Origin: Candidatus Woesearchaeota archaeon
GTDB lineage: Archaea > Nanobdellota > Nanobdellia > Woesearchaeales > JAGVYU01
Direction of reading: 5' to 3'
Length of the DNA stretch: 64,000 bases
Assembly: GCA_043810355.1 (NCBI GenBank)
Contig: JBDROB010000075.1
Coordinates: 16,565-80,564, forward strand
This document shows, one piece after another, positions 1 to 64,000 of the stretch (positions within the stretch are counted from its first letter, which is position 1; each line of letters opens with the position of its first letter). Under the pieces are notes generated by a model. It was not told the DNA's origin and ran no database searches. It worked only from the letters and a program-made list of their open reading frames with translations. The translations under genes and the position numbers were made by a program.

Positions 1-464
1 GAATTGATACATTTAAAAGATATGACCAACACAAATTAATTTGGAAACTTTATATTCGGGGAAAAAGAAATATTTTAAGGTTTTACAAAGAAATCGGATT
101 CTTATTTGATTATAAGAATAAAAAGTTGGAGTATGTGGTGTATAATTATCAGAAAGACAGTTCATTAACAGATTTTGTCCCATTTATTTCTGATTATATT
201 AGGAATATATGTAATCATGAGTTTATACAAAAGCATAATTTTGATAGGTATACAAATATGAGGGATAATCATCAAAAGGTCACAAATATTGTCATGTCTA
301 AAACAGGATATGATCTTACTAGTATGTTTGAATATATTCTTCATTATAATTATCTTTTTGAGAAAGTAGTAAGTATTCAAGAAGCTGGTATAAAAAGAGT
401 TTTCTCAATTAAAGTTAAAAGTGACTGCCATTCATTTATCTCAAATGGGCTTATTAGCCACAAC
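1..464 (+). mobile_element. Intein inserted at the gyrA-a site (after the catalytic Tyr, before the TEARL Thr). Only the C-terminal ~154 aa are in the window: a homing-endonuclease-like region plus splicing blocks F and G.
   Basis: '...[22 protein letters not shown]|TEARL' has the block G terminal His-Asn (codons 459-464) followed by the +1 Thr at 465. This is the same site as the mycobacterial GyrA inteins. Confidence 0.7.
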
Positions 465-2819
465 ACAGAGGCACGCTTAAACAAATTAGCTGAAGAGATG
501 CTTGTTGACATTGATAAGAAAACAGTTAAGTTTGTTCCAAACTTTGATGAAAGTCTTGAAGAACCATCGGTTCTTCCTTCAAAAGTGCCTAATCTTCTTG
601 TAAATGGTTCATCTGGTATTGCAGTGGGTATGGCTACTAATATTCCTCCTCATAACATGTCTGAGATATGTGATGGAGTTATCCATGTTATTGATAATCC
701 TGAAGCTACATCAAAAGAATTAATGGAATTTGTCAAAGGACCAGATTTCCCTACAGGAGGGATAATCCAAGGTGTTATAGGTCTTAAATCAGCTTATAAG
801 ACTGGCAGGGGAAAGATTATAGTTAGGGCTAATCATAAGATTGAAGAGTTAAAAAAGGATAAGAATAGGATTATCATCAATGAGATTCCTTATCAGGTTA
901 ATAAGTCTATGTTGATTGAGGAGATTGCAAATCTTGTTAAGGATAAGAAAATAACAGGAATCTCTGATTTACGGGATGAATCTGACAGGGATGGCATGCG
1001 AATTGTCATCGAGCTTAAGACAGGAGCTAACCATGAAGTTGTTGTAAATCAATTGTTTAAGCATTCAAGATTGCAGATAACTTTTGGGATTATTCTTTTA
1101 TCTCTTGTTGATAACCAGCCAAGAGTGCTTAGTTTGCCTATTATGATCAAGGAATTCATTAATCATAGGCAGGTTGTTGTTAGAAAAAGGACTGAATTTG
1201 ATTTGACAAAAGCTGAGGATCGTGCTCACATTTTAGAAGGATTGATCATAGCCTTAAACAACATTGATGAGACTGTGGCTCTAGTTAAGAAATCAAAGAC
1301 AGTTGATGAGGCTAGAAATGCATTGATATCAAGGTTCTCTTTGACTGAAAAACAGGCTCAGGCAATTCTTGATATGCGATTGCAGCGCCTGACAAGCTTA
1401 GAGCAGGATAAGATAAAAGATGAGCATGATAAACTACTTGAGCTGATCAAGGAGTTGAAGGGGATTTTGGCTGACGAAAACAGGATTCTGTCAATAATCA
1501 AATCTGAACTAAGGGAGTTGAAAGAAAATTATGGTGATGAAAGGAAGACTGTCATCAGTGAAAAAGAGAAGGAAGTCATTGATGATGTAGATCTTATCCA
1601 GTCTGTGGATATGGCAATTACAATTAGCAATAATGGTTATATCAAGAGGACTCCTTTGAATATTTATAAGAGTCAAAAAAGGGGAGGTAAAGGTATTATT
1701 GCTGCTACAACAAGAGAAGAGGATTTTGTCTCTGACTTGTTTATTGCCAATACTCATGATTACATTTTATTCTTCACAGAAAAAGGTAATGTTCATTGGA
1801 AAAAGGTTTATGAGATCCCTCTTGGTGCAAGACAGGCTAAAGGGACTCCAATTGTAAATTTATTGAATGTTAAGGATGAAGGAAAGGTTACTGCATCAAT
1901 CCCTATCAAGGAATTCAGGGATGATGAATATCTTGTAATGGCAACTAAAAAAGGCATTGTAAAAAAGACAAGCCTTATACAATACTCAAGGCCTAGAAGA
2001 GGGGGTATTATTGCGATTGTTATTGATAATGATGATGAGCTAGTCGATGTTAGACTTACAGATGGTTCAAAAGATATACTTTTGGCTACAAAAAAAGGTC
2101 TGGCTATTCGTTTTAATGAAAAGGATTGCAGGCCTATTGGAAGGGTCTCAAGAGGTGTAAGAGGCATTTCCCTTAAAAAAGATGATGAGGTTGTTGACTT
2201 GATCACTTTGGAAGAAAATACTTCAATACTTACTGTGACTGAGAATGGATATGGTAAGAGGACTGATGTTGAGGAGTATAGGAGGATTGGTAGAGGAGGA
2301 GTTGGAGTAATAAATATTCAATGTGATGAAAGAAACGGCAATGTTGTTTCTGTTAAGAGTGTGCTTGATGTTGATGAGATCATGGTCATTAGCAGGAATG
2401 GGATAACCATCAGGATTAAGTCAGAGGATATATCAATCATAGGCAGGAACACAAAAGGAGTCCGTATCATGAGGCTTGGAGAGAATGATAAGGTTGTAAA
2501 AGCTGCCAAGATCATAAAGGATGATCATGATGATAATAACAATAATAACAACAATGACCACAATGACAATAATGCTAATGATAAGGATGATGAAGAAAAA
2601 GAAGTGGATGATAAAATTAATAACAAGGATAATATAGGAAAAGATATTGATGATAATATTGAAGATGACCAGCATGATAATGACCAACAAGATGATGAAA
2701 AAGATCAATACAATGAACCAAAAATACTAGAGTCTGACATAAACAAGACTGCTGTGGAGCAAATCAATGGGGATAGTCCAGAAAATGAAGATAATGAAGA
2801 ATTTAAAGAAAATGAATAA
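1..2819 (+). CDS. gyrA: DNA gyrase subunit A, 5'-partial. The frame is open from base 3 (no stop before the listed Met at 126). An intein C-terminal portion is followed by the GyrA C-extein from Thr at 465, and the protein ends in an Asn/Asp-rich low-complexity tail.
   Basis: C-extein '[13 protein letters not shown]...[24 protein letters not shown]...EIPYQVNK...[18 protein letters not shown]...[14 protein letters not shown]' matches GyrA at high identity. Translation from base 3 gives I D T F K R Y... with no stop codons. Confidence 0.85.
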
Positions 2820-2846
2820 AATGAATAAAATGAATAAAATGATAAT
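2811..2846. repeat. Tandem 9-nt repeat (aatgaataa) x3.5 overlapping the gyrA stop, giving iterated in-frame TAA stops.
   Basis: Direct reading: aatgaataa aatgaataa aatgaataa aatgataat. Confidence 0.6.
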
Positions 2847-2918
2847 AGTCTAAATAGTGATCAAAACAATGATCAAAACAATTAATTTTTTATAAAGGCA
2901 TATCTTTTTCTTTTTAAT

Positions 2919-4109
2919 ATGAAAAATATGAAAGCATTAGCAATAACATCGATTGGAATTGAGGATATATGTTCATTAGAGATAAAAGACTTGATCAATA
3001 CAGATTCAGAACCACATAAAGGATGTGTTGAGTTTAATATAAAAAAACATCAAGACCTGTTCAAACTTTGCTACCTTTCCCAATCCAGTTCTAGAATTCT
3101 TCTATTATTGTCAAATTTCATGGCAGGGTCATCAAAGTCAGGAAAGTCTGAAAAGTCAATAAAGTCAGTATTCTTGAATGAGCTTAAAAAAAATATTTCA
3201 AAAATTGATTTTAGTGAATGGCTTGATGATAATATTAGGTTTGCTGTAAAATGCCAGAGGATAGGAATCCATGATTTTAATTCAGTTGATATTGAGAAGA
3301 CAGCTGCTGACTCAATCAATGATTACAAGGCTAAAGTGGATCTTAAGAGTCCAGATATGATTATATACATATATTTGATTGACAATGAATGTTATATTGG
3401 AATTGACTTTTCTGGAAAAGACCTGAGCAAGCGTGATTACAAGATTTTTAGCAACATCCGCTCGCTTAAGTCAAATATTGCTTATTCATTGGTCAGAATT
3501 GCAGATTTTAGAAAAGACCAGATTTTGATTGATCCTTTCTGTGGTTCAGGAGAGATTCCGATTGAAGCCACTATTTATGCATCAAACTTTCCTCAAAATC
3601 ATTTTTCAAAAGACTCTTTTGCTTTCTTGAATTTTCCAATGTTCAAGGATTTTGATTTTGACGAGTTCTTTGATAATATTGATAAGAATATCAGGCAAGA
3701 TAAAACAAATATATATGCTTTTGATAACCAGTTAAAGAATATACTGGCTGTGAAGAAAAATGCAAAGATTGCCAGTATCCAGAAATATTTGTCAATATCA
3801 AGGGTGGATATTGATTGGCTTGAGACAAAGTTCAAGCAGAACTCTGTTGATATTATTATCACTCATATTCCAGATGTTCCTAAGCACAATGATCCAAAGC
3901 CAATCCTCAATGTTTTGGATGACTTTTTCTGGGAGGCAGAATTCATTCTAAAACCATCTGGTTCAATTGTCACAATCTCAAGAAGCATTGAATCATTAAA
4001 GCCACCTATTAAGAAATATAAATTCACAATCAAAGAGACCAGAGAGGTTTGGCAGGGAAAAGAGAGATTGATTGTCTTAAATATCCAGAAAAATAAGCAA
4101 CCTTTATAA
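2919..4109 (+). CDS. THUMP-domain class I SAM-dependent RNA methyltransferase (Trm14/RlmL-like, COG0116 family) with a degenerate motif IV.
   Basis: N-terminal 'ALAITSIGIEDICSLEIKDL' THUMP-like region. Motif I 'LIDPFCGSGEIPIEA'. The expected (D/N)PP(Y/F) is replaced by 'IITHIPDV'. Confidence 0.55.
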   Translation: MKNMKALAITSIGIEDICSLEIKDLINTDSEPHKGCVEFNIKKHQDLFKLCYLSQSSSRILLLLSNFMAGSSKSGKSEKSIKSVFLNELKKNISKIDFSEWLDDNIRFAVKCQRIGIHDFNSVDIEKTAADSINDYKAKVDLKSPDMIIYIYLIDNECYIGIDFSGKDLSKRDYKIFSNIRSLKSNIAYSLVRIADFRKDQILIDPFCGSGEIPIEATIYASNFPQNHFSKDSFAFLNFPMFKDFDFDEFFDNIDKNIRQDKTNIYAFDNQLKNILAVKKNAKIASIQKYLSISRVDIDWLETKFKQNSVDIIITHIPDVPKHNDPKPILNVLDDFFWEAEFILKPSGSIVTISRSIESLKPPIKKYKFTIKETREVWQGKERLIVLNIQKNKQPL

Positions 4110-4112
4110 ACC
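4101..4112 (+). promoter_or_regulatory. Archaeal TATA box (cctttataaacc) about 25-30 nt upstream of the predicted RNase P RNA 5' end.
   Basis: TTTATAAA at 4104-4111, with the P1 5' strand starting at about 4136. Confidence 0.45.
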
Positions 4113-4135
4113 AATTTTCATTCTTTTTTCACATA

Positions 4136-4483
4136 GGAAGGGAAATTAGCTTACGGTGGCTCTTTGGAGTCATTGAGGAAAGTCCGCCCACCATTCGCTC
4201 TGATTTATCATTGCGATTATAGCCACTCATGGGAATGAGTTGCAGTGATGTGAGGCAACCGCTCAGAAACGATACCGCCTTAAGGTATAGGATGAAATCC
4301 GTGAACCGCTTGGCAACAAGCGCAAGTTAACCGGAAGACGTTCTTAAGGAATGGATGAAACGGCGAGTCCAGGCTGGTGCAAGTAGATTATCTACGCTTA
4401 GTTAAATGCTAACCAGGCTATCAAATAAGGCGCTAAGTCTTTTTTATCAAGGGCCTGACAGAAGGCGGCTTATTCCTTTCCTA
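4136..4483 (+). ncRNA. rnpB: RNase P RNA (archaeal type), about 350 nt. Ends are approximate.
   Basis: CR-I 'GAGGAAAGUCCGCC' at ~4177-4190. CR-V 'ACAGAAGGCGGCUUAUUC' at ~4457-4474. The P4 strands CCGCC/GGCGG pair. P1 pairing 5' GGAAGGGA (4136-4143) with 3' UCCUUUCC (4474-4481). An oligo-T tract follows at 4486-4496. Confidence 0.72.
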
Positions 4484-4526
4484 TATTTTCTTTTTTAGCA
4501 ACCTACAAAAAAGTTAAAATCTTTTT

Positions 4527-4557
4527 TTAGGTTCGAAAACCAAGAGTTTTCGTAACC
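4527..4557 (+). other. Strong 11-bp stem-loop with one bulged U (GGUUCGAAAACC/GUUUUCGUAACC), followed by a U-tract, between the RNase P RNA and the sec61beta ORF.
   Basis: Manual complementarity check of aggttcgaaaaccaagagttttcgtaacct. Confidence 0.4.
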
Positions 4558-4591
4558 TTTTTATATCAAATAATATTCTTATATTAGTAAT

Positions 4592-4765
4592 ATGGCAAGA
4601 GACAAGATTTCAATGCCTTCTTCAATGGGAGGATTAGTAAGATATTTTGATGAGTACAAGTCAAAGATAGAGTTTAAGCCAGGCCATATTATTGTTCTTA
4701 TCATTATTGTTATCATAATTGAGTTGGTTCTGCATTTGTATGGTAAGGCTTGGTTAGGTGTATAA
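4592..4765 (+). CDS. secG: Preprotein translocase subunit Sec61beta/SecG (archaeal), 57 aa. Not in the supplied ORF track because it is under 60 aa.
   Basis: Translation MARDKISMPSSMGGLVRYFDEYKSKIEFKPGHIIVLIIIVIIIELVLHLYGKAWLGV. The conserved 'GLVRYF(D/E)E' motif is followed by a single C-terminal TM helix. Confidence 0.75.
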   Translation: MARDKISMPSSMGGLVRYFDEYKSKIEFKPGHIIVLIIIVIIIELVLHLYGKAWLGV

Positions 4766-4766
4766 T

Positions 4767-5108
4767 ATGTTTCCTGGCGTTAATCCAAAGATGATGAAGC
4801 AGGCTATGAAAAAGATGGGTATGCAGCAGGTAGATATTGATGCCACTCAAGTTATTATTAAAACACCTGAAAAAAACCTAATAATTGATAATCCTGAAGT
4901 AGCAAAAGTTACAGCAATGGGTCAGGAGACATTCCAGATTTCTGGTGAAGTGAGGGAAGAGGCAATATCATCTGAGCCTGACATAAGTGAAGATGATATC
5001 CAGACAGTGATGGACCAGACAAATTGCTCAGAACAAGAGGCAAAAGAAGCTATTGAAAAATCTGAAGGAGATCTTGCTCAAGCGATTCTTGAACTTAAAA
5101 AAGAATAA
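4767..5108 (+). CDS. nac: Nascent polypeptide-associated complex alpha subunit (NAC domain plus C-terminal UBA domain). The ATG at 4767 is preferred over the GTG at 4758 used by the ORF track.
   Basis: 'MFPGVNPKMMKQAMKKMGMQQVDIDATQVIIKT' NAC signature. C-terminal 'SEQEAKEAIEKSEGDLAQAILEL' is UBA-like. Confidence 0.8.
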   Translation: MFPGVNPKMMKQAMKKMGMQQVDIDATQVIIKTPEKNLIIDNPEVAKVTAMGQETFQISGEVREEAISSEPDISEDDIQTVMDQTNCSEQEAKEAIEKSEGDLAQAILELKKE

Positions 5109-5169
5109 TCTTATTCTATACTCCATATTGCCACAAAATTAATATACTTTCCTCTATATAATAGGTATA

Positions 5170-5670
5170 ATGGAGAAATTCCAGGAGCTTTATGAGCTAT
5201 CTTTGAGCAAGATCAAAATAGCTGACCATATAGCAAATTCTACCTATTCTTTTGTTCAGGATCCTAAGCTTTTGATGAGATCAATAGAGAACATATTCCT
5301 TGCTTTGACATATTCAATGGGTGCTCTCCTTCATTATGAAAGGATGTTCAAAAGGGTTCCTATGTTCAAGGATACTTTTGAGGAAAAGATGATTATTTTG
5401 CAGCACAAAGTCGCGCCAAGATATAATATTGATAGGGAATACATACTCTTGATGAGAAATTTGAAAGAGATCATATTAGAGCATCATAACAGCCCTGTAG
5501 AGTTTGTGAGAGGCAATGAATTGATGATATGTGATGATGATTACAAGATCAAAAAGATTGATCTTGATTTGATCAGAGGTTATATAAGCAAGTCAAAATC
5601 CTTTTTAGATGAGGTTGATTCTATCATGTCAAGAAACAAATCTGTTTTTAGCAGGAAATTACTCCTTTGA
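5170..5670 (+). CDS. Hypothetical protein. Its N-terminal helices are paralogous to the next small gene and possibly HEPN-like.
   Basis: 'IADHIANSTYSFVQDPKLLMRSIENIFLALTYSMGALLHYE' aligns with 'RADHLIFVSLKYTRTVDVIKSIIERLINCLDFSIIALLESYKE' of ORF 5713. Confidence 0.5.
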   Translation: MEKFQELYELSLSKIKIADHIANSTYSFVQDPKLLMRSIENIFLALTYSMGALLHYERMFKRVPMFKDTFEEKMIILQHKVAPRYNIDREYILLMRNLKEIILEHHNSPVEFVRGNELMICDDDYKIKKIDLDLIRGYISKSKSFLDEVDSIMSRNKSVFSRKLLL

Positions 5671-5712
5671 TTAAAGGAAACATTTAATAATAATTAAATC
5701 TTATGATATAAA

Positions 5713-5967
5713 ATGGCTGATATAATAGATAATGAGAATTTGCAGGAGGCCTTTTCTGAACTAAAGCGTGCTGATCATCTTATATTTGTTAGTTTGAAGT
5801 ATACAAGGACTGTTGATGTTATCAAGAGCATAATTGAAAGATTGATCAATTGTCTTGATTTTTCAATCATTGCTCTGCTGGAATCTTATAAGGAAAAAAA
5901 GAAGATCACAGATATTCCCTCTTCGCCTGTGGCAAGGGCAAAAAAAATTAAAAGGGATGATAGATGA
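5713..5967 (+). CDS. Hypothetical small protein (84 aa), HEPN-like N-terminal half.
   Basis: Helical pattern A..L....Y......S..E....ALL typical of HEPN N-terminal helices. Its stop overlaps the next start in ATGATAGATGA. Confidence 0.45.
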   Translation: MADIIDNENLQEAFSELKRADHLIFVSLKYTRTVDVIKSIIERLINCLDFSIIALLESYKEKKKITDIPSSPVARAKKIKRDDR

Positions 5968-6181
5968 TGAGTCAATATTGGAGATCCTTGATACTTATTT
6001 GTTGTGGAGGAAGATTACAAATGCTGAGTTCACAAGGGCAAGGGAGTTCAGAAGGCATGTTACAATGACTGCTATAGTGGATAATGGTGCCATTGAAGTG
6101 AATATTGATGTAATTTATGAATATTATGACAAGACAAAGGAATTTTTTAAGCATATAAAAGATATTATTGAATCATCATGA
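5957..6181 (+). CDS. Hypothetical small protein (74 aa) carrying an Rx4H motif ('REFRRH'). Possibly the C-terminal half of a split or frameshifted HEPN domain.
   Basis: Internal ATG of ORF 5855-6181. The upstream 34 codons of that ORF overlap ORF 5713 in another frame. Its stop overlaps the MinD start (ATGA). Confidence 0.4.
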   Translation: MIDDESILEILDTYLLWRKITNAEFTRAREFRRHVTMTAIVDNGAIEVNIDVIYEYYDKTKEFFKHIKDIIESS

Positions 6182-6951
6182 CAAAATTTATTGTTATTGC
6201 ATCTGGAAAAGGAGGTGTTGGAAAGACAACTGCCTCTTTGAATATTGGAAATGCTCTTACTGACTTTGGCAGGGATGTAATTGTAATAGACGCAAATGTC
6301 TCAAAACCAAATATTGGGCTTCATCTTGGTAGGAATAAATTGGGTTCCTCGCTTAATGATGTATTGAAAGGGAACAAGTCTATTAGGGAAGTAGTTTATA
6401 TGCATCCCTCTGGCTTAAAAGTTGTTCCTAACAGCATTAATATTGAGGATCTTAAGGATGTTGAGATAAAAAACCTTTCAAAATCATTAAAGGAATTGGA
6501 TGGTCTTACTGAAATTGTCATTATTGACGCTGCTCCTGGATTGCATGAAGAGGCTGTAGAGGCAATAAGGGCTGCTGATGAGATAATCATTGTGACAACA
6601 CCTGACTTGATTGCAGTGACTGATGCATTAAAGACAATTCAGATTGCTAAAAAGGTAGGAGTTAAAGTAATTGGAATTATTGTCAATAGGTTTGAAGGAC
6701 ATCCTTCAGATATGAAACCAAGAAATATTGAGCTGATGCTTGAAACTAAGATTATAGGCATTATCCCAGAGGATAAGAATATTAAGGAATCCCTCAGGCT
6801 TAAGCATCCTGTTACTTATTCTCATCCAGAAAGTCAATCTTCAATTAATTTCAAAAAGATTGCTGCATTTCTTATTGGAGAAAAATATGATTCACCTTTA
6901 AAAATAGATTCTCAGTTTGAGAAAATCCTGAAAAAGACTGGAATAAAATAG
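6178..6951 (+). CDS. minD: MinD/ParA-family P-loop ATPase (archaeal MinD-like).
   Basis: Deviant Walker A 'IASGKGGVGKTT'. Switch regions 'IDAAPG' and 'IIVTTPD'. Confidence 0.85.
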   Translation: MTKFIVIASGKGGVGKTTASLNIGNALTDFGRDVIVIDANVSKPNIGLHLGRNKLGSSLNDVLKGNKSIREVVYMHPSGLKVVPNSINIEDLKDVEIKNLSKSLKELDGLTEIVIIDAAPGLHEEAVEAIRAADEIIIVTTPDLIAVTDALKTIQIAKKVGVKVIGIIVNRFEGHPSDMKPRNIELMLETKIIGIIPEDKNIKESLRLKHPVTYSHPESQSSINFKKIAAFLIGEKYDSPLKIDSQFEKILKKTGIK

Positions 6952-6955
6952 CAAG

Positions 6956-7477
6956 ATGAAAAGATTAGAACATAGATTAAAATCAAAAGGATGGAATCAG
7001 AAGGATATTAAGAAATCTATCAGAATACTTAAGAATGGTAAGAAGAATAGGGAAAAGCACATCCAGGTTCTTGACAAGCTGATATACATTTTTATTTTTA
7101 TTGTTGCAGTCTTTGCAAACATTGTCATGTCAATATTTCTTATCCCTCTTCTAATTGTTATGGAATCTACATCATCTTTCTTCTTAATAATAATCTCATT
7201 GGCTCTAATAAGTGGTGTGATATTCACTTTTTTGATTTATGAGATTGAATCTCTTGAGAAGAAACATCATATCTTATTAGGGATAATTGTGCCATTGATA
7301 GCATTAGTCAATATAATCATCATTGTTTTCATTTCAAACAGGCTTCTTGACCAGTTAAACACTTTCAAAGTCCATCAAAACCCAATAATTGTTCCAGTCC
7401 TCTACATCATATTCTTTCTTCTGCCCTATATAATCAGCCTTCTAAAGAACAAGCAATATAAATTATCCAAAATATAA
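6956..7477 (+). CDS. Hypothetical polytopic membrane protein (basic N-terminus plus ~4 TM helices).
   Basis: Hydrophobic segments. Lies in an operon position after minD. Confidence 0.55.
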   Translation: MKRLEHRLKSKGWNQKDIKKSIRILKNGKKNREKHIQVLDKLIYIFIFIVAVFANIVMSIFLIPLLIVMESTSSFFLIIISLALISGVIFTFLIYEIESLEKKHHILLGIIVPLIALVNIIIIVFISNRLLDQLNTFKVHQNPIIVPVLYIIFFLLPYIISLLKNKQYKLSKI

Positions 7478-7484
7478 TAAGAAA

Positions 7485-7720
7485 GGGTGGCTGCCGGGAC
7501 TTTCATGGAATGAATTAACATTTCAATTTGAACCCGAACTCCAGGATAACTGCATGAATCCACAGTCCTATGTACTAGCCAGGTTATACTACAGCCACCA
7601 ATGATTCTTTGCTCAGTTCATGGCCAGGTCGTGGGATTCCGAGCAAAGCGAGGAAATCCCACTTAGCTACCTTGATCAAACTTAGAAAGTTTGGCCAAGT
7701 TATACTACAGCCACCATAAG
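7485..7720 (+). ncRNA. Candidate structured ncRNA, possibly signal recognition particle (7S/SRP) RNA. Ends are uncertain.
   Basis: 5' GGUGGCUG is complementary to the 3' CAGCCACC, which is present twice (7594-7601 and 7712-7719). Internal helices include gggacuuucaugg/caugaauccacaguccu. The 'CCAGGUC...AGCAAAGC' segment at ~7624-7650 resembles the SRP helix-8 consensus CCAGGUC...AGCAGC. TATA-like 'tataaatt' lies ~25 nt upstream. No ORF. Confidence 0.4.
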
Positions 7721-7881
7721 CAAAAGAAATAACCTTATTCTTTTAAAACTTTTCTTATTTTTCGCCAAAACCGCAACCTTTATAAATCAAATTGTATCCC
7801 CATTTATTAGCCCGAGTTCAAGAGAGCGCTTTTAGGGTTATTAGAAGTGCTTATTCTTGTTAAAAACAACTCGATATTATA

Positions 7882-8373
7882 ATGGAAAAAAATCAACAAA
7901 CTCAAGTGAATAAAGATTTCAGGCATATAGTCAGGATTGGAAACACTGATTTAGATGGTTCTAAACCTATTTATCATGCTCTGACCAAGATAAAAGGTAT
8001 TGGGGTAATGTTTGCAAATCTTGTATGCTTTAAGACTAAAACAGATAAATATGCTATCACTGGAAATATGACCAATGAGCAGATAAAAAAACTTGATGAT
8101 TTTGTTTTAAAACCTAAAGATATCCCTTCATGGATGAGTAACAGGAGAAGAGATTATGAAACTGGTTCTGACATGCATTTGATTAGTGGAGATATTGATT
8201 TTTATGTTGATAATGATCTTAAAAGGCTCAAGATGATCAAGTCTTACAGGGGTATTAGGCACATGTTCCATCTCCCTGTGAGAGGGCAGAGGACAAAATC
8301 AAATTTCAGGAAGAATAAAGGAAAAGTTACTGGTGTGAAAAAATCTAAATCAGGTAAAAAAGCAGGTAAGTAG
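7882..8373 (+). CDS. rps13: 30S ribosomal protein S13 (uS13) with a Lys-rich C-terminal tail.
   Basis: 'DFRHIVRIGNTDLDGSKPIYHALTKIKGIG'. Confidence 0.9.
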   Translation: MEKNQQTQVNKDFRHIVRIGNTDLDGSKPIYHALTKIKGIGVMFANLVCFKTKTDKYAITGNMTNEQIKKLDDFVLKPKDIPSWMSNRRRDYETGSDMHLISGDIDFYVDNDLKRLKMIKSYRGIRHMFHLPVRGQRTKSNFRKNKGKVTGVKKSKSGKKAGK

Positions 8374-8434
8374 ACAATATATGTGCAATAAAATTAAAGA
8401 TGATCTTTAAGACTCATTTTTTCAGGTAATAAAT

Positions 8435-9106
8435 ATGGGAGATCCAAAAAAATTAAGGAAAAAGTATTCAGGACCAAGTCATCCTTGGAAAAAGGATCGT
8501 ATTGAATCAGAGGCAGTTCTGGTCAAAGAATATGGTCTAAGGAATAAGAAGGAGATTTGGCGTTTAGAATCAAAAATCAAAAATTTCAAGGATCAGGTCA
8601 AGAACCTGAGCGCAAAAAAGACAAATCAGTCTGAGATAGAAAAGAGCAATCTATTAAATAAATTAAGAAGCATAAAAATTCTTTCAGAGACCTCAACTCT
8701 TGAGGATACTTTAAGTTTGACTGTTAAGGACTTGATGGAAAGGCGTCTTCAGACACTGGTTTTTAGAAAGGGTTTGGCCAATTCAGTTAACCAGGCAAGG
8801 CAGTTTATTGTTCACCGTCATGTTTCAATTGGTGACCAAAAGATTTCAGTCCCATCTTATATTGTTCATGTTGATGAGGAGCCTTTGATAAGATTCTCAG
8901 ACAATTCTGCATTAAAAGATGAAGATCATCCTGAAAGAAAAAAGCCTGAAGTTGAAAAAGTCCCTGGGTTGAAGAAAGAGAAACCTATGAGTGATATGAA
9001 AAATAGAAGGCAAGGGCAAAAAAAGGACTTTAAGCATGACAAATTTAAAAAATTGCATAAAAAACAATCTAATAAAGGAAGATCGAAAAAGGATAGTAAG
9101 GAGTAA
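8435..9106 (+). CDS. rps4: 30S ribosomal protein S4 (uS4) with a ~50-aa Lys-rich C-terminal extension.
   Basis: '[42 protein letters not shown]' S4 domain. Confidence 0.9.
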
Positions 9107-9108
9107 AA

Positions 9109-9510
9109 ATGCAAGATAGAAGAAATCTAAGATGGGGAATTGCACACATATATTCTTCATATAATAATACTATAATCCATATTACAGACATAACTGGAAC
9201 AGAAACACTTGCAAGAACTTCAGGAGGAATGGTTGTTAAATCTGACAGGATGGAGTCTTCTCCGACTGCAGCAATGATCGCCTCTAAAAAAGCTGCAGAG
9301 ATAGCAAAAGATAAGGGAATTGATGGTATCCATGTTAAGATAAAGGCTCCTGGAGGTCACAATGGCCCAAATAATCCAGGACCTGGAGCTCAAGCTGCAA
9401 TCAGGGCTTTGTCCAGGATGGGATTGAAGATTGGAATAATTGAGGATGTAACTCCTATACCTCATGATGGTTGCAGGAAAAAAGGCGGTAGGAGAGGGAG
9501 GCGTGTCTAA
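9109..9510 (+). CDS. rps11: 30S ribosomal protein S11 (uS11).
   Basis: '[35 protein letters not shown]...[23 protein letters not shown]'. Confidence 0.9.
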
Positions 9511-9511
9511 A

Positions 9512-10297
9512 ATGGAAATAAGTTTTTTGGGCAAGGATGAAAAACATAACAGGGTATCTTTTATCTTAAAAGGAGCAGATCCTACAATAGCTAACACCAT
9601 TAGAAAAAATATTATTGAAAGTGTTCCAACAATGGCGATTGATGATGTTGAATTTAGAAAAAACAGTTCTGCATTATATGATGAGATAATTGCACACAGG
9701 CTTGGTCTGATCCCTATTAAGACTGATCTGAAAAGTTATGATTTGAAACAAGGATGTAAATGCAAAGGTGAAGGCTGTGCTCGTTGCAGTGTGAAAATGA
9801 CTTTGTCTGAAAAAGGTCCTGGTATTGTTTATGCTTCAAGTATCAAGTCAAAGGATTCTCAGATAAAGCCAATCTTTCCAAAGACTCCTATTGTGAAATT
9901 GATCAAGAATCAGGAATTGGAGTTTGAGGCAACAGCTGTTTTAGGGATTGGAAAAGACCATACAAAATGGTCTCCTGGCCTTGCTTATTACAAATATCTT
10001 CCAATTATTGAGATAAAAGGCAACATTGGTGATCCTGAAAAGATTTGTGAGATATGTCCAGTTGATGTTTATGAAGTAAAGAACAGCAAACTTGTAGTGA
10101 ACAAGGATAAGATTAATGATTGTCATTTGTGCGGTGCTTGTGTTGATATCGAGCCTAATATCAGCATTAATGAGTCAGATAAGGATTTTGTTTTTTATGT
10201 CGAGTCTTGGGGACAGTTATCAAATAAGGATATTGTTGTTAAGGCTTTGGAATTAATGGATGAAAAACTTGATGAATTTGATAAGCTCCTCAAGTAG
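9512..10297 (+). CDS. rpoD: DNA-directed RNA polymerase subunit D (Rpo3) with a 4Fe-4S ferredoxin-like insert. The start is adjusted to the ATG just after the S11 stop.
   Basis: 'MEISFLGKDEKHNRVSFILKGADPTIANTIRKNIIESVPTMAIDDVEF'. Cys cluster 'CEICPVD...CHLCGACV'. Confidence 0.85.
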   Translation: MEISFLGKDEKHNRVSFILKGADPTIANTIRKNIIESVPTMAIDDVEFRKNSSALYDEIIAHRLGLIPIKTDLKSYDLKQGCKCKGEGCARCSVKMTLSEKGPGIVYASSIKSKDSQIKPIFPKTPIVKLIKNQELEFEATAVLGIGKDHTKWSPGLAYYKYLPIIEIKGNIGDPEKICEICPVDVYEVKNSKLVVNKDKINDCHLCGACVDIEPNISINESDKDFVFYVESWGQLSNKDIVVKALELMDEKLDEFDKLLK

Positions 10298-10310
10298 CAC
10301 TCTCATTTAT

Positions 10311-10436
10311 GCGAGGGTGTCAGAGTCTGGTCAAATGACTACGGTTGAGGGCCGTAGGCCTTAGTGGCTGCGCGGGTTCGAATATCCCAGAGGGAGACTA
10401 CAAATCCCTCAGGATTTGAAAGTCCCGTCCTTCGCA
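10311..10436 (+). tRNA. tRNA-Leu (anticodon GAG), type II with a long variable arm. It has a ~40-nt non-canonical intron in the T-arm region (between T-loop and 3' T-stem, ~10384-10423). No encoded CCA.
   Basis: Acceptor GCGAGGG / CCUUCGC (one G-U) plus discriminator A. D-stem UCA/UGA. Anticodon stem UACGG/CCGUA with loop UUGAGGG. Variable arm GGCCUUAGUGGCUG. T-stem GCGGG/CCCGU flanks the T-loop UUCGAAU. The intervening 40 nt form their own hairpin (GAGGGA/UCCCUC). Confidence 0.6.
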
Positions 10437-10530
10437 TATTAAATTCATATTTACATATTAAAATCAACTCAAAATGGCAAAACCACCAAAAATCAAAGAT
10501 ATTTTTGAGGTTCCATTTTAACAAGTTAAA

Positions 10531-10893
10531 ATGAAACGAACAGGACCAACAAATCCGAGGTTGAATTTCCTCATATCAGAGTTAAAGAAAGTTGGTAGTA
10601 TCAAGAAGATCAATCTGTTTAAGAGGCTTGCATTTGATCTTGAAAAATCTACAAGAAATAGAAGAATTGTTAATCTTTCAAGGATCAATAGGCATACTTC
10701 TGATAATGAAACAATTGTAATTCCAGGAAAAGTTCTTGGTGATGGTTCTTTGGATCACAAATTGACAATTTATGCTTTTGATTATTCAAATGGTGCAGTC
10801 TCAAGCATTGAGAATGCTTCTTCAAAAGCTTTGAAGATAGAGGAATTGCTGAATTCAGAGATAAAAGGTAAGAAAATCAGGATTATAGGTTGA
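10531..10893 (+). CDS. rpl18e: 50S ribosomal protein L18e.
   Basis: 'TGPTNPRLNFLISELKKVG...IVIPGKVLGDGSLDHKLTIYAFDYS'. Confidence 0.85.
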   Translation: MKRTGPTNPRLNFLISELKKVGSIKKINLFKRLAFDLEKSTRNRRIVNLSRINRHTSDNETIVIPGKVLGDGSLDHKLTIYAFDYSNGAVSSIENASSKALKIEELLNSEIKGKKIRIIG

Positions 10894-11318
10894 TTAAAAT
10901 GATAATAAACGGAGAAAATCTTATTGTTGGAAGGGTTGCTACAGTTGTGGCAAAGATGGCATTATTAGGTGATAAGATTGATATTGTCAATTGCGAGAAA
11001 ATGGTGATTACTGGCAAGAGGGACGAGATCCTTAGAAGGTATCAAACTGCTAGAAAAAGAGGAATTCATACAAAAGGTCCTTTCATCAAAAGACATCCTG
11101 ATAGGTTTGTCAGGAAAATAATTAGGGGTATGCTTCCTTACAAGCAACCTAAAGGAAGAGTTGCATTTAAGAACATTATGTGTTATATCAGTATTCCTGA
11201 TGTCTATAAGGACAAAGAAATTGTAACTATTGAGAATGCTAATGTGTCAAAGATGGATAATTTGAATTATATTCAGATTGGTAGATTAATGAAACTTTTA
11301 GGTGGAAATTATGAATAA
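10890..11318 (+). CDS. rpl13: 50S ribosomal protein L13 (uL13).
   Basis: 'IINGENLIVGRVATVVAKMALLGDKIDIVNCEKMVITGKRDEI'. Confidence 0.9.
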   Translation: MIKMIINGENLIVGRVATVVAKMALLGDKIDIVNCEKMVITGKRDEILRRYQTARKRGIHTKGPFIKRHPDRFVRKIIRGMLPYKQPKGRVAFKNIMCYISIPDVYKDKEIVTIENANVSKMDNLNYIQIGRLMKLLGGNYE

Positions 11319-11715
11319 GATATTTACAGTATCTGGAAAGAGAAAAAGAGCAATTGCAAAGGCTACTATTCGTCCTGGTAATGGTGTTGTCAAGATAAAC
11401 AATGTATTGATTGATCTGATCCAGCCAGGGATTTCAAGGGCAAAGATGCAGGAACCATTGATTATTGCTGGTTCTTTGTCTAATTCAATAGATATTGATA
11501 TAAAAGTTGAAGGTGGTGGTATGAATTCACAGGCTGATGCTATCAGATTGGCTATTGCTAAATCTATTCTTGCTTTTTCAAAAGATGGTAAACTTAAGAA
11601 AGAGTTTATGAATTATGATAGGCAGCTTTTGGTTGCTGATGTTAGAAGAAAAGAGCCTTCAAAACCTAACCGGCATTCTCAGGCTAGGGCTAAGAGGCAG
11701 AAATCTTACCGTTAA
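11302..11715 (+). CDS. rps9: 30S ribosomal protein S9 (uS9).
   Basis: C-terminal 'KPNRHSQARAKRQKSYR' S9 signature. Confidence 0.9.
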   Translation: MEIMNKIFTVSGKRKRAIAKATIRPGNGVVKINNVLIDLIQPGISRAKMQEPLIIAGSLSNSIDIDIKVEGGGMNSQADAIRLAIAKSILAFSKDGKLKKEFMNYDRQLLVADVRRKEPSKPNRHSQARAKRQKSYR

Positions 11716-11724
11716 AAAATAAAG

Positions 11725-11931
11725 GTGGAAAAAATGATTATACCTATAAAATGTTTAAGTTGTGGAAAACCAATTGCACACCTCTGGGAAGATTATAAGG
11801 AAAGTATTGAGAAAGGTGAAGATCCAAAAAAGACAATGGATGCTCTTGGATTAGAGAGGTATTGTTGCAGGGCAATGTTTTTAGGCCATGTTGACCTTAT
11901 TGATCAGGTTGCTAAGTTCAAGAAATTTTAA
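11725..11931 (+). CDS. rpoN: DNA-directed RNA polymerase subunit N (Rpo10).
   Basis: 'MIIPIKCLSCGKPIAHLWEDY...RYCCRAMFLGHVDLID' zinc-binding RpoN signature. Confidence 0.85.
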   Translation: MEKMIIPIKCLSCGKPIAHLWEDYKESIEKGEDPKKTMDALGLERYCCRAMFLGHVDLIDQVAKFKKF

Positions 11932-11973
11932 TAATTTTTTAATTTTTAATACAAATGGTAAAAGTGATAAAAA

Positions 11974-12180
11974 ATGAGTTTTAGAACACATCAAAAACCT
12001 ATCCTTTTGCATAGGGGTAGAAAGAGAAAAAGGCGTCAGAGAACATTTGACTCAGAAGAAAAAGCTAGAAATTATGCTGAGCTTCATAAGATATCTGATT
12101 ATACCTTAGTTAATCTAAAAAACACTGAGTCAAAGAGCAGCAAGTTCAGGATTGTTGTTGAACAGAATGAAAAACAATAA
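11974..12180 (+). CDS. Hypothetical small basic protein (68 aa). It occupies the operon position where rpoK (Rpo6) usually sits but lacks the RpoK motif.
   Basis: 'HRGRKRKRRQRT' basic patch. No 'RFE.ARIIGARALQ'. Confidence 0.4.
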   Translation: MSFRTHQKPILLHRGRKRKRRQRTFDSEEKARNYAELHKISDYTLVNLKNTESKSSKFRIVVEQNEKQ

Positions 12181-12213
12181 TTATTATATATTCTAATTTA
12201 TTTCTAAAATATA

Positions 12214-12663
12214 ATGAATCTGAATGATTTTCTTGTCAAAGCAAAACTGAATGGATATTGTAATCCAGATGTAAGGCCGCAAGAATTTGCTGATGGTAGG
12301 AGAGAATATTTATTTATAGAAGATAATATGGCCTATCATGATGCTTATCATGGTGAGAATCCTTTTCAAGGCCATGAATTGGTATGGGAAGATAATATAC
12401 CTATATGGGGTATGGTTTATAGAGGTAGAGTTATCAGTGATTCTGTCCCTCAGGATGAAATATTTGATTTTTTAAAAGTGTCCTTGAGGCATGTTGATAA
12501 GTTTTTCCCTGTTAGGGGTCCTATTAATTATTCAAGGGGAGAATTTCAGTATATCCTTGAGTCTTCAGGTGATATTGAAGAATTCAATGGTGTTGAAAGG
12601 ATCTTGCACGACAGAAAAGAAGTTTACATTCTTCGTTTTGAAGGTGGAACTATCAGATCTTAA
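12214..12663 (+). CDS. Hypothetical cytoplasmic protein (149 aa).
   Basis: ORF with non-repetitive composition. No family recognised. Confidence 0.5.
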   Translation: MNLNDFLVKAKLNGYCNPDVRPQEFADGRREYLFIEDNMAYHDAYHGENPFQGHELVWEDNIPIWGMVYRGRVISDSVPQDEIFDFLKVSLRHVDKFFPVRGPINYSRGEFQYILESSGDIEEFNGVERILHDRKEVYILRFEGGTIRS

Positions 12664-13574
12664 TGAGATTTCATGCTTAAAATGTACCCTATAATCCCAG
12701 GAATCACTGTAATCATCAAAAACCATAATATTGAGAATGAGAATCCGATTGAGGATGGCTCATTCATAATCTGGAATACAAGAACAGTGACCCATTCTCT
12801 TAATCCTAATCCTGATATTGTGATTGGTGCATTTCCCAACAATATTATTATAGGCAGGCTAAAGACTATCAGTGGATTGATATCATTCTTGAATGCAATC
12901 AGTATGAAAAATGCAGGTATAAAGCTGACAATATAATATAACAGTCCAAAAAAGAATGCTTTGAACAATGCGTTTTTGTTCTTTGCTAATCTCCTCATGT
13001 TTTCAATATAGTTTGTTTTGGATTCTTCTGAAAACTTCAGGAACCTTGCTATCAGGTTTACTATTCTTTTATTCATTATTAGGATTGTTCCAATTACCAA
13101 TATCAACCCAATTCCTAATGTAACAAAAAAGATTAGATAATTTTTGAATAAGACTAGGATAGCAATACTGCTGAGTATGATCAATGATCCAATATCAATT
13201 ATTTTCTCCCAAATGACTGTTGGAATCACTTTAGAAGCCCTTTCTTTCAGATAAAGTGCTCTGACCAATTCTCCTGATTTTCCAGGAGTCACCATTCCAT
13301 AAAAGATTCCAATTAGCAGCACTTTGATATTTTCCAATAGCTTGCATCTTATTCCAACACCTTCAAGCAATGCATTCCATTTTAATGCCCTCAATATGTA
13401 AACCATAAATATGAATGGGATTGCATAAATAACATAGATCAGATTTATCTGTGAAAAAACCTCAATTATCTTGTCAATCTTGATCTTAAACACAAGAAAC
13501 CCTAATAAGATTATAGTAATCAATGCTTTTATTATTGTGTTCCTCAGCTTTCCTTTTCTTTTTTTAAATTCCAT
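12660..13574 (-). CDS. Flippase-like membrane protein of the UPF0104 / lysyl-phosphatidylglycerol synthase TM-region family.
   Basis: 'LKWNALLEGVGI...LLIGIFYGMVTPGKSGELVRALYL' pattern. Eight hydrophobic segments. Confidence 0.55.
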   Translation of the reverse strand: MEFKKRKGKLRNTIIKALITIILLGFLVFKIKIDKIIEVFSQINLIYVIYAIPFIFMVYILRALKWNALLEGVGIRCKLLENIKVLLIGIFYGMVTPGKSGELVRALYLKERASKVIPTVIWEKIIDIGSLIILSSIAILVLFKNYLIFFVTLGIGLILVIGTILIMNKRIVNLIARFLKFSEESKTNYIENMRRLAKNKNALFKAFFFGLLYYIVSFIPAFFILIAFKNDINPLIVFSLPIIILLGNAPITISGLGLREWVTVLVFQIMNEPSSIGFSFSILWFLMITVIPGIIGYILSMKSH

Positions 13575-13610
13575 TGCTGTTATAATTTAATATTCATATA
13601 AAAACTTAAT

Positions 13611-14258
13611 CTATTTATCTGCATAAGCCCAGTTATTTAGAAACAGTTCAAAATATCCTAATCTAATTTTATCTTTTTCAAATCCAGCTAAAATTAGATA
13701 CTTTCTAATCTTCTTATGATTATAGCTTCCTTTGTGCTCTTCAATCTCCTCCTTGCTGATCAACCCTAGTCTTGCCATCACTCTTAACAATAAATCTGTC
13801 CAAGGGCAGGGAGTAGTTAGGATAAATCTTCCATTCTCTTTTAAAATCCTCTTGATCTCTTTCAAGACATTGACAATTATATCAGGCTCAATATGCTCAA
13901 ACACAGCCAGCATTGTTACAACATCAAAATGTTTTTCATGAAAAGGGATCTTAAACCCATTATCAATATTCTGTCCGATTATTTTTATATTATCCACTTT
14001 CTTTGCAGCACTGTCTATACCAATTTTCTCTTTAAATCTTGTATGTAATAAAAAATAGGGATAGCTTCCACATCCAATATCAAGTATCTTCCCTTCCCTA
14101 TGCCTTTTTGGAATGAGCTTGTTTGATATCTCTGCCCTCTTCTTAGATAGAAAATTTTCCAGTAATCCGAATCCTCTTGTGTGCTGGACCATTTTTTCAG
14201 AATAAATTTCATTCAGTGTTACTTCTTCAGCATATCTGCAAGCAATCCAAACAGCCAT
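13611..14258 (-). CDS. Class I SAM-dependent methyltransferase. The start may be the internal Met at ~14192, since 14258 overlaps the upstream GT2 by 40 nt.
   Basis: Motif I 'ILDIGCGSYPYF'. 'VVTMLAVFEHIEPD' post-I/II. Confidence 0.65.
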   Translation of the reverse strand: MAVWIACRYAEEVTLNEIYSEKMVQHTRGFGLLENFLSKKRAEISNKLIPKRHREGKILDIGCGSYPYFLLHTRFKEKIGIDSAAKKVDNIKIIGQNIDNGFKIPFHEKHFDVVTMLAVFEHIEPDIIVNVLKEIKRILKENGRFILTTPCPWTDLLLRVMARLGLISKEEIEEHKGSYNHKKIRKYLILAGFEKDKIRLGYFELFLNNWAYADK

Positions 14259-15115
14259 ATCTGAAGTCCTACTATTATGAATAATACCATTAATATTGAC
14301 ACATATGGATGCCCAACCTTTCCTGCTTCGATAAATTTGACAACAAGCCAGATTCCTAGCAATACCCCTACAAATATCATGAACATCCCGATTGTCCCAA
14401 ATATTTTCAATGGCTCATAATCCCTTATGATCCTTATTATATTCAGCCATGCTTTTGCCGCATACTCAAACGGATTGCTGATTAACCTGCTTTTTGTGCC
14501 TCCTCCTCTTTTTGCAAAATTTACAGGTATCTCTTTGATTGCAAACTTTTCTTTTGCACTTCGTATGATCTGTTCTTGAGTATATGTATGTGTTGAAGTT
14601 ATCTTGACCTTTTCAACAATATCTCTTGTAAATGCCCTAAATCCTGTCTGCCCATCTGTTATATTCAGTCTTGTTATGTTTGAGATTACTTTTGAAAATG
14701 CTTTATTACCTATTCTTTTGATAAGGGGCATGCTCTCTATTTTCCCCCTAAATCTGCTGCCAAGTACCAGGTCATACCCATTTTCAACCTCTTTGATTAA
14801 TCTTGGGATGTCTTCTGCATGATATTGTCCGTCTGCATCAGTGTGGATTATGACATCAAAATTCATTTTTAGGCATTCCTTCATCTCTGTCCTAAATGTT
14901 TCTGCTAGTCCATAATTTCTTTGATGAGATACAACAACAGCTCCTTTTTGTTCTGCAATGAATTTTGTATTATCATTGCTGCCATCATTGACAACTAATA
15001 TCTTGTATTGATAGTCAGTTTGGTCCATAACTTTCTTGATATTGTCAATGACCGGGCCTATTGTTTTCTCTTCATTATATGCAGGTATTGAGATAATAAC
15101 TCTAGTTACTTTCAT
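14219..15115 (-). CDS. GT2 glycosyltransferase, dolichyl-phosphate hexose synthase (Dpm1-like) with C-terminal TM helices.
   Basis: 'ISIPAYNEEKTIGPVIDNI...LVVNDGSNDNT...HTDADGQY' (DxD). Confidence 0.8.
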   Translation of the reverse strand: MKVTRVIISIPAYNEEKTIGPVIDNIKKVMDQTDYQYKILVVNDGSNDNTKFIAEQKGAVVVSHQRNYGLAETFRTEMKECLKMNFDVIIHTDADGQYHAEDIPRLIKEVENGYDLVLGSRFRGKIESMPLIKRIGNKAFSKVISNITRLNITDGQTGFRAFTRDIVEKVKITSTHTYTQEQIIRSAKEKFAIKEIPVNFAKRGGGTKSRLISNPFEYAAKAWLNIIRIIRDYEPLKIFGTIGMFMIFVGVLLGIWLVVKFIEAGKVGHPYVSILMVLFIIVGLQIWLFGLLADMLKK

Positions 15116-15222
15116 AATATTTAAGAATATTATTGGCTTTAAAAACCTTATTAAACTTAAGAATATAATGTCCTATTTATTATACATAAATATTTAAATA
15201 AAAGATTTCTTCTATTTCCATT

Positions 15223-17061
15223 ATGTCATTTGTAACAATCATATTATTCTTCATCTACATATATGGCTTAGGTTTCTCTATAACCTATTTTTTAAAGAAC
15301 TCTGAAAATTTCTGGGAAAGGAATATTATGAGATTAGGAATTGGATTAGGGGCATTCCCATTACTAGGTGTCCTGATCAACCTTCTCAGAATACCATTGG
15401 ATTGGAAAGTATTCCTTGGAATAAGTATTATACTTCCAATTGCTTTATACTTGTGGAAAAGGAAAAATCCTGATTTCAGCTCTGCTTTCAAGATTTCAAA
15501 ATCAAATATTTATATTCTTCTTGCTTTGATCATCTTCATAATCCATCTTGTTGTCTTTGTCCAAGGCTCATATGCTTATCCTTTTCATGAGGATGATGAC
15601 TCTTGGGAGCATGCAAGGTCAATAAAATATGTTGCTGAGACAAAGACTGCTTTTGAGCCAAAAGACAATAATATTTTTCATTATATTGATTCTTACCCTC
15701 CTGGATATGATATTCTGATGGGTATGTTTGTCCAGACTAGTGGTTCAGTCTATTGGACTATGAAATTTATGAATTCTTTGATTATTTCCTTAGGAATCCT
15801 TTTCTTCTATTTCTTTGCAAAAATATTCACTAAATCAAGAAAAAAAGCATTGTATGCCACAATTGTGTTAGCCCTTATTCCTTCATTCCTAACACATTTC
15901 ATTTGGGCTTATGGAATGGCTATTATCATGATTTTTCCATTATTTTATTGTCTTGAGATGATAAATTATGATAAAAAATGGATGTATCCATCTGCAATAG
16001 TTTTTGCAGGGATGTCTGTGACACAGCCTACCTCAACATTAAAGATTGGATTGATGTATATCATATATTGGATTATCAAGGTCTGGAGAAAGCATCCAAG
16101 TGCAAAAAAGATACTTGTTGCAGGAATTTTGGCTGTGATCCTTTCAACAGCATTTTGGTGGGGTCCTATGTTTATAAAACATGGTTGGCCTGATATTTTA
16201 CATTATGGACTTGATGTGAATCAGACTGGAAGAGATCCTTCAATCCTGAAGATTCAGGGTAGTGATGATCGTATCTTTCCGCCATCTGATTTCTTTTTTG
16301 CTAAAAAGACCAATATGATCAATGCTCCAAGGGGTTGGGGAATTGCTATATCATTGATTCTTATCTTGTCTTTGATATACATAGGATTTAGAAGAAGATC
16401 ATTGTTAAAAGAGGTAAATTTGTGGCTTCTGATAACAGTTGTCTGGTTTTTTTACATGCTTATCGGCTTGGAAAGCTATGCTCTTCCTGTCCAGATGATA
16501 GCCTTTAGATACTGGGCTTTGCTGGCAATCCCAGTTGCCTTGCTCACAGCTGAAGGGATTTTCCTTATTATCTCATTGCTGAAAGGATTTAAGATACCTC
16601 CTATTGCAACATTGATAGTCTTAATTTTGCTGATATTTGCAACTGCTGGCTATCATAAATATATTCATAATACTTCACCTAATTGGCCTGCAGGAACTGG
16701 TTGGTCTTCTCCTGATGAACTCCAAGGTTATCTCAATCTAAGAGACCTTCCTTCTGGAACAAAAATATTTACATTGACTCCTGCTGGAGATGCTTGGCTT
16801 ACTGGCTATGATATGTACACTTGCGGTTGGTGCAAGGATGAGTTGGATTTCAAATCCTCTGCAGTCAACAAGTCTCCTGAAGAAATCTACAATTTCATAA
16901 AGCCAAAGGGCTATGAGTATTTTATCCTAGACACAATTACAGCTGGTTATTATGGTGCTGACCAGACTAAAATTTTGATAGAAAAAACCCTGAACTCAAC
17001 TAATTTCATACCTCAGCAAAAATTCTCCACAAATGGCATGATTTTGTTTAAATTGTCTTAA
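15223..17061 (+). CDS. GT-C fold integral-membrane glycosyltransferase (ArnT/PMT_2-like, GT39/GT83-type).
   Basis: First-loop acidic motif 'HEDDDSWEHARS'. '...YPPGYDIL...SLGILFFYFFAKIFTKSRKKALYATIVLALIPSF'. At least 11 TM segments. Confidence 0.6.
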   Translation: MSFVTIILFFIYIYGLGFSITYFLKNSENFWERNIMRLGIGLGAFPLLGVLINLLRIPLDWKVFLGISIILPIALYLWKRKNPDFSSAFKISKSNIYILLALIIFIIHLVVFVQGSYAYPFHEDDDSWEHARSIKYVAETKTAFEPKDNNIFHYIDSYPPGYDILMGMFVQTSGSVYWTMKFMNSLIISLGILFFYFFAKIFTKSRKKALYATIVLALIPSFLTHFIWAYGMAIIMIFPLFYCLEMINYDKKWMYPSAIVFAGMSVTQPTSTLKIGLMYIIYWIIKVWRKHPSAKKILVAGILAVILSTAFWWGPMFIKHGWPDILHYGLDVNQTGRDPSILKIQGSDDRIFPPSDFFFAKKTNMINAPRGWGIAISLILILSLIYIGFRRRSLLKEVNLWLLITVVWFFYMLIGLESYALPVQMIAFRYWALLAIPVALLTAEGIFLIISLLKGFKIPPIATLIVLILLIFATAGYHKYIHNTSPNWPAGTGWSSPDELQGYLNLRDLPSGTKIFTLTPAGDAWLTGYDMYTCGWCKDELDFKSSAVNKSPEEIYNFIKPKGYEYFILDTITAGYYGADQTKILIEKTLNSTNFIPQQKFSTNGMILFKLS

Positions 17062-17747
17062 TCAACAAACCTATACTTGATCAGATAAAAGAATGCCTTT
17101 ATCCCGTCTCTCCATGTTATCTTCTTTCCTTCCTTGAAATCCCTGCAGTGATAGCTTATCGGAACTTCAACAATCTTGATCCTTTTCTTCAGGACTTTTG
17201 CAGTCACTTCTGGCTCAAAATCAAAGCGCTTTGCCCTTAGCCGTATATTTTTTATCACTTCAGCCTTAAAAACCTTGTAGCATGTCTCCATATCAGTGAT
17301 CCTTCCTCCAAAAAGCAGATTTGTAATTGCAGTCAATCCTAGATTGCCGATATAATGTATCCTGTATTTTGGCACTTTCTTGAGGTTGATAAACCTTGAT
17401 CCATATACAACAGATGCTTTTCCGCTTAATATTGGTTCTAATAATTGTGGATATTCATTGATGTCATATTCTAGGTCAGCATCCTGTATCATTATGATTT
17501 CTCCAGTTGCATTTTTTATCCCAGTCCTGATTGCAGCTCCTTTCCCTTTGTTCTTCTCATGGAATATTATTTTTATCTGTTTGTCATTGATAAGATGAAG
17601 TATCTTCCTTGTTCCATCTCTGCTTCCGTCATCAACTATTATTATCTCTTTGGATATATTGCCTATTTTCACATTTTTGACTCTCTTGATTACCTCAACT
17701 AAAGTCTTCTCTTCATTATAGGTTGGAATTATTATGCTTAATTTCAT
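17058..17747 (-). CDS. GT2 glycosyltransferase (Dpm1-like, soluble form).
   Basis: 'LSIIIPTYNEEKTLVEVIKRV...IIVDDGSRDGT...QDADLEYD'. Confidence 0.8.
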   Translation of the reverse strand: MKLSIIIPTYNEEKTLVEVIKRVKNVKIGNISKEIIIVDDGSRDGTRKILHLINDKQIKIIFHEKNKGKGAAIRTGIKNATGEIIMIQDADLEYDINEYPQLLEPILSGKASVVYGSRFINLKKVPKYRIHYIGNLGLTAITNLLFGGRITDMETCYKVFKAEVIKNIRLRAKRFDFEPEVTAKVLKKRIKIVEVPISYHCRDFKEGKKITWRDGIKAFFYLIKYRFVD

Positions 17748-17760
17748 TTTTCTCTCAAGA

Positions 17761-19275
17761 TTATGTTACACACACTGCTTTTTCTTCTTCTCCCTCAAAC
17801 ACTCTGTCTGCTTCTTGCTTGTTACCTGGCTTGAAGAATGAGAACAATGCATTCACTCCACTTAATAATATTTTTATGTCATCTACTGACCTTATTTTAG
17901 CAATCTTTCTTATCACATAGCCAGGCCTAAAATAAAATTTCTTGTACATTAGTTTATAGAGATCTTTGATATCATCTGCACTTAAAGTCTCTAATCTCAT
18001 CACAGGCTTTGCTAGTGTATAGTCATCCCAGTCATATGTCAATATCAGGTCTTTATTCTTTGCCCATTCAAACATTGCTGTGCCTGGAAATGGTGTTGTT
18101 ATGTTCACAATGAGTAAATCTGGATTCAGTTTATTCACAAACTTCACATTCTTCATGATTATCTCTTTATTGTCTCCTGGATTTCCTACCATGAACGCTA
18201 GCCTTGATTCAATCCCTGCTTTTTTTGTCCATTTGTTTGCATTCAAGACCTGTTCAACATTTGTTTTTTTGTTGATGTTCCTCAGCACATTCTCATCAAT
18301 ATTCTCAACACCATACATTATCTGGTGGCATCCTGCTTTTTTCATCTTCTGCAGCATCTCAAAATCAACATAATCCACTCTGGCAAAACATGTCCATGAG
18401 ATATCAACTTTATTCTCAAGCAACATATCGCATAGTTTTATGACATTCTGCCTGTTTACAGTGAATGTGTCATCATAGAATTGTATTTGTTTTACTCCAT
18501 AATTCTTTATCAGGTATTGTATCTCTTCAAAAATCTTTTCAGCAGACTTGAAAAACATCAATGTTCCTAATGTTTTTGAGCAGAATGTGCATCTTCCTGG
18601 GCATCCTCTTGATGTCATCATGCTCATTGCAGGCAATTTCTTATAGCTTCCTTTTGCAGGCTGATATTTTAAGACTGGAAGCAGGTCATATGCAGGCATT
18701 GGCATTTCATCCAGGTTCATGATTCTTTTTCTTGGTTTTGTTCTGACAGAAAATATTTTTCCATCTTTTTTTCTCTTAAACATGATTCCATTTATCTCTT
18801 CAAGTTTTTTATTTTTTAAAATCTCAGAAAGTGTTATCTCTCCTTCTCCTATGACTGCTATATCTATATTTTTGTTCTTAATGACCTCATCTGTTAAGAA
18901 TGTTGCATGCACTCCTCCTACAACAACTTTTGCCTTTGGAAAGAATTCCTTGCATATTTCAGCCAGTTTATACACTTTTTTTATATTGCAGGTAAGTGTA
19001 GTTAAACCAATAACCCTAATATCTGAAAATCTGCTAACAAATTCTTTGATAAAAAGAGGTCTAAAGCTTTCAACAGAAGGTGCATATATGTCACAGTCTA
19101 ATATCTGGATTGAGAATCCTTGTGATCTGATAAACCCAGCAAGATCTGCTAATCCAAGTGGTGGAAAGTTTGAATTGACCTCTTTCCATATGTTTTCCTC
19201 TTCCTTGTACCAGCTTGGAGGAGCTATCAGAAGGCAATCCAGTTTCTCCTTGCTTTTTTCTTCCTTTTCCATCAT
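17761..19275 (-). CDS. B12-binding radical SAM protein (class B). Possibly a sugar or lipid C-methyltransferase or another radical tailoring enzyme.
   Basis: CxxxCxxC 'CPGRCTFCS'. N-terminal Rossmann-like B12-binding region 'LLIAPPSW...VIGLTTLT...VVVGGVHATF'. Confidence 0.8.
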   Translation of the reverse strand: MMEKEEKSKEKLDCLLIAPPSWYKEEENIWKEVNSNFPPLGLADLAGFIRSQGFSIQILDCDIYAPSVESFRPLFIKEFVSRFSDIRVIGLTTLTCNIKKVYKLAEICKEFFPKAKVVVGGVHATFLTDEVIKNKNIDIAVIGEGEITLSEILKNKKLEEINGIMFKRKKDGKIFSVRTKPRKRIMNLDEMPMPAYDLLPVLKYQPAKGSYKKLPAMSMMTSRGCPGRCTFCSKTLGTLMFFKSAEKIFEEIQYLIKNYGVKQIQFYDDTFTVNRQNVIKLCDMLLENKVDISWTCFARVDYVDFEMLQKMKKAGCHQIMYGVENIDENVLRNINKKTNVEQVLNANKWTKKAGIESRLAFMVGNPGDNKEIIMKNVKFVNKLNPDLLIVNITTPFPGTAMFEWAKNKDLILTYDWDDYTLAKPVMRLETLSADDIKDLYKLMYKKFYFRPGYVIRKIAKIRSVDDIKILLSGVNALFSFFKPGNKQEADRVFEGEEEKAVCVT

Positions 19276-19285
19276 TTTTAGAAAA

Positions 19286-20806
19286 TCAGACTATTTTATA
19301 AATCTTTGTTGCTGTTCTAGTATTCTCATACACTATTTCATACTCTGAACTGATATCTTCAGGAAAATCATTTGCTAATAATGATCTCCCAACAATATTT
19401 TCTTCATCCTGTACCCATATATATCCTTTTCTCTGCTCTACTTTATCTATTGACCAAGTAGAATATCTGTCTAAATTATAAGTCAAGCATTGTCTTTGAA
19501 AAAAGAATATTGAATCTTTTTCAGTGTTCTCTTTTACCCATTGAAAATCATCATCATAATTATTCCATGCTCTAGCTACCATCCCTGCTTTCAAAACCTC
19601 TCCTGAAACAAATCCTATTATTAGCAGCATAAGAATTCCAGTCACAATATATTTGAATTTAATCTTTCTATAGATCCATACTATCCCAATTGCCCACAAT
19701 ATGCCTAATGCTGGAATCATCGGCAGGATATGCCTTGAATCAAACTGTCCTATTCTCAATACATAAGCTGCTCCAAGAACAGCGAATGATATTATCCATG
19801 CACCGATTATCTGCCATCTTTTATCTTTCAGCTTAGATTGCAACAATCCAATAATGATTGGTAAAAAGAAAATTATTGTTCCAATCACCCAGATACCAAT
19901 CAACACCTTAATATAAGGTATATCAAAGAAAAAGAATGAATTGATATCTCCTAATGGAACTCCAAAAAGTGAAAAATACATTTTCATATAAGGATCTACA
20001 CTTAGAAAATTTGTCACATCTGCTGTATATCCCATTGCAGGTGCAGTTCCTCTTAAAACACTTTCAAGAAAAGGAAATACAGGATTTTTGAAAAATATCC
20101 AATTCCTTACAAACCAGATCCCCCCTATCCCAAGAGAGATAATCCCAGAAACAACAGCATTTCTCACAAAAACAATCTTATCTTTGTTATTAATACATAG
20201 TATTGCTAAAAGAACTGGCACTACAAAAAGCCCATTATATTTAGTTAAAATTGCTATTCCTGCAAAAATGCTTGATGCAACTACTTTATTCTTCAGCATC
20301 AAATAAATGCTTAATAATACAAAAAATGTCAGTGTAGCTTCTGTATGTGCCAAAGCGCTGTAATACATATGGATTGGAATGAATGATAAAAACACTAAGG
20401 AAAAGAATGCAATTTTCTCATCAAACAGTCTCTTAGCAATCAAATAGATAAGTATCAAGGAAAGAGAGCCAAATAATGCTGAAACAAGATTCATCCCCAA
20501 TTCCCCAGCATTAAAGACATCAAACACTTTGTAGAATCCTGCTGCAGTGATATGGAATACTGGAGGTGCCCAGAATGGCTGCTTCAGATGTTCTGGATAA
20601 TAATCCCTTCCAATCTCTTCATTTAATGGAAATTCATTTTCTAATGCAATAAACCTAGCTGCACTCAGATGCCAGCATCCATCTCCTGCATTATGAGTCA
20701 TTAAAGCTAAGCCTACTCTTAGAATAATAGTTATAATCAGTATAATCTTCGCATAATTCCAATATTTTCCCTTATCCATTTTATCCCCTTTATCCAACTT
20801 ATCCAT
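19286..20806 (-). CDS. GT-C fold membrane glycosyltransferase, PMT_2/ArnT family.
   Basis: 'DYYPEHLKQPFWAPPVFHITAAGFYKVF...LFGSLSLILIYLIAKRLFDEKIAFFSLVFLSFIPIHMYYS' matches the PMT_2 signature. Confidence 0.7.
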   Translation of the reverse strand: MDKLDKGDKMDKGKYWNYAKIILIITIILRVGLALMTHNAGDGCWHLSAARFIALENEFPLNEEIGRDYYPEHLKQPFWAPPVFHITAAGFYKVFDVFNAGELGMNLVSALFGSLSLILIYLIAKRLFDEKIAFFSLVFLSFIPIHMYYSALAHTEATLTFFVLLSIYLMLKNKVVASSIFAGIAILTKYNGLFVVPVLLAILCINNKDKIVFVRNAVVSGIISLGIGGIWFVRNWIFFKNPVFPFLESVLRGTAPAMGYTADVTNFLSVDPYMKMYFSLFGVPLGDINSFFFFDIPYIKVLIGIWVIGTIIFFLPIIIGLLQSKLKDKRWQIIGAWIISFAVLGAAYVLRIGQFDSRHILPMIPALGILWAIGIVWIYRKIKFKYIVTGILMLLIIGFVSGEVLKAGMVARAWNNYDDDFQWVKENTEKDSIFFFQRQCLTYNLDRYSTWSIDKVEQRKGYIWVQDEENIVGRSLLANDFPEDISSEYEIVYENTRTATKIYKIV

Positions 20807-20931
20807 ATCATTTGGAAATATTTACCTATTTAAAAAAGCTTTGAGTATTCACTCTCTTGTTTTTCCATTTAAAATCCTTTTTTACATACCAAAAGAATAT
20901 ATTTATAAAAAAATCTCTTTTGTTTCTTTTT

Positions 20932-22269
20932 ATGAAAAAGAATCGTGTAGATGAGTTCATAACAAATCCTAAAAAGGCCTTGCTAATCTTAGCTACACCT
21001 ATTCTGATAGGCATGCTTGTTCAGACTCTTTATAATGTTGTTGACACTGCTTTTGTAGGAAGATTAGGTGCAGAATCAATTGCTGCTTTGACCTTTTCTT
21101 TCCCATTATTTTTCATATTGATATCATTGACAGTTGGTGTTGGAGCTGGTATCAACTCTTTGATTGCAAGAAAGCTTGGTGAAAAGAACAAGATTGATGC
21201 TGAAAATGCTGCTATGCATGGTTTATTGATCTCAATATTATTATCATTAATAGTGTTCTTATTGGGTTATTTCGCCCTTAACCCTATTTTCAGGCTCTTC
21301 GGAGCAGAGGAAAATGTGATAGGATTGGCAGTATCATACATGTCAATCATTTTATTTGGTTTTTTCTTTATGTTCCCTGCTTTTACTTTGAATGGCATAT
21401 TTGTTGCCCAAGGAAATTCAAAGACAGCTATGCAGGTTCAGATATCTGGTTTGATCCTTAACATTATTCTTGATCCTATCTTTATTTACACATTTAAACT
21501 TGGTGTTAGGGGGGCTGCATTTGCAACCATTATCTCATTTTTCTTTTCCTTGATCCTTTATTTGTATTTGTTGTCTAGCAGGTCATATCTGAAGATCCAT
21601 CCTTCTTCTTTCAGATTTTCATCAGATATCATCATCCAGATTTTGAAGGTTGGGGCTCCTTCAACTATTATGATGTTATTAATGTCTGTATATTCAATTT
21701 TTATTAACAGATTTATGGCTCATTTTGGCACTGATTATGTTGCTGCTTTAGGTATCTCTTCAAGGCTGGAGTCAGTTGTTGTTATGCCTTTTGTTGCATT
21801 CTCTTTGGCATTGTTGACTATTGTTGGCATGTTTTATGGTGCAAAAAGGCTTGATCTTGTAAAAGTTGTTCTGTATTATAGTTTAAAGATAGGCATTATC
21901 TGGACATTGGTATCAGGTGCAATAATTTTTTCTTTTCCAAAATTATTCCTGTTGATTTTCACAAATGATCAATTTTTGATAAATATAGGATCTGCTTACC
22001 TAAGGATTAATGTTTTCTTGTTTCCTTTCCTTGTTTTCTCTTTGATGATAAGCAGGGCATTGCAGGGGATGGGTTATGGTCTGCCTGGTTTGCTGATCAA
22101 TCTTGTCAGGGTAGTCTTCATATCAATCCCAGCAGGTTTTATCTTTGTCTTTATATTGGATTATAGTTATCTGTCTATTGCTTTGGCTACTGTTTTAGGA
22201 GCAATTATATCAGCAATATTTGCATTGATTATGCTAAATATTGAGTTGAGAAAGAGCACTGCCAGATAA
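20932..22269 (+). CDS. MATE-family transporter (MOP superfamily). In this context it is a possible glycan or lipid-linked oligosaccharide flippase. The start is at the internal ATG; a TATA-like 'atttataaaa' lies ~25 nt upstream.
   Basis: 'ILATPILIGMLVQTLYNVVDTAFVGRLGAESIAALT' MATE N-lobe signature. 12 TM segments. Confidence 0.7.
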   Translation: MKKNRVDEFITNPKKALLILATPILIGMLVQTLYNVVDTAFVGRLGAESIAALTFSFPLFFILISLTVGVGAGINSLIARKLGEKNKIDAENAAMHGLLISILLSLIVFLLGYFALNPIFRLFGAEENVIGLAVSYMSIILFGFFFMFPAFTLNGIFVAQGNSKTAMQVQISGLILNIILDPIFIYTFKLGVRGAAFATIISFFFSLILYLYLLSSRSYLKIHPSSFRFSSDIIIQILKVGAPSTIMMLLMSVYSIFINRFMAHFGTDYVAALGISSRLESVVVMPFVAFSLALLTIVGMFYGAKRLDLVKVVLYYSLKIGIIWTLVSGAIIFSFPKLFLLIFTNDQFLINIGSAYLRINVFLFPFLVFSLMISRALQGMGYGLPGLLINLVRVVFISIPAGFIFVFILDYSYLSIALATVLGAIISAIFALIMLNIELRKSTAR

Positions 22270-22346
22270 TATTGAATAATGGGTTAAATTTAAATACTAA
22301 CTTTTATTCCTAGACTCTATACAGCTTTATAAAGGGGTTTTTTAAA

Positions 22347-22940
22347 ATGATTCATGAATCAGCAGATGTATCTACAGATGCAAAGATTGGGAATAATACA
22401 AAAGTCTGGCACAATGCTCAGATTAGGGAGAATGTTGTTATTGGTGACAATTGTATTGTTGGTAAAGGGTCTTATGTTGATTTAGATGTCAAGATAGGTT
22501 CAAATGTCAAGATCCAGAATTATGCATCTGTTTTCCATGGTTCTGTAATAGAAGATGGTGTCTTTATAGGCCCTTATGTTTGCATCACAAATGATAAGAA
22601 TCCAAGAGCCATAAATAAGGATGGTTCTTTGAAGACAGCTTGTGACTGGAATGTCAAAGGTGTTTTAGTCAAAAAAGGCGCTTCATTAGGGGCTTGCTCA
22701 GTTATTTTGCCAGGTATCACAATTGGTGAATTTGTTATGGTTGGTGCTGGCTCTGTTGTCACAAGGGATGTTCCTGATTTTGCTCTGGTTGTAGGAAATC
22801 CTGCAAGGATTATTGGTTTTGTTTGCATGTCTGGTCATAAGGTAAAATTTGATTCAAAAAATAATGACAAAGTGAATATGAAATGCCCTGTCTGTCAGGA
22901 AACAGTTCAAATAGAAAGAAAGTATTTCATAGAGGAATAG
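22347..22940 (+). CDS. Hexapeptide-repeat (LbH) N-acetyltransferase, WbpD/PglD-like, with a C-terminal zinc ribbon.
   Basis: Hexapeptide repeats '[31 protein letters not shown]...'. 'CPVCQ' ribbon. Confidence 0.75.
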
Positions 22941-22941
22941 G

Positions 22942-24027
22942 ATGTTATACACAGCAAAGCCAATTATTGAGGATGAGGAAAAGGATGCAGTGCTTGAAGT
23001 GCTTGACTCAGGCATGATTGCCCAGGGAAAAAAAGTGGAATTATTAGAGAATCAGTTTTCTAATTTTATAGGGACTAATTTCACTGTTGCAACTTCAAAT
23101 GGTACTACTGCTCTCCATTTAGCATTATTAGCTTCAGGAATAGGTGAAGGAGATGAAGTGATCACAACCCCATTCTCATTTATTTCAACAGTATCTTCAA
23201 TAATTCATGCAGGTGCCACCCCTGTTTTGGTTGATATTGATGAGAATTCTTTCAATATTGATCCTGACCTCATTGAATCTGCTATCACAGAAAAGACTAA
23301 GGCAATTCTTGCAGTCCATTTGTATGGTAATCCATGCAATATGGATAGGATCACTGAGATAGCAAAGCTGCATAATCTAATAATAATTGAAGATGCTTGC
23401 CAGGCTCATGGTGCAATGTATAAAAATAGGAAGATTGGAAGTTTTGGCACTGCCTGTTTCTCTTTATATGCAACTAAAAACATGACCTCAGGCGAAGGAG
23501 GTCTTATAACAACCAAAGACTCTCTTATTAATTATTCATTAAGACTCCTGAGAAATCATGGCCAGGAAGAGCGTTATAAGCATAAGATTATTGGATTTAA
23601 TTATAGAATGACTGATTTACAGGCAGCTATTGCAATAGCACAATTAAATAAAATAGAGGATTTTAATGAATCTAGGATTGAAAATGCAAAGTTTCTCAGT
23701 GATAACATATCACACAAAGGAATAGTCACTCCAAAGGTTGAGCCTAATATCAAGCATGTTTTCCATCAGTACACAATCAGGGTTACTGATGAGTATCCCT
23801 TATCAAGGGCTGATCTAATAAAATTGTTTGAAAAAAATGGGATTCAGACATCAATATTTTATCCGATTCCTTTATATGAGCAGGATGCTTTAAAAGAGAT
23901 ATTTGGCAATATGTCCCTTCCAGTTGTTGAAAAAGTATGTCAAGAAGTGTTGTCATTGCCAATTCATCCTTCTGTTTCAGAAAATGATCTTAAAAATATG
24001 GTTAATATCTTGAATAATCCAGAGTAA
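22942..24027 (+). CDS. DegT/DnrJ/EryC1/StrS-family PLP-dependent sugar aminotransferase (WbpE/PglE-like).
   Basis: 'DAVLEVLDSGMIAQGKKVELLENQF...ATSNGTTALHLAL'. PLP Lys region 'SLYATKNMTSGEGG'. Confidence 0.85.
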   Translation: MLYTAKPIIEDEEKDAVLEVLDSGMIAQGKKVELLENQFSNFIGTNFTVATSNGTTALHLALLASGIGEGDEVITTPFSFISTVSSIIHAGATPVLVDIDENSFNIDPDLIESAITEKTKAILAVHLYGNPCNMDRITEIAKLHNLIIIEDACQAHGAMYKNRKIGSFGTACFSLYATKNMTSGEGGLITTKDSLINYSLRLLRNHGQEERYKHKIIGFNYRMTDLQAAIAIAQLNKIEDFNESRIENAKFLSDNISHKGIVTPKVEPNIKHVFHQYTIRVTDEYPLSRADLIKLFEKNGIQTSIFYPIPLYEQDALKEIFGNMSLPVVEKVCQEVLSLPIHPSVSENDLKNMVNILNNPE

Positions 24028-24029
24028 AG

Positions 24030-25025
24030 ATGGAAAAACTAAATTTTGCTGTGATAGGAACTGGTAACATGGGAAAAAACCATGTAAGATTATTGAATGA
24101 GATTGATAATGTTAATCTTGTTGCAATCTCAGATGCTAACTCAGAGCAATTGAATAAGATCTCTTCTATTTACAAGGTCAAGCAATATATTGATTATAAA
24201 AATATGTTGGATTCAGAAAAATTAGATGCTGTAATCATTGCTGTTCCTACTTCAATGCATAAAAAGGTAGCTTTTGATGTGATTGAAAAAGGCATAAATA
24301 TCCTTATTGAAAAGCCAATTGCTTCAACTGTTGAAGATGCTCAGGATATTATCAGCAAGGCTAGGGAGAAGAATGTAAAATTGATGGTTGGTCATGTTGA
24401 GAGGTTTAATCCAGCTGTCACAGAGCTGAAAAAGAGGATTGATAATAAGGAGCTTGGTAAGATTTATAAATTTTCTGTTGCAAGGTCATCACCTTTTCCT
24501 GCGAGAATATTGGATGTTGGTGTTGTTATAGACTTGGCAGTGCACGATCTTGACATTATTTCCAATATTAACAATTCTAGAATCACTCATATTTATGCGC
24601 AGACTGAAAAAAGGATTCATTCTTCAAATGAGGATATGCTTTGCTCACAGCTTTCTTTTGAGAATGGTGTCATAGGCTTGTTAAATATTGATTGGCTCAC
24701 TCCTGTTGTCATAAGGGAATTGTCAATTACAGGTGAAAAAGGAATGTTCAAGCTCAATTATCTTACTCAAGAGCTTTATTTTTATAAGAATAGTGCCAGT
24801 GAAGATTATGATTATTCCAGTTCAATTTTGTCAGTCACAGCAGGAGATATGATGAAGCTCAACATCCAGAAGCAAGAGCCTTTGAGACTTGAGCTTGAGT
24901 CTTTTATTGATTGTATTAAGGAAAATAAGGATCCAAAAGTGACTGGTGACCAGGGTTTATTAGCCCTTGAACTTGCCCTAAAGATATTGGAATCATCAAG
25001 GACAAAAAGTGTTATCAAATTATAA
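24030..25025 (+). CDS. Gfo/Idh/MocA-family NAD-dependent oxidoreductase (WbpB-like UDP-GlcNAc(A) 3-dehydrogenase).
   Basis: 'LNFAVIGTGNMGKNHVRLL' Rossmann N-terminus. 'EKPIAST...MVGHVERFNPA'. Confidence 0.8.
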   Translation: MEKLNFAVIGTGNMGKNHVRLLNEIDNVNLVAISDANSEQLNKISSIYKVKQYIDYKNMLDSEKLDAVIIAVPTSMHKKVAFDVIEKGINILIEKPIASTVEDAQDIISKAREKNVKLMVGHVERFNPAVTELKKRIDNKELGKIYKFSVARSSPFPARILDVGVVIDLAVHDLDIISNINNSRITHIYAQTEKRIHSSNEDMLCSQLSFENGVIGLLNIDWLTPVVIRELSITGEKGMFKLNYLTQELYFYKNSASEDYDYSSSILSVTAGDMMKLNIQKQEPLRLELESFIDCIKENKDPKVTGDQGLLALELALKILESSRTKSVIKL

Positions 25026-25026
25026 A

Positions 25027-25070
25027 TAAGAAAAAATAAAAATAAAAATAAAAAAATAAAAAAATAAAAA
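25027..25070. repeat. A-rich degenerate tandem repeat (aaaaataa)n in an intergenic spacer.
   Basis: Direct reading. Confidence 0.5.
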
Positions 25071-25071
25071 A

Positions 25072-25848
25072 ATGAAAAATGTGATTATTATCGGAACAGG
25101 GGAGATTGGATCTGCTCTGATTGAACTTTTGGATGAATCAGGTAAATACAAGGTTTTTAAGAAAGATATTGAACCAGTACACATAGATGAGCCAATTGAT
25201 ATAATGCATATTTGTATTCCTTTTTTTGATAATTTCAATGATATTGTGATAAATTATATCAATGAATATAAGCCAAAGCTTGTAATAATTAACTCAACTG
25301 TCAGGCCTGGCACTACAAGATCAATTTTTAAAAAGACTAATATTCATCTGGTCCACAGTCCAGTAAGGGGAAGGCATCCAAAACTTCTTGAAGGATTGAA
25401 GAAATTTGTTAAATTCATAGGTCCTGTGACTCCTGAGGCAGGAGAGATGGCTAAAGAGCATTTTGAGTCACTTGGCCTTAAGACTGAGGTTTTTGGCTCA
25501 TCTGTTGACTCTGAGCTTGGAAAATTGTTTGAGACAACCTATTATGCGATTAACATTGCATTCCATCAGGAGATGGATAGGATTTGCCAGGAATTTGGTG
25601 CTGATTTCAAGTATGCTGTTACTAGATTTTCTGCTACACAGACAATGGACATTGAGCATAAGGTGCCTAGGCCATTGATGTTCCCTGGGATAATTGGAGG
25701 CCATTGCCTCTTGCCAAATATTGAGATCCTGAAAAAGGACATCAGCTCAGATTTTCTAAATGCAATAATTAGTTCAAATGAGTTGACTAAAAAAAGGGTT
25801 GAGCAAGGCAAGGTTAAATATAAGGATATTAAGGATTTGATTGGATAA
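25072..25848 (+). CDS. Short (258 aa) nucleotide-sugar dehydrogenase-family protein (UDP-glucose/GDP-mannose dehydrogenase-like). It retains the catalytic-Cys motif.
   Basis: 'VIIIGTGEIGSAL' Rossmann. 'YYAINIAFHQEMDRICQEFGAD' central-domain motif. 'GGHCLLPN' resembles the GGSCFPKD catalytic-Cys motif. Confidence 0.5.
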   Translation: MKNVIIIGTGEIGSALIELLDESGKYKVFKKDIEPVHIDEPIDIMHICIPFFDNFNDIVINYINEYKPKLVIINSTVRPGTTRSIFKKTNIHLVHSPVRGRHPKLLEGLKKFVKFIGPVTPEAGEMAKEHFESLGLKTEVFGSSVDSELGKLFETTYYAINIAFHQEMDRICQEFGADFKYAVTRFSATQTMDIEHKVPRPLMFPGIIGGHCLLPNIEILKKDISSDFLNAIISSNELTKKRVEQGKVKYKDIKDLIG

Positions 25849-25930
25849 TATTGAATACTCAGCCAATAAATTTTATAAGGGTAATATTTGGATAATTTAC
25901 TGAATAATATCTGGATAATCAGGATATAAA

Positions 25931-26899
25931 ATGATAGAAAACAAGAATATTTTCATTACAGGTGGGGCAGGATTCATAGCTTCCCATATTATTGAGAAAC
26001 TAATAGATAATAATAAGATTACAATCTTTGATAATTGTGAAAGAAATGCATTAAAACTTTGTTCTTTCAAAGATCATGAAAACCTTAATTTTATCATGGG
26101 TAATGTCCTAAACACAAAGGAATTAAAAGATGCAGTTGACAGTTCTTCTGCAACAGTCTTCTTGCATATGGCAGCTATTGCAGGTGTCAAGAATGTTGTT
26201 GACCACCCTGCTAAGACATTTTCTGTAAATTTGTTCGGAACATACAATCTTCTTGAAGCTGTCAAAGATAAGGATATTGATATCCTAATAGATTTCTCTA
26301 CAAGTGAAGTTTATGGTCCTGATGCAGAGAATGTTGATGAAAATTCTAATACAGTCCAGGGGCCTATTACAGAGCCTAGGTGGAGTTATGCAATCTCAAA
26401 GCTTTCATCTGAGCTTTTAAGTTTTTCATACCATAAGGAATTCAACATTCCAGTCTGTTCAGTTAGACCTTTCAATGTTTATGGCCCCAGGCAGGTTGGT
26501 GGAGGAGCTATCAGAAATTTCTTAATAAATTCTGTTAAAGGAGATGACTTAACTATCCATGGTGATGGCTCTGCAATTAGAGCTTGGTGTTATGTATCAG
26601 ATTTTATTGAAGGGATTTTTGCCATGATTGAAAGAAAAGAGGCTATTGGCCATATTTTTAATATTGGAAATCCATCTGCTTCAGTTTCAACAAAAGAGCT
26701 TGCAGAAAAGATTATTAATCATTCAAATTCAAGTTCAAAAATTGTATTTAAAGAGATTGATTATCCTGATGTAAAAAATAGGATTCCTGTTGTTGATAAA
26801 GCAAATAAAATTCTGGGTTATACTCCAAAAATTGATATTGATGAGGGTATAAAACTCTCGCTTGAATGGTTTAAGGAGAATGCTGATAAATTAGATTGA
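25931..26899 (+). CDS. NAD-dependent nucleotide-sugar epimerase/dehydratase (extended SDR).
   Basis: 'IFITGGAGFIASHIIEKL'. 'YAISKLSSELL' catalytic YxxxK. Confidence 0.8.
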   Translation: MIENKNIFITGGAGFIASHIIEKLIDNNKITIFDNCERNALKLCSFKDHENLNFIMGNVLNTKELKDAVDSSSATVFLHMAAIAGVKNVVDHPAKTFSVNLFGTYNLLEAVKDKDIDILIDFSTSEVYGPDAENVDENSNTVQGPITEPRWSYAISKLSSELLSFSYHKEFNIPVCSVRPFNVYGPRQVGGGAIRNFLINSVKGDDLTIHGDGSAIRAWCYVSDFIEGIFAMIERKEAIGHIFNIGNPSASVSTKELAEKIINHSNSSSKIVFKEIDYPDVKNRIPVVDKANKILGYTPKIDIDEGIKLSLEWFKENADKLD

Positions 26900-27118
26900 T
26901 TATTAGGTGAATGAGATGAAAGTTATAAAAATCAAGATTTTTAAATGTCAGAATTCCACTATTTTCAAAAAAGGTGGTTTACTACATAAACCACAAATTA
27001 ATAAGTGGAATTCTGATCATGCTCAAAAACCAATTAATAATAATGTGGCATGTGAAACATGCCATTATGATTTAGCATGGTGGTTTTTGACACCTCCATT
27101 TTTTCCTAGGAGGAAAAA

Positions 27119-28045
27119 ATGAAAGTTTTAATTACAGGCGCCTCCGGTTTTATTGGAAAAAACTTCCTACTTAAGGCTCCAAAAGATTGGAAAATATTTG
27201 CATTTTACAATTCTTCTTCAGATTTTCCTGATTTCATCAAAGAAAATTCTCTGAGCAACACAACTCCGGTAAAGTGTGACCTTTTAGAAAAAGAACAGAT
27301 CAAGACATTCTTCTCTTCAAACAATGATTTTGATGTCTGCTTGTATCTGGCTGCAAATGCTAATCCAACAATCTCTGTGCAGGATCCAAAACTTGATTTT
27401 GACCTTAATGTCACAGCTTTAATTAACTTCCTCACTTATTTCAAAGGGAAAAAACTCATATTCTTCTCATCTGGAGCAGTTTATGATGGCATCAAGGGTC
27501 CTGCAAAAGGAAAACCTTTGGATCCGAAACTGCCTTATGCAATCTCAAAACTGGCAGCTGAACAATATATTAATTTTTTTCATAAAGAGAGGCATGATTT
27601 CTCAAATTATGTGATTTTAAGGTTTTTCGGAGCTTATGGCCCTCATGAGCCTGAGAGAAAGATATATTCTCAATTGGTAAGATCATTTGGAATTGAAAAA
27701 AATCATGAATTCACTATAAGGGGGGATGGCACTAACCTTATTGATGCAATGTTTATTGATGATGCTATTGAAGGCATATTGAAAATAATTGAAAGTGAAA
27801 GAACCAGTAACAAAGTGATTGATTTTTGCATTGGAAATCCTTTGACAATAAAAGAACTCATTCTTGAGGCAGCAAAAACTTTTGGAATAAATAATCCAGA
27901 TATAATCACTCAAGGAACAACAGCTGAGCCAATCTCATTCATTGGCTCTTCAAAAGAGATGAAAGAGATCTGCAATTTCACTCCAAAAACTTCTTTGAGT
28001 GATGGATTAAAAATCCTTAAGGACTTTTGTGAAAAAACTGCTTAA
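27119..28045 (+). CDS. NAD(P)-dependent nucleotide-sugar epimerase/reductase (extended SDR).
   Basis: 'VLITGASGFIGKNF'. 'YAISKLAAEQY'. Confidence 0.75.
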   Translation: MKVLITGASGFIGKNFLLKAPKDWKIFAFYNSSSDFPDFIKENSLSNTTPVKCDLLEKEQIKTFFSSNNDFDVCLYLAANANPTISVQDPKLDFDLNVTALINFLTYFKGKKLIFFSSGAVYDGIKGPAKGKPLDPKLPYAISKLAAEQYINFFHKERHDFSNYVILRFFGAYGPHEPERKIYSQLVRSFGIEKNHEFTIRGDGTNLIDAMFIDDAIEGILKIIESERTSNKVIDFCIGNPLTIKELILEAAKTFGINNPDIITQGTTAEPISFIGSSKEMKEICNFTPKTSLSDGLKILKDFCEKTA

Positions 28046-29447
28046 CAACATCAAATTCTTCTTTCCCAATTGATTTTGTTATTAACAAAATAATGAAATA
28101 TACTGCTCCAGCAATAGGTATAATAATCAGTATGTGTAAATTGATTATATAATAAATCAATACTGCCATTATTATTCCTGCAATTATCATCTTATAGCTC
28201 ATTTTAAACAAATTTAGTTTAAATCCATGTTTTGATGCAAAATAATAGAGCATGAAGAAATTGATCAATTGGGTTATCACTGTTGCTATTGCTGCCCCAT
28301 ATAGACTGAGTGTAGGAATAAGCAAGAAATTAAGCATTATATTTATTACTACAGCTATTCCTGAAACAATTGCAAATAATTTTTGTTTATTGATGGAATT
28401 CAACAGGTATCCTATTACATAATTTAAGAATACAAATAATTCTGCCCAGATCAATATCTGCAATGCAAGGCTTGATTGTGCAAACTCAATTTTATACACG
28501 AATTCAATAAGCCTTGCTGCCAAGAATGTTGTTCCAATAGATATTGGTATTGCTAGCATCATCATATACTTGAATGTCCTTTCAAAAGTGATTTTCAGGT
28601 ATTCCTTGTTTTCCTTGAAGAATTTTGACATTGCTGGATATACTGCCAATAATCCGACTATTGGTATAAATGAAAGCCCATCAATAAGTTTGTATGCTGC
28701 ATTATACCAGCCTACAACTGCATAATCTGTGATAAATCCAAGCATTACAGTGTCTATTCTGAAATAGATGACTAGAAATATGTTTGTTGCAAGAAATGGA
28801 AAAGATTTCTTTAGCAGATATATCCAGAATTCCTTTTCATATTGGAATTTGATCAGTCCAAGCTTGATTGATGTGATAATAAATGAAAAAATTACTGAGA
28901 TAAAACTTCCTGCCATTATTCCAAAAAACAGACCTAAGATTCCATAACCACTAAACAATACCCATATCACAATTAAGAATACTGCTATCCTTTCAACTAA
29001 TTTAAACAATGCATCAAATGCAGTCTTTTGAAGAGAAATAAAAGCAACACAAAACACATACAATATCTGTATCAGGAATAAGGAAATACTTCCTAAAAAA
29101 ATCAGGAAGACCATTTGGTTTGAAAGATTTGACAGCTTTGCTATGATTGTAGCAGCTAGTACAACAATAACTCCTGCAAAAAGTCTTATTGTTAAGATAT
29201 TGTTTGTATATTTTCTTACTTTGCTTTCATCCCTTGCAACCTCTCTTATCATGAATGTCTCTAAGCCAAGGTCAATGAAAACTATAAACAGGCTTACAAA
29301 GGCAAAAGCAAAGCTGTATTGGCCTAAACCTTCATCCCCAAGATACCTGGCAATCAATACAACAAGAACAAATGATAATATATGCCTCATTATGTTTGAT
29401 GTGAACAATATCACTGCATTTCCAGCAATCCTTTTTGAATGTGACAT
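28017..29447 (-). CDS. Wzx/AglR-like oligosaccharide flippase (MOP superfamily polysaccharide biosynthesis protein).
   Basis: 14 predicted TM segments. Wzx-like N-terminal 'GNAVILFTSNIMRHILSFVLVVLIARYLGDEGLGQY'. Confidence 0.7.
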   Translation of the reverse strand: MSHSKRIAGNAVILFTSNIMRHILSFVLVVLIARYLGDEGLGQYSFAFAFVSLFIVFIDLGLETFMIREVARDESKVRKYTNNILTIRLFAGVIVVLAATIIAKLSNLSNQMVFLIFLGSISLFLIQILYVFCVAFISLQKTAFDALFKLVERIAVFLIVIWVLFSGYGILGLFFGIMAGSFISVIFSFIITSIKLGLIKFQYEKEFWIYLLKKSFPFLATNIFLVIYFRIDTVMLGFITDYAVVGWYNAAYKLIDGLSFIPIVGLLAVYPAMSKFFKENKEYLKITFERTFKYMMMLAIPISIGTTFLAARLIEFVYKIEFAQSSLALQILIWAELFVFLNYVIGYLLNSINKQKLFAIVSGIAVVINIMLNFLLIPTLSLYGAAIATVITQLINFFMLYYFASKHGFKLNLFKMSYKMIIAGIIMAVLIYYIINLHILIIIPIAGAVYFIILLITKSIGKEEFDVVKQFFHKSP

Positions 29448-29452
29448 TTTAA

Positions 29453-30553
29453 TTACTTCCCAAGAATCCTCTCAGCCTCACCAATTACATCTTCAACATT
29501 TATCTCTTGTATACAGGAACAGTCCTTATTGTACCTGCCATACATGTCATAGCAAAGCCTTTTTTTCTGCCCTGCTGCGACCACCTTTGCCTTTTCTGGC
29601 GAAAACCTTTTTGGAGGAGTCGGCCCGAATATGGCTATCTGAGGGATTTTCATAGCAGCAGCAATATGCATCAATCCTGTATCATGGGATATGAACAGAT
29701 CACATTTTCCAATGACTGCTGCGCTAACTTTCAGGCTTAATTTTCCGCTTAAGTCTGTTGGTTTTTTCTTCATAAGCTTCATGATATCATTTATTATATC
29801 AGAGTCTTCTTTTGATCCAAAAAATATTATATTGTTTTTCTCAATCAATTTATTGCAGATCTTGGCATATTTTGGTTTTGGCAGCCTTTTTGAGTCCATC
29901 TCTTGCCCTGGATTCTTTGCCCCCCCTGGAGCAATCCCAATTAATGTTCTCTTTGTTTTTGCTTTTCTTACAATTTCATCTGCTTCATTATTTTCTTCAG
30001 GAGAGATAGATATCTCCATCTGTTTGCTTATATTTCCAATCTTAAGCAATCCTAATAATGAATTGTTATAATCAAGCTCATACTCCTCTCCTTTGAATTT
30101 TACACTAAGATTATGTGCAAATCCCTCTCCTTTTCTGTCAAAGCCAATCCTGTATTTCACCCTGCAGAAGTAAGCAAATAATCCCCATAACCATGATTTG
30201 TCAAAAACAATGCATAAATCATATTTTTTCCCCCTCAGCTCTTTGATCAGTTTTATGATCCCACCAATTTTTGGTTTTCTGATGATTTCCTCATCAAATC
30301 CAATGATTTCATCAATATGATTATTTCCTTCTAACACTTTTCTTGAATAATTCCCAACTAGATAATCAATTTTAGATTTTGGATATTTCTCAGCTAATGC
30401 TTTGATTGCAGGAGTTGTCATCATCACATCTCCAATGCTTGCAGACCTGATCAGCAGTATTTTCTCAGGATCAAAACCTTCCTTAATCTTTCTTTTCTTG
30501 AAAATAAACATCATATTTCCAATTATTCCTACTGTTCTATTTAGCAGACTCAT
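29453..30553 (-). CDS. GT9-family glycosyltransferase (ADP-heptose:acceptor heptosyltransferase-like).
   Basis: 'ILLIRSASIGDVMMTTPAIKALAEKYPKSKIDYLV' GT9 N-domain. C-terminal 'SHDTGLMHIAAAM'. Confidence 0.75.
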   Translation of the reverse strand: MSLLNRTVGIIGNMMFIFKKRKIKEGFDPEKILLIRSASIGDVMMTTPAIKALAEKYPKSKIDYLVGNYSRKVLEGNNHIDEIIGFDEEIIRKPKIGGIIKLIKELRGKKYDLCIVFDKSWLWGLFAYFCRVKYRIGFDRKGEGFAHNLSVKFKGEEYELDYNNSLLGLLKIGNISKQMEISISPEENNEADEIVRKAKTKRTLIGIAPGGAKNPGQEMDSKRLPKPKYAKICNKLIEKNNIIFFGSKEDSDIINDIMKLMKKKPTDLSGKLSLKVSAAVIGKCDLFISHDTGLMHIAAAMKIPQIAIFGPTPPKRFSPEKAKVVAAGQKKRLCYDMYGRYNKDCSCIQEINVEDVIGEAERILGK

Positions 30554-31145
30554 CTTCCATATCCTTCATCTTCTCAAGGCCTAAAAATATTGCTCCAGGA
30601 ACAATACCTGAATTGAGAGTTGAATTCTTCAGGTTTTCAAGAACCTCTTCTTTTGTCATTTCCATGACTGTAATATCTTCAGTCTGATCAAGCTTTTGTT
30701 CACTGACTTTCTCAGCTCCAGTTGCAAAAAATATATGGCACACACTTCTTGTTGCAGTTGGGTCAAGAAATATTGTGCCAATCTTTTCAATCTTTTCATA
30801 TTTATATCCTGTTTCTTCAAGCACTTCTCTCTTTGCTGCTTCTTCAGGAGTCTCTCCATCATCGATCATGCCTGCTGGAATCTCGTGTATCTCTTCTTGC
30901 GCTCCATGCTTGTATTGTTTTAATATCAATATCTTGTTTTGTTTGGTCAAGCAAAAAACAATCACAGAATCTGGTCTTTCAATTATATAATAATCTTCAA
31001 TTATTTTGTTATTGGGTAATCTAATCTTCTCTCTTTTCACATTCACCCATTTGTTCTGGACTAAATATTCAGATTCAAGCACTTTCCATTTTCCATTATC
31101 TTCTTTATCTGCCATATTCATATCCTTCCTATGATTCTCCACCAT
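30537..31145 (-). CDS. NUDIX hydrolase (ADP-ribose / ADP-sugar pyrophosphatase-like). The start is probably the internal Met at ~31115.
   Basis: Nudix box 'GMIDDGETPEEAAKREVLEETG'. Confidence 0.75.
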   Translation of the reverse strand: MVENHRKDMNMADKEDNGKWKVLESEYLVQNKWVNVKREKIRLPNNKIIEDYYIIERPDSVIVFCLTKQNKILILKQYKHGAQEEIHEIPAGMIDDGETPEEAAKREVLEETGYKYEKIEKIGTIFLDPTATRSVCHIFFATGAEKVSEQKLDQTEDITVMEMTKEEVLENLKNSTLNSGIVPGAIFLGLEKMKDMEDESAK

Positions 31146-31837
31146 TTGAGCTTTAATACCATTATATATCCTTTGTATAATTGTTTGAACCCTAGTTTTG
31201 ATTTTCCTAGTTCCCTTTCTACAAAATGTATAGGGACTTCACAGATCTTAAATCCTTTAAGATGTGTCTTGTAAAGCATCTCTTGCACAATTGATGGCCC
31301 CTGAGAAACCATTTTGTCCAATTCAATTGATTCAAGCACTTCTCTTTTGAAAAACCTATAGCCTGAGTTGCAATCTCTTGCTTTTATCCCTAGTATTATC
31401 TGTATATAAAGATTTGCTAATATTGTAATAATCCTTCTCAATAATGGCCTTCCGATATCCTTACCTCCCTTTACTAGTCTAGACCCTAATACGATATCGC
31501 ATTCTTTTATCTTTTCAAGCAGGTCTGGGATATATTTTGGATTATGTGAATAGTCAGCATCCATCTCACCCACAACATCAGCTCCCTTTGATAAAGCATA
31601 TTTGAATCCAGCTATTCCTGCAGTCCCTCTTCCTCTTTCTGTTGTCCTTGTGATCAGATGTATCTTTTTGCTTTTCTTCTGCATCTTTTGAACAAGACCA
31701 GACGTGCCATCAGGGCTATTATCATCAACTACAACAATCTCTATGTCTAGTTGAATCAATTCATTAAGAAGATTCTGAATATTCTCTGATTCATTGTATG
31801 TTGGTACTATTACAAATGCTTTCATTTCTTCCCCCAA
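31118..31837 (-). CDS. GT2 glycosyltransferase (Dpm1-like polyprenyl-phosphate hexose synthase).
   Basis: 'FVIVPTYNESENI...VVVDDNSPDGT...GEMDADYSH'. Confidence 0.8.
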   Translation of the reverse strand: MGEEMKAFVIVPTYNESENIQNLLNELIQLDIEIVVVDDNSPDGTSGLVQKMQKKSKKIHLITRTTERGRGTAGIAGFKYALSKGADVVGEMDADYSHNPKYIPDLLEKIKECDIVLGSRLVKGGKDIGRPLLRRIITILANLYIQIILGIKARDCNSGYRFFKREVLESIELDKMVSQGPSIVQEMLYKTHLKGFKICEVPIHFVERELGKSKLGFKQLYKGYIMVLKLKWWRIIGRI

Positions 31838-31882
31838 ATAAAAAATTGAAGATTAAACATATTAATTTTTATAAATTTCATA

Positions 31883-32935
31883 CTATCTCTCCAATATCTT
31901 TTTCACAGCATCAAACAATATATCAACTGTTATCAATTCCATGCATTTAATTTTTTCATCACAATCCATCAGATAGCAAACCAAGCAGTCTTTATTCGGA
32001 ATAATTTTTATCCCATTTCCATACATCTCAATCTCAGCAGCAGGAGTCGGCCCAAAAAAGCTCACAACTTTCTTATCCTGAGCAATTCCTAAATGCATTC
32101 CAAGTGTATCGCTGGCCACAACAGCATCACATAAGTTAATGAGTGCAGCAAACTCAAGCAGTAAATTTTCACATCCTGCATCAATTATTTTCTCATTGAC
32201 CAAATCCATTATCATGCTGTTCCTTTCAACCTCATCAGGCCCTCCAAATAATATCACTTTAGCACCTAATTCTGAAATCAATCTATCAGCAAGCTCAGCT
32301 GTCTTCTCTTCACTTATCCTTTTATATTTCCATCTTCCTCCTGCACCAGTATTCAGTCCAATTATCAGATTATCTTCATTAATTCCATTTTTCTCTGAAA
32401 AACTCTTTGCAAACTCTCTCTCACTGTCTGAATACTTCACTAAAGGTTTATTCAATCCAATATCAAGTATTTCTGCAATATGCTTCTGATATGATTTTTT
32501 GTTCTCTGCTTTGAGTTGGTCTGCTTTCTCTTTTCCACCTTTCTCATCAGGTCTTAACAATCCCATCCCAAACCATTGTTCAGAATCATCTGTATATTTC
32601 CTTTCACCATCAGGATCAAGGTATGCTCCAGTTATTTTCTTGCTTTTTACAGAACTTGCCAATTCACACATTGCTTTTTCATCATCTAAAGAAACAACCA
32701 TATCATACTCATTTGTTAGCTTGTATTTAGTATCCCTATTAAATGCGATTTTCTCATCAATAAGATCAATATTTTTTATCAAGTCAAGATTAAATTTTGA
32801 AGTCACCCATGTAATCTCACAATCCTTATATTTTTCCTTTAGTCCAGGAAGTATAAATGTAGTCCTGACTACATCACCTGATGCTCCACATTTTATTATT
32901 AAAATTCTAAAATCCCCCATAGGTATAAAGAACAA
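31883..32935 (-). CDS. GT9-family glycosyltransferase (heptosyltransferase-like), second copy.
   Basis: 'ILIIKCGASGDVVRTTFILPGLKEKY'. C-terminal 'ASDTLGMHLGIA'. Confidence 0.7.
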   Translation of the reverse strand: MFFIPMGDFRILIIKCGASGDVVRTTFILPGLKEKYKDCEITWVTSKFNLDLIKNIDLIDEKIAFNRDTKYKLTNEYDMVVSLDDEKAMCELASSVKSKKITGAYLDPDGERKYTDDSEQWFGMGLLRPDEKGGKEKADQLKAENKKSYQKHIAEILDIGLNKPLVKYSDSEREFAKSFSEKNGINEDNLIIGLNTGAGGRWKYKRISEEKTAELADRLISELGAKVILFGGPDEVERNSMIMDLVNEKIIDAGCENLLLEFAALINLCDAVVASDTLGMHLGIAQDKKVVSFFGPTPAAEIEMYGNGIKIIPNKDCLVCYLMDCDEKIKCMELITVDILFDAVKKILER

Positions 32936-32989
32936 TATATTAATTATAAATGTTTCTAATAATCAAAAGTTAGATTTCAACAAAAAATA

Positions 32990-33460
32990 TTAGAACATCA
33001 CTTTCTTATACCTGAAATAATCAATTATTATCAATAATAAATAAATATTCCCTAAAAGCAGTATATAGAATAAATATTCTGCAATATAAAAACTGCCGAA
33101 TGAGACAACAGTCCAGCTGAATGGCAGTAATATCATTGCATGGTTGAATGAAGCTACATTTAGTATGTCTATGATGACATGCCCTATCCATCCTATTGTA
33201 ATCAATGAAAATGATTTAAAATAATTGTATTTGAAAAAGAATGGGATTAACAATGATATTATGATTAGTGAAAATGGCTGATGGAATCCTACTAATAACC
33301 ATTCTGTGTTCTCTGGAATTTTAAAAAATAGGCTTAGATGATATATCTGGAAAATAATATCTGGAAGGATCGCTCCTAACAAGACCAGGCTTTTCTTCTT
33401 TACTCTGAATAATTTTGCAATTATCAATCCTAGCAATAGATGTGATATCCAGTCAGGCAT
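32990..33460 (-). CDS. Membrane-bound metal-dependent hydrolase-like protein (YdjM/DUF457-like).
   Basis: 'MPDWISHLLLGLIIAKLF...LLGAILPD'. 4-5 TM segments. Confidence 0.4.
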   Translation of the reverse strand: MPDWISHLLLGLIIAKLFRVKKKSLVLLGAILPDIIFQIYHLSLFFKIPENTEWLLVGFHQPFSLIIISLLIPFFFKYNYFKSFSLITIGWIGHVIIDILNVASFNHAMILLPFSWTVVSFGSFYIAEYLFYILLLGNIYLLLIIIDYFRYKKVMF

Positions 33461-33929
33461 TTTTCCCCTTGTTAAAAAATATTGGAATCTTAAATCTTTT
33501 TAGTTTAACTTTCCACTCATAAAAGAATATGATCAAGAATCCAATCAATCCGATTATAGATAGTCCATACATTAGGCTGTCCTTCTCAAACATTAGGAAC
33601 TCTTCTTCAATCACTGCTCCATTCTCAACAGTTCCTCTTATCATCACCTGTCTTACAGAATCATCATTCTTTCTCTGATTTCCAAATATTTTTATTTTTT
33701 CAGAATTATATGAGACATAATATTCTGTTTCATTTATCTCTTCTAAATACCCCCATATCTCTACTTTCATATTCTCATATTTTGACGGATTTTTATTAAT
33801 GTCAGAAATTGAGGGAAAATATTTGTCATGCTCTAAAAATATATAATATGAACTGGCTAATAGGATTCCTATTCCCAATATCACAAAAATACCTATATAT
33901 TTACTTACCATCATATATTTACTTACCAT
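33453..33929 (-). CDS. Hypothetical membrane-anchored protein (two N-terminal TM segments plus a soluble domain).
   Basis: ORF and hydropathy. Confidence 0.45.
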   Translation of the reverse strand: MVSKYMMVSKYIGIFVILGIGILLASSYYIFLEHDKYFPSISDINKNPSKYENMKVEIWGYLEEINETEYYVSYNSEKIKIFGNQRKNDDSVRQVMIRGTVENGAVIEEEFLMFEKDSLMYGLSIIGLIGFLIIFFYEWKVKLKRFKIPIFFNKGKNA

Positions 33930-33981
33930 ATTACTAGTTTTTTAGTCATATTTAAATAATTTAACCTTTTTACTCATTATA

Positions 33982-35547
33982 ATGAAATCCAAACATATCC
34001 ATATCTTATTAATAACAATCCTTTATCTTTTCACTATATTCACCTGGACCCAGCCTATAAGAACAAATGAAATCCCTTTTGGCCAGGTTGATGCATCATC
34101 TCATTTTACAGTTGCAGATTACACTTCATCTTATGATCAGCCAATAACAGATCTGCCAAAATACATCTATTACAGATATGGATTAGACAATACTTACAAA
34201 GAGAACACTCTTTGGTATCATCCTCCATACCACCTAAACCTTGCCCTCATTCAGATATTCACAAACAGTCGTTTTCTTTCATTCTACATATTTATAGCAA
34301 TCCTCTGCTCATTGGTAGTATTGATCAATTATTTCATAATAAACAGATGGTATGGGTTCTGGCATGCATTCCTATCTTCTGTTTTAGTTGCATTTGCAGG
34401 TAGAAATGTTCTTGTCTACCTTTTCGGCCAATGGCCAGAAAGAATTTCTTATTTCTTCACTCCAATCATTATTTACCTATTCTATATGTATTTCATAAAT
34501 TACAAAAAAAAGGAAGAAAAGACCATTTACATGTATCTTCTAGCAATCCTGCTTGCCATAAACCTCTTGCTCCATCCAATGGGATTTTTCCATTCAATTG
34601 CAGCATTGGCAATAATCTATCTTTTATTGGCATTAAAAGAAAAAAAGATTTTCATTATCAACTTAAAAACATTGATTCTGCCAATAATAACTTTCTTAAT
34701 CATAATTGCAATATTCCCTTATCAGACTGGTAATGTCATAAAGAGCTTCCAAGGATCTCCAAGTATAGAAGGGACTAGTGGTGATATAAGCAGGTTATTC
34801 TCATGGTTTAAAAAACCAGATAATCTTGGAGGTGTTCCAGAGATTTATTTCTCATTTGCTGATATGAATGGCATTTGGATCATACCTTTGATATTGATAG
34901 GAATTATCTTCCTTGTATTAAGAAGAAAAACCCAAGATATTTTCATGCTTGGCTGGCTCATCTCATTATACATAGTGATTCATGCAGATGTTATTGGCAA
35001 AGGCCCTTTTGTACATCGTTCTTTGGCAGCTTCTAACATGGTTTTTGCACCGCTAGCAGCAATAGGGATTTTAGCAATAATCTCATTTATTCCATTAGCA
35101 AAACAAAAAAGACAAATTGTAAAATATGGTCTAATCACAGCCTTCATCATTCTTGCTATAATCTATAATATAATCCCTTCAATAAGCATGCTTAACACTT
35201 TTTATGAATCACCTCTATCAAGACTTAATCCATTTCAATTTGAAGTTTCTCAATGGTTGACAGCCAACACAGATAAAGATGATGTAATCCTTGATCTTGG
35301 CACATCTTCATTGGCAAAGCAGCGCTGGATGCAGTACATATCTCAGAGACATTTTAATGGAATCAATATTGAGGAATTAGAGCAAGGGATTCCAAATACT
35401 CATGTTATATATGATTACAGTGATCTTGTTCTTATGGGTGATCGGAACACATTTGATCAATTAGTCTCAAATGAACAACAGAACTTCAATAATTCACAGC
35501 CAATCTACAATAAAGAAAACATCAGGGTGTATAGAATTGAAAATTGA
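33982..35547 (+). CDS. GT-C-like polytopic membrane protein (putative glycosyltransferase).
   Basis: First-loop acidic residues 'QVDASSHFTVADY'. '...WYHPPYHLNL...SLVVLINYFIINRWYGFWHAFLSSVLVA' arrangement like ArnT/PMT_2. Confidence 0.45.
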   Translation: MKSKHIHILLITILYLFTIFTWTQPIRTNEIPFGQVDASSHFTVADYTSSYDQPITDLPKYIYYRYGLDNTYKENTLWYHPPYHLNLALIQIFTNSRFLSFYIFIAILCSLVVLINYFIINRWYGFWHAFLSSVLVAFAGRNVLVYLFGQWPERISYFFTPIIIYLFYMYFINYKKKEEKTIYMYLLAILLAINLLLHPMGFFHSIAALAIIYLLLALKEKKIFIINLKTLILPIITFLIIIAIFPYQTGNVIKSFQGSPSIEGTSGDISRLFSWFKKPDNLGGVPEIYFSFADMNGIWIIPLILIGIIFLVLRRKTQDIFMLGWLISLYIVIHADVIGKGPFVHRSLAASNMVFAPLAAIGILAIISFIPLAKQKRQIVKYGLITAFIILAIIYNIIPSISMLNTFYESPLSRLNPFQFEVSQWLTANTDKDDVILDLGTSSLAKQRWMQYISQRHFNGINIEELEQGIPNTHVIYDYSDLVLMGDRNTFDQLVSNEQQNFNNSQPIYNKENIRVYRIEN

Positions 35548-35869
35548 CAACACGACATTTAACATAGGATTAGCACTAATTATTGCAGTATTTTCATTAG
35601 TCACATTTGGATTAACAGGATTGCTCACAATAATCATCATCTTCCTTTTCTTCATCCTCCCATTCTATATCATCCTAAAAAACACAGACCTAGAAAAAGA
35701 CGAAAAGCTTTTCCTGCCTTTCTTCATAGGAATAGGATTGTTCTCAACAATAACATATTATTTGGCATTCCCTTTGAACTCAATAAAAGTGGCTGCCGTG
35801 CTTACTTTTATCTTGCTAATTTTATCTGGATTTGTAGCCAATAAATTACTACTTAAAAAGTCAGATTAA
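35535..35869 (+). CDS. Hypothetical small membrane protein. It has no in-frame ATG downstream of the overlap, so a TTG start is assumed.
   Basis: Strongly hydrophobic ORF 35471-35869 overlapping the preceding gene. Confidence 0.3.
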
Positions 35870-35936
35870 ATAGGTGTGATATTCAATAAATTTGGAGTTC
35901 TAAAAATTTAAAAATTGATAAATAATAATAAAATTA

Positions 35937-36329
35937 TTACTGATTCATTAAAAGCGTTCTAAATTTTTCCAAACCTGCGTTGGAATAAGCATGATATCCA
36001 TAATCAGGGTTATATCTTTTATCATTTGGACTTTCCATAGCTCCCTTACGAAGTTCAATTGTTGCAACGCTATCACCTTCTCCAATTGGGAAATCTCTTG
36101 CCACAATCTCTGCTAATTTATCAAATTTAGCATCATCTTCAAAATACTGATGCCAATGAGATTGACGTCTTTCCCCTATAACTCTTCCATCTCTCTTTAT
36201 TTCACAATATACTGTTGCTCCATAATCATCAGGATCAAAGAGATCAAAACCATTTTTCCAATAAATAATATATTCTTTTGTCATCTTATTTTCATGTTCT
36301 GTCATTTTTACCATCTTACCGTTTATCAT
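35937..36329 (-). CDS. Hypothetical cytoplasmic protein (130 aa).
   Basis: ORF, second gene of a two-gene minus-strand unit divergent from the TrmB regulator. Confidence 0.5.
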   Translation of the reverse strand: MINGKMVKMTEHENKMTKEYIIYWKNGFDLFDPDDYGATVYCEIKRDGRVIGERRQSHWHQYFEDDAKFDKLAEIVARDFPIGEGDSVATIELRKGAMESPNDKRYNPDYGYHAYSNAGLEKFRTLLMNQ

Positions 36330-36358
36330 TCATAAATCATCTAACTTCAACCTTACTT

Positions 36359-36736
36359 TTAAAATCTATTATATCGAATCAAGACTCTACCTTCATTTAA
36401 CTCAACTCTAATAGGGATTCCATCTTTCAATCTTCCTTCAAGTACTTGGTCAACTTCTTTGATTTCTTCCATAATCTCTTTAGGAAAAATTGGTCCTTCA
36501 TATTCAGGTCTTTTCATAATTTCTGATATAAAATTTGATAGGTAATTAAATACAGTTCCACATTGTTCATTAGGAACTCCTTTTAATCTATCATCTATAA
36601 AGAATCCATTTACGTCATGATAGAAAAAGGAACCAATTAATTGAACCGGATCAGGGTCAATAACCATCCTTATACCAGAATTTCTTAACATATCTATCTC
36701 ATTTAATGCTCTTATCAAGTCATCCATTCTCTCCAC
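36359..36736 (-). CDS. Hypothetical cytoplasmic protein (125 aa).
   Basis: ORF, first gene of the same unit. Confidence 0.5.
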   Translation of the reverse strand: MERMDDLIRALNEIDMLRNSGIRMVIDPDPVQLIGSFFYHDVNGFFIDDRLKGVPNEQCGTVFNYLSNFISEIMKRPEYEGPIFPKEIMEEIKEVDQVLEGRLKDGIPIRVELNEGRVLIRYNRF

Positions 36737-36871
36737 CTCTGCAAACCAACTCTTTGGTTGGTTTTGTCGTTGCTTACTAATTAGTGATGACCAACAAGAA
36801 CTTAAATAAGAGTGTCCTCCTACAGGACTACTTTAGTAAGATTTATATATAAAATCATAAAGAAAGCTAAT

Positions 36872-37630
36872 ATGCAGTTCCAAAATCTTAGAAGGATTGG
36901 CCTTACTGAAGGTGAAATCAAGGTATATGAAGCACTTCTTGAATTAGGTGAATGCACAAAGACTCTGCTTGCAAAGACTTCAGGTATCTCTCCATCAAAC
37001 ATCTATGATGTTACAAATAGATTGATAGAAAAAGGGATTATCTCAAAAGTTGAGAAAAATGGCATTTCACATTTTAGCCCTGCAAACCCAAACCATATCC
37101 TTAATTTCCTGAATGAGAAAGAAAATGAAATTGAAAAAGAAAAAGAATTCATTAATCAATTACTTCCTTCATTACTTTTAAAATTCAATGAATCCAAAGA
37201 AAAGATTAATGTTGAAGTTTTCCAAGGTTGGAATGGTATGAAGACTATCTTTCAGGATCTTATAGATGAATGCAATAAAGGGGACATTTGCAATGTATTT
37301 GGTGCCAGCAAAGGAGAAAGCGACAAGCAGGCTGATATGTTCTTTGTCAAATACTCAAGATTGAGAGAGAAAAAAGGAATAATAACCAACATTATTTTCA
37401 ACAAAGAATTAAAACAAAGAAAAGAGCGAATTGAATTTTTCCAAAAATCAAAATTTTACAATATCAGATTCCTTCAGCAATCAACTCCTGCAGAGATCAT
37501 GACTTACAAAAACAGATCCTGTATAATCATCCTGACAAAAGACCCTTTAATCATAAGGATTACTGGAAAAGAAGTGACTGATTCATTCAGTCAATACTTT
37601 GATGTTATGTGGGATACTGCTGCAAACTAA
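36872..37630 (+). CDS. TrmB-family transcriptional regulator (wHTH plus C-terminal sensing domain).
   Basis: 'LTEGEIKVYEALLELGECTKTLLAKTSGISPSNIYDVTNRLIEKGIISKV'. Confidence 0.75.
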   Translation: MQFQNLRRIGLTEGEIKVYEALLELGECTKTLLAKTSGISPSNIYDVTNRLIEKGIISKVEKNGISHFSPANPNHILNFLNEKENEIEKEKEFINQLLPSLLLKFNESKEKINVEVFQGWNGMKTIFQDLIDECNKGDICNVFGASKGESDKQADMFFVKYSRLREKKGIITNIIFNKELKQRKERIEFFQKSKFYNIRFLQQSTPAEIMTYKNRSCIIILTKDPLIIRITGKEVTDSFSQYFDVMWDTAAN

Positions 37631-37992
37631 TTCTTCCCAACAAATCTCAAAACCCACCAACTTCCCAACAAAACCAAAATAGGATAAACCAAAACATGCC
37701 ATTTAATATGCAATCCCATTATAGAAATATTATAACTAAATATTATAAATAATCCTAAACTTAATGCAGTCCCAACAACAAATCGTTCAAAAAAACCTAA
37801 CTTATCATGCCAATAATACATCATTGCTATTCCAGGAATAATAAAAAGCCAATATAATGAAACAACTGTTCTTAATATGACAAAAATGCTTTCCTTAAAG
37901 AACACAATCTTAAACAATACCAGACTAATTACTAACAGGATCAGAACATAAATTCCTTCATTCCTTATCTTATTCATCAGTTTCTCATCCAT
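37627..37992 (-). CDS. Hypothetical small membrane protein (4 TM).
   Basis: ORF and hydropathy. Confidence 0.45.
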   Translation of the reverse strand: MDEKLMNKIRNEGIYVLILLVISLVLFKIVFFKESIFVILRTVVSLYWLFIIPGIAMMYYWHDKLGFFERFVVGTALSLGLFIIFSYNISIMGLHIKWHVLVYPILVLLGSWWVLRFVGKN

Positions 37993-38001
37993 TTATATTA
38001 C

Positions 38002-39831
38002 CTATGTATTTTCCTCTCCCTCACCTATAATTGTTCCTTCACCTTCAGTTGCTGTGACCTCTCCACCTTCAGCTGCCACTTGCTGTGCTTGAATCATTTC
38101 CATAAATTTTGCCATATTCGAGCAATCATCAATCTTATTATTTTTTACAATACTGACTACTTGGTTGTTAAACACTTCACTCATCCCATTTGTCAAGAAC
38201 ACAGCTCTTACAAGATTATTATATTGTATAAATGCAGGAGTCCTGCTTGCATCTGGATGGATGTCAAAAACATAATAATCAAAACTGCAGATATCCATTG
38301 AAGAGAACTTAAGTGACATGTCACCAAATTCTTCATTATATTCCCATTCATGCCTGCCGAACTCAAACAATCCTTTCCTGTAAGGATATCCTGGAAGACT
38401 ATCCCCTGGCCTCTCAGTGTTATAATAGGGAAGGACTGTTCCATTCTGTACTGCTCTTTGATATTCTTGATCCTGCCAATTGATAAAGAAGTGGAATCTG
38501 TGGCTGTTCCTCAATATTGCATCCTGGTCATAGATATCTCCATAAAAAAAGTAAACTTTAGAATCAATTGGAGTATTGTCTGATATCCATGTTATTGCTT
38601 CCCAATGATATGGGTCAATTGCGCTGAACTGGCTAGGTTTGTCATAATAGGCATATATGATGCTAAGCAACAGCACTAAACTTATAATCACACTATACAT
38701 TGTTTTCCATTTGATTTTTGCAAGGCTCTTGACCAATATAATAAGATAATAAACAGCAATCCCAAAAAACACTGCTAAAAATATTGGAAAAAAGAATCTT
38801 GATTGGAATGCTTTCCTGAATCCTATGAAATTAAAACTTCCCATCATAAATCCGAAGAATCCAAATAATAATGCATAATCAATTCCTTTCTTGTCAATCA
38901 GCTTCTTCACCAATATAATTCCAGAGACCACCATCCCAATTATCACAATTATTGAGATCAATTTAAACTGCTGAAAGATTGTGGAATATGTGACATTATT
39001 GTATATTGGATTTCCAACTCCCACAAACCTTAGGAATCCATTTGGAAAAAACCCTGTCCCTCCATTTGATCCTTGTTGAATATCACCAACTACATAAAGA
39101 AGAACAAATATTATTGAATAATAGATTGGCAAGACTACACCAACTGCTCCTCCAATAATTATATTTTTTATATCCTTTAGTTTCAGTCTGTGATAGATGA
39201 ACTTAATGGCAACAAATGCGCCGACTATCCCAACAATATAGAAATATTCTATTCCATGTGCAATCATTGTGACTCCCCAGAAAATTCCAAAAAATATCCA
39301 GCTCTTTTTCAGTTCTATTCTTGAGAAAAACCATAATACTCCTATGACAAAAAGGTTTGTTATGAAAAATGGCCTTGACCCAAACCTTATTCCAATAAAG
39401 AATGGATCAATGAACACTAACAGCATCAATGGAAGGGAGAGCAGGGCCACATTCGTGTTATATTCCCTAATGATCACATAAATGAACAGGCAGCTGATAA
39501 TAGTGATTATGATTGTTACAAAGAATATCACATCATACACTTCTAATCCTGAAGCAATTGAAAATGCAGCACTTATATAATATAGTCCTGGAGGATAGAA
39601 ACCTACTACATCATGATATCCAGTTGAGCCATAGAATGGATTGAACTTATAGCTTCCCTCTTCTTTGACCCAGTCTGTCTTTGGCAGATGTTGGAATGCG
39701 TCTGATGCAAAGTCTCCATGAGGATAGTCATGCCTGAGGCTATTGTCATAGAGTGCAAACCCTACCCACATCATCACTAGAACAAATACTACAAGATAGA
39801 TTTTCTCAATATTAATCTTAAATTCTTCCAT
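38002..39831 (-). CDS. GT-C-like membrane protein with a C-terminal soluble domain (putative glycosyltransferase).
   Basis: 'DYPHGDFASDAFQHL...FYPPGLYYISAAFSIASGLEVYDVIFFVTIIITIISCLFIYVIIREY' ArnT-like. Confidence 0.5.
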   Translation of the reverse strand: MEEFKINIEKIYLVVFVLVMMWVGFALYDNSLRHDYPHGDFASDAFQHLPKTDWVKEEGSYKFNPFYGSTGYHDVVGFYPPGLYYISAAFSIASGLEVYDVIFFVTIIITIISCLFIYVIIREYNTNVALLSLPLMLLVFIDPFFIGIRFGSRPFFITNLFVIGVLWFFSRIELKKSWIFFGIFWGVTMIAHGIEYFYIVGIVGAFVAIKFIYHRLKLKDIKNIIIGGAVGVVLPIYYSIIFVLLYVVGDIQQGSNGGTGFFPNGFLRFVGVGNPIYNNVTYSTIFQQFKLISIIVIIGMVVSGIILVKKLIDKKGIDYALLFGFFGFMMGSFNFIGFRKAFQSRFFFPIFLAVFFGIAVYYLIILVKSLAKIKWKTMYSVIISLVLLLSIIYAYYDKPSQFSAIDPYHWEAITWISDNTPIDSKVYFFYGDIYDQDAILRNSHRFHFFINWQDQEYQRAVQNGTVLPYYNTERPGDSLPGYPYRKGLFEFGRHEWEYNEEFGDMSLKFSSMDICSFDYYVFDIHPDASRTPAFIQYNNLVRAVFLTNGMSEVFNNQVVSIVKNNKIDDCSNMAKFMEMIQAQQVAAEGGEVTATEGEGTIIGEGEENT

Positions 39832-39863
39832 TTTTTATTTTTTTTAACTTTTTTTCTTTTTTA

Positions 39864-39960
39864 ATATTCATTTTTTGGTTTCAAATGAATGTTATCTAAT
39901 CCCGAATTCACTCAATCTTAGAATCAATTGAATTCGTTACTCTTTAATATTTTTTTTACT
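39864..39960. other. Poly-T/A-rich spacer containing an 8-bp inverted repeat (cgaattca N17 tgaattcg).
   Basis: Direct reading. Lies between two minus-strand genes. Confidence 0.35.
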
Positions 39961-39977
39961 TTTATGTCTTTTCTTTT

Positions 39978-42311
39978 TTATTCTTTTTTCTCTTTTTTAA
40001 CAAATAATAGGTAAACTAAAACTCCAATTATTAAAATTATTGTAATTATAGTGATCAATCTCCCTGTTTTATATGATTGAGGCATATAACTGAATATTGC
40101 ATCTCCAGGTTCATCAATGAAAATAGCAGTTATCATGCTGTCTGCATTCAATAGCTCTTTCTCTTTGCCATTTACTGTTGCCTTCCACCCAGGAAATATT
40201 GAATATTTCTCACTCAAAACCAAAAACTTCCCTTCACCATCATTTAATCTGATCTCTTTATGATCAAAGTCATGAGTTATCACATCGCTATCTTCAATAG
40301 CAACAGGATCTAGATCTGTCTCAAATATTTTCTTTATGCCTTCATTTGTTATCTGGTTTTCATCATTGAATATATCAGGTACAACTATTCCTCCTTTGTC
40401 ATGAAACTCTCTCAATATATTGATCTCACTTTCCTCAAGAGTGCTCTTTGCAATTATCATACCAGATATTTTTTTCAGATCATTCTCAATTAATTTTTTA
40501 TTATCACTCTCTTTAGTGATTAATACTGTTTTTCTTGGATTAAACTCTTCTCCAACCAATAATCTTGGCATGATTTTATCAATATTTTCTTTATCACCAA
40601 ATAAAAGGATTGCATGCTCTGTCAAAAAAGCCCTTGGAACCACTTCCTTGTTCTCATAAACATAAGGTCCCCATCCTTTATTGATATTAGGTTCATCACT
40701 TTTACATTCATCACAATCAGAAGCCTTTTTCACCAATTCAAACCCACTTATATTCAGTTCTGTCATTGATGTAATATACTTTAAATTCAGGATCCCCCAT
40801 AATTTAGAAGGATTTTCATTTGCATATCCTAGATAATAGTTAAAATAAGGAATATACCATGCTGTCTCATATCCATAGATTCCCTCAATCCCTAATGGGA
40901 CAGTATAGAACTGGGTGTCCCAGTCTATTCCCGTTGTCTCCCAGAAATTCATCCTATAGATTCCTTCTTTTGAAGCAATCTCATTGATAGCATCATTGCT
41001 TTCAATTGCATCATAGACATCAAGGTTGATTTTGTTGAATGGTGAATAACCAAATACAGCTAGATCAAGGAATATCAGCATAAAAACAAATATATACAAT
41101 CCAACTTTCTTATTTCTATTGACTTTTTTCAATATTCTCTCAAATAATACAAATGCACCTATCCCTGCAAGTGCAGAGGCACCAAATGCAAACATCGACA
41201 ATATCCTTTCCAAATACCTGAAACTGTCAAATGGAGGGATATACTTCCATAATAAATAGAACAGGAATGATCCAGATGCCAATAATAATGACATGATTAA
41301 AACTATCAGAAAAAAGATTGTAATCTTGTTCCTGAACTTAAACACAATTGCCAGCAGCGCAAGCAGTGCTGCAAATATTCCTATATGTTCAGAAGTCTTG
41401 AATTCATGTACTTTAGGCACTCTTACAGGCTCAATCAATCTTGAAAAAAACTCAGAGACAGGAACCTTCCTTCCAGATGATTCCTCATATTTCAGATCTA
41501 CTCTTGAGCTCATCTCAAGATACTCCTTCTCAGGTAAGATCTTTTGTGCAGACAACCCACCTATTATCAATCCCACTATAATAACATTAATTGTGATCAT
41601 TTTCCATTTGTTCTTGAGATTCAAAGTAAGAATCATCGCATTATATATTAAAAATATCAAGAATGTGAAAAGAAAGACCTTTAGGTCAGGCCCTACTCTT
41701 ATTTGGATTGCAAAAATCAAGCCAGTAATAATTGACAATAGCAGCCATTTCCTTGATTTCAATGTCATTACAGCAAACAGCATTGCAAGTGGAACAAATG
41801 CATAAGCATTGAGTGTCATCAGATTAGTATTGTAAAAATATTTTATTGCATATCCGTTGAACATATAGACAAATGCAGAGATGAATGCATACTCTGGTTT
41901 TAGTTTGATAGAAATCATGAAAAGATACATGAATAGTCCTGCCAATATTATGTCAATCACAAAATTCAGCTTTAATGCTGTGACAGTATTAAAAAAAATC
42001 AGCAGATATCCGATAGGCTGGTCAAATCCAAAAGAGATTGCCTGTGCATAATATGGAGTTCCGCTCATGAAATATGGGTTCCATAATGGATTATAATCAT
42101 TATATTCCTCAAAAGAATGCCTGAGCACCTCTGATCTTGCAAAACCATATGTCAGCATGTCCCTGACAGGAATATTGTCACTTAATAAGAAATTTAAATA
42201 AAAGATTGATGGGATAAGGATTACTAAAATCCCAAAAAATATCACCTTTTTATTTTTTGCATCCATTTTAAATAAATTGTCAGGAATTTTCCACAAGCAT
42301 CTGGAATTCAA
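39978..42311 (-). CDS. Large polytopic membrane protein (YfhO-like / GT-C-like) with a large extracytoplasmic C-terminal domain.
   Basis: At least 12 TM segments in the N-terminal 430 aa. A soluble 330-aa domain follows. Confidence 0.45.
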   Translation of the reverse strand: MNSRCLWKIPDNLFKMDAKNKKVIFFGILVILIPSIFYLNFLLSDNIPVRDMLTYGFARSEVLRHSFEEYNDYNPLWNPYFMSGTPYYAQAISFGFDQPIGYLLIFFNTVTALKLNFVIDIILAGLFMYLFMISIKLKPEYAFISAFVYMFNGYAIKYFYNTNLMTLNAYAFVPLAMLFAVMTLKSRKWLLLSIITGLIFAIQIRVGPDLKVFLFTFLIFLIYNAMILTLNLKNKWKMITINVIIVGLIIGGLSAQKILPEKEYLEMSSRVDLKYEESSGRKVPVSEFFSRLIEPVRVPKVHEFKTSEHIGIFAALLALLAIVFKFRNKITIFFLIVLIMSLLLASGSFLFYLLWKYIPPFDSFRYLERILSMFAFGASALAGIGAFVLFERILKKVNRNKKVGLYIFVFMLIFLDLAVFGYSPFNKINLDVYDAIESNDAINEIASKEGIYRMNFWETTGIDWDTQFYTVPLGIEGIYGYETAWYIPYFNYYLGYANENPSKLWGILNLKYITSMTELNISGFELVKKASDCDECKSDEPNINKGWGPYVYENKEVVPRAFLTEHAILLFGDKENIDKIMPRLLVGEEFNPRKTVLITKESDNKKLIENDLKKISGMIIAKSTLEESEINILREFHDKGGIVVPDIFNDENQITNEGIKKIFETDLDPVAIEDSDVITHDFDHKEIRLNDGEGKFLVLSEKYSIFPGWKATVNGKEKELLNADSMITAIFIDEPGDAIFSYMPQSYKTGRLITIITIILIIGVLVYLLFVKKEKKE

Positions 42312-43066
42312 TCCTGCTTTTTCTCAGCAACACATAAGATACTTAATCCAAATCCAAAATTAATATTATTTTCAACATTTTTAAACCAGATATTCAGCAT
42401 ATTATTCAAAAAACTTGTTTTATCACTTCGAAATCCTGCTTTCAATGACCTCTTCATTATCTTCTCACTGATCAGATAAGGGAAAAATCCCATCATATTC
42501 CAATATCTCATTCTTTTTATATTAAAACCATTTTTCAATAATATTTTCCTAAGCATCTTGGATGTATATCTTCTTTTGTGCCCAGCCAAAATATCTCTTT
42601 TGCCGTATAAGAACCTGAAGCATGGAACAACTATGATCAATTGGCCTTTCTCATTGATTATATTTCCCAAATCTGAAACAACCTTATAATCATCTTCAAT
42701 ATGTTCTAGTACATCAATCATTACAGCAGAATCAACATTTTCTTTCAATAACTTACCTATATTCTCAGCTGATTCATTATATATTTCTGAATCAGGATTG
42801 ATTGCTCTGGCATGATCTGCAGAATCTTTGTCAATTTCCAGTCCAAATGTTTTCATCCCCCTTTTATTCAATAGCCTTATCAGGTATCCTCCTCCACAAC
42901 CAATATCCAGCACACTTTTCCCTTTTATGTTTTTCATAATAAGATTAAACAGGTTATAATCCCTGAAATCATTTTTAATATATTCATCTTTAAAATTATC
43001 ATAGGAAAAACTGCATCTCTTGCAAAACTTGCCTTGCATTGGTTGCCCGCATACAGCACATTTCAT
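42308..43066 (-). CDS. Class I SAM-dependent methyltransferase with an N-terminal zinc ribbon.
   Basis: 'CAVCGQPMQGKFCKRCSF'. Motif I 'VLDIGCGGGYLIRLL'. Confidence 0.7.
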   Translation of the reverse strand: MKCAVCGQPMQGKFCKRCSFSYDNFKDEYIKNDFRDYNLFNLIMKNIKGKSVLDIGCGGGYLIRLLNKRGMKTFGLEIDKDSADHARAINPDSEIYNESAENIGKLLKENVDSAVMIDVLEHIEDDYKVVSDLGNIINEKGQLIIVVPCFRFLYGKRDILAGHKRRYTSKMLRKILLKNGFNIKRMRYWNMMGFFPYLISEKIMKRSLKAGFRSDKTSFLNNMLNIWFKNVENNINFGFGLSILCVAEKKQD

Positions 43067-43153
43067 TTTATAACCCTCAAATATTTCCCCCCATTGTAAT
43101 CAGTTATTTCAACTTATTTAAATATTACCCTAGAGGAATACTCTATTATACCA

Positions 43154-44164
43154 TTATCTGATCTTCCTTAAGATAGGGATTGCAAAAACACAGAGTATTA
43201 GCACAAATATATACATGATTATATGTACAGAAAATCCAGATATTATTGCTTGTTCTTTTCCAATTCCAAGGGCAATCATCGCTATTGCCCAAGCACCTTC
43301 AGATGTCCCAAATCCGCCAAAAGAGTGGATCGGCAGGATGCTTGCCCACATAAGGAATATGAATGCTATCATTATTATCCATATATTTATTTGTATATTA
43401 AGGCTCAATATCATAAAATAAAATGAAGTCAAGAAACTGGCCCATATCAATATAGAATAGATGATGACCTGCACTATCTTTTTCCTTGATTTGATATTTT
43501 TTATTTCTTCAATAACCTCTTTTATTTTTATCAAAAAAAACCCTATTATCCTGTAATGTCCTATTTTCAGCAGTTCACAAAGCCTTAAAACAATCTTGTA
43601 TATATTGTATCTTGTAAATATCAAAATAAATAATATCATAATCATTAACAGCAGAAATATTGACATTATTTTCAGAATACTGGACATTATGCTTGGTATT
43701 TCTCCAATATTCAATAGTGCTATTGAAAAAATTATCAATGACACAGTAAAATCCATCACCCTGCCTATGATGAGTGCTGAGATTGATTGAGCACTTTTGA
43801 CATTGCCTATTCTTTTTGTAAAATACACAAAACTGAGCTCACCAAGCCTTGCTGGTATCAGATTATTCAATAGTGCATGCATTGACACAATCTTGAATAG
43901 TTTGTTCGCATTAATTCTGTCATTCAGCAATGCCTTAAACCTTAATGTTCTGAAAAGATAGGTTATTGCATATAGCACAAATCCTACAAAAAGCAGTTGT
44001 ATGTCAGCATTTTTCAATGTTTCAAACAGGCTCTTAAACGTTATCTGTGACAGCAATAACCAGATCAAACCTAATGCAATCACCCCAAAAATAACATTTT
44101 TAATAATTTTTTTTTTGTTCATATTGGAAAATATAATGTTTTTGACATAAACAGGAGAGGGCAT
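43154..44164 (-). CDS. Flippase-like UPF0104-family membrane protein (second copy).
   Basis: 'FKSLFETLKNADIQLLFVGFVLYAITYLFRTLRFKALL' as in ORF 12660. Confidence 0.55.
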   Translation of the reverse strand: MPSPVYVKNIIFSNMNKKKIIKNVIFGVIALGLIWLLLSQITFKSLFETLKNADIQLLFVGFVLYAITYLFRTLRFKALLNDRINANKLFKIVSMHALLNNLIPARLGELSFVYFTKRIGNVKSAQSISALIIGRVMDFTVSLIIFSIALLNIGEIPSIMSSILKIMSIFLLLMIMILFILIFTRYNIYKIVLRLCELLKIGHYRIIGFFLIKIKEVIEEIKNIKSRKKIVQVIIYSILIWASFLTSFYFMILSLNIQINIWIIMIAFIFLMWASILPIHSFGGFGTSEGAWAIAMIALGIGKEQAIISGFSVHIIMYIFVLILCVFAIPILRKIR

Positions 44165-44199
44165 AAATATTTAAATACTTATGTTTTCTTTATGGTAAG

Positions 44200-45186
44200 A
44201 TGAAAATACTGGTTACTGGGGGAGCTGGCCTTATTGGCCATAATGTTTGCAGAAAACTTCTTGAAAAAGACCATATTGTTGTATGTATTGATAACCTAAG
44301 TGATAATTATGGTCAGGATCTGAAGCAGTCAAATATCAACAGCCTCAAAACATCATTCCAAGATTCTTTTATCTTTTATAATGCAGATATCACAGATATA
44401 GATGAGATAAAAAAGATATTTTCTCTTGAAAATATTGAGAAGATTATCCATTTGGCTGCAATGGCAGGTGTCAGGCCTTCAATAGAAAAGCCAATATTAT
44501 ATACAAATGTTAATATCATTGGGCTTCAGAACTTGCTCGAGATTGCCAGAAAATATAATATCAAGAAATTTGTGTCAGCATCATCCTCTTCTGTTTATGG
44601 GGATAGGGAAGAGACCCCGTTTAAGGAGTCAGATAACACAGACTATCCAATATCTCCTTATGCAGCTACAAAGAAAGCAGGTGAAGTCCTCTGCTACACA
44701 TATCATAATCTCTTTGATATAAACATGGTATGTCTTAGGTTTTTCACAGTCTATGGGCCTGGAGGCAGGCCTGATATGGCTATATTCAAGTTCACAAGGC
44801 TTATAGATGAGCAGAGGCCTATTACAGTTTTTGGAGATGGATCTTCAAAACGTGATTATACTTTTGTCAATGATGTGACAGATGGCATTATCTCAGCATT
44901 AGATGCTGACCTTAAGTTTGAGATTATCAATTTAGGGGACAATAATCCTGTCCAGCTTAATTATCTGATTGCATTGATTGAGAAGAATATTGGGAAAAAG
45001 GCTATAATCAATAGGATGGCAATGAATCCAGGTGATGTGACAATAACCTGCGCAGATATAAGTAAGGCAAAAAAATTGTTGAATTATAGTCCTAAGATAA
45101 ATATTGATGATGGTATAAGGATTTTTGTTGAGTGGTACAAGAATTACACAACCTCAAAAAATAATGATAAACCTTTTCAAAATTGA
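44200..45186 (+). CDS. NAD-dependent nucleotide-sugar epimerase (UDP-glucuronate/UDP-GlcNAc 4-epimerase-like).
   Basis: 'ILVTGGAGLIGHNVCRKL'. 'YAATKKAGEVL'. 'FFTVYGPGGRPDMA'. Confidence 0.8.
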   Translation: MKILVTGGAGLIGHNVCRKLLEKDHIVVCIDNLSDNYGQDLKQSNINSLKTSFQDSFIFYNADITDIDEIKKIFSLENIEKIIHLAAMAGVRPSIEKPILYTNVNIIGLQNLLEIARKYNIKKFVSASSSSVYGDREETPFKESDNTDYPISPYAATKKAGEVLCYTYHNLFDINMVCLRFFTVYGPGGRPDMAIFKFTRLIDEQRPITVFGDGSSKRDYTFVNDVTDGIISALDADLKFEIINLGDNNPVQLNYLIALIEKNIGKKAIINRMAMNPGDVTITCADISKAKKLLNYSPKINIDDGIRIFVEWYKNYTTSKNNDKPFQN

Positions 45187-45197
45187 GAATAACATTC

Positions 45198-46127
45198 CTA
45201 CAACACTTTTTCAATATAATAACTCTTCCTATTTCCGCCATAATATGTTTTGATCAGAATATCTGCCAATAATCCTAATATTATCAGCTGGAATCCAAGT
45301 ATCATGAACAATACCCCTAACAGCAGCAATGGCCTGTTTGTGAGTGATTCATTGAAAAAGAATTTTCTGAAAGTTAGATACAGATTGACCAGAAACCCAA
45401 ATAAGAATGATAATATGCCTAATCCCCCAAAAAGGTGCATTGGCCTTGTTGAATACTGCATCCAGAATTTGATGACCAAAAGATCAAGAAATCCTTTCAA
45501 GACCCTTACAAAATTGTATTTTGTCTTGCCATATTTTCTACCCCTATGATTCACTTTTACCTCTCCAATCTTATATCCCTTCCACATCAATAAAAGGGGT
45601 ATAAATCTGTGCATCTCTCCGAAAAGGTTGATATCAACAAGGCATTCTTTTTTATATGCTTTTAATGAGCATCCAGAATCATGGATCTTCTCACCCGTGA
45701 TAGCTTTTCTGAATACATTAGCAATCTTAGATATGATTTTTTTTAAAAAACTGTCTATTCTATTATGCCTCCATCCGCTTACAACATCATATCCCTGTCC
45801 CATTTTCTCAAGCAGGTTTGGGATATCATGTGGATCATTCTGGAGATCTCCGTCCATCTCAATTATCACTTTTCCTTGAGCAAGACTAAACCCTGCATCC
45901 AATGCAGATGTCTGTCCAAAATTCTTCCTGAACTTGATGATCCTTAAATGCTTGTTCTTCTCCATGATTTTGGTCATAAAAAAGAAAGATCTGTCTTTGC
46001 TCCCATCATCAATAAGGATTATCTCAAATTTGTCAGTTATCCCTTTAAGGACATCTGTGATTTCATCTACTAGAAACTTGATATTCTTTTCTTCATTAAA
46101 TATTGGTATTACAACACTTATGTCCAT
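45198..46127 (-). CDS. GT2 glycosyltransferase (Dpm1-like) with C-terminal TM helices.
   Basis: 'ISVVIPIFNEEKNIKFLVDEI...ILIDDGSKDRS...EMDGDLQND'. Confidence 0.8.
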   Translation of the reverse strand: MDISVVIPIFNEEKNIKFLVDEITDVLKGITDKFEIILIDDGSKDRSFFFMTKIMEKNKHLRIIKFRKNFGQTSALDAGFSLAQGKVIIEMDGDLQNDPHDIPNLLEKMGQGYDVVSGWRHNRIDSFLKKIISKIANVFRKAITGEKIHDSGCSLKAYKKECLVDINLFGEMHRFIPLLLMWKGYKIGEVKVNHRGRKYGKTKYNFVRVLKGFLDLLVIKFWMQYSTRPMHLFGGLGILSFLFGFLVNLYLTFRKFFFNESLTNRPLLLLGVLFMILGFQLIILGLLADILIKTYYGGNRKSYYIEKVL

Positions 46128-46236
46128 TTTATTAGTTTGTCAAGAATGAAATTGTATTTAAAAATATGTGGGTCGATATGTTATATATTTAAGAAATTTA
46201 TATAAAATAAATGTTTATATCTCTTAAAATATATTA

Positions 46237-46761
46237 TTATCTCTTCTCACTCTCATCATTATAAATATCTAGAATCTTGTCAATAAACTTTGTTGTGGAA
46301 AACCCTTCTATAAATTTGGCAATATGGATCCTTCCGCCATTTTTTTTCACAATTGGTGCTTCAACACAGTCTTCTCCATAATCACTGCCATTTACATGGA
46401 TATGTGGTTTTAGATTGTCAAGGAATGGCATGCACTCTGGCTCATCATATATCTCAATATAATCAACACTGTCAAGTGCTGCAAGCATCTCTGCTCTTGC
46501 CCAGGCAGGATTTATCGGTCTTTTATGCCAGTTTGGATTATTTACAAATTTCTTCCATTCTCTTACAGACTCATCGCTGTTCAGGCCTAGAATCAGGACG
46601 TCCCCTTGTTTTCTGGCCTCTTGGAGCATTTTGATATGCCCAATATGGAGTATATCATAACTTCCATTGATAGAAACTATTGTCTTGCCCTGGTTTCTTA
46701 ATTCATCAGCAATCTGCCTGATATCTTCTCTTGTTTTTACTTTTGGACTTGTAATTTTCAT
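46237..46761 (-). CDS. D-glycero-beta-D-manno-heptose 1-phosphate adenylyltransferase (HldE/RfaE domain II-like cytidylyltransferase-fold enzyme), encoded as a stand-alone protein.
   Basis: 'VSINGSYDILHIGHIKMLQEARKQGDVLILGLNSDESV' has the (T/H)xGH nucleotidyltransferase motif and strong similarity to RfaE domain II. Confidence 0.7.
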   Translation of the reverse strand: MKITSPKVKTREDIRQIADELRNQGKTIVSINGSYDILHIGHIKMLQEARKQGDVLILGLNSDESVREWKKFVNNPNWHKRPINPAWARAEMLAALDSVDYIEIYDEPECMPFLDNLKPHIHVNGSDYGEDCVEAPIVKKNGGRIHIAKFIEGFSTTKFIDKILDIYNDESEKR

Positions 46762-47657
46762 TAGATCGCCTTCATTATCATTTTGTATAGGCTAGGGATT
46801 GTCTTTTCATGCCTTTCAATAATAACAAATCCCTTTCCTCCTAAAGCGCTTACAGGTCTTTCCACAACATTTAATCTTGGCCTGTAATGGTCAATCATAT
46901 CTAAATTTGCAGTTGTGATATCACCTATATCATATCCTAGATTTCTTACAATTGTGATTGCTTTTAAAAATGTTTCTGGTAATATTACTGCACTTCCAAT
47001 ATTGACTATCACTCCTTTGTCAGCTTTGCTAAGGGTATCTGCAAATTTCTTAAAGTCAATATATGTTGCTTTTCCAAGGCTGCTTCCATCACATTTTGGA
47101 TTCATATGGATTGTGTCATTCCCTATTGCAACATGGACTGTTGCAGGTATCCCAAGCTTATAGGCCTGATACAGCACACTCTTCTCCTTATTCTTTCCAT
47201 TTAATTCATCAATTTTCTTGCCAATTGCATGTCCATACCCGTTTCCTGAGCCTGCACCTTCTTTGATTGCGCTATTCATCATCTCTCCTGTCTCTTTGAC
47301 CATTCCAAATGTGCCATTCTTGATTCCAGCTTCAACATCCTCGCTTGTCTCTCCATATGTTGCAATCTCAAAATCATGTATGCTTGTTGCTCCATTCATC
47401 ACAATATGGTTTATCACTCCTTTTTTCATCAGATCTACAATATAGGCGCTCATTCCTGTCTTGACAACATGACCGCCTATCATGAATATTATCTGTTTGT
47501 TTTTATTGTATGCCTCGATTATTCTTTCTGCAAGCTCTCTTAGATCCTCATTCTCAATTATCTTGAATGGGTCATCTGGGTTTGGAAACCTAGTTAATGC
47601 CTCTTTATGTTCCCTGTCTGCAATGCTTATTGTCTTGATTTTTGAAAAGTCTATCAT
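46761..47657 (-). CDS. Deoxyhypusine synthase-family protein.
   Basis: Collinear with the DHS blocks: 'GGHVVKTGMSAYIVDLMKKGVINHIVMNGATSIHDFE', 'IATYGETS...NGTFG', 'IPATVHVAIGNDTIHMNP', 'GVIVNIGSAVILPE', 'ERPVSALGGKGF'. Confidence 0.55.
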   Translation of the reverse strand: MIDFSKIKTISIADREHKEALTRFPNPDDPFKIIENEDLRELAERIIEAYNKNKQIIFMIGGHVVKTGMSAYIVDLMKKGVINHIVMNGATSIHDFEIATYGETSEDVEAGIKNGTFGMVKETGEMMNSAIKEGAGSGNGYGHAIGKKIDELNGKNKEKSVLYQAYKLGIPATVHVAIGNDTIHMNPKCDGSSLGKATYIDFKKFADTLSKADKGVIVNIGSAVILPETFLKAITIVRNLGYDIGDITTANLDMIDHYRPRLNVVERPVSALGGKGFVIIERHEKTIPSLYKMIMKAI

Positions 47658-47666
47658 TTTAACAAC

Positions 47667-48248
47667 TCAATTGTTTAGTAGTATCCAATCTGCTGCCTTG
47701 TCAAGGTTTTTTGCAATAAATGTTGGTTTTACTTCATAATGGCCATCTTTCCCTTTTTCCCCTGATTCAGTCAATAAAAGTATTGTCCTGCATCCTATAC
47801 TCTCGCCTGTCTTGATATCAGCTGTCTTATCTCCTACAAAATAACTCTTTTCAATATCAATCTTAATCCCTTTATCAACCATATCTTTTATAGCGTTTTG
47901 TATCATACCATTCTTTGGTTTTCTGCAGTCACAATCAACCCTGTATATATCTTTGCCTTCAGGATGATGAGGGCAGTGATAAACTCCATCTAATAGAATA
48001 TTATTTTTTTTAAGTTCTTCTAGCATCAATCCAGTAAATTTATTATAATCTTCTTCAGTATAATACCCTTTTCCTATTCCAGATTGGTTTGTTATAACAA
48101 TTAATAGATAATTTTTTGATTGTAGTTTCTGGAGACCTTTAATCACTCCTTCTTCAAATCGGAATTTCATGAGCTCATATGTGAATCCATAATCTATATT
48201 GATTGTTCCATCCCTGTCTAAAAAAACAGCTTTTTTGATTATTGCCAT
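47667..48248 (-). CDS. gmhB: D,D-heptose 1,7-bisphosphate phosphatase (GmhB, HAD superfamily).
   Basis: 'AVFLDRDGTIN' motif I. 'ITNQSGIGKGYY'. Zn-binding 'CPHHP...CDCRKP'. Confidence 0.75.
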   Translation of the reverse strand: MAIIKKAVFLDRDGTINIDYGFTYELMKFRFEEGVIKGLQKLQSKNYLLIVITNQSGIGKGYYTEEDYNKFTGLMLEELKKNNILLDGVYHCPHHPEGKDIYRVDCDCRKPKNGMIQNAIKDMVDKGIKIDIEKSYFVGDKTADIKTGESIGCRTILLLTESGEKGKDGHYEVKPTFIAKNLDKAADWILLNN

Positions 48249-48310
48249 TATTGTAATTTATGGTTATTTATAATTATTTAAACATTTCTTATATCCAACA
48301 CTATTGTTGA

Positions 48311-49309
48311 TCATGATAAGCTTTTTATTAATTCATCTCTTGTAATAGTGGCTGTTCCAACTTTTTCAATAGCAATACCTGCTCCATGATTCGCTAGATA
48401 TGCAGATGCATGGATATCTAGTTCAATATTGGCTAATGCCAATAATGAGATAACTGTATCGCCTGCTCCTGAAACATCAATAACAGATTTTGCCTTTGTA
48501 GGTTCTAATGAGTGATTATGATGATTATCATAGCTGAACATTCCTCTTTCACTTAGTGTGATGACTAAATATTCTGGAGATAATCTCTGCATCATTTCTC
48601 TTCCAATATCTATAATATTGTCAGCTCTGCCATTTAGTCTGAGTCCAGTGAATTGTTCAGCTTCGCTGAGATTGCAGCATACTAGTGTTGAGTTTTGATA
48701 GAATATAGCATTTGTTGGTTTCACTTCAGAATATACTTTGACACCTTTTTTTGTTGCATATTCTATTAATTCTCTGACAACAGGTTCTATTAATAGCCCT
48801 TTGTTATAATCAGATAATATTACTGCATCACTTTCATCAATACAAGGTTTTACACTGTCCAATAGCATTTGACCTGTCTTTTCAGATATTGGGCTTGTAT
48901 CTTCTTCATCAAATCTGGCAATTTGTTGTTGATGGGCCAATAGTCTCTGTTTTACTATAGTGCTCCTGTTATTTCCATTATATATAGGTATAAATGATAT
49001 TCCATATTGTCTGCATAATTCCTCTACCTTTCCACCATAAAAATCATTTCCTATCAATCCACATAAAGTAACTTGAGCATTTAATGCTGCTAGATTTTGT
49101 GCAACATTACCTCCTGCTCCAAGATTATAACTATGTCCATTAACTCTTACTAAAGGAGCAGCTGGTTGTTCTGGATTGATCCTTTCAACTTCTCCAATTA
49201 GGTAATGGTCTAGGGCAATATCTCCTAATACCAGAATCCTTCTTTTATCAAAATTGCTGATTGCTTTTCTCAGATCATAATCATTTGCCATTCTATTATT
49301 TCTCTCCAT
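48311..49309 (-). CDS. D-beta-D-heptose 7-phosphate kinase (HldE/RfaE domain I-like, PfkB ribokinase family), stand-alone.
   Basis: 'RRILVLGDIALDHYLIGEVERINPEQPAAPLV' matches the RfaE-I N-terminus. 'DVSGAGDTV' PfkB signature. Confidence 0.75.
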   Translation of the reverse strand: MERNNRMANDYDLRKAISNFDKRRILVLGDIALDHYLIGEVERINPEQPAAPLVRVNGHSYNLGAGGNVAQNLAALNAQVTLCGLIGNDFYGGKVEELCRQYGISFIPIYNGNNRSTIVKQRLLAHQQQIARFDEEDTSPISEKTGQMLLDSVKPCIDESDAVILSDYNKGLLIEPVVRELIEYATKKGVKVYSEVKPTNAIFYQNSTLVCCNLSEAEQFTGLRLNGRADNIIDIGREMMQRLSPEYLVITLSERGMFSYDNHHNHSLEPTKAKSVIDVSGAGDTVISLLALANIELDIHASAYLANHGAGIAIEKVGTATITRDELIKSLS

Positions 49310-49388
49310 TATTTAATACCTGTTCTATTGTATCCCCTTTGTTCAGACTCGGAAGTATGTCAATACCTTATTTAAGAACAAGACTTAA

Positions 49389-49877
49389 TTAATGCCTTTT
49401 TCTTTCATTGATTCTGTCCAATGAATATCTAGCTATTGAATCAGCAATATCACTCCCAACTACTCCATTTGGGATAAAATCAATATATGGCCTTAAGCTT
49501 AAAAGCCCAGGATCTTTAGAATATGCTAAAAAGATTGGATCTGACTGTCTTTGCCCTGTTGATTGAATCTTAAGAATCCTTTTTACATCTTCTGGAAGTC
49601 CAGAATCAATTTGAGGGTCATCGATTACAACAAATCCATTCCATAAAGGGTATGATAATTGCTGTAAAAGCACTTTTCTTATATCATCAGGTCTATGGCC
49701 ATACTCTTTACCACCTATGGCAATAAATGCTCTTGATTCTGGCTTAACTCTTTCTGCTACTTTTTCAAATAATCCATATTTGCTGCTTGATTTTCCAAGC
49801 AATAATACATCTGATTTATTCAGGAATGCTGTTTCTGATCCTTCTACCATTTTTTTACCTTTCTTATTTAATAACAT
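49389..49877 (-). CDS. Hypothetical protein (162 aa). There is no convincing SIS/GmhA signature.
   Basis: ORF only. Confidence 0.4.
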   Translation of the reverse strand: MLLNKKGKKMVEGSETAFLNKSDVLLLGKSSSKYGLFEKVAERVKPESRAFIAIGGKEYGHRPDDIRKVLLQQLSYPLWNGFVVIDDPQIDSGLPEDVKRILKIQSTGQRQSDPIFLAYSKDPGLLSLRPYIDFIPNGVVGSDIADSIARYSLDRINERKRH

Positions 49878-50054
49878 TAAAGTATGAACTATTCATACTA
49901 TTCTTTTACCTTATTTAAATACATTATTGTTCTATAACATATATTCTAGAAAATATAAATTATTAAAAAGGTATTACTATATCATACTGTTAGGGGGGGC
50001 ATAATAATAGACTGAACTAAATAAGAACATCTAATATTATGAATAATAATTAAG

Positions 50055-50810
50055 ATGAAGAAAGAAAAGATTGCTATTTCTGTGGATAAGCCATTGTTAG
50101 ACATATTAGACTCTAAAGTTGACGGTTCAATCATCCGCTCGAGATCACAGGCTTTTGAGATTTACCTTAAAAAAGGTCTTGGTTCTCAGCAGATTAGCAC
50201 AGCTGTGATCCTTCTAAAGTCAGATCATCATAAAGTGGCATTAAAGAATCTTAAGTCAAGGACCTTGATCAAGAATCAGCTTGATTTCTTCAATAGTTTT
50301 GGTATCAAAAAGATTCTTATTGTGACCCAATCCTCAAACCATCTGGATAAGATCAATCATGAATGCCTTCACACAACCCAGGATGTCAAGATAATCGAGG
50401 ATGATTCTAAAGGTAATGCAAATGCATTGTTCAGGGTTAAGAAGATGTTGGATGACTCAAACTTTATTGTGACCAGCGGTGATGTCTATAATGATTTTGA
50501 CCTTAACAAGATGATCTCAAAGCATATACACAATGATAAGCTTGCAACAATGGGCCTTATGACAAGAGAAAAACCATCTCAATATGGGAACGCAGTTCTT
50601 GATGGGGATCAGATTATTGATTTTCAGGAAAAGCCAAGGCAGACAACCTCATTCATTGTTAATGCTGGGATATACATATTTAAGCCAGAGATCTTTGAGC
50701 TTTTTGAAAACACTTCTTCTTTGGAAAAAGATGTCTTTCCAAGGTTAGCCAGAATAAAGCAGCTGAATGGCTTTTTCACTTACGGCGAATATCATCATAT
50801 GGAAGAATGA
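50055..50810 (+). CDS. Sugar-phosphate nucleotidyltransferase (GT-A-like NTP_transferase; heptose-1-P or hexose-1-P nucleotidyltransferase) with an N-terminal ribbon-helix-helix-like segment.
   Basis: 'IVTSGDVYNDFDLNKMI...GLMTREKPSQYGNAVLDGDQIIDFQEKP...VNAGIYIFKPEIF'. Confidence 0.6.
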   Translation: MKKEKIAISVDKPLLDILDSKVDGSIIRSRSQAFEIYLKKGLGSQQISTAVILLKSDHHKVALKNLKSRTLIKNQLDFFNSFGIKKILIVTQSSNHLDKINHECLHTTQDVKIIEDDSKGNANALFRVKKMLDDSNFIVTSGDVYNDFDLNKMISKHIHNDKLATMGLMTREKPSQYGNAVLDGDQIIDFQEKPRQTTSFIVNAGIYIFKPEIFELFENTSSLEKDVFPRLARIKQLNGFFTYGEYHHMEE

Positions 50811-50836
50811 TGGAAGAATAGAAATCAGGTATTCTA

Positions 50837-51976
50837 TCAGCTTTTCAAATTCTCAGTATGTTTCATAATATCATCAACCTTAATGTTTTTCATGCAGATA
50901 TTATTATGCCCTGATTGAAGGCATTCAGGCACTTGCCCCAGATGAACATTTATGCAAGGGCTAAACTCACAAATCTCACCTTTATACAGTCCAACACTAT
51001 CTTTCTGAAAAGGTCTCCATCTGACTGGAAGATTTGGGCCAAACAAGCCGATTGTTTTTGTTCCCATTGCAGCTCCAATATGCATTGGTCCTGAATCATT
51101 GCTAATAATTAGATCACATCTTTCTTCAAGATAAAAAAGCTGTTGCAAACTTGTTTTCCCAGCAAGATTAACAATCTTACCTTTATTCTTGACCAATCTG
51201 ATTATTTCATCATTTAACTTGATATCATCTGAGCTTCCTAACAACACAATTTTTGTATTCTTCTCATCAATAAGCCTGTCACCAAGCTCAGCAAACCTTT
51301 CCTTCATCCACATCCTTGATTTTGCTGACTCTGCAGCTCCTGCAAACAAGCCAACTAAAAAATCATTTTTAGACACTTTATTATCATTCAAAAGGCTTTC
51401 AATGTATTTTTTATCCTTGTCACCATACATCAATCTCTCCAGATTCAAAACTGTCCCTTCATATCCAATTAGTCTTATCAGGTCAAGATGAGTCTCAACT
51501 ACATGCTGTTTGTCATTATAAGAAACAGATTTTGACAGAGTCATACCTCTGATCCTGTTATCATAACCTATCCTAAACTTCCCTACAAAAAATGATATTA
51601 TTGAGGAAATATTCAGATACTCTTCAAAATCAACAACAAGCGAATATTTCCTGTAATTTTTTGATACAAAACCCAAAATAGAAAGAAAGTTAGTCTCAAT
51701 CACAATCAAATTATCAAAAAAACCTTGGCCTTCAAAAACATCCTTTGCTCTCCTTGTAGTCAATATATCAACTTCAGAATCATTATACTGCTCTCTTAAT
51801 GCCTTGATTGCAGGCAGAGTCAATATTGTCTCTCCAATCCCCCATAGTTGAATTACTAATATCCTATTAACACCCTTTAACTTTTTCCTAAAGAATATTT
51901 TGTTCAAGATTCCAAGCTTTAGGCAAACCAGTGTCCCAATATATTTGTCTAAAATCTTAATGCTTTTTACACTCAT
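50837..51976 (-). CDS. GT9-family glycosyltransferase (heptosyltransferase-like), third copy.
   Basis: 'RILVIQLWGIGETILTLPAIKALREQYNDSEVDILT'. C-terminal 'SNDSGPMHIGAAMG'. Confidence 0.7.
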   Translation of the reverse strand: MSVKSIKILDKYIGTLVCLKLGILNKIFFRKKLKGVNRILVIQLWGIGETILTLPAIKALREQYNDSEVDILTTRRAKDVFEGQGFFDNLIVIETNFLSILGFVSKNYRKYSLVVDFEEYLNISSIISFFVGKFRIGYDNRIRGMTLSKSVSYNDKQHVVETHLDLIRLIGYEGTVLNLERLMYGDKDKKYIESLLNDNKVSKNDFLVGLFAGAAESAKSRMWMKERFAELGDRLIDEKNTKIVLLGSSDDIKLNDEIIRLVKNKGKIVNLAGKTSLQQLFYLEERCDLIISNDSGPMHIGAAMGTKTIGLFGPNLPVRWRPFQKDSVGLYKGEICEFSPCINVHLGQVPECLQSGHNNICMKNIKVDDIMKHTENLKS

Positions 51977-52026
51977 AATTGATATGCAATTGAATCTAAG
52001 TTTATAAAATTATTCTAAGAAATATA

Positions 52027-52368
52027 TCATTTTTTCCCATTCTCTTCTTTGCTGATTGCAATCCTCGATACTAGATCATCTGTCTTTTTTTGCAATCTTC
52101 TGACTAATGAATATGTGTGGAAAAGTGTTCCTATTATGATGATGAATCCTAATATTATATAGAAATCAAGAGGCCTCTGCATTGTCAGCACATCTTTTAC
52201 AAAATAGTTCAATTGTGTTGGAAATAATGTGATAAAAATGAATCCTAGCCATAATATTGCCCAGACCAGACCTTCTTTTACAGTGAACTCTTTTCTTTTA
52301 TTGTGCAAGAATGTGATATAAAGCATAAACAATCCGAACAGCACTCCGATTATTTGAATTCCTAGCAT
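52027..52368 (-). CDS. Small membrane protein (DUF2304-like) paired with the adjacent GT2.
   Basis: 3 TM segments. Lies directly downstream of, and 1 nt apart from, the GT2. Confidence 0.5.
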   Translation of the reverse strand: MLGIQIIGVLFGLFMLYITFLHNKRKEFTVKEGLVWAILWLGFIFITLFPTQLNYFVKDVLTMQRPLDFYIILGFIIIIGTLFHTYSLVRRLQKKTDDLVSRIAISKEENGKK

Positions 52369-52369
52369 A

Positions 52370-53035
52370 TTACCTCCTCAATTTCCATAATATCATGTTA
52401 ATCACAATCTTGATTCCATCTATTGCAGTTGTTCCTTTGTAGATGTCTGAATAGATTGTTTGTATTGGGATTTGAGTATATCTCAGCCTTGTCTTTCCTA
52501 AATTTGCAATCATCTCTGATTCCATTGAATAGTCATTTGCATCCCATCTGATCTTTCTGTATGCATCTGCATTATATGCCCTATATCCGCTTTGTGAGTC
52601 AAATAAGTCAATATTATATAAAAACCTTGTAGCAGTATTTATAATGTTGTTTCCGATCTTCATCATCAATGGCATGTCTTTATTAAATTTTCTGAATCCA
52701 AACACAATGTCATTATTCTTTAAGGATTCTAGAAAATTTGGGATCTCTTTTGGATCATGCTGGCCGTCTGCATCAATAAGTATCATTATCTCTCCACCTT
52801 TATTTAGGACAAAGTCACATCCTGTCTTGATTGCAGCTCCTTTCCCTATGTTTATTGGGTGTCTTAGCACAATAGCCTTGTTTTCTTTGGCTATATTATT
52901 GGTTTCATCCCTGCTTCCATCATCAACAACTATAACATTGTCCAGATGTTTTTTAATATTTTTTATTACACTCCCTATATATTTCTCCTCATTATATGCT
53001 GCAATAACTGCATAAACCTTGGATTTGTCTTCCAT
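52370..53035 (-). CDS. GT2 glycosyltransferase (Dpm1-like).
   Basis: 'VYAVIAAYNEEKYIGSVIKNI...IVVDDGSRDET...IDADGQHD'. Confidence 0.8.
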   Translation of the reverse strand: MEDKSKVYAVIAAYNEEKYIGSVIKNIKKHLDNVIVVDDGSRDETNNIAKENKAIVLRHPINIGKGAAIKTGCDFVLNKGGEIMILIDADGQHDPKEIPNFLESLKNNDIVFGFRKFNKDMPLMMKIGNNIINTATRFLYNIDLFDSQSGYRAYNADAYRKIRWDANDYSMESEMIANLGKTRLRYTQIPIQTIYSDIYKGTTAIDGIKIVINMILWKLRR

Positions 53036-53176
53036 AAGAGAATAAAGAATATGTTATTATTTAAAAATTTGATTGTAAAACCTGTTTCTTAAAAAAAAAG
53101 AATATTTAATCAAATCGAATTTTCTAGATCTAAAAATTGACATCATATAGGGTCAATTTTGGTTATTTTTTAATTA

Positions 53177-56100
53177 TTATGCTTCCGTTGTATTAAATTC
53201 TCCACCAATCATATCACTTTCATTTATCATGACATCTTCACTACTATTGATTATTTCAATCTCAATATTTTCAACATTATCAATCCTAGTTGCATTATAT
53301 TCCTCCTCACTGATTTCCTCAATTGTCACTGTTTGCTGGAAAAAAGGATAGACATTCTCCTGTTTTCCTTCCCAGTCAACTTTCCAGACAACTATCCTCT
53401 GTCCCAAGACACTGTTCTCTTCACTGAATTTTTCAAAATGTTTTGTTCCATGCCCATCTAAGAAATATAATTGAGTGAATATGCTGTCAGTCTGCTCGAC
53501 ATTTGTTATGAGCCTTGAATAACCATCCTCAGTCGGTATCATCAGGACACCAAAATCCCCTCCATTCTCATAGTCCTTGGTGATTATTCCAGTCTCATTC
53601 AGTATGACTAATCTCTTAGGTTTCTCTATGCCTTGAGCTGAACTGAATACCAATTCCATTGATGTGGAGTTAAACAGTCCGGCGCCCCCTCCAAACAATG
53701 AGCAGATATACATCCCATCTTCTCCTGGTGTGCATGGATCAATTCCAGATGCATAGCTTGGCCAAGGTGCTGTCCAGTCATTTGCATCCCTTCCAGTTCC
53801 CAATGATTGAATTTCCAAATAAATTGCTTGGGCTTCATCATCTGTCATGTTGAATTCATCTTTTAGGTATTTGACACCTTTGTCCATATCAAGATTATTA
53901 TCTTTTATTGTATTGTACATTGTTGATCTCCTGAAATTCCAGATTCCAAAATGTCCCCAAACTCCGCTTTTTCCTATCATGTCAGATGAGGTTATAAAAT
54001 ATGCTTCCGGAGGCTCACAGTGTGTATATTCCAGTACATTTTCTGCCTGTTCTTCATTAAGCCCATACCCTTTCAATATTCTTCTTGCATCTTCTTTCTC
54101 TAAAACAATTATTTCATAGATTATATCTACACTCTTGTATGTCTCATTTATTATTTTGTCAAGCTCGTCAAATGCATTGTTGCTGCCGCAGTCAAGCATT
54201 CTTAATAATCCTACACTGACATCTTCATCAGATGTAAGGAGTGAATTGCCTACCCAATGGGCCATTGGCGAGTCTTGTGATGTTCCATCAAATGTTACAG
54301 GTCTGTCAGCAATATATTTGAACCAATGCCCGAAATCCCACCATGATGTTATGATTGCATTATTCTCACTCTCAAGCCTTATCTTTTCTAATGAGCTCCA
54401 CCATGCATCTGTCATGCTTGGTATTTCTTGATATGCTGTTGATTGTCCAGCCTGCAGAGGTTTGATAAGGATTATGGATAACAGTACAATGATGACTATT
54501 TGTGTGATTAGTTTGTTGATCTTTAATTCCTTTGATATTATTTTGACAACATACTGGTATATTATTCCCAAGGCAAGTCCTACTGCAATTGAAAATGCAG
54601 GGACAAATAACAATATGAATCTTATTCCTTTTATTCCAGAATATACTGTTGCAGCAAACCAAAGAACTAGCAGGATGCTGTATTTGATATAAGTCAATCC
54701 ACCATCCTTTTCTTTGATCAAAGCGATTACTCCTTTTATAAAAACAAGCACTATTCCTAAAACACTCAGGTAAAATAAGAATGCACCTCCTATATTCCCG
54801 ATCACTTCAGGAAATGATGATTCATTCTGCTCAGCAACTGTTGTGAATACATTTGGCCAGACAGATGTTGCCCCAATTTGCTTTAATGTGACAAATCCCA
54901 TAGGTTTTTCAACTACTGTATAGAACTCATTGAATCCTAGAAACATAGTGATAAAAATGCCTGAGAATAGTATGAACATAATTATGATGATAATATTATT
55001 TTTAACAAATTTTAATTTAAATATCTGGTTGATTTTTATCCCTTTTTTATAATTTAACATTAAGTAAACTGCTAGATAGCCAACAATATATATTATTGTA
55101 GATATTATCACAAGATAGAATATATACCACCATCCTCCTGCCCATGCAAAACCAAGAAGGCCGACTAAAAAGCCTGATAAGGCAGAATATATTATTTTCT
55201 TTTTTAGATCTTTCTCTTCAAACGCAATTAAAAAGAACCATGCTATATATAATGGCAATGTCACATTGTAAGCATCTGTATCTGAAAACCCGCCCATTGT
55301 CCTGTTGATAAATGCGCTGTGGATTGCAATTAAAAATCCAGCTACAAATCCTCCATAATTCCCTGCAAGCCTTCTTGTGATAAAAAATCCAGGGATCACT
55401 GCTAAAGCACTGATAAGAATTGGTATAAGGAAAATAAAACTCATTAGATCTAGGTCTCTGTTGAAAAACTGGAATGCTTTAAATAAATAAGCAGAAAGAT
55501 AAGCATGGAACATGTCAGGTACAATAAATCTTCCTAATGGTGCAAACATGTGATTATCAAATGGCTTTCCATCCCTTAGCTCGTCTCCTGGATGCCCATT
55601 GTTAATTATATTTCTTGCATGTCTTGTCCAATAATAAGGGTCAATTGCCAATAGGTAAGTGAATTCTCCGATAACCTCTCCTTTGCTGTTTGTGATATCT
55701 CGCCTTAATCTTGATTTAAACTGGTTTGATGAAGCTGATATTGCATTATCAACTTCCTTTTTGTTTTCACTCAGGATTTTTTCAAACTCTTTCTCAATTA
55801 TTTTTGCTTTATTCTCATCAGGAAGATTTGGATATTCATTATTGACTTTATTCTCAACCTGGGCTCTTATCCCATTATATATATTGTCTCTTGCCCAAAC
55901 ATCTGTTATCGGCAATATTGCTGACTGATATCTAAGATTAGCGCTGAAATAGACACAGAACAGTAGTGAAAATATGATAAGGATTGTTGGAATGATCCAA
56001 GGTTTATTTTTTATATACCCATAACCTTTTTTTATTGATTTTGTCACATCAGAAAATTCTTCATCCTTTTCTTCATCTTTGCTTTCTTCCTTTTTGTTCC

Positions 56101-56476
56101 CCTTTTTGAAAATATTTTTTATACCGGAAAAATCAATGTTGAAATCCTCATCTTTCTCTGCCTTTTCATTATCTTCAACAAAATCTTTCTTTTCCTTGAT
56201 AATTTGCATTTTCTTCTCAGCTTCTTCAGTCTGCCTTTTCTCCTTATTGTAGCCAGGTTCTTCAGCTTTCTCACTAATATTTTCAGCCTCTAATCTCCTT
56301 AGCTCTTCTTTTTTCCTCTCTATCTCTTCATGGATATCTTTTTTATCTTTTTTCTTCTCATCCAGAGATTTATCATCATCGCTAAATGATTTACCTACTT
56401 TCTTGAAGAATCCTTTTACTTTTTTTATATCAAATGAAATCTCTTCATCATCAAAATCATCATCCAAAGACATCAC
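53177..56476 (-). CDS. aglB: Oligosaccharyltransferase AglB (STT3 family) with an unusual ~165-aa Lys/Glu/Asp-rich N-terminal cytoplasmic extension. GTG at 56476 and ATG at 56473 are both candidate starts.
   Basis: 'ITSWWDFGHWFKY' (WWDYG motif). First-loop 'LLAIDPYYWTRHARN'. 13 TM segments plus a large C-terminal domain. Confidence 0.85.
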   Translation of the reverse strand: MMSLDDDFDDEEISFDIKKVKGFFKKVGKSFSDDDKSLDEKKKDKKDIHEEIERKKEELRRLEAENISEKAEEPGYNKEKRQTEEAEKKMQIIKEKKDFVEDNEKAEKDEDFNIDFSGIKNIFKKGNKKEESKDEEKDEEFSDVTKSIKKGYGYIKNKPWIIPTILIIFSLLFCVYFSANLRYQSAILPITDVWARDNIYNGIRAQVENKVNNEYPNLPDENKAKIIEKEFEKILSENKKEVDNAISASSNQFKSRLRRDITNSKGEVIGEFTYLLAIDPYYWTRHARNIINNGHPGDELRDGKPFDNHMFAPLGRFIVPDMFHAYLSAYLFKAFQFFNRDLDLMSFIFLIPILISALAVIPGFFITRRLAGNYGGFVAGFLIAIHSAFINRTMGGFSDTDAYNVTLPLYIAWFFLIAFEEKDLKKKIIYSALSGFLVGLLGFAWAGGWWYIFYLVIISTIIYIVGYLAVYLMLNYKKGIKINQIFKLKFVKNNIIIIIMFILFSGIFITMFLGFNEFYTVVEKPMGFVTLKQIGATSVWPNVFTTVAEQNESSFPEVIGNIGGAFLFYLSVLGIVLVFIKGVIALIKEKDGGLTYIKYSILLVLWFAATVYSGIKGIRFILLFVPAFSIAVGLALGIIYQYVVKIISKELKINKLITQIVIIVLLSIILIKPLQAGQSTAYQEIPSMTDAWWSSLEKIRLESENNAIITSWWDFGHWFKYIADRPVTFDGTSQDSPMAHWVGNSLLTSDEDVSVGLLRMLDCGSNNAFDELDKIINETYKSVDIIYEIIVLEKEDARRILKGYGLNEEQAENVLEYTHCEPPEAYFITSSDMIGKSGVWGHFGIWNFRRSTMYNTIKDNNLDMDKGVKYLKDEFNMTDDEAQAIYLEIQSLGTGRDANDWTAPWPSYASGIDPCTPGEDGMYICSLFGGGAGLFNSTSMELVFSSAQGIEKPKRLVILNETGIITKDYENGGDFGVLMIPTEDGYSRLITNVEQTDSIFTQLYFLDGHGTKHFEKFSEENSVLGQRIVVWKVDWEGKQENVYPFFQQTVTIEEISEEEYNATRIDNVENIEIEIINSSEDVMINESDMIGGEFNTTEA

Positions 56477-56516
56477 CTTGTCAATAACTAATTAAATTGT
56501 TTTATCAATTGTCTGA

Positions 56517-56552
56517 TTAATGGTTTAATTAATGGTTTAATTAATGGTTTAA
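56517..56552. repeat. Three perfect tandem copies of the 12-mer ttaatggtttaa, 40-76 nt upstream of the aglB start (minus-strand promoter region).
   Basis: Direct reading. Confidence 0.7.
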
Positions 56553-56628
56553 TTGTTTCCCCTCAGTATATATAATAGGATAGGGAATTATTCTGCTTTT
56601 ATAAAAGTTTGTTTTAGATTAGTATTTG

Positions 56629-57729
56629 TCAAATAATGAATTTAACAAAAGAAATCAGCCTGGGCTCTTTCAGCAATAGTTTAAATACCATTTTGCTTGG
56701 CTCATCCCTGTCGATTGTCTCCAATATTCTCTTCATTTTTGGCTTGTCAAAATATCCAATCAGCTTGTTCCAGTCATCTTCATCAAATTTATCCATTATT
56801 TTCCTCATATACTTATGTAGGGATAGGTCAAAAAACAATCTCTTTCTCAATTCTCTTGAGAATTTCTTTTCTGTTCCAATGCATTCAGCCAATATCTCAG
56901 CTGATCTCATGCCCTGTATTATGCCTCCTGCTGTTGTCGCTTTGACCATTCCAGCTGCATCACCTATAATATATGTGTTGTCATCAGATACCTTCAGTTT
57001 TTTGTCAAACTTGGGGATCAGACCCCCTTGTGTCTCGATTATCTTGCTCCTAAAATCTTTTCCAATCTTTCTCTCTAAAAAATCATCCAATATTTTCCTT
57101 ATACCCAATGATCCAATTATGCCTACGCGAGCAATTTCCTTATTCTCAGGGACAATCCATGCAAATGTTCCTAAATATGGATAGAATTCAATCTTATTTT
57201 CATTTTTATGTTCAATCCTGTATTGAAGGCTTGTCCAGTATTCTCTTTTTTTGTTTCCAAGAGATTTTGCTATAATGCTTTGCGGCCCGTCTGCCCCGAT
57301 TATATTATCACTTTTTCTTTCAATCTTTTCCTCAATAATCTCATTTCTGTCTAATTTTCTTATCGACAATATATCATCTTTAAAATCTTCGATTTTATGG
57401 TCAAGAAATATTTTTACTCCCTCTTTTTCAGCTTTTTTTGACAGAAACTTGTCAAATCTCTCCCTGTCAAGGATCAGATTTGCTTCTCTAAATCTTATTT
57501 TCAGAGATTTTCCATTTGGAGCAAATATCTCAACATCATTGATTCTATTGGCAACACACTCATCAGGGACATCAATTAATTTTGATATTGTATTTGTCAC
57601 AATCCCAGTGCATTGTACCGGTTTTCCAATCTCCTTGTTTTTCTCAAATATCTCAACCTTATACCCCTTTTTTGCAAGCAGATATCCTGCAAAATTTCCA
57701 ACAGGTCCAGCTCCAACAATTGATATCAT
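56629..57729 (-). CDS. Geranylgeranyl reductase family FAD-dependent oxidoreductase (digeranylgeranylglycerophospholipid reductase-like).
   Basis: 'MISIVGAGPVGNFAGYLLAKKGYKVEIFEK' FAD-binding N-terminus. 'GDAAGMVKATTAGGI'. Confidence 0.85.
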   Translation of the reverse strand: MISIVGAGPVGNFAGYLLAKKGYKVEIFEKNKEIGKPVQCTGIVTNTISKLIDVPDECVANRINDVEIFAPNGKSLKIRFREANLILDRERFDKFLSKKAEKEGVKIFLDHKIEDFKDDILSIRKLDRNEIIEEKIERKSDNIIGADGPQSIIAKSLGNKKREYWTSLQYRIEHKNENKIEFYPYLGTFAWIVPENKEIARVGIIGSLGIRKILDDFLERKIGKDFRSKIIETQGGLIPKFDKKLKVSDDNTYIIGDAAGMVKATTAGGIIQGMRSAEILAECIGTEKKFSRELRKRLFFDLSLHKYMRKIMDKFDEDDWNKLIGYFDKPKMKRILETIDRDEPSKMVFKLLLKEPRLISFVKFII

Positions 57730-57945
57730 GAAACAGAGAGAATGACTAATAATATTTAATTCTAATTAATTTAATAATCAAAAACCTCTTATTAAAAAAA
57801 ACCAGAAAGTATCTATTATAAAATAGTTATATCATATTAGTACTTTATAATAGTATCAATACAAAAGATTTAAATATGTAATAGATATTTCTACCATACA
57901 ATTAGATAATAATTTTTGAAAAACAACTTTTAGAAGGGGATATAT

Positions 57946-60390
57946 ATGACTAATAAAATTAAAGAAATCAAACAAGATTATGTTTCTAGAGCAACATACA
58001 AGGATTTGGATGCAACTCAAGCAGATGCAATTTATAATGCATTTCAGGCAACAACACATAACAGTGAAGGGAAAAAACTTACTCTTCAAGAAAGAAGAAA
58101 ATCAGTTGCTGACGAATTTGGTGTCAAGTATGGTACTGTCGGAACAGTTGCAAGATACCAAGGAAGAGATTCCTCACAATTAGATAGGTCTGTTTCTCAA
58201 TTATCAGAAACAGATATTGAAAAAGCTCGTCAGAGATATAAACATTCTGATGATTCTGTTGATACAATTTTAGGAGACCTAAATCTTACTGCAAAGGCTT
58301 TTTATTCAGGAGTACTTGAAGGTTTTGATTATAGGAGAAGTGATGATAAGCCTCGTCTGGCAAGGATGGCAAAAGCTCGGCAAAAAGCTAATGGATATAC
58401 CACTTCTCCAGCTGACATAGCTGAAGTTGTTGATGCACCAGAAGATCAGCCTGCTTTCAGATATCTTGCTGAACCTCAAGAAAGTTCTGCTAAACCAGGA
58501 AATCAAACAAAAAGTATAGAATCAAAATCAATTGTTGACTTTAGTTATGATAATCCAGATCAATCTGTTGTTGACACTAGATTAATAGGTCATTTTTTAG
58601 TTTCAAAAGCTGCTTCAGCAGAAAGGCATGGGGATCATGGACCAGAAAGTGGACCAGTAACTCAAGCAAAGCCTTTAGAAGCTGTTGTTGGAGAAGCTAA
58701 TCCAGTTTATGCAGGGGGAAGAGTTCCTGATGATTCATCAAGGTCCAAATATGTTTCTGATGTTAGAACTCCTGAAGTTACAATGCATGCACCAGATGGT
58801 CCAAGAGCTGAGGGAAGAGGTCCTTCTGATGATTCTCATGCTCGAGGTGATGCTAGTGGCCATGATGACAGAGTTATTTTAGGAGAAGATCATAGTTCTA
58901 GACCTGTTGAAGAACCAAGGTATTCAGGCAGTGGCTCAGGAGATGGTTCAGGTGGAGACAGTTCATTACCTCCAGAAAGTACAGAAAGACCAGCCAGAAT
59001 TTGGTATCAAACTTGGAAAGGTAAATTAGTATCAGGTTTGACTGCTGCTGCAATGCTTGCAGTTTCATTTGGTGGCGGATGGTTTGCTCGAGGAATGTAT
59101 AATCCAAGTCAAGCTGCTGCTGGATCTCTAGATCCTGCTCCTATAGCTGCTGAAGCGCCTGAAGTACCTACACATCCATTAGGAGGAGTCATTCCAGGTT
59201 TCCCAGATCCTAATTCAATTGAAGATCATGTAAAAAGCCAATATAATGGAGAAGGTGGATTTGATTTAAGAAAGCACTTATGGGAGACTCTTGTTCCAGG
59301 TTCAGAAGATTCTGGAAGAAAGCCTTATACAGGAAGTTCAGAACAGAATGAGGCATTCTTAATGTTTTTGAGGACTTTGAATCCTGATATGGTTAAGGCT
59401 GCAGTTGCTTCTTACGATGCACCAGAAGAACCTGCTGCTCCAGTTGTCCAACCGGCACCAATACCTGCAGAGAACCCAACTGTAGCACCTGTTGCACAGT
59501 CAGCACCAGCAGCTCCATTGGCAGGTTTCCCAGATCCTAATTCAATTGTTGACTGGCTGACAAGTAATTATAATGATGCTGATCAAGGATTAAGAGCATA
59601 TTTATGGGAAGCTTTTGCTCCTGAACCAATCCAAAGAAGTTTAGGGGATGAATATCAAGGAAGATCATTGACACCTGAACAAAGGCAATTACAAAATAAT
59701 TGGTTACTTGGATTCTTAAAAATGAGAAATGATCAAAGACCTCAAGATATTACTGAAGCGATTGCTGATTATAGTCTTGGAATAGAAAGTGGAGCGCCTT
59801 TAGAGGCTTATGAAGGATCAGGTTCAGAAGAGCAACCAACTCTGGCACCTTTAGAGGAGATTACAGTAGGTGGACCTGCCGAAGTTATTGTTCCTCCAGC
59901 AGTTTTAACTGCAATCCAGATTCAAAATATTGGAGACATGTTTGAGATCCCTTTCAGAGGAACTTCAATTTATAATTTGAGTCAGATTGATTCAAGTGAT
60001 AATAGGCTACCAAGCAATCCAACACCTGTTTCAGCTTTAGTGGGTAACTATGATAGTAATGCTGACGGAAATATTGACAGTGTTGCTGAGTTGAGCACAT
60101 TCATTTTAGGATTGACAACAAGAGGTGGGCTTGATTCCCCTGTTCCAGGTGAGTCAGATGAATCTTTTGTTAGGCTTGTAGCTAATGCTGGTTTTGGACC
60201 AGATGTCGCTTCTCAATTAAGGTCTGCATTAAATACAGAGGAAGTCTCAAATGAAGAATTGAATAGGGCTTCAGAAGTTGCTTTAAGATTAGGGGCTGCT
60301 ATTCAGACAGAGACTCCATTATATGATAATGGCACAGATTTAGTGATTGCAGAACCAGAAATCGCAATTAAATATTTTAATGGATTTTAG
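57946..60390 (+). CDS. Membrane-anchored protein. It has an N-terminal cytoplasmic region with an HTH-like segment, one TM helix, and an extracellular domain with two ~90-aa 'GFPDPNSI' repeats and a dockerin/EF-hand-like Ca-binding loop. GC is higher than the surroundings.
   Basis: 'LTLQERRKSVADEFGVKYGTVGTVARY' HTH-like. TM 'LVSGLTAAAMLAVSFGGGWFA'. Repeats 'GVIPGFPDPNSIEDHV...' and 'APLAGFPDPNSIVDWL...'. 'YDSNADGNIDSVAELSTFILGL'. Confidence 0.55.
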   Translation: MTNKIKEIKQDYVSRATYKDLDATQADAIYNAFQATTHNSEGKKLTLQERRKSVADEFGVKYGTVGTVARYQGRDSSQLDRSVSQLSETDIEKARQRYKHSDDSVDTILGDLNLTAKAFYSGVLEGFDYRRSDDKPRLARMAKARQKANGYTTSPADIAEVVDAPEDQPAFRYLAEPQESSAKPGNQTKSIESKSIVDFSYDNPDQSVVDTRLIGHFLVSKAASAERHGDHGPESGPVTQAKPLEAVVGEANPVYAGGRVPDDSSRSKYVSDVRTPEVTMHAPDGPRAEGRGPSDDSHARGDASGHDDRVILGEDHSSRPVEEPRYSGSGSGDGSGGDSSLPPESTERPARIWYQTWKGKLVSGLTAAAMLAVSFGGGWFARGMYNPSQAAAGSLDPAPIAAEAPEVPTHPLGGVIPGFPDPNSIEDHVKSQYNGEGGFDLRKHLWETLVPGSEDSGRKPYTGSSEQNEAFLMFLRTLNPDMVKAAVASYDAPEEPAAPVVQPAPIPAENPTVAPVAQSAPAAPLAGFPDPNSIVDWLTSNYNDADQGLRAYLWEAFAPEPIQRSLGDEYQGRSLTPEQRQLQNNWLLGFLKMRNDQRPQDITEAIADYSLGIESGAPLEAYEGSGSEEQPTLAPLEEITVGGPAEVIVPPAVLTAIQIQNIGDMFEIPFRGTSIYNLSQIDSSDNRLPSNPTPVSALVGNYDSNADGNIDSVAELSTFILGLTTRGGLDSPVPGESDESFVRLVANAGFGPDVASQLRSALNTEEVSNEELNRASEVALRLGAAIQTETPLYDNGTDLVIAEPEIAIKYFNGF

Positions 60391-60402
60391 CCAGGTGATC
60401 AA

Positions 60403-61779
60403 ATGAAAGGATATGATATGACCAGAAGGGGATTTTTAGCAGCAGCAGCAACTGCATTAGCAGGATGTGCAACAACATATGATCAATCTCAACTATCAGG
60501 ACGACATCCAGTTCCTGGACAGAGAGAACCTACTCCTATAGGAGATCAAGCTTTGTCTTTAGAGGCAAAGATTCCAGAAGGGGATGTTGCAGTTCTTTAT
60601 GATTATGTCAAGGATCACCTTCCAGGTGGAGACAGATATTTTGTTCCGTTCATTGAGCAAGGAATTGCACAAGCCTTTGCAGGTTATGTTCCAGCGCCGG
60701 CAAAAGCTGGAGTAAGAAATATTAATTTTGGAGACAATGAAAGGACTGGTTTTCTTTCAAAACCTGAATCTGCAGCACTTTACACTTATTTGTTTGAGAG
60801 ATTTATGGAAGATGTCCAGCAGGTTGCTCATCTTTCAATTAATCCAGAGAGGACAAATGGTGTTACAGACGTTTTTGTTTATCATAATGGGCCAAGGATG
60901 CCGAGCATTAATTACACTTCAAGAGAAGTGAAAGGTTGGAATAAGAAGACAACTGAGAAAGATACTGTTTACAATTCAATTGATCTTTGTTTTACAAATG
61001 CTGTTGAAGTCAGGCATAAGGTAAGGAATTATAGGGGTCCTGTTGAGTTTTTTATCAATGCAGCTTTGCAGGGATATAATACAACAGCTTCTCTTGGTGA
61101 GCCAATTATTGGTGTCGCTGGTTATACTGCAGGTGCAGCTACAAGAGGGGCATTGACATGGCTTTTCCACAAAAAGGATGAGCAAGATGCATTCTATGAT
61201 GCTAATGTTGATCTTGGTTGGGGTTCCCAGAATCTTGGACCAGCTCAGAAGATGTGGGAGACATTGAGCAATCATAATATGGAAAGCCCAGTTGTCTATC
61301 TGGCGCCTATTGAGTCAAAACCAGGAAGTGTAGATACAATGTTGATGGTTCTTGCAAATAATCCTAATTTTGCAGTACAACCTTTTCCAACACCAAATTA
61401 TGATCCAGAGACTGGAAGAGTCATGGGTATGAATATTGTTTCACCTCCACAGTATGGTGATAATTTTGCAAAGAATCTTGTTATAAGTATGTTGGGAGAA
61501 ATGGCAGATGCATATGTTAGGGGCTTGTTGATTGAAGATTTGATCCTTGATAAGCTTGAGGATGACAAGCAATTGCTGCCTTTTGGAGTTCCGATTCCAA
61601 TTACAAGGATTTTACCTTTGATAATGCCTTTGCCGATTCCATTCTGTCCTAGACCAAGTCCAATGATAGGTGGAGGTTGGTTTGGAGGCGGTGCTTTTGG
61701 AGGAGCAGGTTTAGGTGGAGCTGGACTTTTAGGAGGAGGATTTACTGGTGGAGGAGCGTTAATTCCAGGTCCATTATAA
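60403..61779 (+). CDS. Secreted Tat lipoprotein with a bacterial-type lipobox and a Gly-rich C-terminal tail. Function unknown.
   Basis: 'MTRRGFLAAAATALAGCATT' has the twin-arginine and the L-A-G-C lipobox. C-terminal 'GGGWFGGGAFGGAGLGGAGLLGGGFTGGGA'. Confidence 0.6.
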   Translation: MKGYDMTRRGFLAAAATALAGCATTYDQSQLSGRHPVPGQREPTPIGDQALSLEAKIPEGDVAVLYDYVKDHLPGGDRYFVPFIEQGIAQAFAGYVPAPAKAGVRNINFGDNERTGFLSKPESAALYTYLFERFMEDVQQVAHLSINPERTNGVTDVFVYHNGPRMPSINYTSREVKGWNKKTTEKDTVYNSIDLCFTNAVEVRHKVRNYRGPVEFFINAALQGYNTTASLGEPIIGVAGYTAGAATRGALTWLFHKKDEQDAFYDANVDLGWGSQNLGPAQKMWETLSNHNMESPVVYLAPIESKPGSVDTMLMVLANNPNFAVQPFPTPNYDPETGRVMGMNIVSPPQYGDNFAKNLVISMLGEMADAYVRGLLIEDLILDKLEDDKQLLPFGVPIPITRILPLIMPLPIPFCPRPSPMIGGGWFGGGAFGGAGLGGAGLLGGGFTGGGALIPGPL

Positions 61780-61848
61780 TTTCATTTTTTATTTTCATTT
61801 AATCAAAATAAACAAAATCATAAACAAGACAATAGGGGGGATTTATTT

Positions 61849-64000
61849 ATGAAAAAAATACTATTTATTATGCCATTTTTAGCTGTTCTTTTAGCAGCAA
61901 ATGTTTTTGCAGTAGCGGACATAACATTTAATTTTAATGTCAACAATGTTGAATCAAAGTTCTATACTTGTCTCGACATTAACTGTGATACTGTCAGCTC
62001 AAGTCCATTCTCATATTCTGGATCAACCTCTAATGGGCATATGCTGATCTCATTCCCTTCATGTCTATTGTCCCCATTTGGTTATGCAGGTTATTTCATT
62101 GTCCCAGCTACAAATCCAGCTGATACTGGTTATATACCTATTGAAGGTATTGCTACATTCCACACTTTTTGCAATCCTGGACATGCTTCAGGAAGTGTTG
62201 ATATTGATTTTGACAGAGTTGCAAATTGCGCCTCTACAATTGATGAATTCACAATCACAAATGATCTTTATGCTAATGAGCCTTTGCAGGTTAATGTTTC
62301 TGCTTCATTAGATGCAGCAACTCATTCAGCTTTCCAAGACGCTCATAATAATGTAGGATATATCCCTCTAGCATATAGGGATATCTATTATTCTGCAGAT
62401 ACTACTGTATCTTTGACAATCAAGAAAGATGGTCAGGTTGTTAATCAGCAGATGACTTATTTTGACGCTGCTCATGGTAACCCAATCTTTATGGATGAAG
62501 TTAAAGATGTTGAATATTCATGGGTCCCTGCTGAAGACGGACAATATGAGGCAACTGTAAGGACTGTTGTTACAGACAATCAATGTTCCTCAAATATCCC
62601 TTTGTCATCAAGTAAATTCTTTGGTGTGCTTCCAGGAAGGCCTACAAATGAATGTTACACAATCATTAATGGTTTGAGGACAACTGACCCTTATCCAGTT
62701 GCAGGAGACACTGTAACAGTTGAGTATAACAAGATAAGCAATTATGCTAATCCACAACATGCTTTGACATCAGTTCCTACTGATATTGATTATGAAGTGA
62801 GAAATTCAGCTTATCAGATTATTTTATCTGGTTCAGCTTCACTTCCAGCAAATCCTAATGAAGTTGATCCAACAACACATTCATTCCAATGGGTTGCTCC
62901 TTATGAGGATGTTTTTACAATGGAAGTGGCAGGAACTGCTGACTCACCTCTTTGTGACGGAAAGCCTAATCCAACTGAGACTGCTCAGGAAGAGATTTAT
63001 GTTGCTCCAGCTCCAGTCTATGAGGTTACTTTCATAATCTCAGATGATATGACTGCAGCAAGAATCCAAGGTGCAACTGTTTCATCTAATGGTCAGACAG
63101 CTGTAACTGATTCAAATGGTGTTGCTGTTATCGGTGGATACGTTAATGGTCACTATACATATGATGTTACTCATCCACAATACCTACCAATTGAAGGAGA
63201 ATTTGACATAACAAATGCAGATGCCACTGTTTCAAGAGCTATGCACAAGGCAAATACACCTCCAATTATAACTAATATTCCAGATGTTTCATTCCCTGAA
63301 GACACAGTGCATAATTCTCTGGATCTTGACCTTTATGTTCAGGATGAAGAGGATCTTGATGCTGATCTATCATGGACATCTAATCAATTGCCTAATGTTG
63401 GTGTATCAATCAATCCAACAACTCATATTGTTACATTTACACCTAGTCCAGGATTTAATGGACCAGCAGGAACAGTAACATTCACAGTTCAAGATACAGG
63501 TGGATTAACAGATTCAGATGCAATTTCAGTGACTGTCACTCCTGTTAATGATGCTCCAACAATCAGTGGATTGCCTGATAAGACATTGCAGGAAGATGCA
63601 TCTTTAAATAATGCTTTTAACTTGAATGATTTTGCATCTGATCCAGATCATTCTGATTCTTTATTGACTTACTCTTTGACAACTATAACTAATGGAAATA
63701 AATGTGGAGTTACAATTGATGGGAATGATAATATTGACATAAATCCTGATTTTAATTTTAACGGAATATGTGATGTTACTGTTAGAGTTGAGGATCCTTT
63801 AGGAGCTTCTGACACAGATACTTTTAGAGTTACTGTCACTCCAGTTAATGACGCTCCTGTTATTGGTTCATTACCTGATCAGACTCTTGCAGAAGACACA
63901 ACAAAGCCAAATGCGTTTAATCTTAATAATTTTGCTAGTGATCCTGATAATACTGATGCGCAATTGACTTATACTTTAACATCAGTTTCAAATACTAATC
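61849..64000 (+). CDS. Large secreted surface (adhesin-like) protein, 3'-partial because it runs off the window. It has a signal peptide and tandem Ig/cadherin-like 'VTVTPVNDAP' repeat domains. Not in the ORF track because there is no stop in the window.
   Basis: Manual translation from the ATG at 61849 stays open to base 64000. 'MKKILFIMPFLAVLLAANVFAVAD' signal. Repeats 'VTVTPVNDAPTISGLPDKTLQEDAS...' and 'VTVTPVNDAPVIGSLPDQTLAEDTT...'. Confidence 0.65.
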   Translation, partial: MKKILFIMPFLAVLLAANVFAVADITFNFNVNNVESKFYTCLDINCDTVSSSPFSYSGSTSNGHMLISFPSCLLSPFGYAGYFIVPATNPADTGYIPIEGIATFHTFCNPGHASGSVDIDFDRVANCASTIDEFTITNDLYANEPLQVNVSASLDAATHSAFQDAHNNVGYIPLAYRDIYYSADTTVSLTIKKDGQVVNQQMTYFDAAHGNPIFMDEVKDVEYSWVPAEDGQYEATVRTVVTDNQCSSNIPLSSSKFFGVLPGRPTNECYTIINGLRTTDPYPVAGDTVTVEYNKISNYANPQHALTSVPTDIDYEVRNSAYQIILSGSASLPANPNEVDPTTHSFQWVAPYEDVFTMEVAGTADSPLCDGKPNPTETAQEEIYVAPAPVYEVTFIISDDMTAARIQGATVSSNGQTAVTDSNGVAVIGGYVNGHYTYDVTHPQYLPIEGEFDITNADATVSRAMHKANTPPIITNIPDVSFPEDTVHNSLDLDLYVQDEEDLDADLSWTSNQLPNVGVSINPTTHIVTFTPSPGFNGPAGTVTFTVQDTGGLTDSDAISVTVTPVNDAPTISGLPDKTLQEDASLNNAFNLNDFASDPDHSDSLLTYSLTTITNGNKCGVTIDGNDNIDINPDFNFNGICDVTVRVEDPLGASDTDTFRVTVTPVNDAPVIGSLPDQTLAEDTTKPNAFNLNNFASDPDNTDAQLTYTLTSVSNTN

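What the first reader, a model, noticed from the sequence alone, without database searches (positions are those of the whole stretch)
1..470. Intein in gyrA at the canonical gyrA-a (Tyr|Thr-Glu-Ala-Arg-Leu) site
The reading frame is open from the window edge. It encodes a homing-endonuclease-like segment ending in a textbook intein block G ('NGLISHN') immediately before '[13 protein letters not shown]', the GyrA sequence that follows the catalytic Tyr. GyrA inteins at this exact site are best known from mycobacteria. One in an AT-rich archaeal gyrase points to horizontal intein (and gyrase) traffic.
Basis: partly seen in the sequence, partly recalled or inferred. Interest (0 to 1): 0.55.

Follow-up and report, generated by a model that had tools for sequence, protein, structure and literature searches.

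The report
GyrA intein in a Woesearchaeote
The window opens inside a self-splicing protein insert (an intein) sitting right next to the catalytic tyrosine of the DNA gyrase A gene of a tiny DPANN archaeon; it is a real but ordinary member of a well-known intein family, and a near-identical sister genome lacks it, which shows it is or recently was mobile.

Summary
Frame 3 is open from base 3. Nt 3-464 encode the last 154 residues of an intein ending ...[14 protein letters not shown]. Thr+1 (465-467) begins [13 protein letters not shown], the GyrA sequence that follows the catalytic Tyr, and gyrA runs on to the stop at 2817-2819.

The fragment matches NCBIfam's intein-containing GyrA model (E 4e-21) and the M. 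xenopi GyrA intein. It also matches dozens of ~1150-1300-aa GyrA proteins with the same junctions (AAMRY|C...HN|TEA[RK]) and a nested LAGLIDADG domain. Named hosts include Patescibacteria, Nanoarchaeota/Woesearchaeota, Methanospirareceae and Heimdallarchaeota.

The host is archaeal: there is an archaeal RNase P RNA, and a Woesearchaeota MAG has a gyrA about 95% identical in nucleotides. That MAG carries the empty site (SMRY|TEARL) in the same gene order. The 108 nt after the junction are four times more diverged than the rest of the gene, which fits homing or precise loss with co-conversion.

The N-terminal ~280 intein residues, the two LAGLIDADG motifs and the N-extein lie upstream of the window, and I could not retrieve them.

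Archaeal GyrA inteins are already recorded (23 in Villain 2022). I see no evidence of recent gyrase transfer.

Verdict: new member of a known kind, modest interest.

The parts
3..464 (+). C-terminal 154 codons of a large LAGLIDADG-type intein, cut by the window edge. About 270-290 intein codons and about 130-135 N-extein codons are expected upstream.
   Evidence: Open frame. NF038098 E 4.3e-21. 41 relatives at E<=1e-10, mostly GyrA with the same junctions. In the alignment, family inteins are 415-447 aa.
3..101 (+). Tail of the second LAGLIDADG half-domain plus a block-H-like motif ([11 protein letters not shown], nt 69-101). The catalytic LAGLIDADG helices are NOT in the window.
   Evidence: Aligned to P0020 residues 414 onward, inside its Pfam LAGLIDADG_3 match 364-446. 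71% identical to the L047 fragment.
102..395 (+). Region between the endonuclease core and the C-terminal splicing blocks. It is conserved across the family and includes the near-invariant KHNFDRY motif (nt 231-251). Its role is not established.
   Evidence: Alignment of window, P0003, P0006, P0007, P0013, P0020, P0037 and P0151; coordinates.
396..437 (+). Intein block F ([14 protein letters not shown]) with the conserved His.
   Evidence: Aligned to Mxe GyrA intein PVYSLRVDTADHAF (PDB 1am2) and to all family members.
438..464 (+). Intein block G (ISNGLISHN): penultimate His and terminal Asn (codon 462-464).
   Evidence: TIGR01443 intein_Cterm scores 16.9 bits against a cut-off of 15.6.
465..467 (+). 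Thr+1, the first C-extein residue and the nucleophile for transesterification. It is the residue right after the catalytic Tyr in intein-free GyrA.
   Evidence: L001 intein-free allele reads ...SAASMRY|TEARL. Solved GyrA structures align Y-TEARL here.
465..572 (+). Extein tract next to the insertion site with four-fold elevated divergence from the intein-free sister allele (candidate co-conversion tract).
   Evidence: 18/108 mismatches against 89/2142 in the rest, Fisher p 1.5e-6. It is the highest of all sliding windows. dS 0.85 against 0.17 and dN 0.086 against 0.0125.
465..2819 (+). gyrA C-extein: breakage-reunion domain from Thr after the active-site Tyr, a six-bladed C-terminal domain with GyrA box QKRGGKG (nt 1674-1694), a D/N/E-rich 100-aa tail (2517-2816) and the stop codon (2817-2819).
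   Evidence: Pfam DNA_topoisoIV 6e-112 and DNA_gyraseA_C in six stretches. NF004043 scores 955.8 bits against a cut-off of 902. Coordinates.

Best explanation
The first 464 bases are the 3' end of a large class-1 intein with a nested LAGLIDADG homing endonuclease. It is inserted in the gyrA gene of a Woesearchaeota (DPANN) archaeon, between the catalytic Tyr and the following Thr. This is the same site as in the mycobacterial GyrA inteins.

Inferred mechanism. The gene is translated as one precursor of roughly 1,350 aa. The intein folds and removes itself by protein splicing in four steps. First, an acyl shift occurs at an N-terminal Cys; this residue is not visible here but is present in every full-length relative. 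Second, the N-extein is transferred onto Thr+1, which is visible. Third, the terminal Asn154 cyclises, helped by His153 and the block-F His143; all three are visible. Fourth, an O-to-N shift restores ...MRY-TEARL... and hence an active gyrase.

At the DNA level, the nested endonuclease is expected to cut intein-free gyrA alleles at this site. Repair then copies in the intein together with some flanking extein.

What is shown: the identity, the site, the conserved C-terminal catalytic residues, an empty-site allele in a sister genome with about 95% nucleotide identity, and a locally hyper-diverged flank. What is inferred: splicing competence, the missing N-terminal half, current endonuclease activity, and the direction of the event (gain or loss).
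For: The frame is open across the junction and HN|T is present. NF038098 GyrA_w_intein matches at E 4.3e-21 over the fragment, and TIGR01443 intein_Cterm scores above its cut-off. Mxe GyrA intein 1am2 aligns over blocks F and G at E 4.4e-5. 152 representative proteins match at E<=1e-3, and most of the long ones have AAMRY|C[ILV]TGD...HSFxxNGFxxHN|TEA[RK]. The relatives carry Pfam LAGLIDADG_3 and Intein_splicing nested inside DNA_topoisoIV. L001 (Woesearchaeota MAG JAZDHV010000019.1, GyrA MFH1053311.1) has a 920-aa intein-free GyrA that is 97% identical, with the same downstream THUMP methyltransferase gene. Extein dN/dS is about 0.07 (0.0125/0.169), so the gene is functional, which requires splicing because the insert abuts the active-site Tyr. 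The flank tract 465-572 has dS 0.85 against 0.17 elsewhere. Between the intein and its L047 relative, pN is 0.16 and pS is 0.79, which indicates purifying selection on the endonuclease-proximal region. The host is archaeal: RNase P_arch scores 118 bits.
Against: The N-terminal splicing blocks A and B, both LAGLIDADG motifs and the N-extein are outside the window. They could not be recovered from any collection, so an intact intein is inferred rather than seen. Pfam Intein_splicing on the fragment alone is below its cut-off (21.6 against 35.8 bits), as expected for half a domain. The flank-divergence signal rests on 18 differences, and another part of the gene reaches 14 per 108 nt. Its polarity, gain or loss, is not resolved by the L002 outgroup. 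No close full-length relative exists: the best are 38-44% identical, and the only closer one is a broken 1.1-kb scaffold.
Confidence: 0.88

Rival explanations
1. The intein was ancestral in this lineage and was precisely lost in the L001 lineage, for example by recombination with an intein-free allele. On this reading the window's lineage did not gain it recently, and the diverged flank belongs to L001's history.
For: In the first 36 extein residues the window matches the outgroup L002 and the general GyrA consensus better than L001 does: 2 differences against 7. A second intein +/- pair (P0020/P0173) shows such polymorphism is common.
Against: At the nucleotide level the two alleles are about equally distant from L002 in that tract (73% against 71%). 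A donor allele with a consensus-like flank would give the same pattern. Either direction still implies a mobile intein.
Confidence: 0.4
2. Assembly chimera: the intein-bearing 5' end (about nt 1-570) comes from a different co-occurring strain and was joined to this contig by the assembler.
For: Divergence from L001 steps abruptly, from about 17% in 465-572 to 0% over the next 170 nt. Intein GC is 26.4% against 35.7% for the extein. The only close relative, L047, itself looks like a broken or chimeric scaffold.
Against: The frame is seamless and the junction is exactly at the canonical site. A co-conversion tract predicts the same step. Lower GC is usual for homing-endonuclease inserts. Even if this reading is true, an intein at this site in a closely related population is still implied.
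Confidence: 0.08
3. The intein is degenerate: it is either incompetent for splicing, making gyrA a pseudogene, or it splices but its homing endonuclease is dead and it is fixed and immobile.
For: Endonuclease decay is the common fate in the homing cycle (established knowledge). The catalytic LAGLIDADG motifs cannot be seen. L047 shows a frameshifted relative.
Against: The pseudogene version is contradicted by the intact 938-codon frame, the conserved H143, H153, N154 and T+1, and extein dN/dS of about 0.07. The dead-endonuclease version is not excluded, but pN/pS of about 0.2 against L047 and the presence/absence polymorphism argue for recent activity.
Confidence: 0.25
4. It is not an intein but a lineage-specific insertion domain of GyrA, or a free-standing endonuclease gene fused by chance.
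For: None beyond the truncation at the window edge.
Against: There is specific homology to GyrA inteins, including the solved Mxe GyrA intein. Blocks F and G and HN|T lie at the exact residue where the intein-free allele is contiguous.
Confidence: 0.01

Closest known systems
Mycobacterium xenopi GyrA mini-intein (PDB 1AM2, 4OZ6)
   Same: Same host protein and same insertion point (after the catalytic Tyr, with Thr as +1). Blocks F and G are homologous: window [38 protein letters not shown] against YYAKVASVTDAGVQPVYSLRVDTADHAFITNGFVSHN. Like Mxe, it has Ser rather than Asp in the V-Y/F-S-L/I position of block F.
   Different: Mxe is a 198-aa mini-intein without an endonuclease. The window's intein belongs to a group of 415-447 aa with a nested LAGLIDADG domain. 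The hosts differ too: an actinobacterium against a DPANN archaeon.
NCBIfam NF038098 'intein-containing DNA gyrase subunit A' and the large mycobacterial GyrA inteins (M. leprae, M. kansasii and others; from my own knowledge of InBase and Fsihi 1996)
   Same: The fragment aligns to profile positions 386-538 of the 1232-position model at E 4.3e-21, and the extein follows colinearly. The large LAGLIDADG intein sits at the same site.
   Different: The whole-protein score of 851.9 is below the 1850-bit cut-off, because the N-terminal ~415 residues are missing and the sequences are distant. The model is an 'exception' rule for particular bacterial proteins.
Uncharacterised same-site GyrA inteins of uncultured archaea and CPR bacteria: Nanoarchaeota MBU4284448.1 and MBU3941909.1, Woesearchaeota MBA3064710.1, the P0020 cluster, Patescibacteria MEK7674032.1, Jorgensenbacteria PIP29913.1, Minisyncoccales MFW6283352.1, Methanospirareceae MHC1635935.1 and Heimdallarchaeota MCE7742874.1
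   Same: Identical junctions and architecture, the same conserved KHNFDRY region, and in part the same host phylum.
   Different: They are only 33-44% identical to the window's intein over the shared 154 aa, whereas several of them are 55-67% identical to each other. The window's intein, together with the L047 fragment at 71%, forms a separate sub-lineage.
The 23 intein-containing archaeal GyrA sequences noted and discarded by Villain et al. 2022 (PMC9348778)
   Same: They document that archaeal GyrA inteins exist.
   Different: That paper gives no site, type or lineage details in the text I read, so overlap with this lineage is unknown.

Membership tests
Intein (HINT-domain protein-splicing element, class 1) | C-terminal splice junction: penultimate His, terminal Asn, and +1 Cys/Ser/Thr | tested here: met
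   ...ISHN|T at nt 456-467. TIGR01443 scores 16.9 bits against a cut-off of 15.6.
Intein (HINT-domain protein-splicing element, class 1) | Block F with the conserved His upstream of block G | tested here: met
   [14 protein letters not shown] aligns to Mxe GyrA and to all relatives.
Intein (HINT-domain protein-splicing element, class 1) | N-terminal Cys/Ser1 (block A) and block B TxxH | not testable with these tools
   These lie upstream of the window, and the source contig is absent from the collections. Every full-length relative has MRY|C[ILV]TGD and NHP[IL]L.
Intein (HINT-domain protein-splicing element, class 1) | In-frame insertion whose removal restores a contiguous conserved host protein | tested here: met
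   The C-side was tested directly. The intein-free allele L001 reads SMRY|TEARL with 97% identical extein.
Intein (HINT-domain protein-splicing element, class 1) | Demonstrated protein splicing | not testable with these tools
   Needs expression or proteomics. Indirect support comes from extein dN/dS of about 0.07.
GyrA intein at the Tyr|Thr site ('gyrA-a' allele family) | Insertion exactly between the active-site Tyr and Thr of ...MRY|TEARL... | tested here: met
   GyrA models and solved structures start aligning at Thr155, that is nt 465; see also L001.
GyrA intein at the Tyr|Thr site ('gyrA-a' allele family) | Sequence homology to known GyrA inteins | tested here: met
   NF038098 E 4.3e-21 on the fragment. 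1am2 E 4.4e-5. Relatives reach E 1e-28.
LAGLIDADG homing-endonuclease-containing (large) intein | Two LAGLIDADG motifs with catalytic acidic residues nested between the splicing halves | not testable with these tools
   The motifs lie upstream of the window, and the fragment itself gives no LAGLIDADG Pfam hit. The relatives and the 71%-identical L047 fragment carry LAGLIDADG_3, with motifs LAFILGSFVSEGS and FLKSHFEGDG.
LAGLIDADG homing-endonuclease-containing (large) intein | Evidence of mobility: an empty-site allele in close relatives and a co-converted flank | tested here: met
   The L001 empty site is clear. The flank divergence is significant but small in sample and unpolarised.
DNA gyrase subunit A (as opposed to Topo IV ParC) | Equivalog-level model score, GyrA box and six-bladed C-terminal domain | tested here: met
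   NF004043 scores 955.8 against a cut-off of 902, and TIGR01063 scores 927.2 against 877. QKRGGKG lies at nt 1674-1694. DNA_gyraseA_C matches in six stretches.

The most novel reading that the evidence does not exclude
The window's intein, with its only close relative the L047 fragment, is a previously undescribed and still actively homing sub-lineage of the GyrA Tyr|Thr intein family. It circulates in groundwater or sediment DPANN archaea, and it belongs to a pool of gyrA inteins exchanged across the bacteria-archaea boundary between CPR bacteria and DPANN or Asgard archaea. The window/L001 pair would then capture a very recent invasion or loss, with a ~100-nt co-conversion tract.
Probability: 0.35. 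Interest if true: 0.45.

Novelty: new member of a known kind. Interest (0 to 1): 0.3.

Why it matters
For annotation, the gene should be called an intein-containing gyrA. The true GyrA is the spliced product, and the 5'-truncated ORF call starting at TTG 126 is an artefact.

For biology, gyrase is a key enzyme in organisms that have it, and the insert abuts the catalytic tyrosine, so this archaeon depends on protein splicing for supercoiling. The pair of about 95%-identical genomes, one with and one without the intein, is a natural before/after example of intein mobility in DPANN archaea, which cannot yet be manipulated genetically. The intein-free allele gives a ready-made target site for testing the endonuclease.

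None of this changes what is known about inteins. Same-site GyrA inteins are already in public databases for many uncultured lineages, and archaeal cases have been reported.

Tried and rejected
1. I tried several routes to recover the upstream half of the gene.
- The search for homologous proteins with the intein plus 20 extein residues gave only a 118-aa fragment, P0001.
- The genome-contig scan gave 46 GyrA loci, and none had this intein.
- The metagenome-contig scan gave only a 39%-identical intein-GyrA, L048.
- The viral-contig scan found nothing.
- An exact look-up of the downstream THUMP methyltransferase found nothing on record.
- A cluster look-up showed L001's GyrA is a singleton with no hidden intein-bearing member.
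So the source contig is not in these collections.

2. Pfam on the fragment alone gave no LAGLIDADG hit and a sub-threshold Intein_splicing hit. This is uninformative because only half a domain is present.

3. I tried to polarise the diverged flank with L002 as the outgroup. The result was inconclusive: 73% against 71% nucleotide identity.

4. I compared intein and extein identities to look for a donor lineage. The window's intein is 33-40% identical to everything named, so no donor can be proposed.

5. dS against L047 is saturated (pS 0.79), so only a qualitative pN << pS statement is possible.

6. A Pfam scan of the 39-aa reverse ORF at the 3' end of L047, which I suspected to be the start of ribosomal protein uL13, gave no hit.

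7. I considered and rejected a non-intein insertion domain, a gyrA pseudogene and recent gyrase transfer (see the rival explanations).

8. I did not attempt structure prediction. The fragment is half of two domains, and the full-length relatives came from a tool whose outputs the predictor does not accept.

9. Telenti 1997 (PMC179553) is not held, so statements about the mycobacterial inteins beyond the PDB and NCBIfam matches rest on my own knowledge.
Full report
**1. What is in the sequence**

Frame 3 is open from nt 3 to a TAA at 2817-2819. The mechanical ORF list starts the gene at TTG 126, but that is only the first start-like codon after the window edge.

The first 154 codons (nt 3-464) end in [23 protein letters not shown]. 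Codon 465-467 is Thr, followed by [28 protein letters not shown]....

All GyrA models begin to align exactly at that Thr:
- Pfam DNA_topoisoIV covers residues 155-503 against profile positions 92-431.
- The NCBIfam gyrA equivalogs NF004043 (955.8 bits, cut-off 902) and TIGR01063 (927.2, cut-off 877) start at residue 155.
- Solved GyrA and ParC chains align their Tyr-Thr-Glu-Ala-Arg/Lys-Leu to the window's Asn-Thr-Glu-Ala-Arg-Leu.

The C-extein is a true gyrase A. It has a GyrA box QKRGGKG at nt 1674-1694 and six C-terminal-domain blades.

**2. Is it an intein of the GyrA family?**

Yes.
- NCBIfam NF038098 ('intein-containing DNA gyrase subunit A') matches fragment residues 6-155 to profile positions 386-538 at E 4.3e-21.
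- TIGR01443 (intein C-terminal splicing region) scores above its cut-off.
- The solved M. xenopi GyrA intein (1am2) aligns over the last 42 residues at E 4.4e-5. The conserved block-F His, the penultimate His and the terminal Asn are all in place.
- An exhaustive phmmer search of 1.84 billion cluster representatives gives 152 hits at E<=1e-3 and 41 at E<=1e-10.
- Most long hits are 1150-1300-aa proteins with ...AAMRY|C[ILV]TGD... at about residue 120-135 and ...HSF[VI]xNGF[IV][NS]HN|TEA[RK]... at about 545-580. These are GyrA proteins carrying an intein at the same site.
- In four of them Pfam finds LAGLIDADG_3 and Intein_splicing nested inside DNA_topoisoIV.

In a multiple alignment these inteins are 415-447 aa long, and the window fragment aligns to their last ~155 residues. 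Window aa 1-33 correspond to the end of the second LAGLIDADG half-domain and a block-H-like motif. Next comes a family-conserved region with a near-invariant KHNFDRY motif, then blocks F and G.

So 'homing-endonuclease-like segment' is only loosely right. The catalytic LAGLIDADG helices, the N-terminal splicing blocks and the N-extein lie upstream of the window. That is about 270-290 intein codons plus about 130-135 extein codons.

**3. Host**

An archaeal RNase P RNA lies at 4136-4481 (118 bits). GC is about 33%. The nearest genome locus is L001, from a Candidatus Woesearchaeota MAG (JAZDHV010000019.1). Its GyrA (MFH1053311.1) is 97% identical to the window's extein in amino acids and 95.2% in nucleotides, and the same THUMP-methyltransferase gene follows it. 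Other genes in the window (NAC, RpoD/Rpb3-like, STT3, glycosyltransferases) fit an ordinary DPANN chromosome.

**4. The empty site and the flank**

L001's gyrA is a 920-aa ORF with no insert. It reads ...GDSAASMRY|TEARLKKISEEML.... This is the intein-free allele of essentially the same species-level lineage.

I compared the two genes codon by codon. The first 108 nt after the junction carry 18 differences (16.7%), against 89 in the remaining 2142 nt (4.2%); Fisher p is 1.5e-6. This is the highest density of any 108-nt window, though another window reaches 14. All five TEARL codons differ synonymously. In the tract, dS is 0.85 against 0.17 elsewhere, and dN is 0.086 against 0.0125. The next 170 nt are identical.

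This is the pattern expected if the intein moved in or out by double-strand-break repair that co-converted about 100 nt of flanking extein from a more divergent allele. The direction is unresolved. At the protein level the window's tract is closer to the L002 outgroup than L001's is. At the nucleotide level the two are equidistant. A chimeric assembly joint would give a similar step, and I cannot exclude it without reads.

**5. Function**

Outside the tract, extein dN/dS is about 0.07, so the gene is maintained by selection. The insert separates the catalytic Tyr from the next residue, so an unspliced product cannot be an active gyrase. Splicing competence is therefore the strong inference. 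It is supported by conserved His143, His153, Asn154 and Thr+1, and by the same Ser in block F that the splicing-proficient Mxe intein has.

Endonuclease activity cannot be judged from the window. Two observations suggest recent activity but do not prove it. The first is the presence/absence polymorphism. The second is pN 0.16 against pS 0.79 over 78 codons between the window and its only close relative, the L047 fragment, which is 71% identical in amino acids. The intein is more AT-rich than the extein, with GC 26.4% against 35.7%.

**6. Comparison with what is known**

Same-site GyrA inteins are classically mycobacterial (my own knowledge; the matches to PDB 1am2 and 4oz6 and to NF038098 support this).
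- Novikova et al. 2016 counted 50 bacterial GyrA inteins in Actinobacteria, Aquificae, Chloroflexi and Proteobacteria. For archaea they listed GyrB but not GyrA (PMC4760082).
- Villain et al. 2022 found 23 intein-containing archaeal GyrA sequences and removed them from their data set. They also showed that gyrase is present in most Woesearchaeota after ancient transfers (PMC9348778).

My searches show named carriers of this very intein family in the following groups:
- Nanoarchaeota and Woesearchaeota (MBU4284448.1, MBU3941909.1, MBA3064710.1, and the P0020 cluster)
- Methanospirareceae
- Heimdallarchaeota
- Patescibacteria, Jorgensenbacteria and Minisyncoccales

So an archaeal, even a woesearchaeal, GyrA intein at this site is not new. 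What is distinctive is that this one is only 33-44% identical to all the others, while several of them are 55-67% identical to each other.

Across the family there are cross-domain pairs whose inteins are more alike than their exteins. Nanoarchaeota P0013 and Minisyncoccales P0022 are 67% identical in the intein and 60% in the extein. Heimdall P0014 and P0022 are 54% and 39%. This supports horizontal intein traffic in general. For the window's intein no donor can be named. Nothing indicates recent transfer of the gyrase itself.

**7. Verdict**

It is unsupported on 'gyrase traffic' and overstated on rarity.

I classify this as a new member of a known kind. Interest is about 0.3, mainly for the clean intein+/intein- allele pair in DPANN archaea.

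Noticed in passing
L006:~900-2800, L009:~9300-10080, L044:~3100-4010; protein P0026: There is a second intein insertion site in gyrA, 12 residues upstream of the catalytic Tyr: GQGNFG|CFT.DTKVKLTDGR...NFALASG[IV]FVHN|S[IV]DGD. It holds a mini-intein in 'archaeon ARS54', in a Planctomycetia MAG and in P0026. In an Omnitrophota MAG it holds a large version with a K/R/W-rich repeat insert. P0026 carries this intein and the Tyr|Thr-site intein together, 12 residues apart.
   Followed up: partly
L047:1-1091 (ENA scaffold ANAN16-1...scaffold_518656): This is the only close relative (71% aa identity) of the window's intein, and it is a broken copy. Block A is missing and stop codons sit upstream. A frameshift near nt 730 splits it into two called genes. 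After ...EFIMK (about nt 975) the homology ends and an unrelated reverse-strand ORF begins. It is either a decaying intein/endonuclease remnant or a chimeric scaffold.
   Followed up: partly
proteins P0020/P0174 (1267 aa) vs P0173 (828 aa, MEK6969092.1, Nanoarchaeota): A second intein-plus/intein-minus pair of GyrA alleles falls in the same 90%-identity cluster. This indicates that presence/absence polymorphism of this intein recurs in DPANN archaea.
   Followed up: partly
proteins P0013, P0014, P0022; locus L048: In some cross-domain pairs the inteins are more similar than the exteins. Nanoarchaeota against Minisyncoccales is 67% against 60%, and Heimdallarchaeota against Minisyncoccales is 54% against 39%. 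This hints at exchange of gyrA inteins between CPR bacteria and archaea.
   Followed up: partly
window 4136-4481 (+): An archaeal RNase P RNA (Rfam RF00373, 118 bits, full-length match) lies just downstream of the THUMP methyltransferase gene.
   Followed up: no
window 2517-2816 (+): GyrA ends in a ~100-aa Asp/Asn/Glu-rich low-complexity tail (25 D, 22 N, 14 E) that includes an N7 run. The tail differs by indels and substitutions from that of the sister genome L001.
   Followed up: no
window 57946-61779 (+): GC rises to 0.39-0.41, against about 0.33 elsewhere, over two large adjacent ORFs (814 and 458 aa) that have no Pfam match at E<=1e-5. This may be a foreign island.
   Followed up: no
window 1-64000: ARAGORN finds no tRNA gene in 64 kb. 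At gathering thresholds Rfam reports only the RNase P RNA.
   Followed up: no
window 231-251 and the aligned positions in all family members: A near-invariant KHNFDRY motif sits between the LAGLIDADG core and block F in these GyrA inteins. It is absent from the Mxe mini-intein. Its role is unknown; it may be an extra DNA-contact element.
   Followed up: no

Follow-up and report, generated by a model that had tools for sequence, protein, structure and literature searches.

A tRNA-Leu(GAG) gene of Woesearchaeota with a predicted 40-nt bulge-helix-bulge intron in its T-loop, next to rpoD

According to the archaeal bulge-helix-bulge (BHB) rule, as it is quoted in PMC8450103 from Marck & Grosjean (2003), a 4-bp helix lies between two 3-nt bulges and the cuts fall after the second nucleotide of each bulge. 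In ARMAN-2 (Ca. Micrarchaeum), an intron at position 59/60 was described in pre-tRNA-Cys(GCA), and introns at 53/54 and 59/60 in pre-tRNA-Pro(GGG) (Fujishima et al. 2011, PMC3239211). A survey that included a Woesearchaeota genome associated the L3-loop splicing endonucleases (EndAs) of DPANN archaea with numerous disrupted tRNA genes (Kaneta et al., PMC5829648). As far as the accounts in PMC4033280 and PMC3239211 go, many non-canonical or multiple tRNA introns, as well as intron transposition, are found in the Thermoproteales (Sugahara 2008; Fujishima 2010). In the case of the Caldiarchaeum subterraneum tRNA-Thr(GGU), close relatives differ in intron content at one tRNA locus (Sugahara et al. 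2012, PMC3293823); there, the intron-containing gene is preceded by a stray 5′ tRNA fragment, and a 1.8-kb recombinase-encoding element was implicated (PMC3293823). Among the detection programs, tRNAscan-SE 2.0 looks for non-canonical introns by default, with BHB models trained on Cren-, Eury- and Thaumarchaeota (PMC8450103).

We analyzed a 64-kb stretch of DNA, here called the window. Positions 10311-10436 of its forward strand very probably constitute a functional Woesearchaeota tRNA-Leu(GAG) gene whose location, between rpoD and the L18e gene, is conserved and which has a single 40-nt BHB-type intron at tRNA position 59/60. The evidence in hand is the exon/intron anatomy, the identity of the predicted product with uninterrupted genes, and a cloverleaf and a BHB register that are conserved and covary. 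The likeness to ARMAN-2 is in the DPANN superphylum, the 59/60 site within the T-loop, the BHB-type motif on the T stem and the shortness of the intron, whereas Cys and Pro tRNAs are interrupted there and a class II Leu tRNA here, and the lineage here is Woesearchaeota. The EndA would differ as well, being ε2 in ARMAN-2 and, in the literature on Woesearchaeota rather than from this genome, of the α4 type with an L3 loop (PMC5829648). In comparison with a canonical 37/38 BHB intron, the predicted enzymology and the 3-4-3 geometry are the same, but here the T stem is the outer helix and T-loop nt 54-57 provide the central helix. Since 59/60 introns are known in ARMAN-2, and disrupted tRNAs in DPANN, the window gene is well supported, but it is no surprise to a specialist.

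The gene lies in a cluster with the order S13-S4-S11-RpoD-[tRNA]-L18e-L13-S9-RpoN. The features needed to place it, together with two genes further upstream, were as follows.

2919-4109, forward strand: THUMP + RMKL-like methyltransferase gene (Pfam), directly upstream of the RNase P RNA gene
4136-4481, forward strand: archaeal RNase P RNA (Rfam)
9464-10297, forward strand: rpoD, RNA polymerase subunit D (mechanical ORF), ending 13 nt before the tRNA
10531-10893, forward strand: ribosomal protein L18e gene (PF00828, 23.2 bits, cut-off 21.5; PF17135, 23.1 bits, below its cut-off of 28)

The location between rpoD and rpl18e, as given by the first-pass annotation, was recovered, with 13 nt separating the tRNA gene from rpoD and 94 nt from the L18e gene; the L18e assignment, above the PF00828 cut-off, is a weak one. 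The mechanical start of rpoD at 9464 overlaps S11 (end 9510) by 47 nt, and since the NCBI RpoD has 261 aa, the true start is probably a Met near 9512. An NCBI protein under the name 'Candidatus Woesearchaeota archaeon' matched RpoD with 100% identity, the next relatives being Woesearchaeota or Nanoarchaeota metagenome-assembled genomes; judged by sequence, the host is a DPANN archaeon (Woesearchaeota). Neither the 13 nt between rpoD and the tRNA nor the 3′ part of rpoD contains a clear archaeal TATA box. EndA (tRNA_int_endo), RtcB and the CCA-adding enzyme were absent among the 61 ORFs of at least 68 aa of the 64-kb window searched with Pfam.

Two functions in tRNA maturation adjoin in the upstream part of the window, where the RNase P RNA gene follows the THUMP + RMKL-like gene, whose product is probably a tRNA m2G-type methyltransferase. 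In addition, this DPANN archaeon carries a DNA gyrase subunit A gene (126-2819, forward strand) with PF00521 and six GyrA C-terminal repeats. A large glycosylation/cell-envelope gene cluster extends from about 12660 to 57730 (Pfam), with the following content.

Within the cluster: several family-2 and family-9 glycosyltransferases, epimerases, dehydratases, a DegT aminotransferase and flippases
53177-56476: STT3/AglB oligosaccharyltransferase of 1098 aa (Pfam)
Within the cluster: two LPG-synthase-TM proteins (Pfam)

The long ORFs at 15223-17061, 38002-39831, 57946-60390 and 60403-61779 had no Pfam match.

The tRNA-Leu gene itself was resolved into two exons.

10311-10436, forward strand: tRNA-Leu(GAG) gene, 126 nt with the intron included (ARAGORN on deletion constructs and orthologue comparison)
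10311-10382, forward strand: 5′ exon, tRNA positions 1-59 (intron-aware alignment to intron-less orthologues)
10311-10317, forward strand: 5′ acceptor strand GCGAGGG (sequence read)
After the 5′ acceptor strand, forward strand: D arm (sequence read)
Forward strand: anticodon stem TACGG/CCGTA with the loop TTGAGGG (sequence read)
10347-10349, forward strand: anticodon GAG (sequence, and ARAGORN on spliced constructs)
Forward strand: variable arm of 15 nt with the stem GCC/GGC (sequence read)
10372-10376, forward strand: 5′ T stem GCGGG, pairing with 10424-10428 (CCCGU) in the minimum free energy (MFE) and centroid folds, and covarying across orthologues
10377-10382, forward strand: start of the T-loop, TTCGAA (sequence read)
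10423-10436, forward strand: 3′ exon, with U60, 3′ T stem CCCGU, acceptor CCUUCGC and discriminator A73
10424-10428, forward strand: 3′ T stem CCCGT (sequence read)
10429-10435, forward strand: 3′ acceptor strand CCTTCGC (sequence read)
10436, forward strand: discriminator A, A73 (sequence read)

The 5′ exon thus holds the acceptor strand, the D arm, the anticodon arm, the long variable arm, the 5′ T stem and T-loop nt 54-59. The 15-nt variable region with its covarying 3-bp stem, A73 and the GAG anticodon are those of a class II tRNA-Leu, and the ARAGORN isotype of the spliced constructs was Leu. Removal of the intron left all the conserved arms and a 7-nt T-loop. No CCA is encoded, because TAT directly follows A73.

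ARAGORN did not see the raw gene, whether or not its intron options were on and even at a lowered threshold, and the unspliced sequence had no Rfam tRNA match at gathering or at E ≤ 10, so that the expectation that standard scans would miss it held for both programs. The weak Rfam matches in the region (E = 4.6-9.6) are noise. When 38-42 nt were removed at the T-loop, ARAGORN reported a tRNA-Leu(GAG). As a specificity control, both strands of the 64-kb window were scanned for TTCRAN, 10-120 nt were deleted after loop nt 6 of each occurrence, and a 5-bp T stem was required. Only 2 of the 364 constructs turned into tRNAs, namely the tRNA-Leu, with the intron at 10383-10422, and a minus-strand tRNA-His.

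The gene was compared with 80 GTDB loci collected through RpoD alignment, two closer relatives, and 20 metagenome loci collected with a 5′ exon pattern. The predicted spliced RNA was 86 nt long, as had been proposed, and 86/86 identical to the uninterrupted genes on two metagenome contigs (L093 and L095), with which the 5′ exon (10311-10382) is also identical. This, together with the ARAGORN call after the deletion, upheld the description of the gene as a type II tRNA-Leu(GAG) with a non-canonical T-arm intron. The identity was 85/86 with the uninterrupted rpoD-L18e tRNA of another Woesearchaeota locus (L022), from which the predicted product differs by an acceptor G-U instead of G-C; the L022 tRNA scores 44 bits on the Rfam tRNA model (threshold 29). 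When 61 distinct spliced or uninterrupted orthologues were laid on the class II cloverleaf, 99.9% of the cells were paired, with compensatory changes at 15 of the 23 pairs, a figure that was matched by none of 500 shuffles; slid controls were 39-55% paired.

The elements of the intron and of its splice motif are given below.

10383-10422, forward strand: 40-nt BHB intron at tRNA position 59/60, in the T-loop (BHB register)
10372-10376 with 10424-10428, forward strand: outer BHB helix h, the 5-bp T stem
10377-10380, forward strand: central BHB helix, exon strand UUCG, tRNA nt 54-57 (pair probabilities 0.84-0.94)
10417-10420, forward strand: central BHB helix, intron strand UGAA, pairing with 10377-10380 (conserved register)
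10381-10383, forward strand: 5′ bulge A58 A59↓U, predicted cut 10382↓10383 (from the BHB rule)
10421-10423, forward strand: 3′ bulge A G↓U60, predicted cut 10422↓10423 (3 nt unpaired in the MFE and centroid folds)
10384-10416, forward strand: intron body, folding into an inner helix h′ and a distal hairpin
10390-10395 with 10405-10410, forward strand: distal intron hairpin GAGGGA/UCCCUC with a 9-nt loop (MFE and centroid folds)

The junction of the intron thus combines UUCG/UGAA with the bulges AA↓U and AG↓U, and the exon junction predicted after splicing is GGGUUCGAA↓UCCCGU. Removal of 10383-10422 or of 10384-10423 yields the identical 86-nt product, because a T is present at both 10383 and 10423. 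The first-pass annotation had given 10384-10423 and a site between the T-loop and the 3′ T stem. Hence, its product and its choice of the T arm were right, but the limits by the BHB rule are 10383-10422 and the actual place is 59/60, within the T-loop. It had also rested the motif on the hairpin GAGGGA/UCCCUC; this hairpin does form in the MFE and centroid folds, but it is only the distal part of the intron and does not define the cut sites. Between the hairpin and the central helix, the inner helix h′ consists of 1 bp (A84-U16, that is, 10384 with 10416), a 1-nt bulge (one U) and then 3 bp, UCC/GGA (10385-10387 with 10412-10414).

The MFE structure predicted for the precursor includes the T stem, which is the outer helix, the 3′ bulge and the hairpin of the intron, along with the variable, anticodon and acceptor arms, but the textbook 3-4-3 arrangement was absent from it. 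A58 and A59 of the window gene are able to pair with U10416 and U10415, which would produce a helix of 6 bp, UUCGAA/UUUGAA, beside a 5′ bulge of 2 nt, and in the nearest-neighbour model this form (-42.4 kcal/mol) was favoured by about 3 kcal/mol over the 3-4-3 form (-39.4 kcal/mol). As the 6-bp helix is preferred thermodynamically, the enzyme would need to open or tolerate two A-U pairs. The term 'relaxed' that had been applied to the motif is fair on two counts, the imperfect h′ and the lengthening of the central helix to 6 bp in the MFE, and we would call the motif near-canonical or mildly relaxed; it stands between the ARMAN-2 Pro motif, a strict hBHBh′, and that of ARMAN-2 Cys, an hBH. The BHB core itself (T stem, 3-nt bulge, 4-bp helix, 3-nt bulge) is present and comparatively conserved.

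Two other kinds of intron were considered and rejected. Group I and II introns need a catalytic RNA core of hundreds of nucleotides; this intron has only 40 nt and no match to an Rfam intron family. The Haloferax tRNA-Trp intron carries a C/D-box guide RNA, but the 40 nt are too short for one and contain no UGAUGA or CUGA box.

A 59/60 intron was present in 11 Leu loci, i.e., that of the window and L081, L083, L002, L008, L009, L011, L039, L073, L078 and L079. These introns are 21-47 nt long and their bodies are unrelated, but the T stem is the outer helix in all of them, and all share the pattern (T stem) UUCR AA↓N ... YGAA NN↓N (T stem). In this register, T-loop nt 54-57 pair with intron nt -6 to -3. 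The central helix had 4/4 pairs in seven loci and 3/4 in four, and its fourth pair covaries (A-U in 4, G-C in 3, G-U in 2, and a G·A mismatch in 2). For the register test, the set was extended to 13 introns by L102 (a 14-nt intron) and the tRNA-His of the window. In this set, 48 of 52 pairs formed in register, a count biased slightly upward because intron-less references were used to fit the intron coordinates of the relatives and, for each locus, the candidate with the best pairing was retained; 10-30 pairs formed when the partner was slid by 1-4 nt, and in 20000 shuffles of the introns the observed value was not reached once. Furthermore, A58 and A59 are unable to pair in 8 of the 11 Leu loci (both can in the window and in L039, and one in L011), which supports the 3-4-3 form as the selected structure.

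These data bear on what else the sequence could be. The 40-nt insertion in the T-loop might have inactivated the tRNA-Leu, so that the insert is not removed and another copy decodes. That no detector called the raw sequence a tRNA, that no splicing enzyme gene was found inside the window, and that the MFE fold is without a textbook 3-4-3 BHB would all fit such a pseudogene. We nevertheless consider it highly improbable, because the exons match those of L001 with 100% identity, against differences of 6-10% in the flanking genes, and are also identical to uninterrupted genes elsewhere; because the insert is placed precisely so that its removal leaves a 7-nt T-loop, and has a complementary UGAA and a 2-nt spacer, as 12 other independent 59/60 introns do; and because a single tRNA is conserved at this operon position in the 72 resolved relatives, 48 of which are interrupted. 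Chance tRNA-like sequence or an RNA of another class is scarcely conceivable, since the exon halves correspond base for base to a conserved orthologous tRNA, no Rfam family was significant at 10311-10436, and the control scan yielded so few positives; nothing was found in support of it, the noise-level Rfam matches included.

A genuine intron could also be excised in another register or from a relaxed motif (hBH or bulge-helix-loop), leaving a T-loop of different length or sequence. The preferred fold, with its 6-bp helix and 2-nt 5′ bulge, and the tolerance of ARAGORN for many nearby deletions point in this direction. The T-loop UUCGAAU of the uninterrupted orthologues, however, is obtained only with the 40-nt deletion (10383-10422 or 10384-10423), the two As are unpaired in most of the Leu loci as the 3-4-3 form needs, and the pairing is lost when the register is slid, so that we also regard this possibility as very unlikely. 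A functional gene with a BHB-type intron at 59/60 is the reading that we retain.

Transcription, cleavage, ligation and the enzymes involved are parts of this reading that we infer from what is established about tRNAs in archaea. The acceptor, D, anticodon and variable arms of the precursor would fold normally, as would its 5-bp T stem, and T-loop nt 54-57 (UUCG) would pair with the intron UGAA (10417-10420) to give the 4-bp helix with its two 3-nt bulges. With nt 54-57 engaged in the BHB helix, neither the T-loop nor the contacts between T-loop and D-loop would form until the intron is removed. The archaeal splicing endonuclease EndA would then cut after the second nucleotide of each bulge (10382↓10383 and 10422↓10423), and an RtcB-type ligase would join the exons, by which the T-loop UUCGAAU would be restored. 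RNase P and RNase Z would trim the ends, and a CCA-adding enzyme would complete the 86-nt tRNA.

The second positive of the control scan is also an interrupted tRNA gene, with two introns.

7486-7599, minus strand: tRNA-His(GUG), with G-1 at 7599 and C73 at 7486
7548-7559, minus strand: canonical 37/38 intron of 12 nt
7500-7526, minus strand: 59/60 intron of 27 nt

The 59/60 intron has the same BHB pattern as that of the tRNA-Leu (UUCA AA↓U ... UGAA AG↓U CCCGG). ARAGORN and Rfam missed the raw gene, and ARAGORN reported a 76-nt tRNA-His once both introns were removed; hence, both tRNA genes of the 64-kb window are invisible to these two programs. A 17-nt copy of the tRNA-His 5′ end (GGTGGCTGTAGTATAAC) is located at 7699-7715, 116 nt upstream on the same strand, and it is followed (7600-7698) by a strong hairpin, GTGGGATT...AATCCCAC. 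The copy was considered as the mark of a 116-nt D-arm intron in the tRNA-His, but no convincing BHB was found in any register.

At the rpoD-adjacent locus, 72 orthologous tRNA-Leu genes were resolved, 24 of them uninterrupted, 18 with the canonical 37/38 intron only, and 30 with one or more non-canonical introns, located at about 15/16, 17/17a, 21/22, 29/30 or 59/60. Intron sites turn over among about six positions, counting 37/38. Some genes have two or three introns, the canonical one being combined with non-canonical ones in some of the resolved orthologues (L002 has introns at 21/22, 37/38 and 59/60). The intron states were distributed patchily over a rough neighbour-joining tree of RpoD, on which a 59/60 intron occurs in seven or more separate clades. 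The closest genome (L001, JAZDHV010000006.1) has an RpoD 99% identical to that of the window, flanking DNA with 93.9% and 89.6% identity, and tRNA-Leu exons with 100% identity, and its gene was as follows.

L001, 3348-3484: tRNA-Leu gene with a 51-nt intron at about 21/22 (3372-3422), central helix 4/4

A T-loop intron was absent from this L001 gene. In the next relatives a 59/60 intron is present, of 21 nt in L081 and of 28 nt in L083. These sequences are most simply explained by a recent change in the L001 lineage, in which the 59/60 intron was lost and the one at 21/22 gained. A site switch between near-identical genomes provides a clean natural example of rapid intron turnover.

When the Leu and His 59/60 introns of the window, and the 59/60 and 21/22 introns of the relatives, were compared by eye for shared sequence as a signature of transposition, none was found beyond the ends that the BHB imposes (YGAA + 2 nt; GAYY + 2 nt). 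The 72 Woesearchaeota loci are like the Thermoproteales in their many sites other than 37/38, in having up to three introns per gene, and in rapid gain and loss. The Thermoproteales belong, however, to another phylum and have an (αβ)2 endonuclease with a Crenarchaea-specific loop, and, unlike there, no similarity between introns beyond the needs of the BHB was found here, e.g., between the Leu and His 59/60 introns of the window. With the Caldiarchaeum case the locus shares heterogeneity among relatives, and the stray 5′ fragment described there resembles the 17-nt tRNA-His copy at 7699-7715, but no recombinase-encoding element was seen beside the window genes.

Some relatives departed from this arrangement. 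In one locus (L059:3344-3389), a 46-nt D-loop intron holds a near-copy of the downstream exon (GGCCAAATGCACTAGGTTGAGGGCCTA), suggestive of either internal duplication or a different choice of exon. An alignable tRNA-Leu(GAG) within 700 nt downstream of rpoD was missing in L013, L023, L029, L044, L052, L053, L055 and L066, and likewise in L018 and L031, where the contig ends there; in L053 and L044 an intron-containing candidate is present about 1 kb further on. In the relatives that have no alignable copy, the tRNA-Leu may have been relocated or be more heavily disrupted.

With its intron option, ARAGORN missed or mis-named many interrupted orthologues of the tRNA-Leu(GAG) downstream of rpoD (L001-L083), the names given being the following.

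Phe(gaa): L032, L045, L047, L064, L068, L080
Ser(tga): L005
Ala(agc): L046
Gly(gcc): L060
Gln(ttg): L071, L076
Leu(aag): L001
Leu(taa): L024, L067

Such mis-naming is a risk to automated annotation. Where genomes are annotated without a BHB-aware search, Woesearchaeota will look tRNA-poor, which would lead to wrong ideas on a reduced translation capacity of DPANN archaea.

The known picture of archaeal tRNA splicing is unchanged by this gene, the value of which lies mostly in annotation and in a tidy case of intron turnover. The frequencies at the 72 loci extend the high intron load of Thermoproteales and ARMAN to Woesearchaeota, at a single orthologous locus. A bolder idea, which we put forward tentatively and would not ourselves expect to hold, is that the rpoD-adjacent tRNA-Leu(GAG) locus of Woesearchaeota is a record of ongoing BHB-intron mobility, in which the exons stay constant while introns come, go and switch between hot spots (15/16, 17/17a, 21/22, 29/30, 37/38 and 59/60), even between sister genomes. 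If true, an active, site-preferring insertion process, together with precise loss, would operate on protein-spliced introns in DPANN archaea; the insertion might exploit the self-complementary T-loop sequence UUCGAA, and the mechanism of archaeal tRNA-intron gain would become directly testable via population metagenomes.

What the first reader, a model, noticed from the sequence alone, without database searches (positions are those of the whole stretch)
12660..56476. About 44-kb surface-glycosylation island: AglB plus 6 GT2, at least 5 GT-C, 3 GT9, two flippase types, sugar-tailoring enzymes
The glycosylation genes run nearly continuously. Dpm1-like GT2s are at 14219, 17058, 31118, 45198 and 52370; 14219, 17058 and 31118 are interleaved with ArnT/PMT_2-like GT-C membrane proteins at 15223, 19286, 33982 and 38002, plus a YfhO-like one at 39978. 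There is a Wzx flippase, a MATE transporter and two UPF0104 flippase-like proteins. There are epimerases/dehydratases, SAM methyltransferases and finally AglB. The density of GT-C enzymes suggests several distinct glycan transfer reactions beyond canonical N-glycosylation, possibly O-mannosylation-like or lipid glycosylation. That is a very large investment for a small AT-rich archaeal genome.
Basis: partly seen in the sequence, partly recalled or inferred. Interest (0 to 1): 0.6.

Follow-up and report, generated by a model that had tools for sequence, protein, structure and literature searches.

The report
Woesearchaeal heptose-linked protein glycosylation gene island
A tiny symbiotic-type archaeon devotes about 45 kb to coating its surface with sugars, and the part of this island conserved across its relatives joins the protein-glycosylating enzyme AglB to a bacterial-style heptose-sugar pathway, which suggests what archaea use heptose for.

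Summary
The window is a Candidatus Woesearchaeota (DPANN) contig. From 12660 to 56476 nearly every gene is glycan-related.

- **Gene content:** AglB (with a WWDFG motif), five GT2 (not six), three GT9, five further GT-C membrane transferases, Wzx, MATE, two UPF0104 proteins, SDRs, methyltransferases and a B12-radical-SAM enzyme.
- **GT-C support:** two GT-Cs had no usable Pfam match. They were confirmed by AlphaFold models plus Foldseek, where the top 25-30 PDB hits are all GT-C enzymes.
an NDP-heptose operon at 46237-49877 (HldA-like kinase, GmhB, an uncharacterised GSU2086-family protein, HldC-like transferase) that would supply the GT9 heptosyltransferases.
- **Conserved core:** across species-representative Woesearchaeal genomes the order is GGR-like reductase, AglB, GT2+DUF2304, GT9, NTP-transferase, heptose operon. 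The rest of the island is variable.
- **GT2 type:** all five GT2s most resemble polyprenyl-phosphate sugar synthases and sit beside GT-Cs or UPF0104 proteins, as in the known AglD/AglR/AglS and Gtr/Gac three-component modules.

Most likely a heptose-containing dolichol-linked glycan is transferred by AglB and then decorated outside the membrane. No sedoheptulose-7-phosphate isomerase was found in the window. All chemistry is inferred.

I rate it a new variant of a known kind, of moderate interest.

The parts
12660..15115 (-). Operon of three genes: GT2 with two C-terminal TM helices (14219-15115), SAM methyltransferase (13611-14258) and a UPF0104/LPG_synthase_TM flippase-like protein (12660-13574).
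   Evidence: Pfam. The GT2's best NCBIfam hit is AglJ (166.7 bits, below the 325 cut-off). TM scan. The same UPF0104, methyltransferase and GT2 genes lie beside the 612-aa GT-C family in distant Woesearchaeota (L005, L006).
15223..17061 (+). GT-C fold glycosyltransferase of 612 aa and about 12 TM helices. It belongs to a Woesearchaeota-wide family with no Pfam model.
   Evidence: No Pfam hit. AF2 pLDDT 87.2, pTM 0.90. The top 25 Foldseek PDB hits are all GT-C (STT3, PglB, AglB, AftA, DPY19, ArnT, Pmt4; best E = 2.9e-8). An E123/D124/D126...H130 motif is invariant or nearly invariant (at least 90%) in 36 homologues.
17058..20806 (-). Operon of three genes: PMT_2-type GT-C (19286-20806), B12-binding radical-SAM enzyme (17761-19275) and a soluble GT2 (17058-17747).
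   Evidence: PMT_2 62.8 bits and PMT 39.9 bits. Radical_SAM plus B12-binding domains. GT2 129 bits. The radical-SAM protein's best hits are HpnJ and BchE, below cut-off.
20857..22269 (+). MATE/MOP-superfamily transporter.
   Evidence: MatE 217 bits, with a weak MurJ match.
22347..25848 (+). Amino-sugar cassette of four genes: NeuD/PglB-type hexapeptide acetyltransferase, DegT aminotransferase, archaeal-type UDP-GlcNAc 3-dehydrogenase-like GFO/MocA oxidoreductase, and a truncated NDP-sugar dehydrogenase (258 aa).
   Evidence: Pfam. NCBIfam: UDP-GlcNAcDh_Arch 352 bits (cut-off 450); the NDP-sugar dehydrogenase covers only profile positions 107-300 of 413. The truncated gene is the same length in the sister MAG. 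The reading as a WbpB/E/D-like route to a 2,3-diacetamido sugar is an inference.
25931..28045 (+). Two SDR nucleotide-sugar epimerases/dehydratases (25931-26899 and 27119-28045).
   Evidence: Epimerase 174 and 116 bits. No equivalog cut-off is reached.
28017..33929 (-). Operon of seven genes: two small membrane ORFs (33453-33929, 32990-33460), GT9 (31883-32935), GT2 (31118-31837), NUDIX (30537-31145), GT9 (29453-30553) and a Wzx-type flippase (28017-29447).
   Evidence: Pfam. GT9 at 29453 passes the heptosyltransferase II cut-off (145.8 against 134.6 bits). Its motif HDTGLMHIAAA is present. The NUDIX protein's best hit is the ADP-compound hydrolase NudE, below cut-off.
33982..35547 (+). GT-C (521 aa), DUF6541/PTPS_related type.
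   Evidence: DUF6541 39.4 bits (cut-off 29) and PTPS_related 30 bits (cut-off 26.4). hhalign to the 38002 family gives 95.6%, including the loop-1 D-x-x-x-H motif.
36812..37630 (+). TrmB-family sugar-responsive transcription regulator inside the island.
   Evidence: TrmB 52.4 bits. Also present in the sister MAG.
37627..44164 (-). Operon of five genes: UPF0104 protein (43154-44164), SAM methyltransferase (42308-43066), YfhO-like GT-C (39978-42311), GT-C (38002-39831) and a small 4-TM protein (37627-37992).
   Evidence: Pfam. YfhO scores 31.1 bits against a 28.5 cut-off. For 38002: AF2 pLDDT 86.1, and the top 30 Foldseek PDB hits are all GT-C. hhalign to the 15223 family gives 99.1%.
44200..45186 (+). 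SDR epimerase/dehydratase. It is not specifically HldD.
   Evidence: GDP_Man_Dehyd 214 bits. heptose_epim scores only 117 bits against a 274.6 cut-off.
45198..46127 (-). ArnC/GtrB-architecture GT2 with two C-terminal TM helices.
   Evidence: The ArnC profile is matched end to end (207 bits, cut-off 529). TM scan.
46237..49877 (-). NDP-heptose operon of five genes: a 162-aa orphan ORF (49389-49877), HldA-like heptose-7-P kinase (48311-49309), GmhB phosphatase (47667-48248), GSU2086-family protein (46761-47657) and HldC-like nucleotidyltransferase (46237-46761).
   Evidence: NCBIfam:
- rfaE_dom_I 288 bits (cut-off 345).
- GmhB 175 bits (cut-off 149.6).
- GSU2086 family 377 bits (cut-off 250).
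- rfaE_dom_II 142 bits (cut-off 181.5).

The FIEGFSTT motif is present. The operon is conserved in Woesearchaeota.
50055..50810 (+). Sugar-1-phosphate nucleotidylyltransferase with a weak N-terminal RHH match. It is part of the conserved core.
   Evidence: NTP_transferase 84.9 bits. It shows 53-62% identity in most core loci.
50837..51976 (-). Core GT9, a heptosyltransferase-like enzyme.
   Evidence: Glyco_transf_9 118 bits. Motif NDSGPMHIGAA. Orthologues at 46-50% identity lie 2-4 kb (7 kb in L018) upstream of the GSU2086 gene in 23 species-representative loci besides the sister MAG.
52027..53035 (-). GT2 (52370-53035) plus a DUF2304 small membrane partner (52027-52368). The pair resembles GacI/GacJ and PpgS/Rv3632.
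   Evidence: Pfam. PpgS is the best NCBIfam hit (129.6 bits, cut-off 370). The pair follows AglB directly in distant relatives. DUF2304 proteins stimulate the partner GT2 in bacteria (bioRxiv 10.1101/180810).
53177..56476 (-). AglB oligosaccharyltransferase (1099 aa) with a charged cytoplasmic N-terminal extension of about 150 aa.
   Evidence: STT3 151.6 bits and STT3-PglB_core 23.9 bits. WWDFG at 712-716 and DTD at 399-401.
56629..57729 (-). Geranylgeranyl-reductase-family flavoprotein, a candidate polyprenol/dolichol reductase.
   Evidence: GG-red-SF 193 bits (cut-off 158.8). It is adjacent to AglB in L003, L004 and many other loci, but absent at this position in the sister MAG. The assigned role is an inference.

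Best explanation
This is the archaeal glycosylation (agl) super-cluster of a Woesearchaeote. It has a conserved core and a variable periphery.

**Core (about 45.2-57.7 kb):**
- A bacterial-type pathway makes a nucleotide-activated D-glycero-D-manno-heptose. Its enzymes are an HldA-like kinase, GmhB phosphatase, an HldC-like nucleotidyltransferase and an uncharacterised GSU2086-family protein. The product is most likely ADP-heptose.
- A GacI/PpgS-like GT2, helped by its DUF2304 partner, charges dolichol phosphate with a first sugar.
- The core GT9 adds heptose on the cytoplasmic face.
- The lipid-linked glycan is flipped, with Wzx/MOP proteins as candidates.
- AglB transfers the glycan to Asn of surface proteins.
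- The neighbouring GGR-like flavoprotein may saturate the polyprenol carrier.

**Periphery (12.6-45 kb):**
- It supplies lineage-specific variety: two more GT9s, a 2,3-diacetamido-sugar cassette, SDRs, methyltransferases and a B12-radical-SAM enzyme.
- It also carries three to four three-component modules. In each, a GT2 makes a Dol-P-monosaccharide, a UPF0104 or MOP protein flips it, and a GT-C enzyme transfers it outside the membrane.
- The acceptor is unknown. It may be the already attached N-glycan (as with AglS), another protein site or a lipid.

**Shown:** gene identities at family or fold level, gene order, and conservation of the core across species.

**Inferred:** every substrate, the order of steps, and the link between heptose and the AglB-transferred glycan.
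For: **Family and fold assignments:**
- The three DUF6541-like GT-Cs are related to one another and share an acidic D-x-x-x-H motif in loop 1.
- All five GT2s have polyprenyl-phosphate sugar synthases as best hits (AglJ, DPhHxTase, PpgS, ArnC, PgfS). Two have the GtrB/ArnC two-TM tail.

**Conservation of the core:**
- In L003 and L004, whose GSU2086 homologues are about 60% identical, the order is GGR-like, STT3, GT2, DUF2304, GT9, NTP_transferase, [SIS or cupin], GSU2086, PfkB, HAD, CTP_transf_like, GT2.
- In a scan of one genome per species, 23 archaeal loci besides the sister MAG carry the 50837-type GT9 beside the heptose genes.
- AglB lies within 10 kb in 16 of 22 archaeal loci that have at least 8 kb of upstream flank.

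**Sequence motifs and sister genome:**
- AglB has the catalytic WWDFG motif.
- The sister MAG is colinear at 84-89% nucleotide identity.

**Precedents:**
- AglJ, AglD, AglR and AglS in Haloferax (PMC3871713).
- GacI, GacJ, GacL and GacK (bioRxiv 10.1101/180810).
- A predicted archaeal module of UPF0104, a PMT/STT3-like protein and an AglD-like GT2 (PMC5898192).
- Functional NDP-heptose enzymes in archaea whose use is unknown (PMC11461863).
- A heptose in the Thermoplasma acidophilum N-glycan (PMC11407970).
Against: - **No isomerase found.** No sedoheptulose-7-phosphate isomerase is recognisable in the window. Relatives have GmhA or a cupin at that slot. This genome and its sister have an orphan 162-aa ORF unrelated to either.
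- **Sub-threshold matches.** HldA, HldC, all five GT2s and two of the three GT9s score below NCBIfam equivalog cut-offs.
- **No known non-lipid-A acceptor.** To my knowledge GT9 enzymes are characterised only on Kdo-lipid A acceptors, and nothing shows they accept a dolichol-linked sugar.
- **No classical initiating enzyme.** No phosphosugar transferase of the WecA/AglH type is present in the island.
- **Linkage is not proof.** Adjacency to AglB does not show that the heptose glycan is the AglB substrate.
- **An unglycosylated-looking neighbour.** The only large secreted protein in the window (from 61849) has 1 sequon in 717 aa.
- **YfhO is marginal.** The YfhO assignment is barely above cut-off.
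Confidence: 0.6

Rival explanations
1. The heptose, GT9 and Wzx genes build a separate dolichol-linked polymer, glycolipid, lipoglycan or capsule-like layer. That would be an LPS-core analogue without lipid A. It would not pass through AglB, and AglB would merely be a neighbour that transfers a different, simpler glycan.
For: - To my knowledge GT9 enzymes are known from lipid-anchored LPS cores.
- Wzx and MATE transporters are typical of polysaccharide export.
- No initiating phosphosugar transferase for a Dol-PP-glycan was found.
- The nearby secreted protein is sequon-poor.
- A CPR bacterium without LPS (Liptonbacteria, L046) carries the same heptose gene set.
Against: - The order AglB, GT2/DUF2304, GT9, heptose operon is kept across many species. 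This argues for a shared pathway.
- There is no polymerase (Wzy), chain-length regulator, ligase, Lpx or Kdo gene among the ORFs scanned.
- A heptose-bearing archaeal N-glycan is already known (PMC11407970).
Confidence: 0.2
2. The five extra GT-C enzymes do not touch the N-glycan. Instead they carry out independent reactions: protein O-glycosylation (PMT-like), or glycosylation of membrane lipids or other envelope polymers (ArnT/YfhO-like). This is what the first reader proposed.
For: - 19286 matches PMT_2 and PMT, and 39978 matches YfhO.
- The GT-Cs fall into three unrelated subfamilies, which suggests different acceptors.
- The [UPF0104, GT2, GT-C] module occurs away from AglB in other Woesearchaeota.
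Against: - No acceptor information exists.
- The only characterised archaeal example of this module (AglD/AglR/AglS) finishes the N-glycan (PMC3871713).
- Structural matches are spread equally over OSTs, ArnT, Pmt and Aft enzymes, so fold does not discriminate.
Confidence: 0.3
3. The NDP-heptose is made mainly as a soluble metabolite or signal, for example in the interaction of a DPANN cell with its host, rather than as a glycan building block.
For: NDP-heptoses are potent signalling molecules in other systems, and their role in archaea is open (PMC11461863).
Against: - The operon is flanked on both sides by glycosyltransferases, including a conserved GT9 with a heptosyltransferase-type nucleotide-sugar motif.
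- No export or sensing genes specific to a soluble signal are present.
Confidence: 0.05
4. The bacterial-looking genes (GT9, heptose pathway) reflect a chimeric or contaminated MAG contig rather than an archaeal locus.
For: - GSU2086, GmhA and GT9 are typically bacterial.
- The segment from 57.9 to 64 kb has higher GC and a bacterial-style TAT/lipobox protein.
Against: - GC is uniform (0.31-0.36) from 12 to 58 kb.
- Archaeal RNase P RNA, NAC, the ribosomal-protein/RpoD operon and AglB are on the same contig.
- The same arrangement occurs in dozens of independently assembled Woesearchaeal MAGs.
Confidence: 0.02

Closest known systems
Haloferax volcanii agl cluster, with AglJ/G/I/E, AglB and the AglD/AglR/AglS outer-face step
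   Same: - It is a clustered archaeal N-glycosylation locus containing AglB.
- GT2 enzymes charge dolichol phosphate.
- It has a MOP/Wzx-type flippase candidate.
- A GT-C enzyme adds sugar from a Dol-P-monosaccharide outside the membrane.
- Nucleotide-sugar and methyltransferase accessory genes are present (PMC3871713).
   Different: - Here there are five GT-Cs besides AglB, whereas the pentasaccharide pathway uses one (AglS).
- There are no GT4-type soluble GTs. The soluble elongating GTs are GT9.
- A complete-looking NDP-heptose operon is embedded.
- UPF0104 proteins are separate genes rather than fused as in AglD.
Bacterial three-component glycan modification systems (GtrA/B/C; GacI/J/K/L; CsbB/GtcA/YfhO; ArnC/ArnT; PpgS/Rv3632/Rv3779)
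   Same: - A GT2 polyprenyl-P-sugar synthase, some with a two-TM tail and one with a DUF2304 activator-like partner.
- A flippase candidate.
- A GT-C transferase encoded side by side (the other systems are from own knowledge).
   Different: - The carrier would be dolichol, not undecaprenol.
- No GtrA-family small flippase was detected. UPF0104 proteins occupy that position.
- The acceptors are unknown and cannot be teichoic acid, O-antigen or lipid A.
Gram-negative LPS inner-core heptose system (GmhA, HldE or HldA/HldC, GmhB, HldD, WaaC/WaaF/WaaQ)
   Same: - An HldA-like PfkB kinase.
- GmhB, above cut-off.
- An HldC-like nucleotidyltransferase with the FxxGxSTT motif.
- Three GT9s, one above the heptosyltransferase II cut-off.
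- The GSU2086-family gene, which lies between hldE and gmhA in Geobacter.
   Different: - No lipid A, Kdo or WaaA genes in the window.
- No GmhA and no clear HldD in the window.
- The host is an archaeon without an outer membrane.
- The genes are linked to AglB.
Predicted archaeal module arCOG00899 (UPF0104) + arCOG00563 (PMT/STT3-like) + arCOG00897 (AglD-like GT2), Makarova et al. 2015
   Same: The same three protein types are in the same neighbourhood, and the same predicted flippase role is given to UPF0104 (PMC5898192).
   Different: - The module was described from cultured archaea.
- Here it occurs in several diverged copies within a single DPANN island.
- The GT-C families here have no Pfam model.

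Membership tests
AglB/STT3 oligosaccharyltransferase | STT3 multi-TM N-terminal domain plus the STT3/PglB/AglB core domain | tested here: met
   PF02516 151.6 bits (cut-off 24.5) and PF21436 23.9 bits (cut-off 23). The NCBIfam archaeo_STT3 subfamily scores only 73.6 bits against 450, so it is not that particular subfamily.
AglB/STT3 oligosaccharyltransferase | WWDYG catalytic motif in the C-terminal domain and acidic residues in the external loops | tested here: met
   WWDFG at 712-716. DTD at 399-401. D289 in 'AIDPYYW' follows the first TM segment. The assignment of these acidic residues to loops is by eye only.
AglB/STT3 oligosaccharyltransferase | Transfer of a lipid-linked glycan to Asn in N-x-S/T | not testable with these tools
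   Requires biochemistry or glycoproteomics.
GT-C fold glycosyltransferases (15223, 19286, 33982, 38002, 39978) | Polytopic membrane protein (at least 8-13 TM helices) with the GT-C architecture of solved enzymes | tested here: met
   All five have 10-12 predicted TM helices. For 15223 and 38002, confident AF2 models have only GT-C enzymes as top hits (TM-scores 0.45-0.56, so the match is at fold level only). 33982 is linked to 38002 by hhalign at 95.6%.
GT-C fold glycosyltransferases (15223, 19286, 33982, 38002, 39978) | Match to a curated GT-C sequence family above threshold | tested here: inconclusive
   Met for 19286 (PMT_2), 33982 (DUF6541, PTPS_related) and, marginally, 39978 (YfhO, 31.1 against 28.5 bits). 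Not met for 15223 (no hit) or 38002 (DUF6541 19.3 bits against a 29 cut-off). That these Pfam families belong to the GT-C clan is from own knowledge. dbCAN/CAZy HMMs were not available.
GT-C fold glycosyltransferases (15223, 19286, 33982, 38002, 39978) | Conserved acidic catalytic residue in the first extracytoplasmic loop | tested here: met
   Conserved D-x-x-x-H after the core TM1 in all three DUF6541-like proteins: D126/H130 in the 15223 family, D44/H48 in the 38002 family, and 'VDASSH' in 33982. This was not examined for 19286 or 39978.
GT9 (heptosyltransferase family) | Glyco_transf_9 domain | tested here: met
   133, 57.5 and 118 bits against a cut-off of 22.
GT9 (heptosyltransferase family) | Equivalence to LPS heptosyltransferase I, II or III | tested here: inconclusive
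   29453 passes the heptsyl_trn_II cut-off (145.8 against 134.6 bits). 50837 (100 bits) and 31883 (63 bits) do not. The D[ST]GxxH[IL] motif is present in 29453 and 50837 but absent in 31883; the significance of that motif is from own knowledge.
GT9 (heptosyltransferase family) | Kdo-lipid A type acceptor and an LPS context | tested here: not met
   No Lpx, Kds or WaaA family appears among the scanned window ORFs of 100 aa or more. The host is an archaeon. These proteins should therefore not be filed as LPS core enzymes.
ADP-L/D-glycero-D-manno-heptose pathway | GmhA sedoheptulose-7-P isomerase | tested here: not met
   No SIS-domain protein is in the window. The 162-aa ORF is unrelated to GmhA or to the cupin of relatives. 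The enzyme may lie elsewhere in the genome.
ADP-L/D-glycero-D-manno-heptose pathway | Heptose-7-P kinase and heptose-1-P nucleotidyltransferase (HldA/HldC or HldE) | tested here: inconclusive
   Best hits by a wide margin are rfaE_dom_I (288 bits, cut-off 345) and rfaE_dom_II (142 bits, cut-off 181.5). FIEGFSTT matches the (F/L)xxGxSTT motif (PMC11461863). Nucleotide specificity is not determinable.
ADP-L/D-glycero-D-manno-heptose pathway | GmhB heptose-1,7-bisphosphate phosphatase | tested here: met
   TIGR00213 175 bits against a cut-off of 149.6.
ADP-L/D-glycero-D-manno-heptose pathway | HldD 6-epimerase | tested here: not met
   None of the three SDRs approaches the heptose_epim cut-off: 117, 89 and 48 bits against 274.6. 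A D,D-heptose product is therefore more likely.
Three-component polyprenyl-P-sugar modification system (Gtr/Gac/AglD-R-S type) | GT2 that makes a polyprenyl-monophosphate sugar | tested here: inconclusive
   All five GT2s have such enzymes as top NCBIfam hits, but all score below equivalog cut-offs. Two have the two-TM tail and one has a DUF2304 partner.
Three-component polyprenyl-P-sugar modification system (Gtr/Gac/AglD-R-S type) | Adjacent flippase candidate and GT-C transferase | tested here: met
   The sets are 12660/14219/15223; 17058/19286 (with 20857 nearby); and 43154/39978/38002 with 45198. The first set recurs in L005 and L006. Flippase activity of UPF0104 on Dol-P-sugars is only predicted (PMC5898192).

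The most novel reading that the evidence does not exclude
A large clade of Woesearchaeota (DPANN) builds heptose-based N-linked glycans.

- A bacterial-type NDP-heptose pathway and a GT9 heptosyltransferase have been recruited to act on a dolichol-linked acceptor that AglB then transfers to protein.
- This would be the first GT9 with a non-lipid-A acceptor.
- It would be the first genetic basis for heptose in archaeal glycoproteins.
- It would answer what archaea use NDP-heptose for.
- The universally co-located GSU2086-family protein would be an unrecognised fifth enzyme of heptose metabolism.
- A cupin would replace GmhA in some lineages.
Probability: 0.4. Interest if true: 0.65.

Novelty: new variant of a known kind. 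Interest (0 to 1): 0.5.

Why it matters
- **DPANN surface chemistry is unknown.** DPANN archaea live attached to other cells, so their surface glycans are probably central to host recognition. No DPANN glycan structure or pathway is known.
- **A concrete, testable prediction.** This locus predicts heptose-containing, AglB-transferred glycans that are further decorated outside the membrane by several GT-C enzymes.
- **A link to an open question.** Functional NDP-heptose enzymes have been reported in archaea with no known purpose.
- **Three well-defined unknowns for biochemistry.**
  - The GSU2086 family, which lies in heptose operons of both bacteria and archaea.
  - A cupin that replaces GmhA in some lineages.
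  - A Woesearchaeota-wide GT-C family with no Pfam model.
- **Limits.** Clustered agl islands and three-component GT-C modules are established concepts, and nothing here is shown experimentally.

Tried and rejected
- **Sixth GT2.** All ORFs of 100 aa or more in the island were scanned and only five GT2s exist.
- **PDB sequence searches for the unassigned GT-Cs.** Searches for 15223 and 33982 found nothing useful. Fold comparison was needed instead.
- **The 162-aa ORF as a hidden isomerase.** BLASTP and hhalign against the GmhA and cupin proteins of relatives, plus PDB, Pfam and NCBIfam, were all negative.
- **GtrA-like identity of the small membrane ORFs.** Pfam at E up to 10 gave no credible hit for 32990, 33453, 35471 or 37627.
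- **Structure or function of GSU2086.** PDB searches with the sequence and with a 25-member profile gave only insignificant deoxyhypusine-synthase-like hits.
- **Mobile-element or tRNA boundaries.** There are no tRNAs. The only Rfam hit is archaeal RNase P RNA, outside the island. GC is flat across the island, so recent acquisition of the whole island is unlikely.
- **Literature on heptose or GT9 in Woesearchaeota/DPANN.** Nothing relevant was found. The primary paper by Tang et al. (2024) is not held, so my reading of the 'STTR5' position rests on a commentary and is left open.
- **LPS-like interpretation.** Rejected, because no Lpx, Kdo or WaaA genes are present.
- **Contamination or chimera.** Rejected, because the locus recurs in many independent MAGs.
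- **Middle of the sister MAG's island.** The region matching window 25.9-36.8 kb could not be fetched, so strain-level variability there is untested.

Full report
**Source and context**

The window is archaeal and AT-rich (GC about 0.31-0.36 up to 58 kb). Several archaeal markers lie on it:
- Archaeal RNase P RNA at 4136-4481.
- A NAC protein.
- The S13-S4-S11-RpoD-L18e-L13-S9 block at 7.9-11.7 kb.
- GyrA.

The 609-aa protein at 38002 is 100% identical to a protein of a 'Candidatus Woesearchaeota archaeon' MAG. A sister MAG (GCA_043805595.1) is colinear at 84-89% nucleotide identity over window 7771-25858 and 36783-56620. The organism is therefore a DPANN archaeon of the Woesearchaeota, and the island is not an assembly artefact.

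**Checking the observation**

I translated every ORF of 100 aa or more between 12.2 and 61.8 kb and scanned them against Pfam and, selectively, NCBIfam.

- AglB at 53177-56476 (STT3 151.6 bits; WWDFG at residues 712-716).
- GT2 at 14219, 17058, 31118, 45198 and 52370.
- GT9 at 29453, 31883 and 50837.
- Wzx at 28017 and MATE at 20857.
- UPF0104/LPG_synthase_TM at 12660 and 43154.
- SDRs at 25931, 27119 and 44200.
- Methyltransferases at 13611 and 42308.

There are five GT2s, not six.

Paralogues are old. GT2s are 26-33% identical to each other, GT9s 24-27% and SDRs 28-31%. The density is therefore not due to recent duplication.

**The GT-C question**

Sequence evidence:
- 19286 matches PMT_2.
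- 33982 matches DUF6541 and PTPS_related above threshold.
- 39978 matches YfhO just above threshold.
- 15223 has no Pfam hit.
- 38002 has only a sub-threshold DUF6541 hit.

Fold evidence for the two unassigned proteins:
- I collected homologues for both. Both belong to Woesearchaeota-wide families at 30-45% identity.
- I modelled them with AlphaFold2 (pLDDT 87.2 and 86.1; pTM 0.90 and 0.86) and searched the PDB with Foldseek.
- The top 25-30 hits are exclusively GT-C enzymes: STT3, PglB, AglB, AftA, AftD, DPY19, ArnT, Pmt4 and ALG9/12 (best E = 3e-8 and 1e-7; TM-scores about 0.45-0.56).

Relationships among the GT-Cs:
- Profile-profile comparison joins 15223, 38002 and 33982 into one distant subfamily (99.1% and 95.6%).
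- They share a conserved D-x-x-x-H in the first external loop and a similar C-terminal extracytoplasmic domain.
- The YfhO-like protein is unrelated to them.

The island therefore encodes five GT-C enzymes of three types, plus AglB. CAZy family assignment could not be done because dbCAN was not available.

The stretch 46237-49877 (- strand) is an NDP-heptose operon:
- An HldA-like PfkB kinase (rfaE_dom_I, 288 bits).
- GmhB (175 bits, above cut-off).
- A GSU2086-family protein (377 bits, above cut-off).
- An HldC-like nucleotidyltransferase (rfaE_dom_II, 142 bits) carrying FIEGFSTT, the (F/L)xxGxSTT motif.

In Geobacter, GSU2086 lies between hldE and gmhA and shares their mutant phenotype (PMC5585712). 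This operon explains the three GT9 heptosyltransferase-family genes.

Other unreported items:
- An acetyltransferase, aminotransferase and UDP-GlcNAc-3-dehydrogenase-like cassette at 22347-25025, with a truncated NDP-sugar dehydrogenase next to it.
- A B12-radical-SAM enzyme (17761).
- A NudE-like NUDIX protein between a GT9 and a GT2 (30537).
- A TrmB regulator (36812).
- A DUF2304 protein paired with GT2 52370.
- A geranylgeranyl-reductase-family gene next to AglB (56629-57729).

**Conservation**

Neighbourhoods of GSU2086 homologues at about 60% identity in two distant Woesearchaeota (L003, L004) show this order: GGR-like, STT3, GT2, DUF2304, GT9, (methyltransferase), NTP_transferase, [SIS GmhA or cupin], GSU2086, PfkB, HAD, CTP_transf_like, GT2.

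A scan of one genome per species returned 80 loci:
- About 43 are from Woesearchaeota/Nanoarchaeota MAGs.
- One is from a CPR bacterium.
- 36 are from diverse bacteria.

tblastn with the window's proteins gave these results:
- The 50837-type GT9 (46-50% identity) lies beside the heptose genes in 23 archaeal species besides the sister MAG.
- The GT2 (53-59%), DUF2304 and NTP-transferase (53-62%) travel with it in most of these loci.
- AglB lies within 10 kb in 16 of 22 archaeal loci with enough upstream flank. This is a lower bound.
- The other two GT9s are not part of this core.
- In most of the bacterial loci GSU2086 sits next to GmhA.

The core of the island is therefore a lineage-wide unit linking AglB to heptose, and 12.6-45 kb is the variable part.

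Within the variable part, the set [UPF0104, methyltransferase, two-TM GT2, 612-aa GT-C] recurs in distant relatives.

**Mechanism (inferred)**

All five GT2s have polyprenyl-phosphate sugar synthases as best NCBIfam hits (AglJ, haloarchaeal dolichyl-phosphate hexose transferase, PpgS, ArnC, PgfS). None reaches an equivalog cut-off. Two have the GtrB/ArnC two-TM tail. One has a DUF2304 partner, as in GacI/GacJ and PpgS/Rv3632, where the small protein stimulates the synthase.

With UPF0104 proteins and GT-Cs beside them, this reproduces two known patterns:
- The predicted archaeal module of Makarova et al. (PMC5898192).
- The characterised AglD/AglR/AglS step of Haloferax, where a Dol-P-mannose is flipped and its mannose is added to the already Asn-linked glycan (PMC3871713).

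My best model runs as follows:
1. A Dol-P-linked sugar made by GT2 52370 plus DUF2304 is extended with heptose by the core GT9, and in this lineage by two more GT9s and unusual amino sugars.
2. The lipid-linked glycan is flipped.
3. AglB transfers it to protein.
4. Three to four GT2/flippase/GT-C modules add further sugars outside the membrane.
5. The GGR-like enzyme may saturate the carrier.

Heptose in an archaeal N-glycan has a chemical precedent in Thermoplasma acidophilum (PMC11407970). Functional NDP-heptose enzymes in archaea have been reported with unknown purpose (PMC11461863).

**Weak points**

- No S7P isomerase is recognisable in the window. Relatives carry GmhA or, alternatively, a cupin at that slot.
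- This genome and its sister carry an orphan 162-aa ORF unrelated to either.
- No SDR qualifies as HldD, so a D,D-heptose is more likely.
- Several assignments are sub-threshold.
- No GT9 is known to use a dolichol-linked acceptor.
- No WecA/AglH-type initiating enzyme is present.
- Gene linkage does not prove that AglB transfers the heptose glycan.

The main rivals are a separate heptose-containing glycolipid or polymer, and GT-Cs acting on non-N-glycan acceptors. Neither can be excluded. The second is not exclusive of the main model.

**Comparison and novelty**

Agl clusters, three-component GT-C modules and archaeal NDP-heptose enzymes are each known. I could not find the following described:
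- The conserved physical coupling of AglB, a GT2/DUF2304 pair, a GT9 and a heptose operon in a DPANN clade.
- The concentration of five extra GT-Cs of three types in one island.

I therefore rate it a new variant of a known kind, of moderate interest. All functional statements remain predictions.

Noticed in passing
window 46761-47657 (-); loci L007-L086: The GSU2086-family protein is highly conserved. Mean column identity is 77% among Woesearchaeota, and the window protein is 42-47% identical to bacterial homologues. It is embedded in heptose operons in both domains: next to GmhA in most of the bacterial loci, and between gmhA/cupin and hldA in archaea. It has no known function and only insignificant deoxyhypusine-synthase/ArgZ-Rossmann similarity. 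It may be an unrecognised heptose-pathway enzyme.
   Followed up: partly
L023, L030-L035, L038, L041 (slot just upstream of the GSU2086 homologue); compare L004 9436-9999: In Woesearchaeal heptose operons the position held by GmhA (SIS domain) in most species is held by a cupin_2 protein of about 135-148 aa in others; L035 has both. This suggests a non-orthologous sedoheptulose-7-P isomerase.
   Followed up: partly
window 49389-49877 (-): An orphan 162-aa ORF heads the heptose operon in this genome and its sister only (82% identity). It is unrelated to GmhA or the cupin and has no Pfam, NCBIfam or PDB match.
   Followed up: yes
window 25072-25848 (+): The NDP-sugar dehydrogenase is truncated to 258 aa (profile positions 107-300 of 413; the C-terminal domain is missing). 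The length is identical in the sister MAG. It is either a conserved short form or a shared pseudogene.
   Followed up: partly
window 57946-64000: Right of the island the GC content rises to 0.37-0.41, and synteny with the sister MAG ends at 56620. The segment contains an 814-aa ORF with no hit anywhere and a 458-aa ORF with a bacterial-style TAT signal plus lipobox ('RRGFLAAAATALAGC'). It may be a foreign segment.
   Followed up: partly
window 61849-64000 (+), runs off the end: A large secreted protein with a signal peptide and repeated 'VTVTPVNDAP..SGLPD' cadherin/VCBS-like units. It has only 1 N-x-S/T sequon in 717 aa, although N is 8.2% and S+T is 18.6% (about 10 expected). That is striking next to an N-glycosylation island.
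   Followed up: no
window 53177-56476 (-), residues 1-150 of AglB: AglB has a K/E/D-rich, low-complexity cytoplasmic N-terminal extension of about 150 aa before its first TM helix. The sister's AglB is a similar size (1106 aa), and distant relatives are 1021-1028 aa.
   Followed up: no
window 50055-50810 (+): The core sugar-1-P nucleotidylyltransferase has about 57 extra N-terminal residues with a weak ribbon-helix-helix (CopG) match. It is divergently transcribed from the heptose operon and may have a regulatory role.
   Followed up: no
window 4136-4481 (+): Archaeal RNase P RNA (Rfam RF00373, 118 bits).
   Followed up: yes
L046 (Candidatus Liptonbacteria, CPR): A CPR bacterium, which should lack LPS, carries GmhA, GSU2086, HldA, GmhB and HldC. 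Its GSU2086 homologue is 49% identical to the window's. This hints at shared heptose use among ultra-small episymbionts.
   Followed up: no
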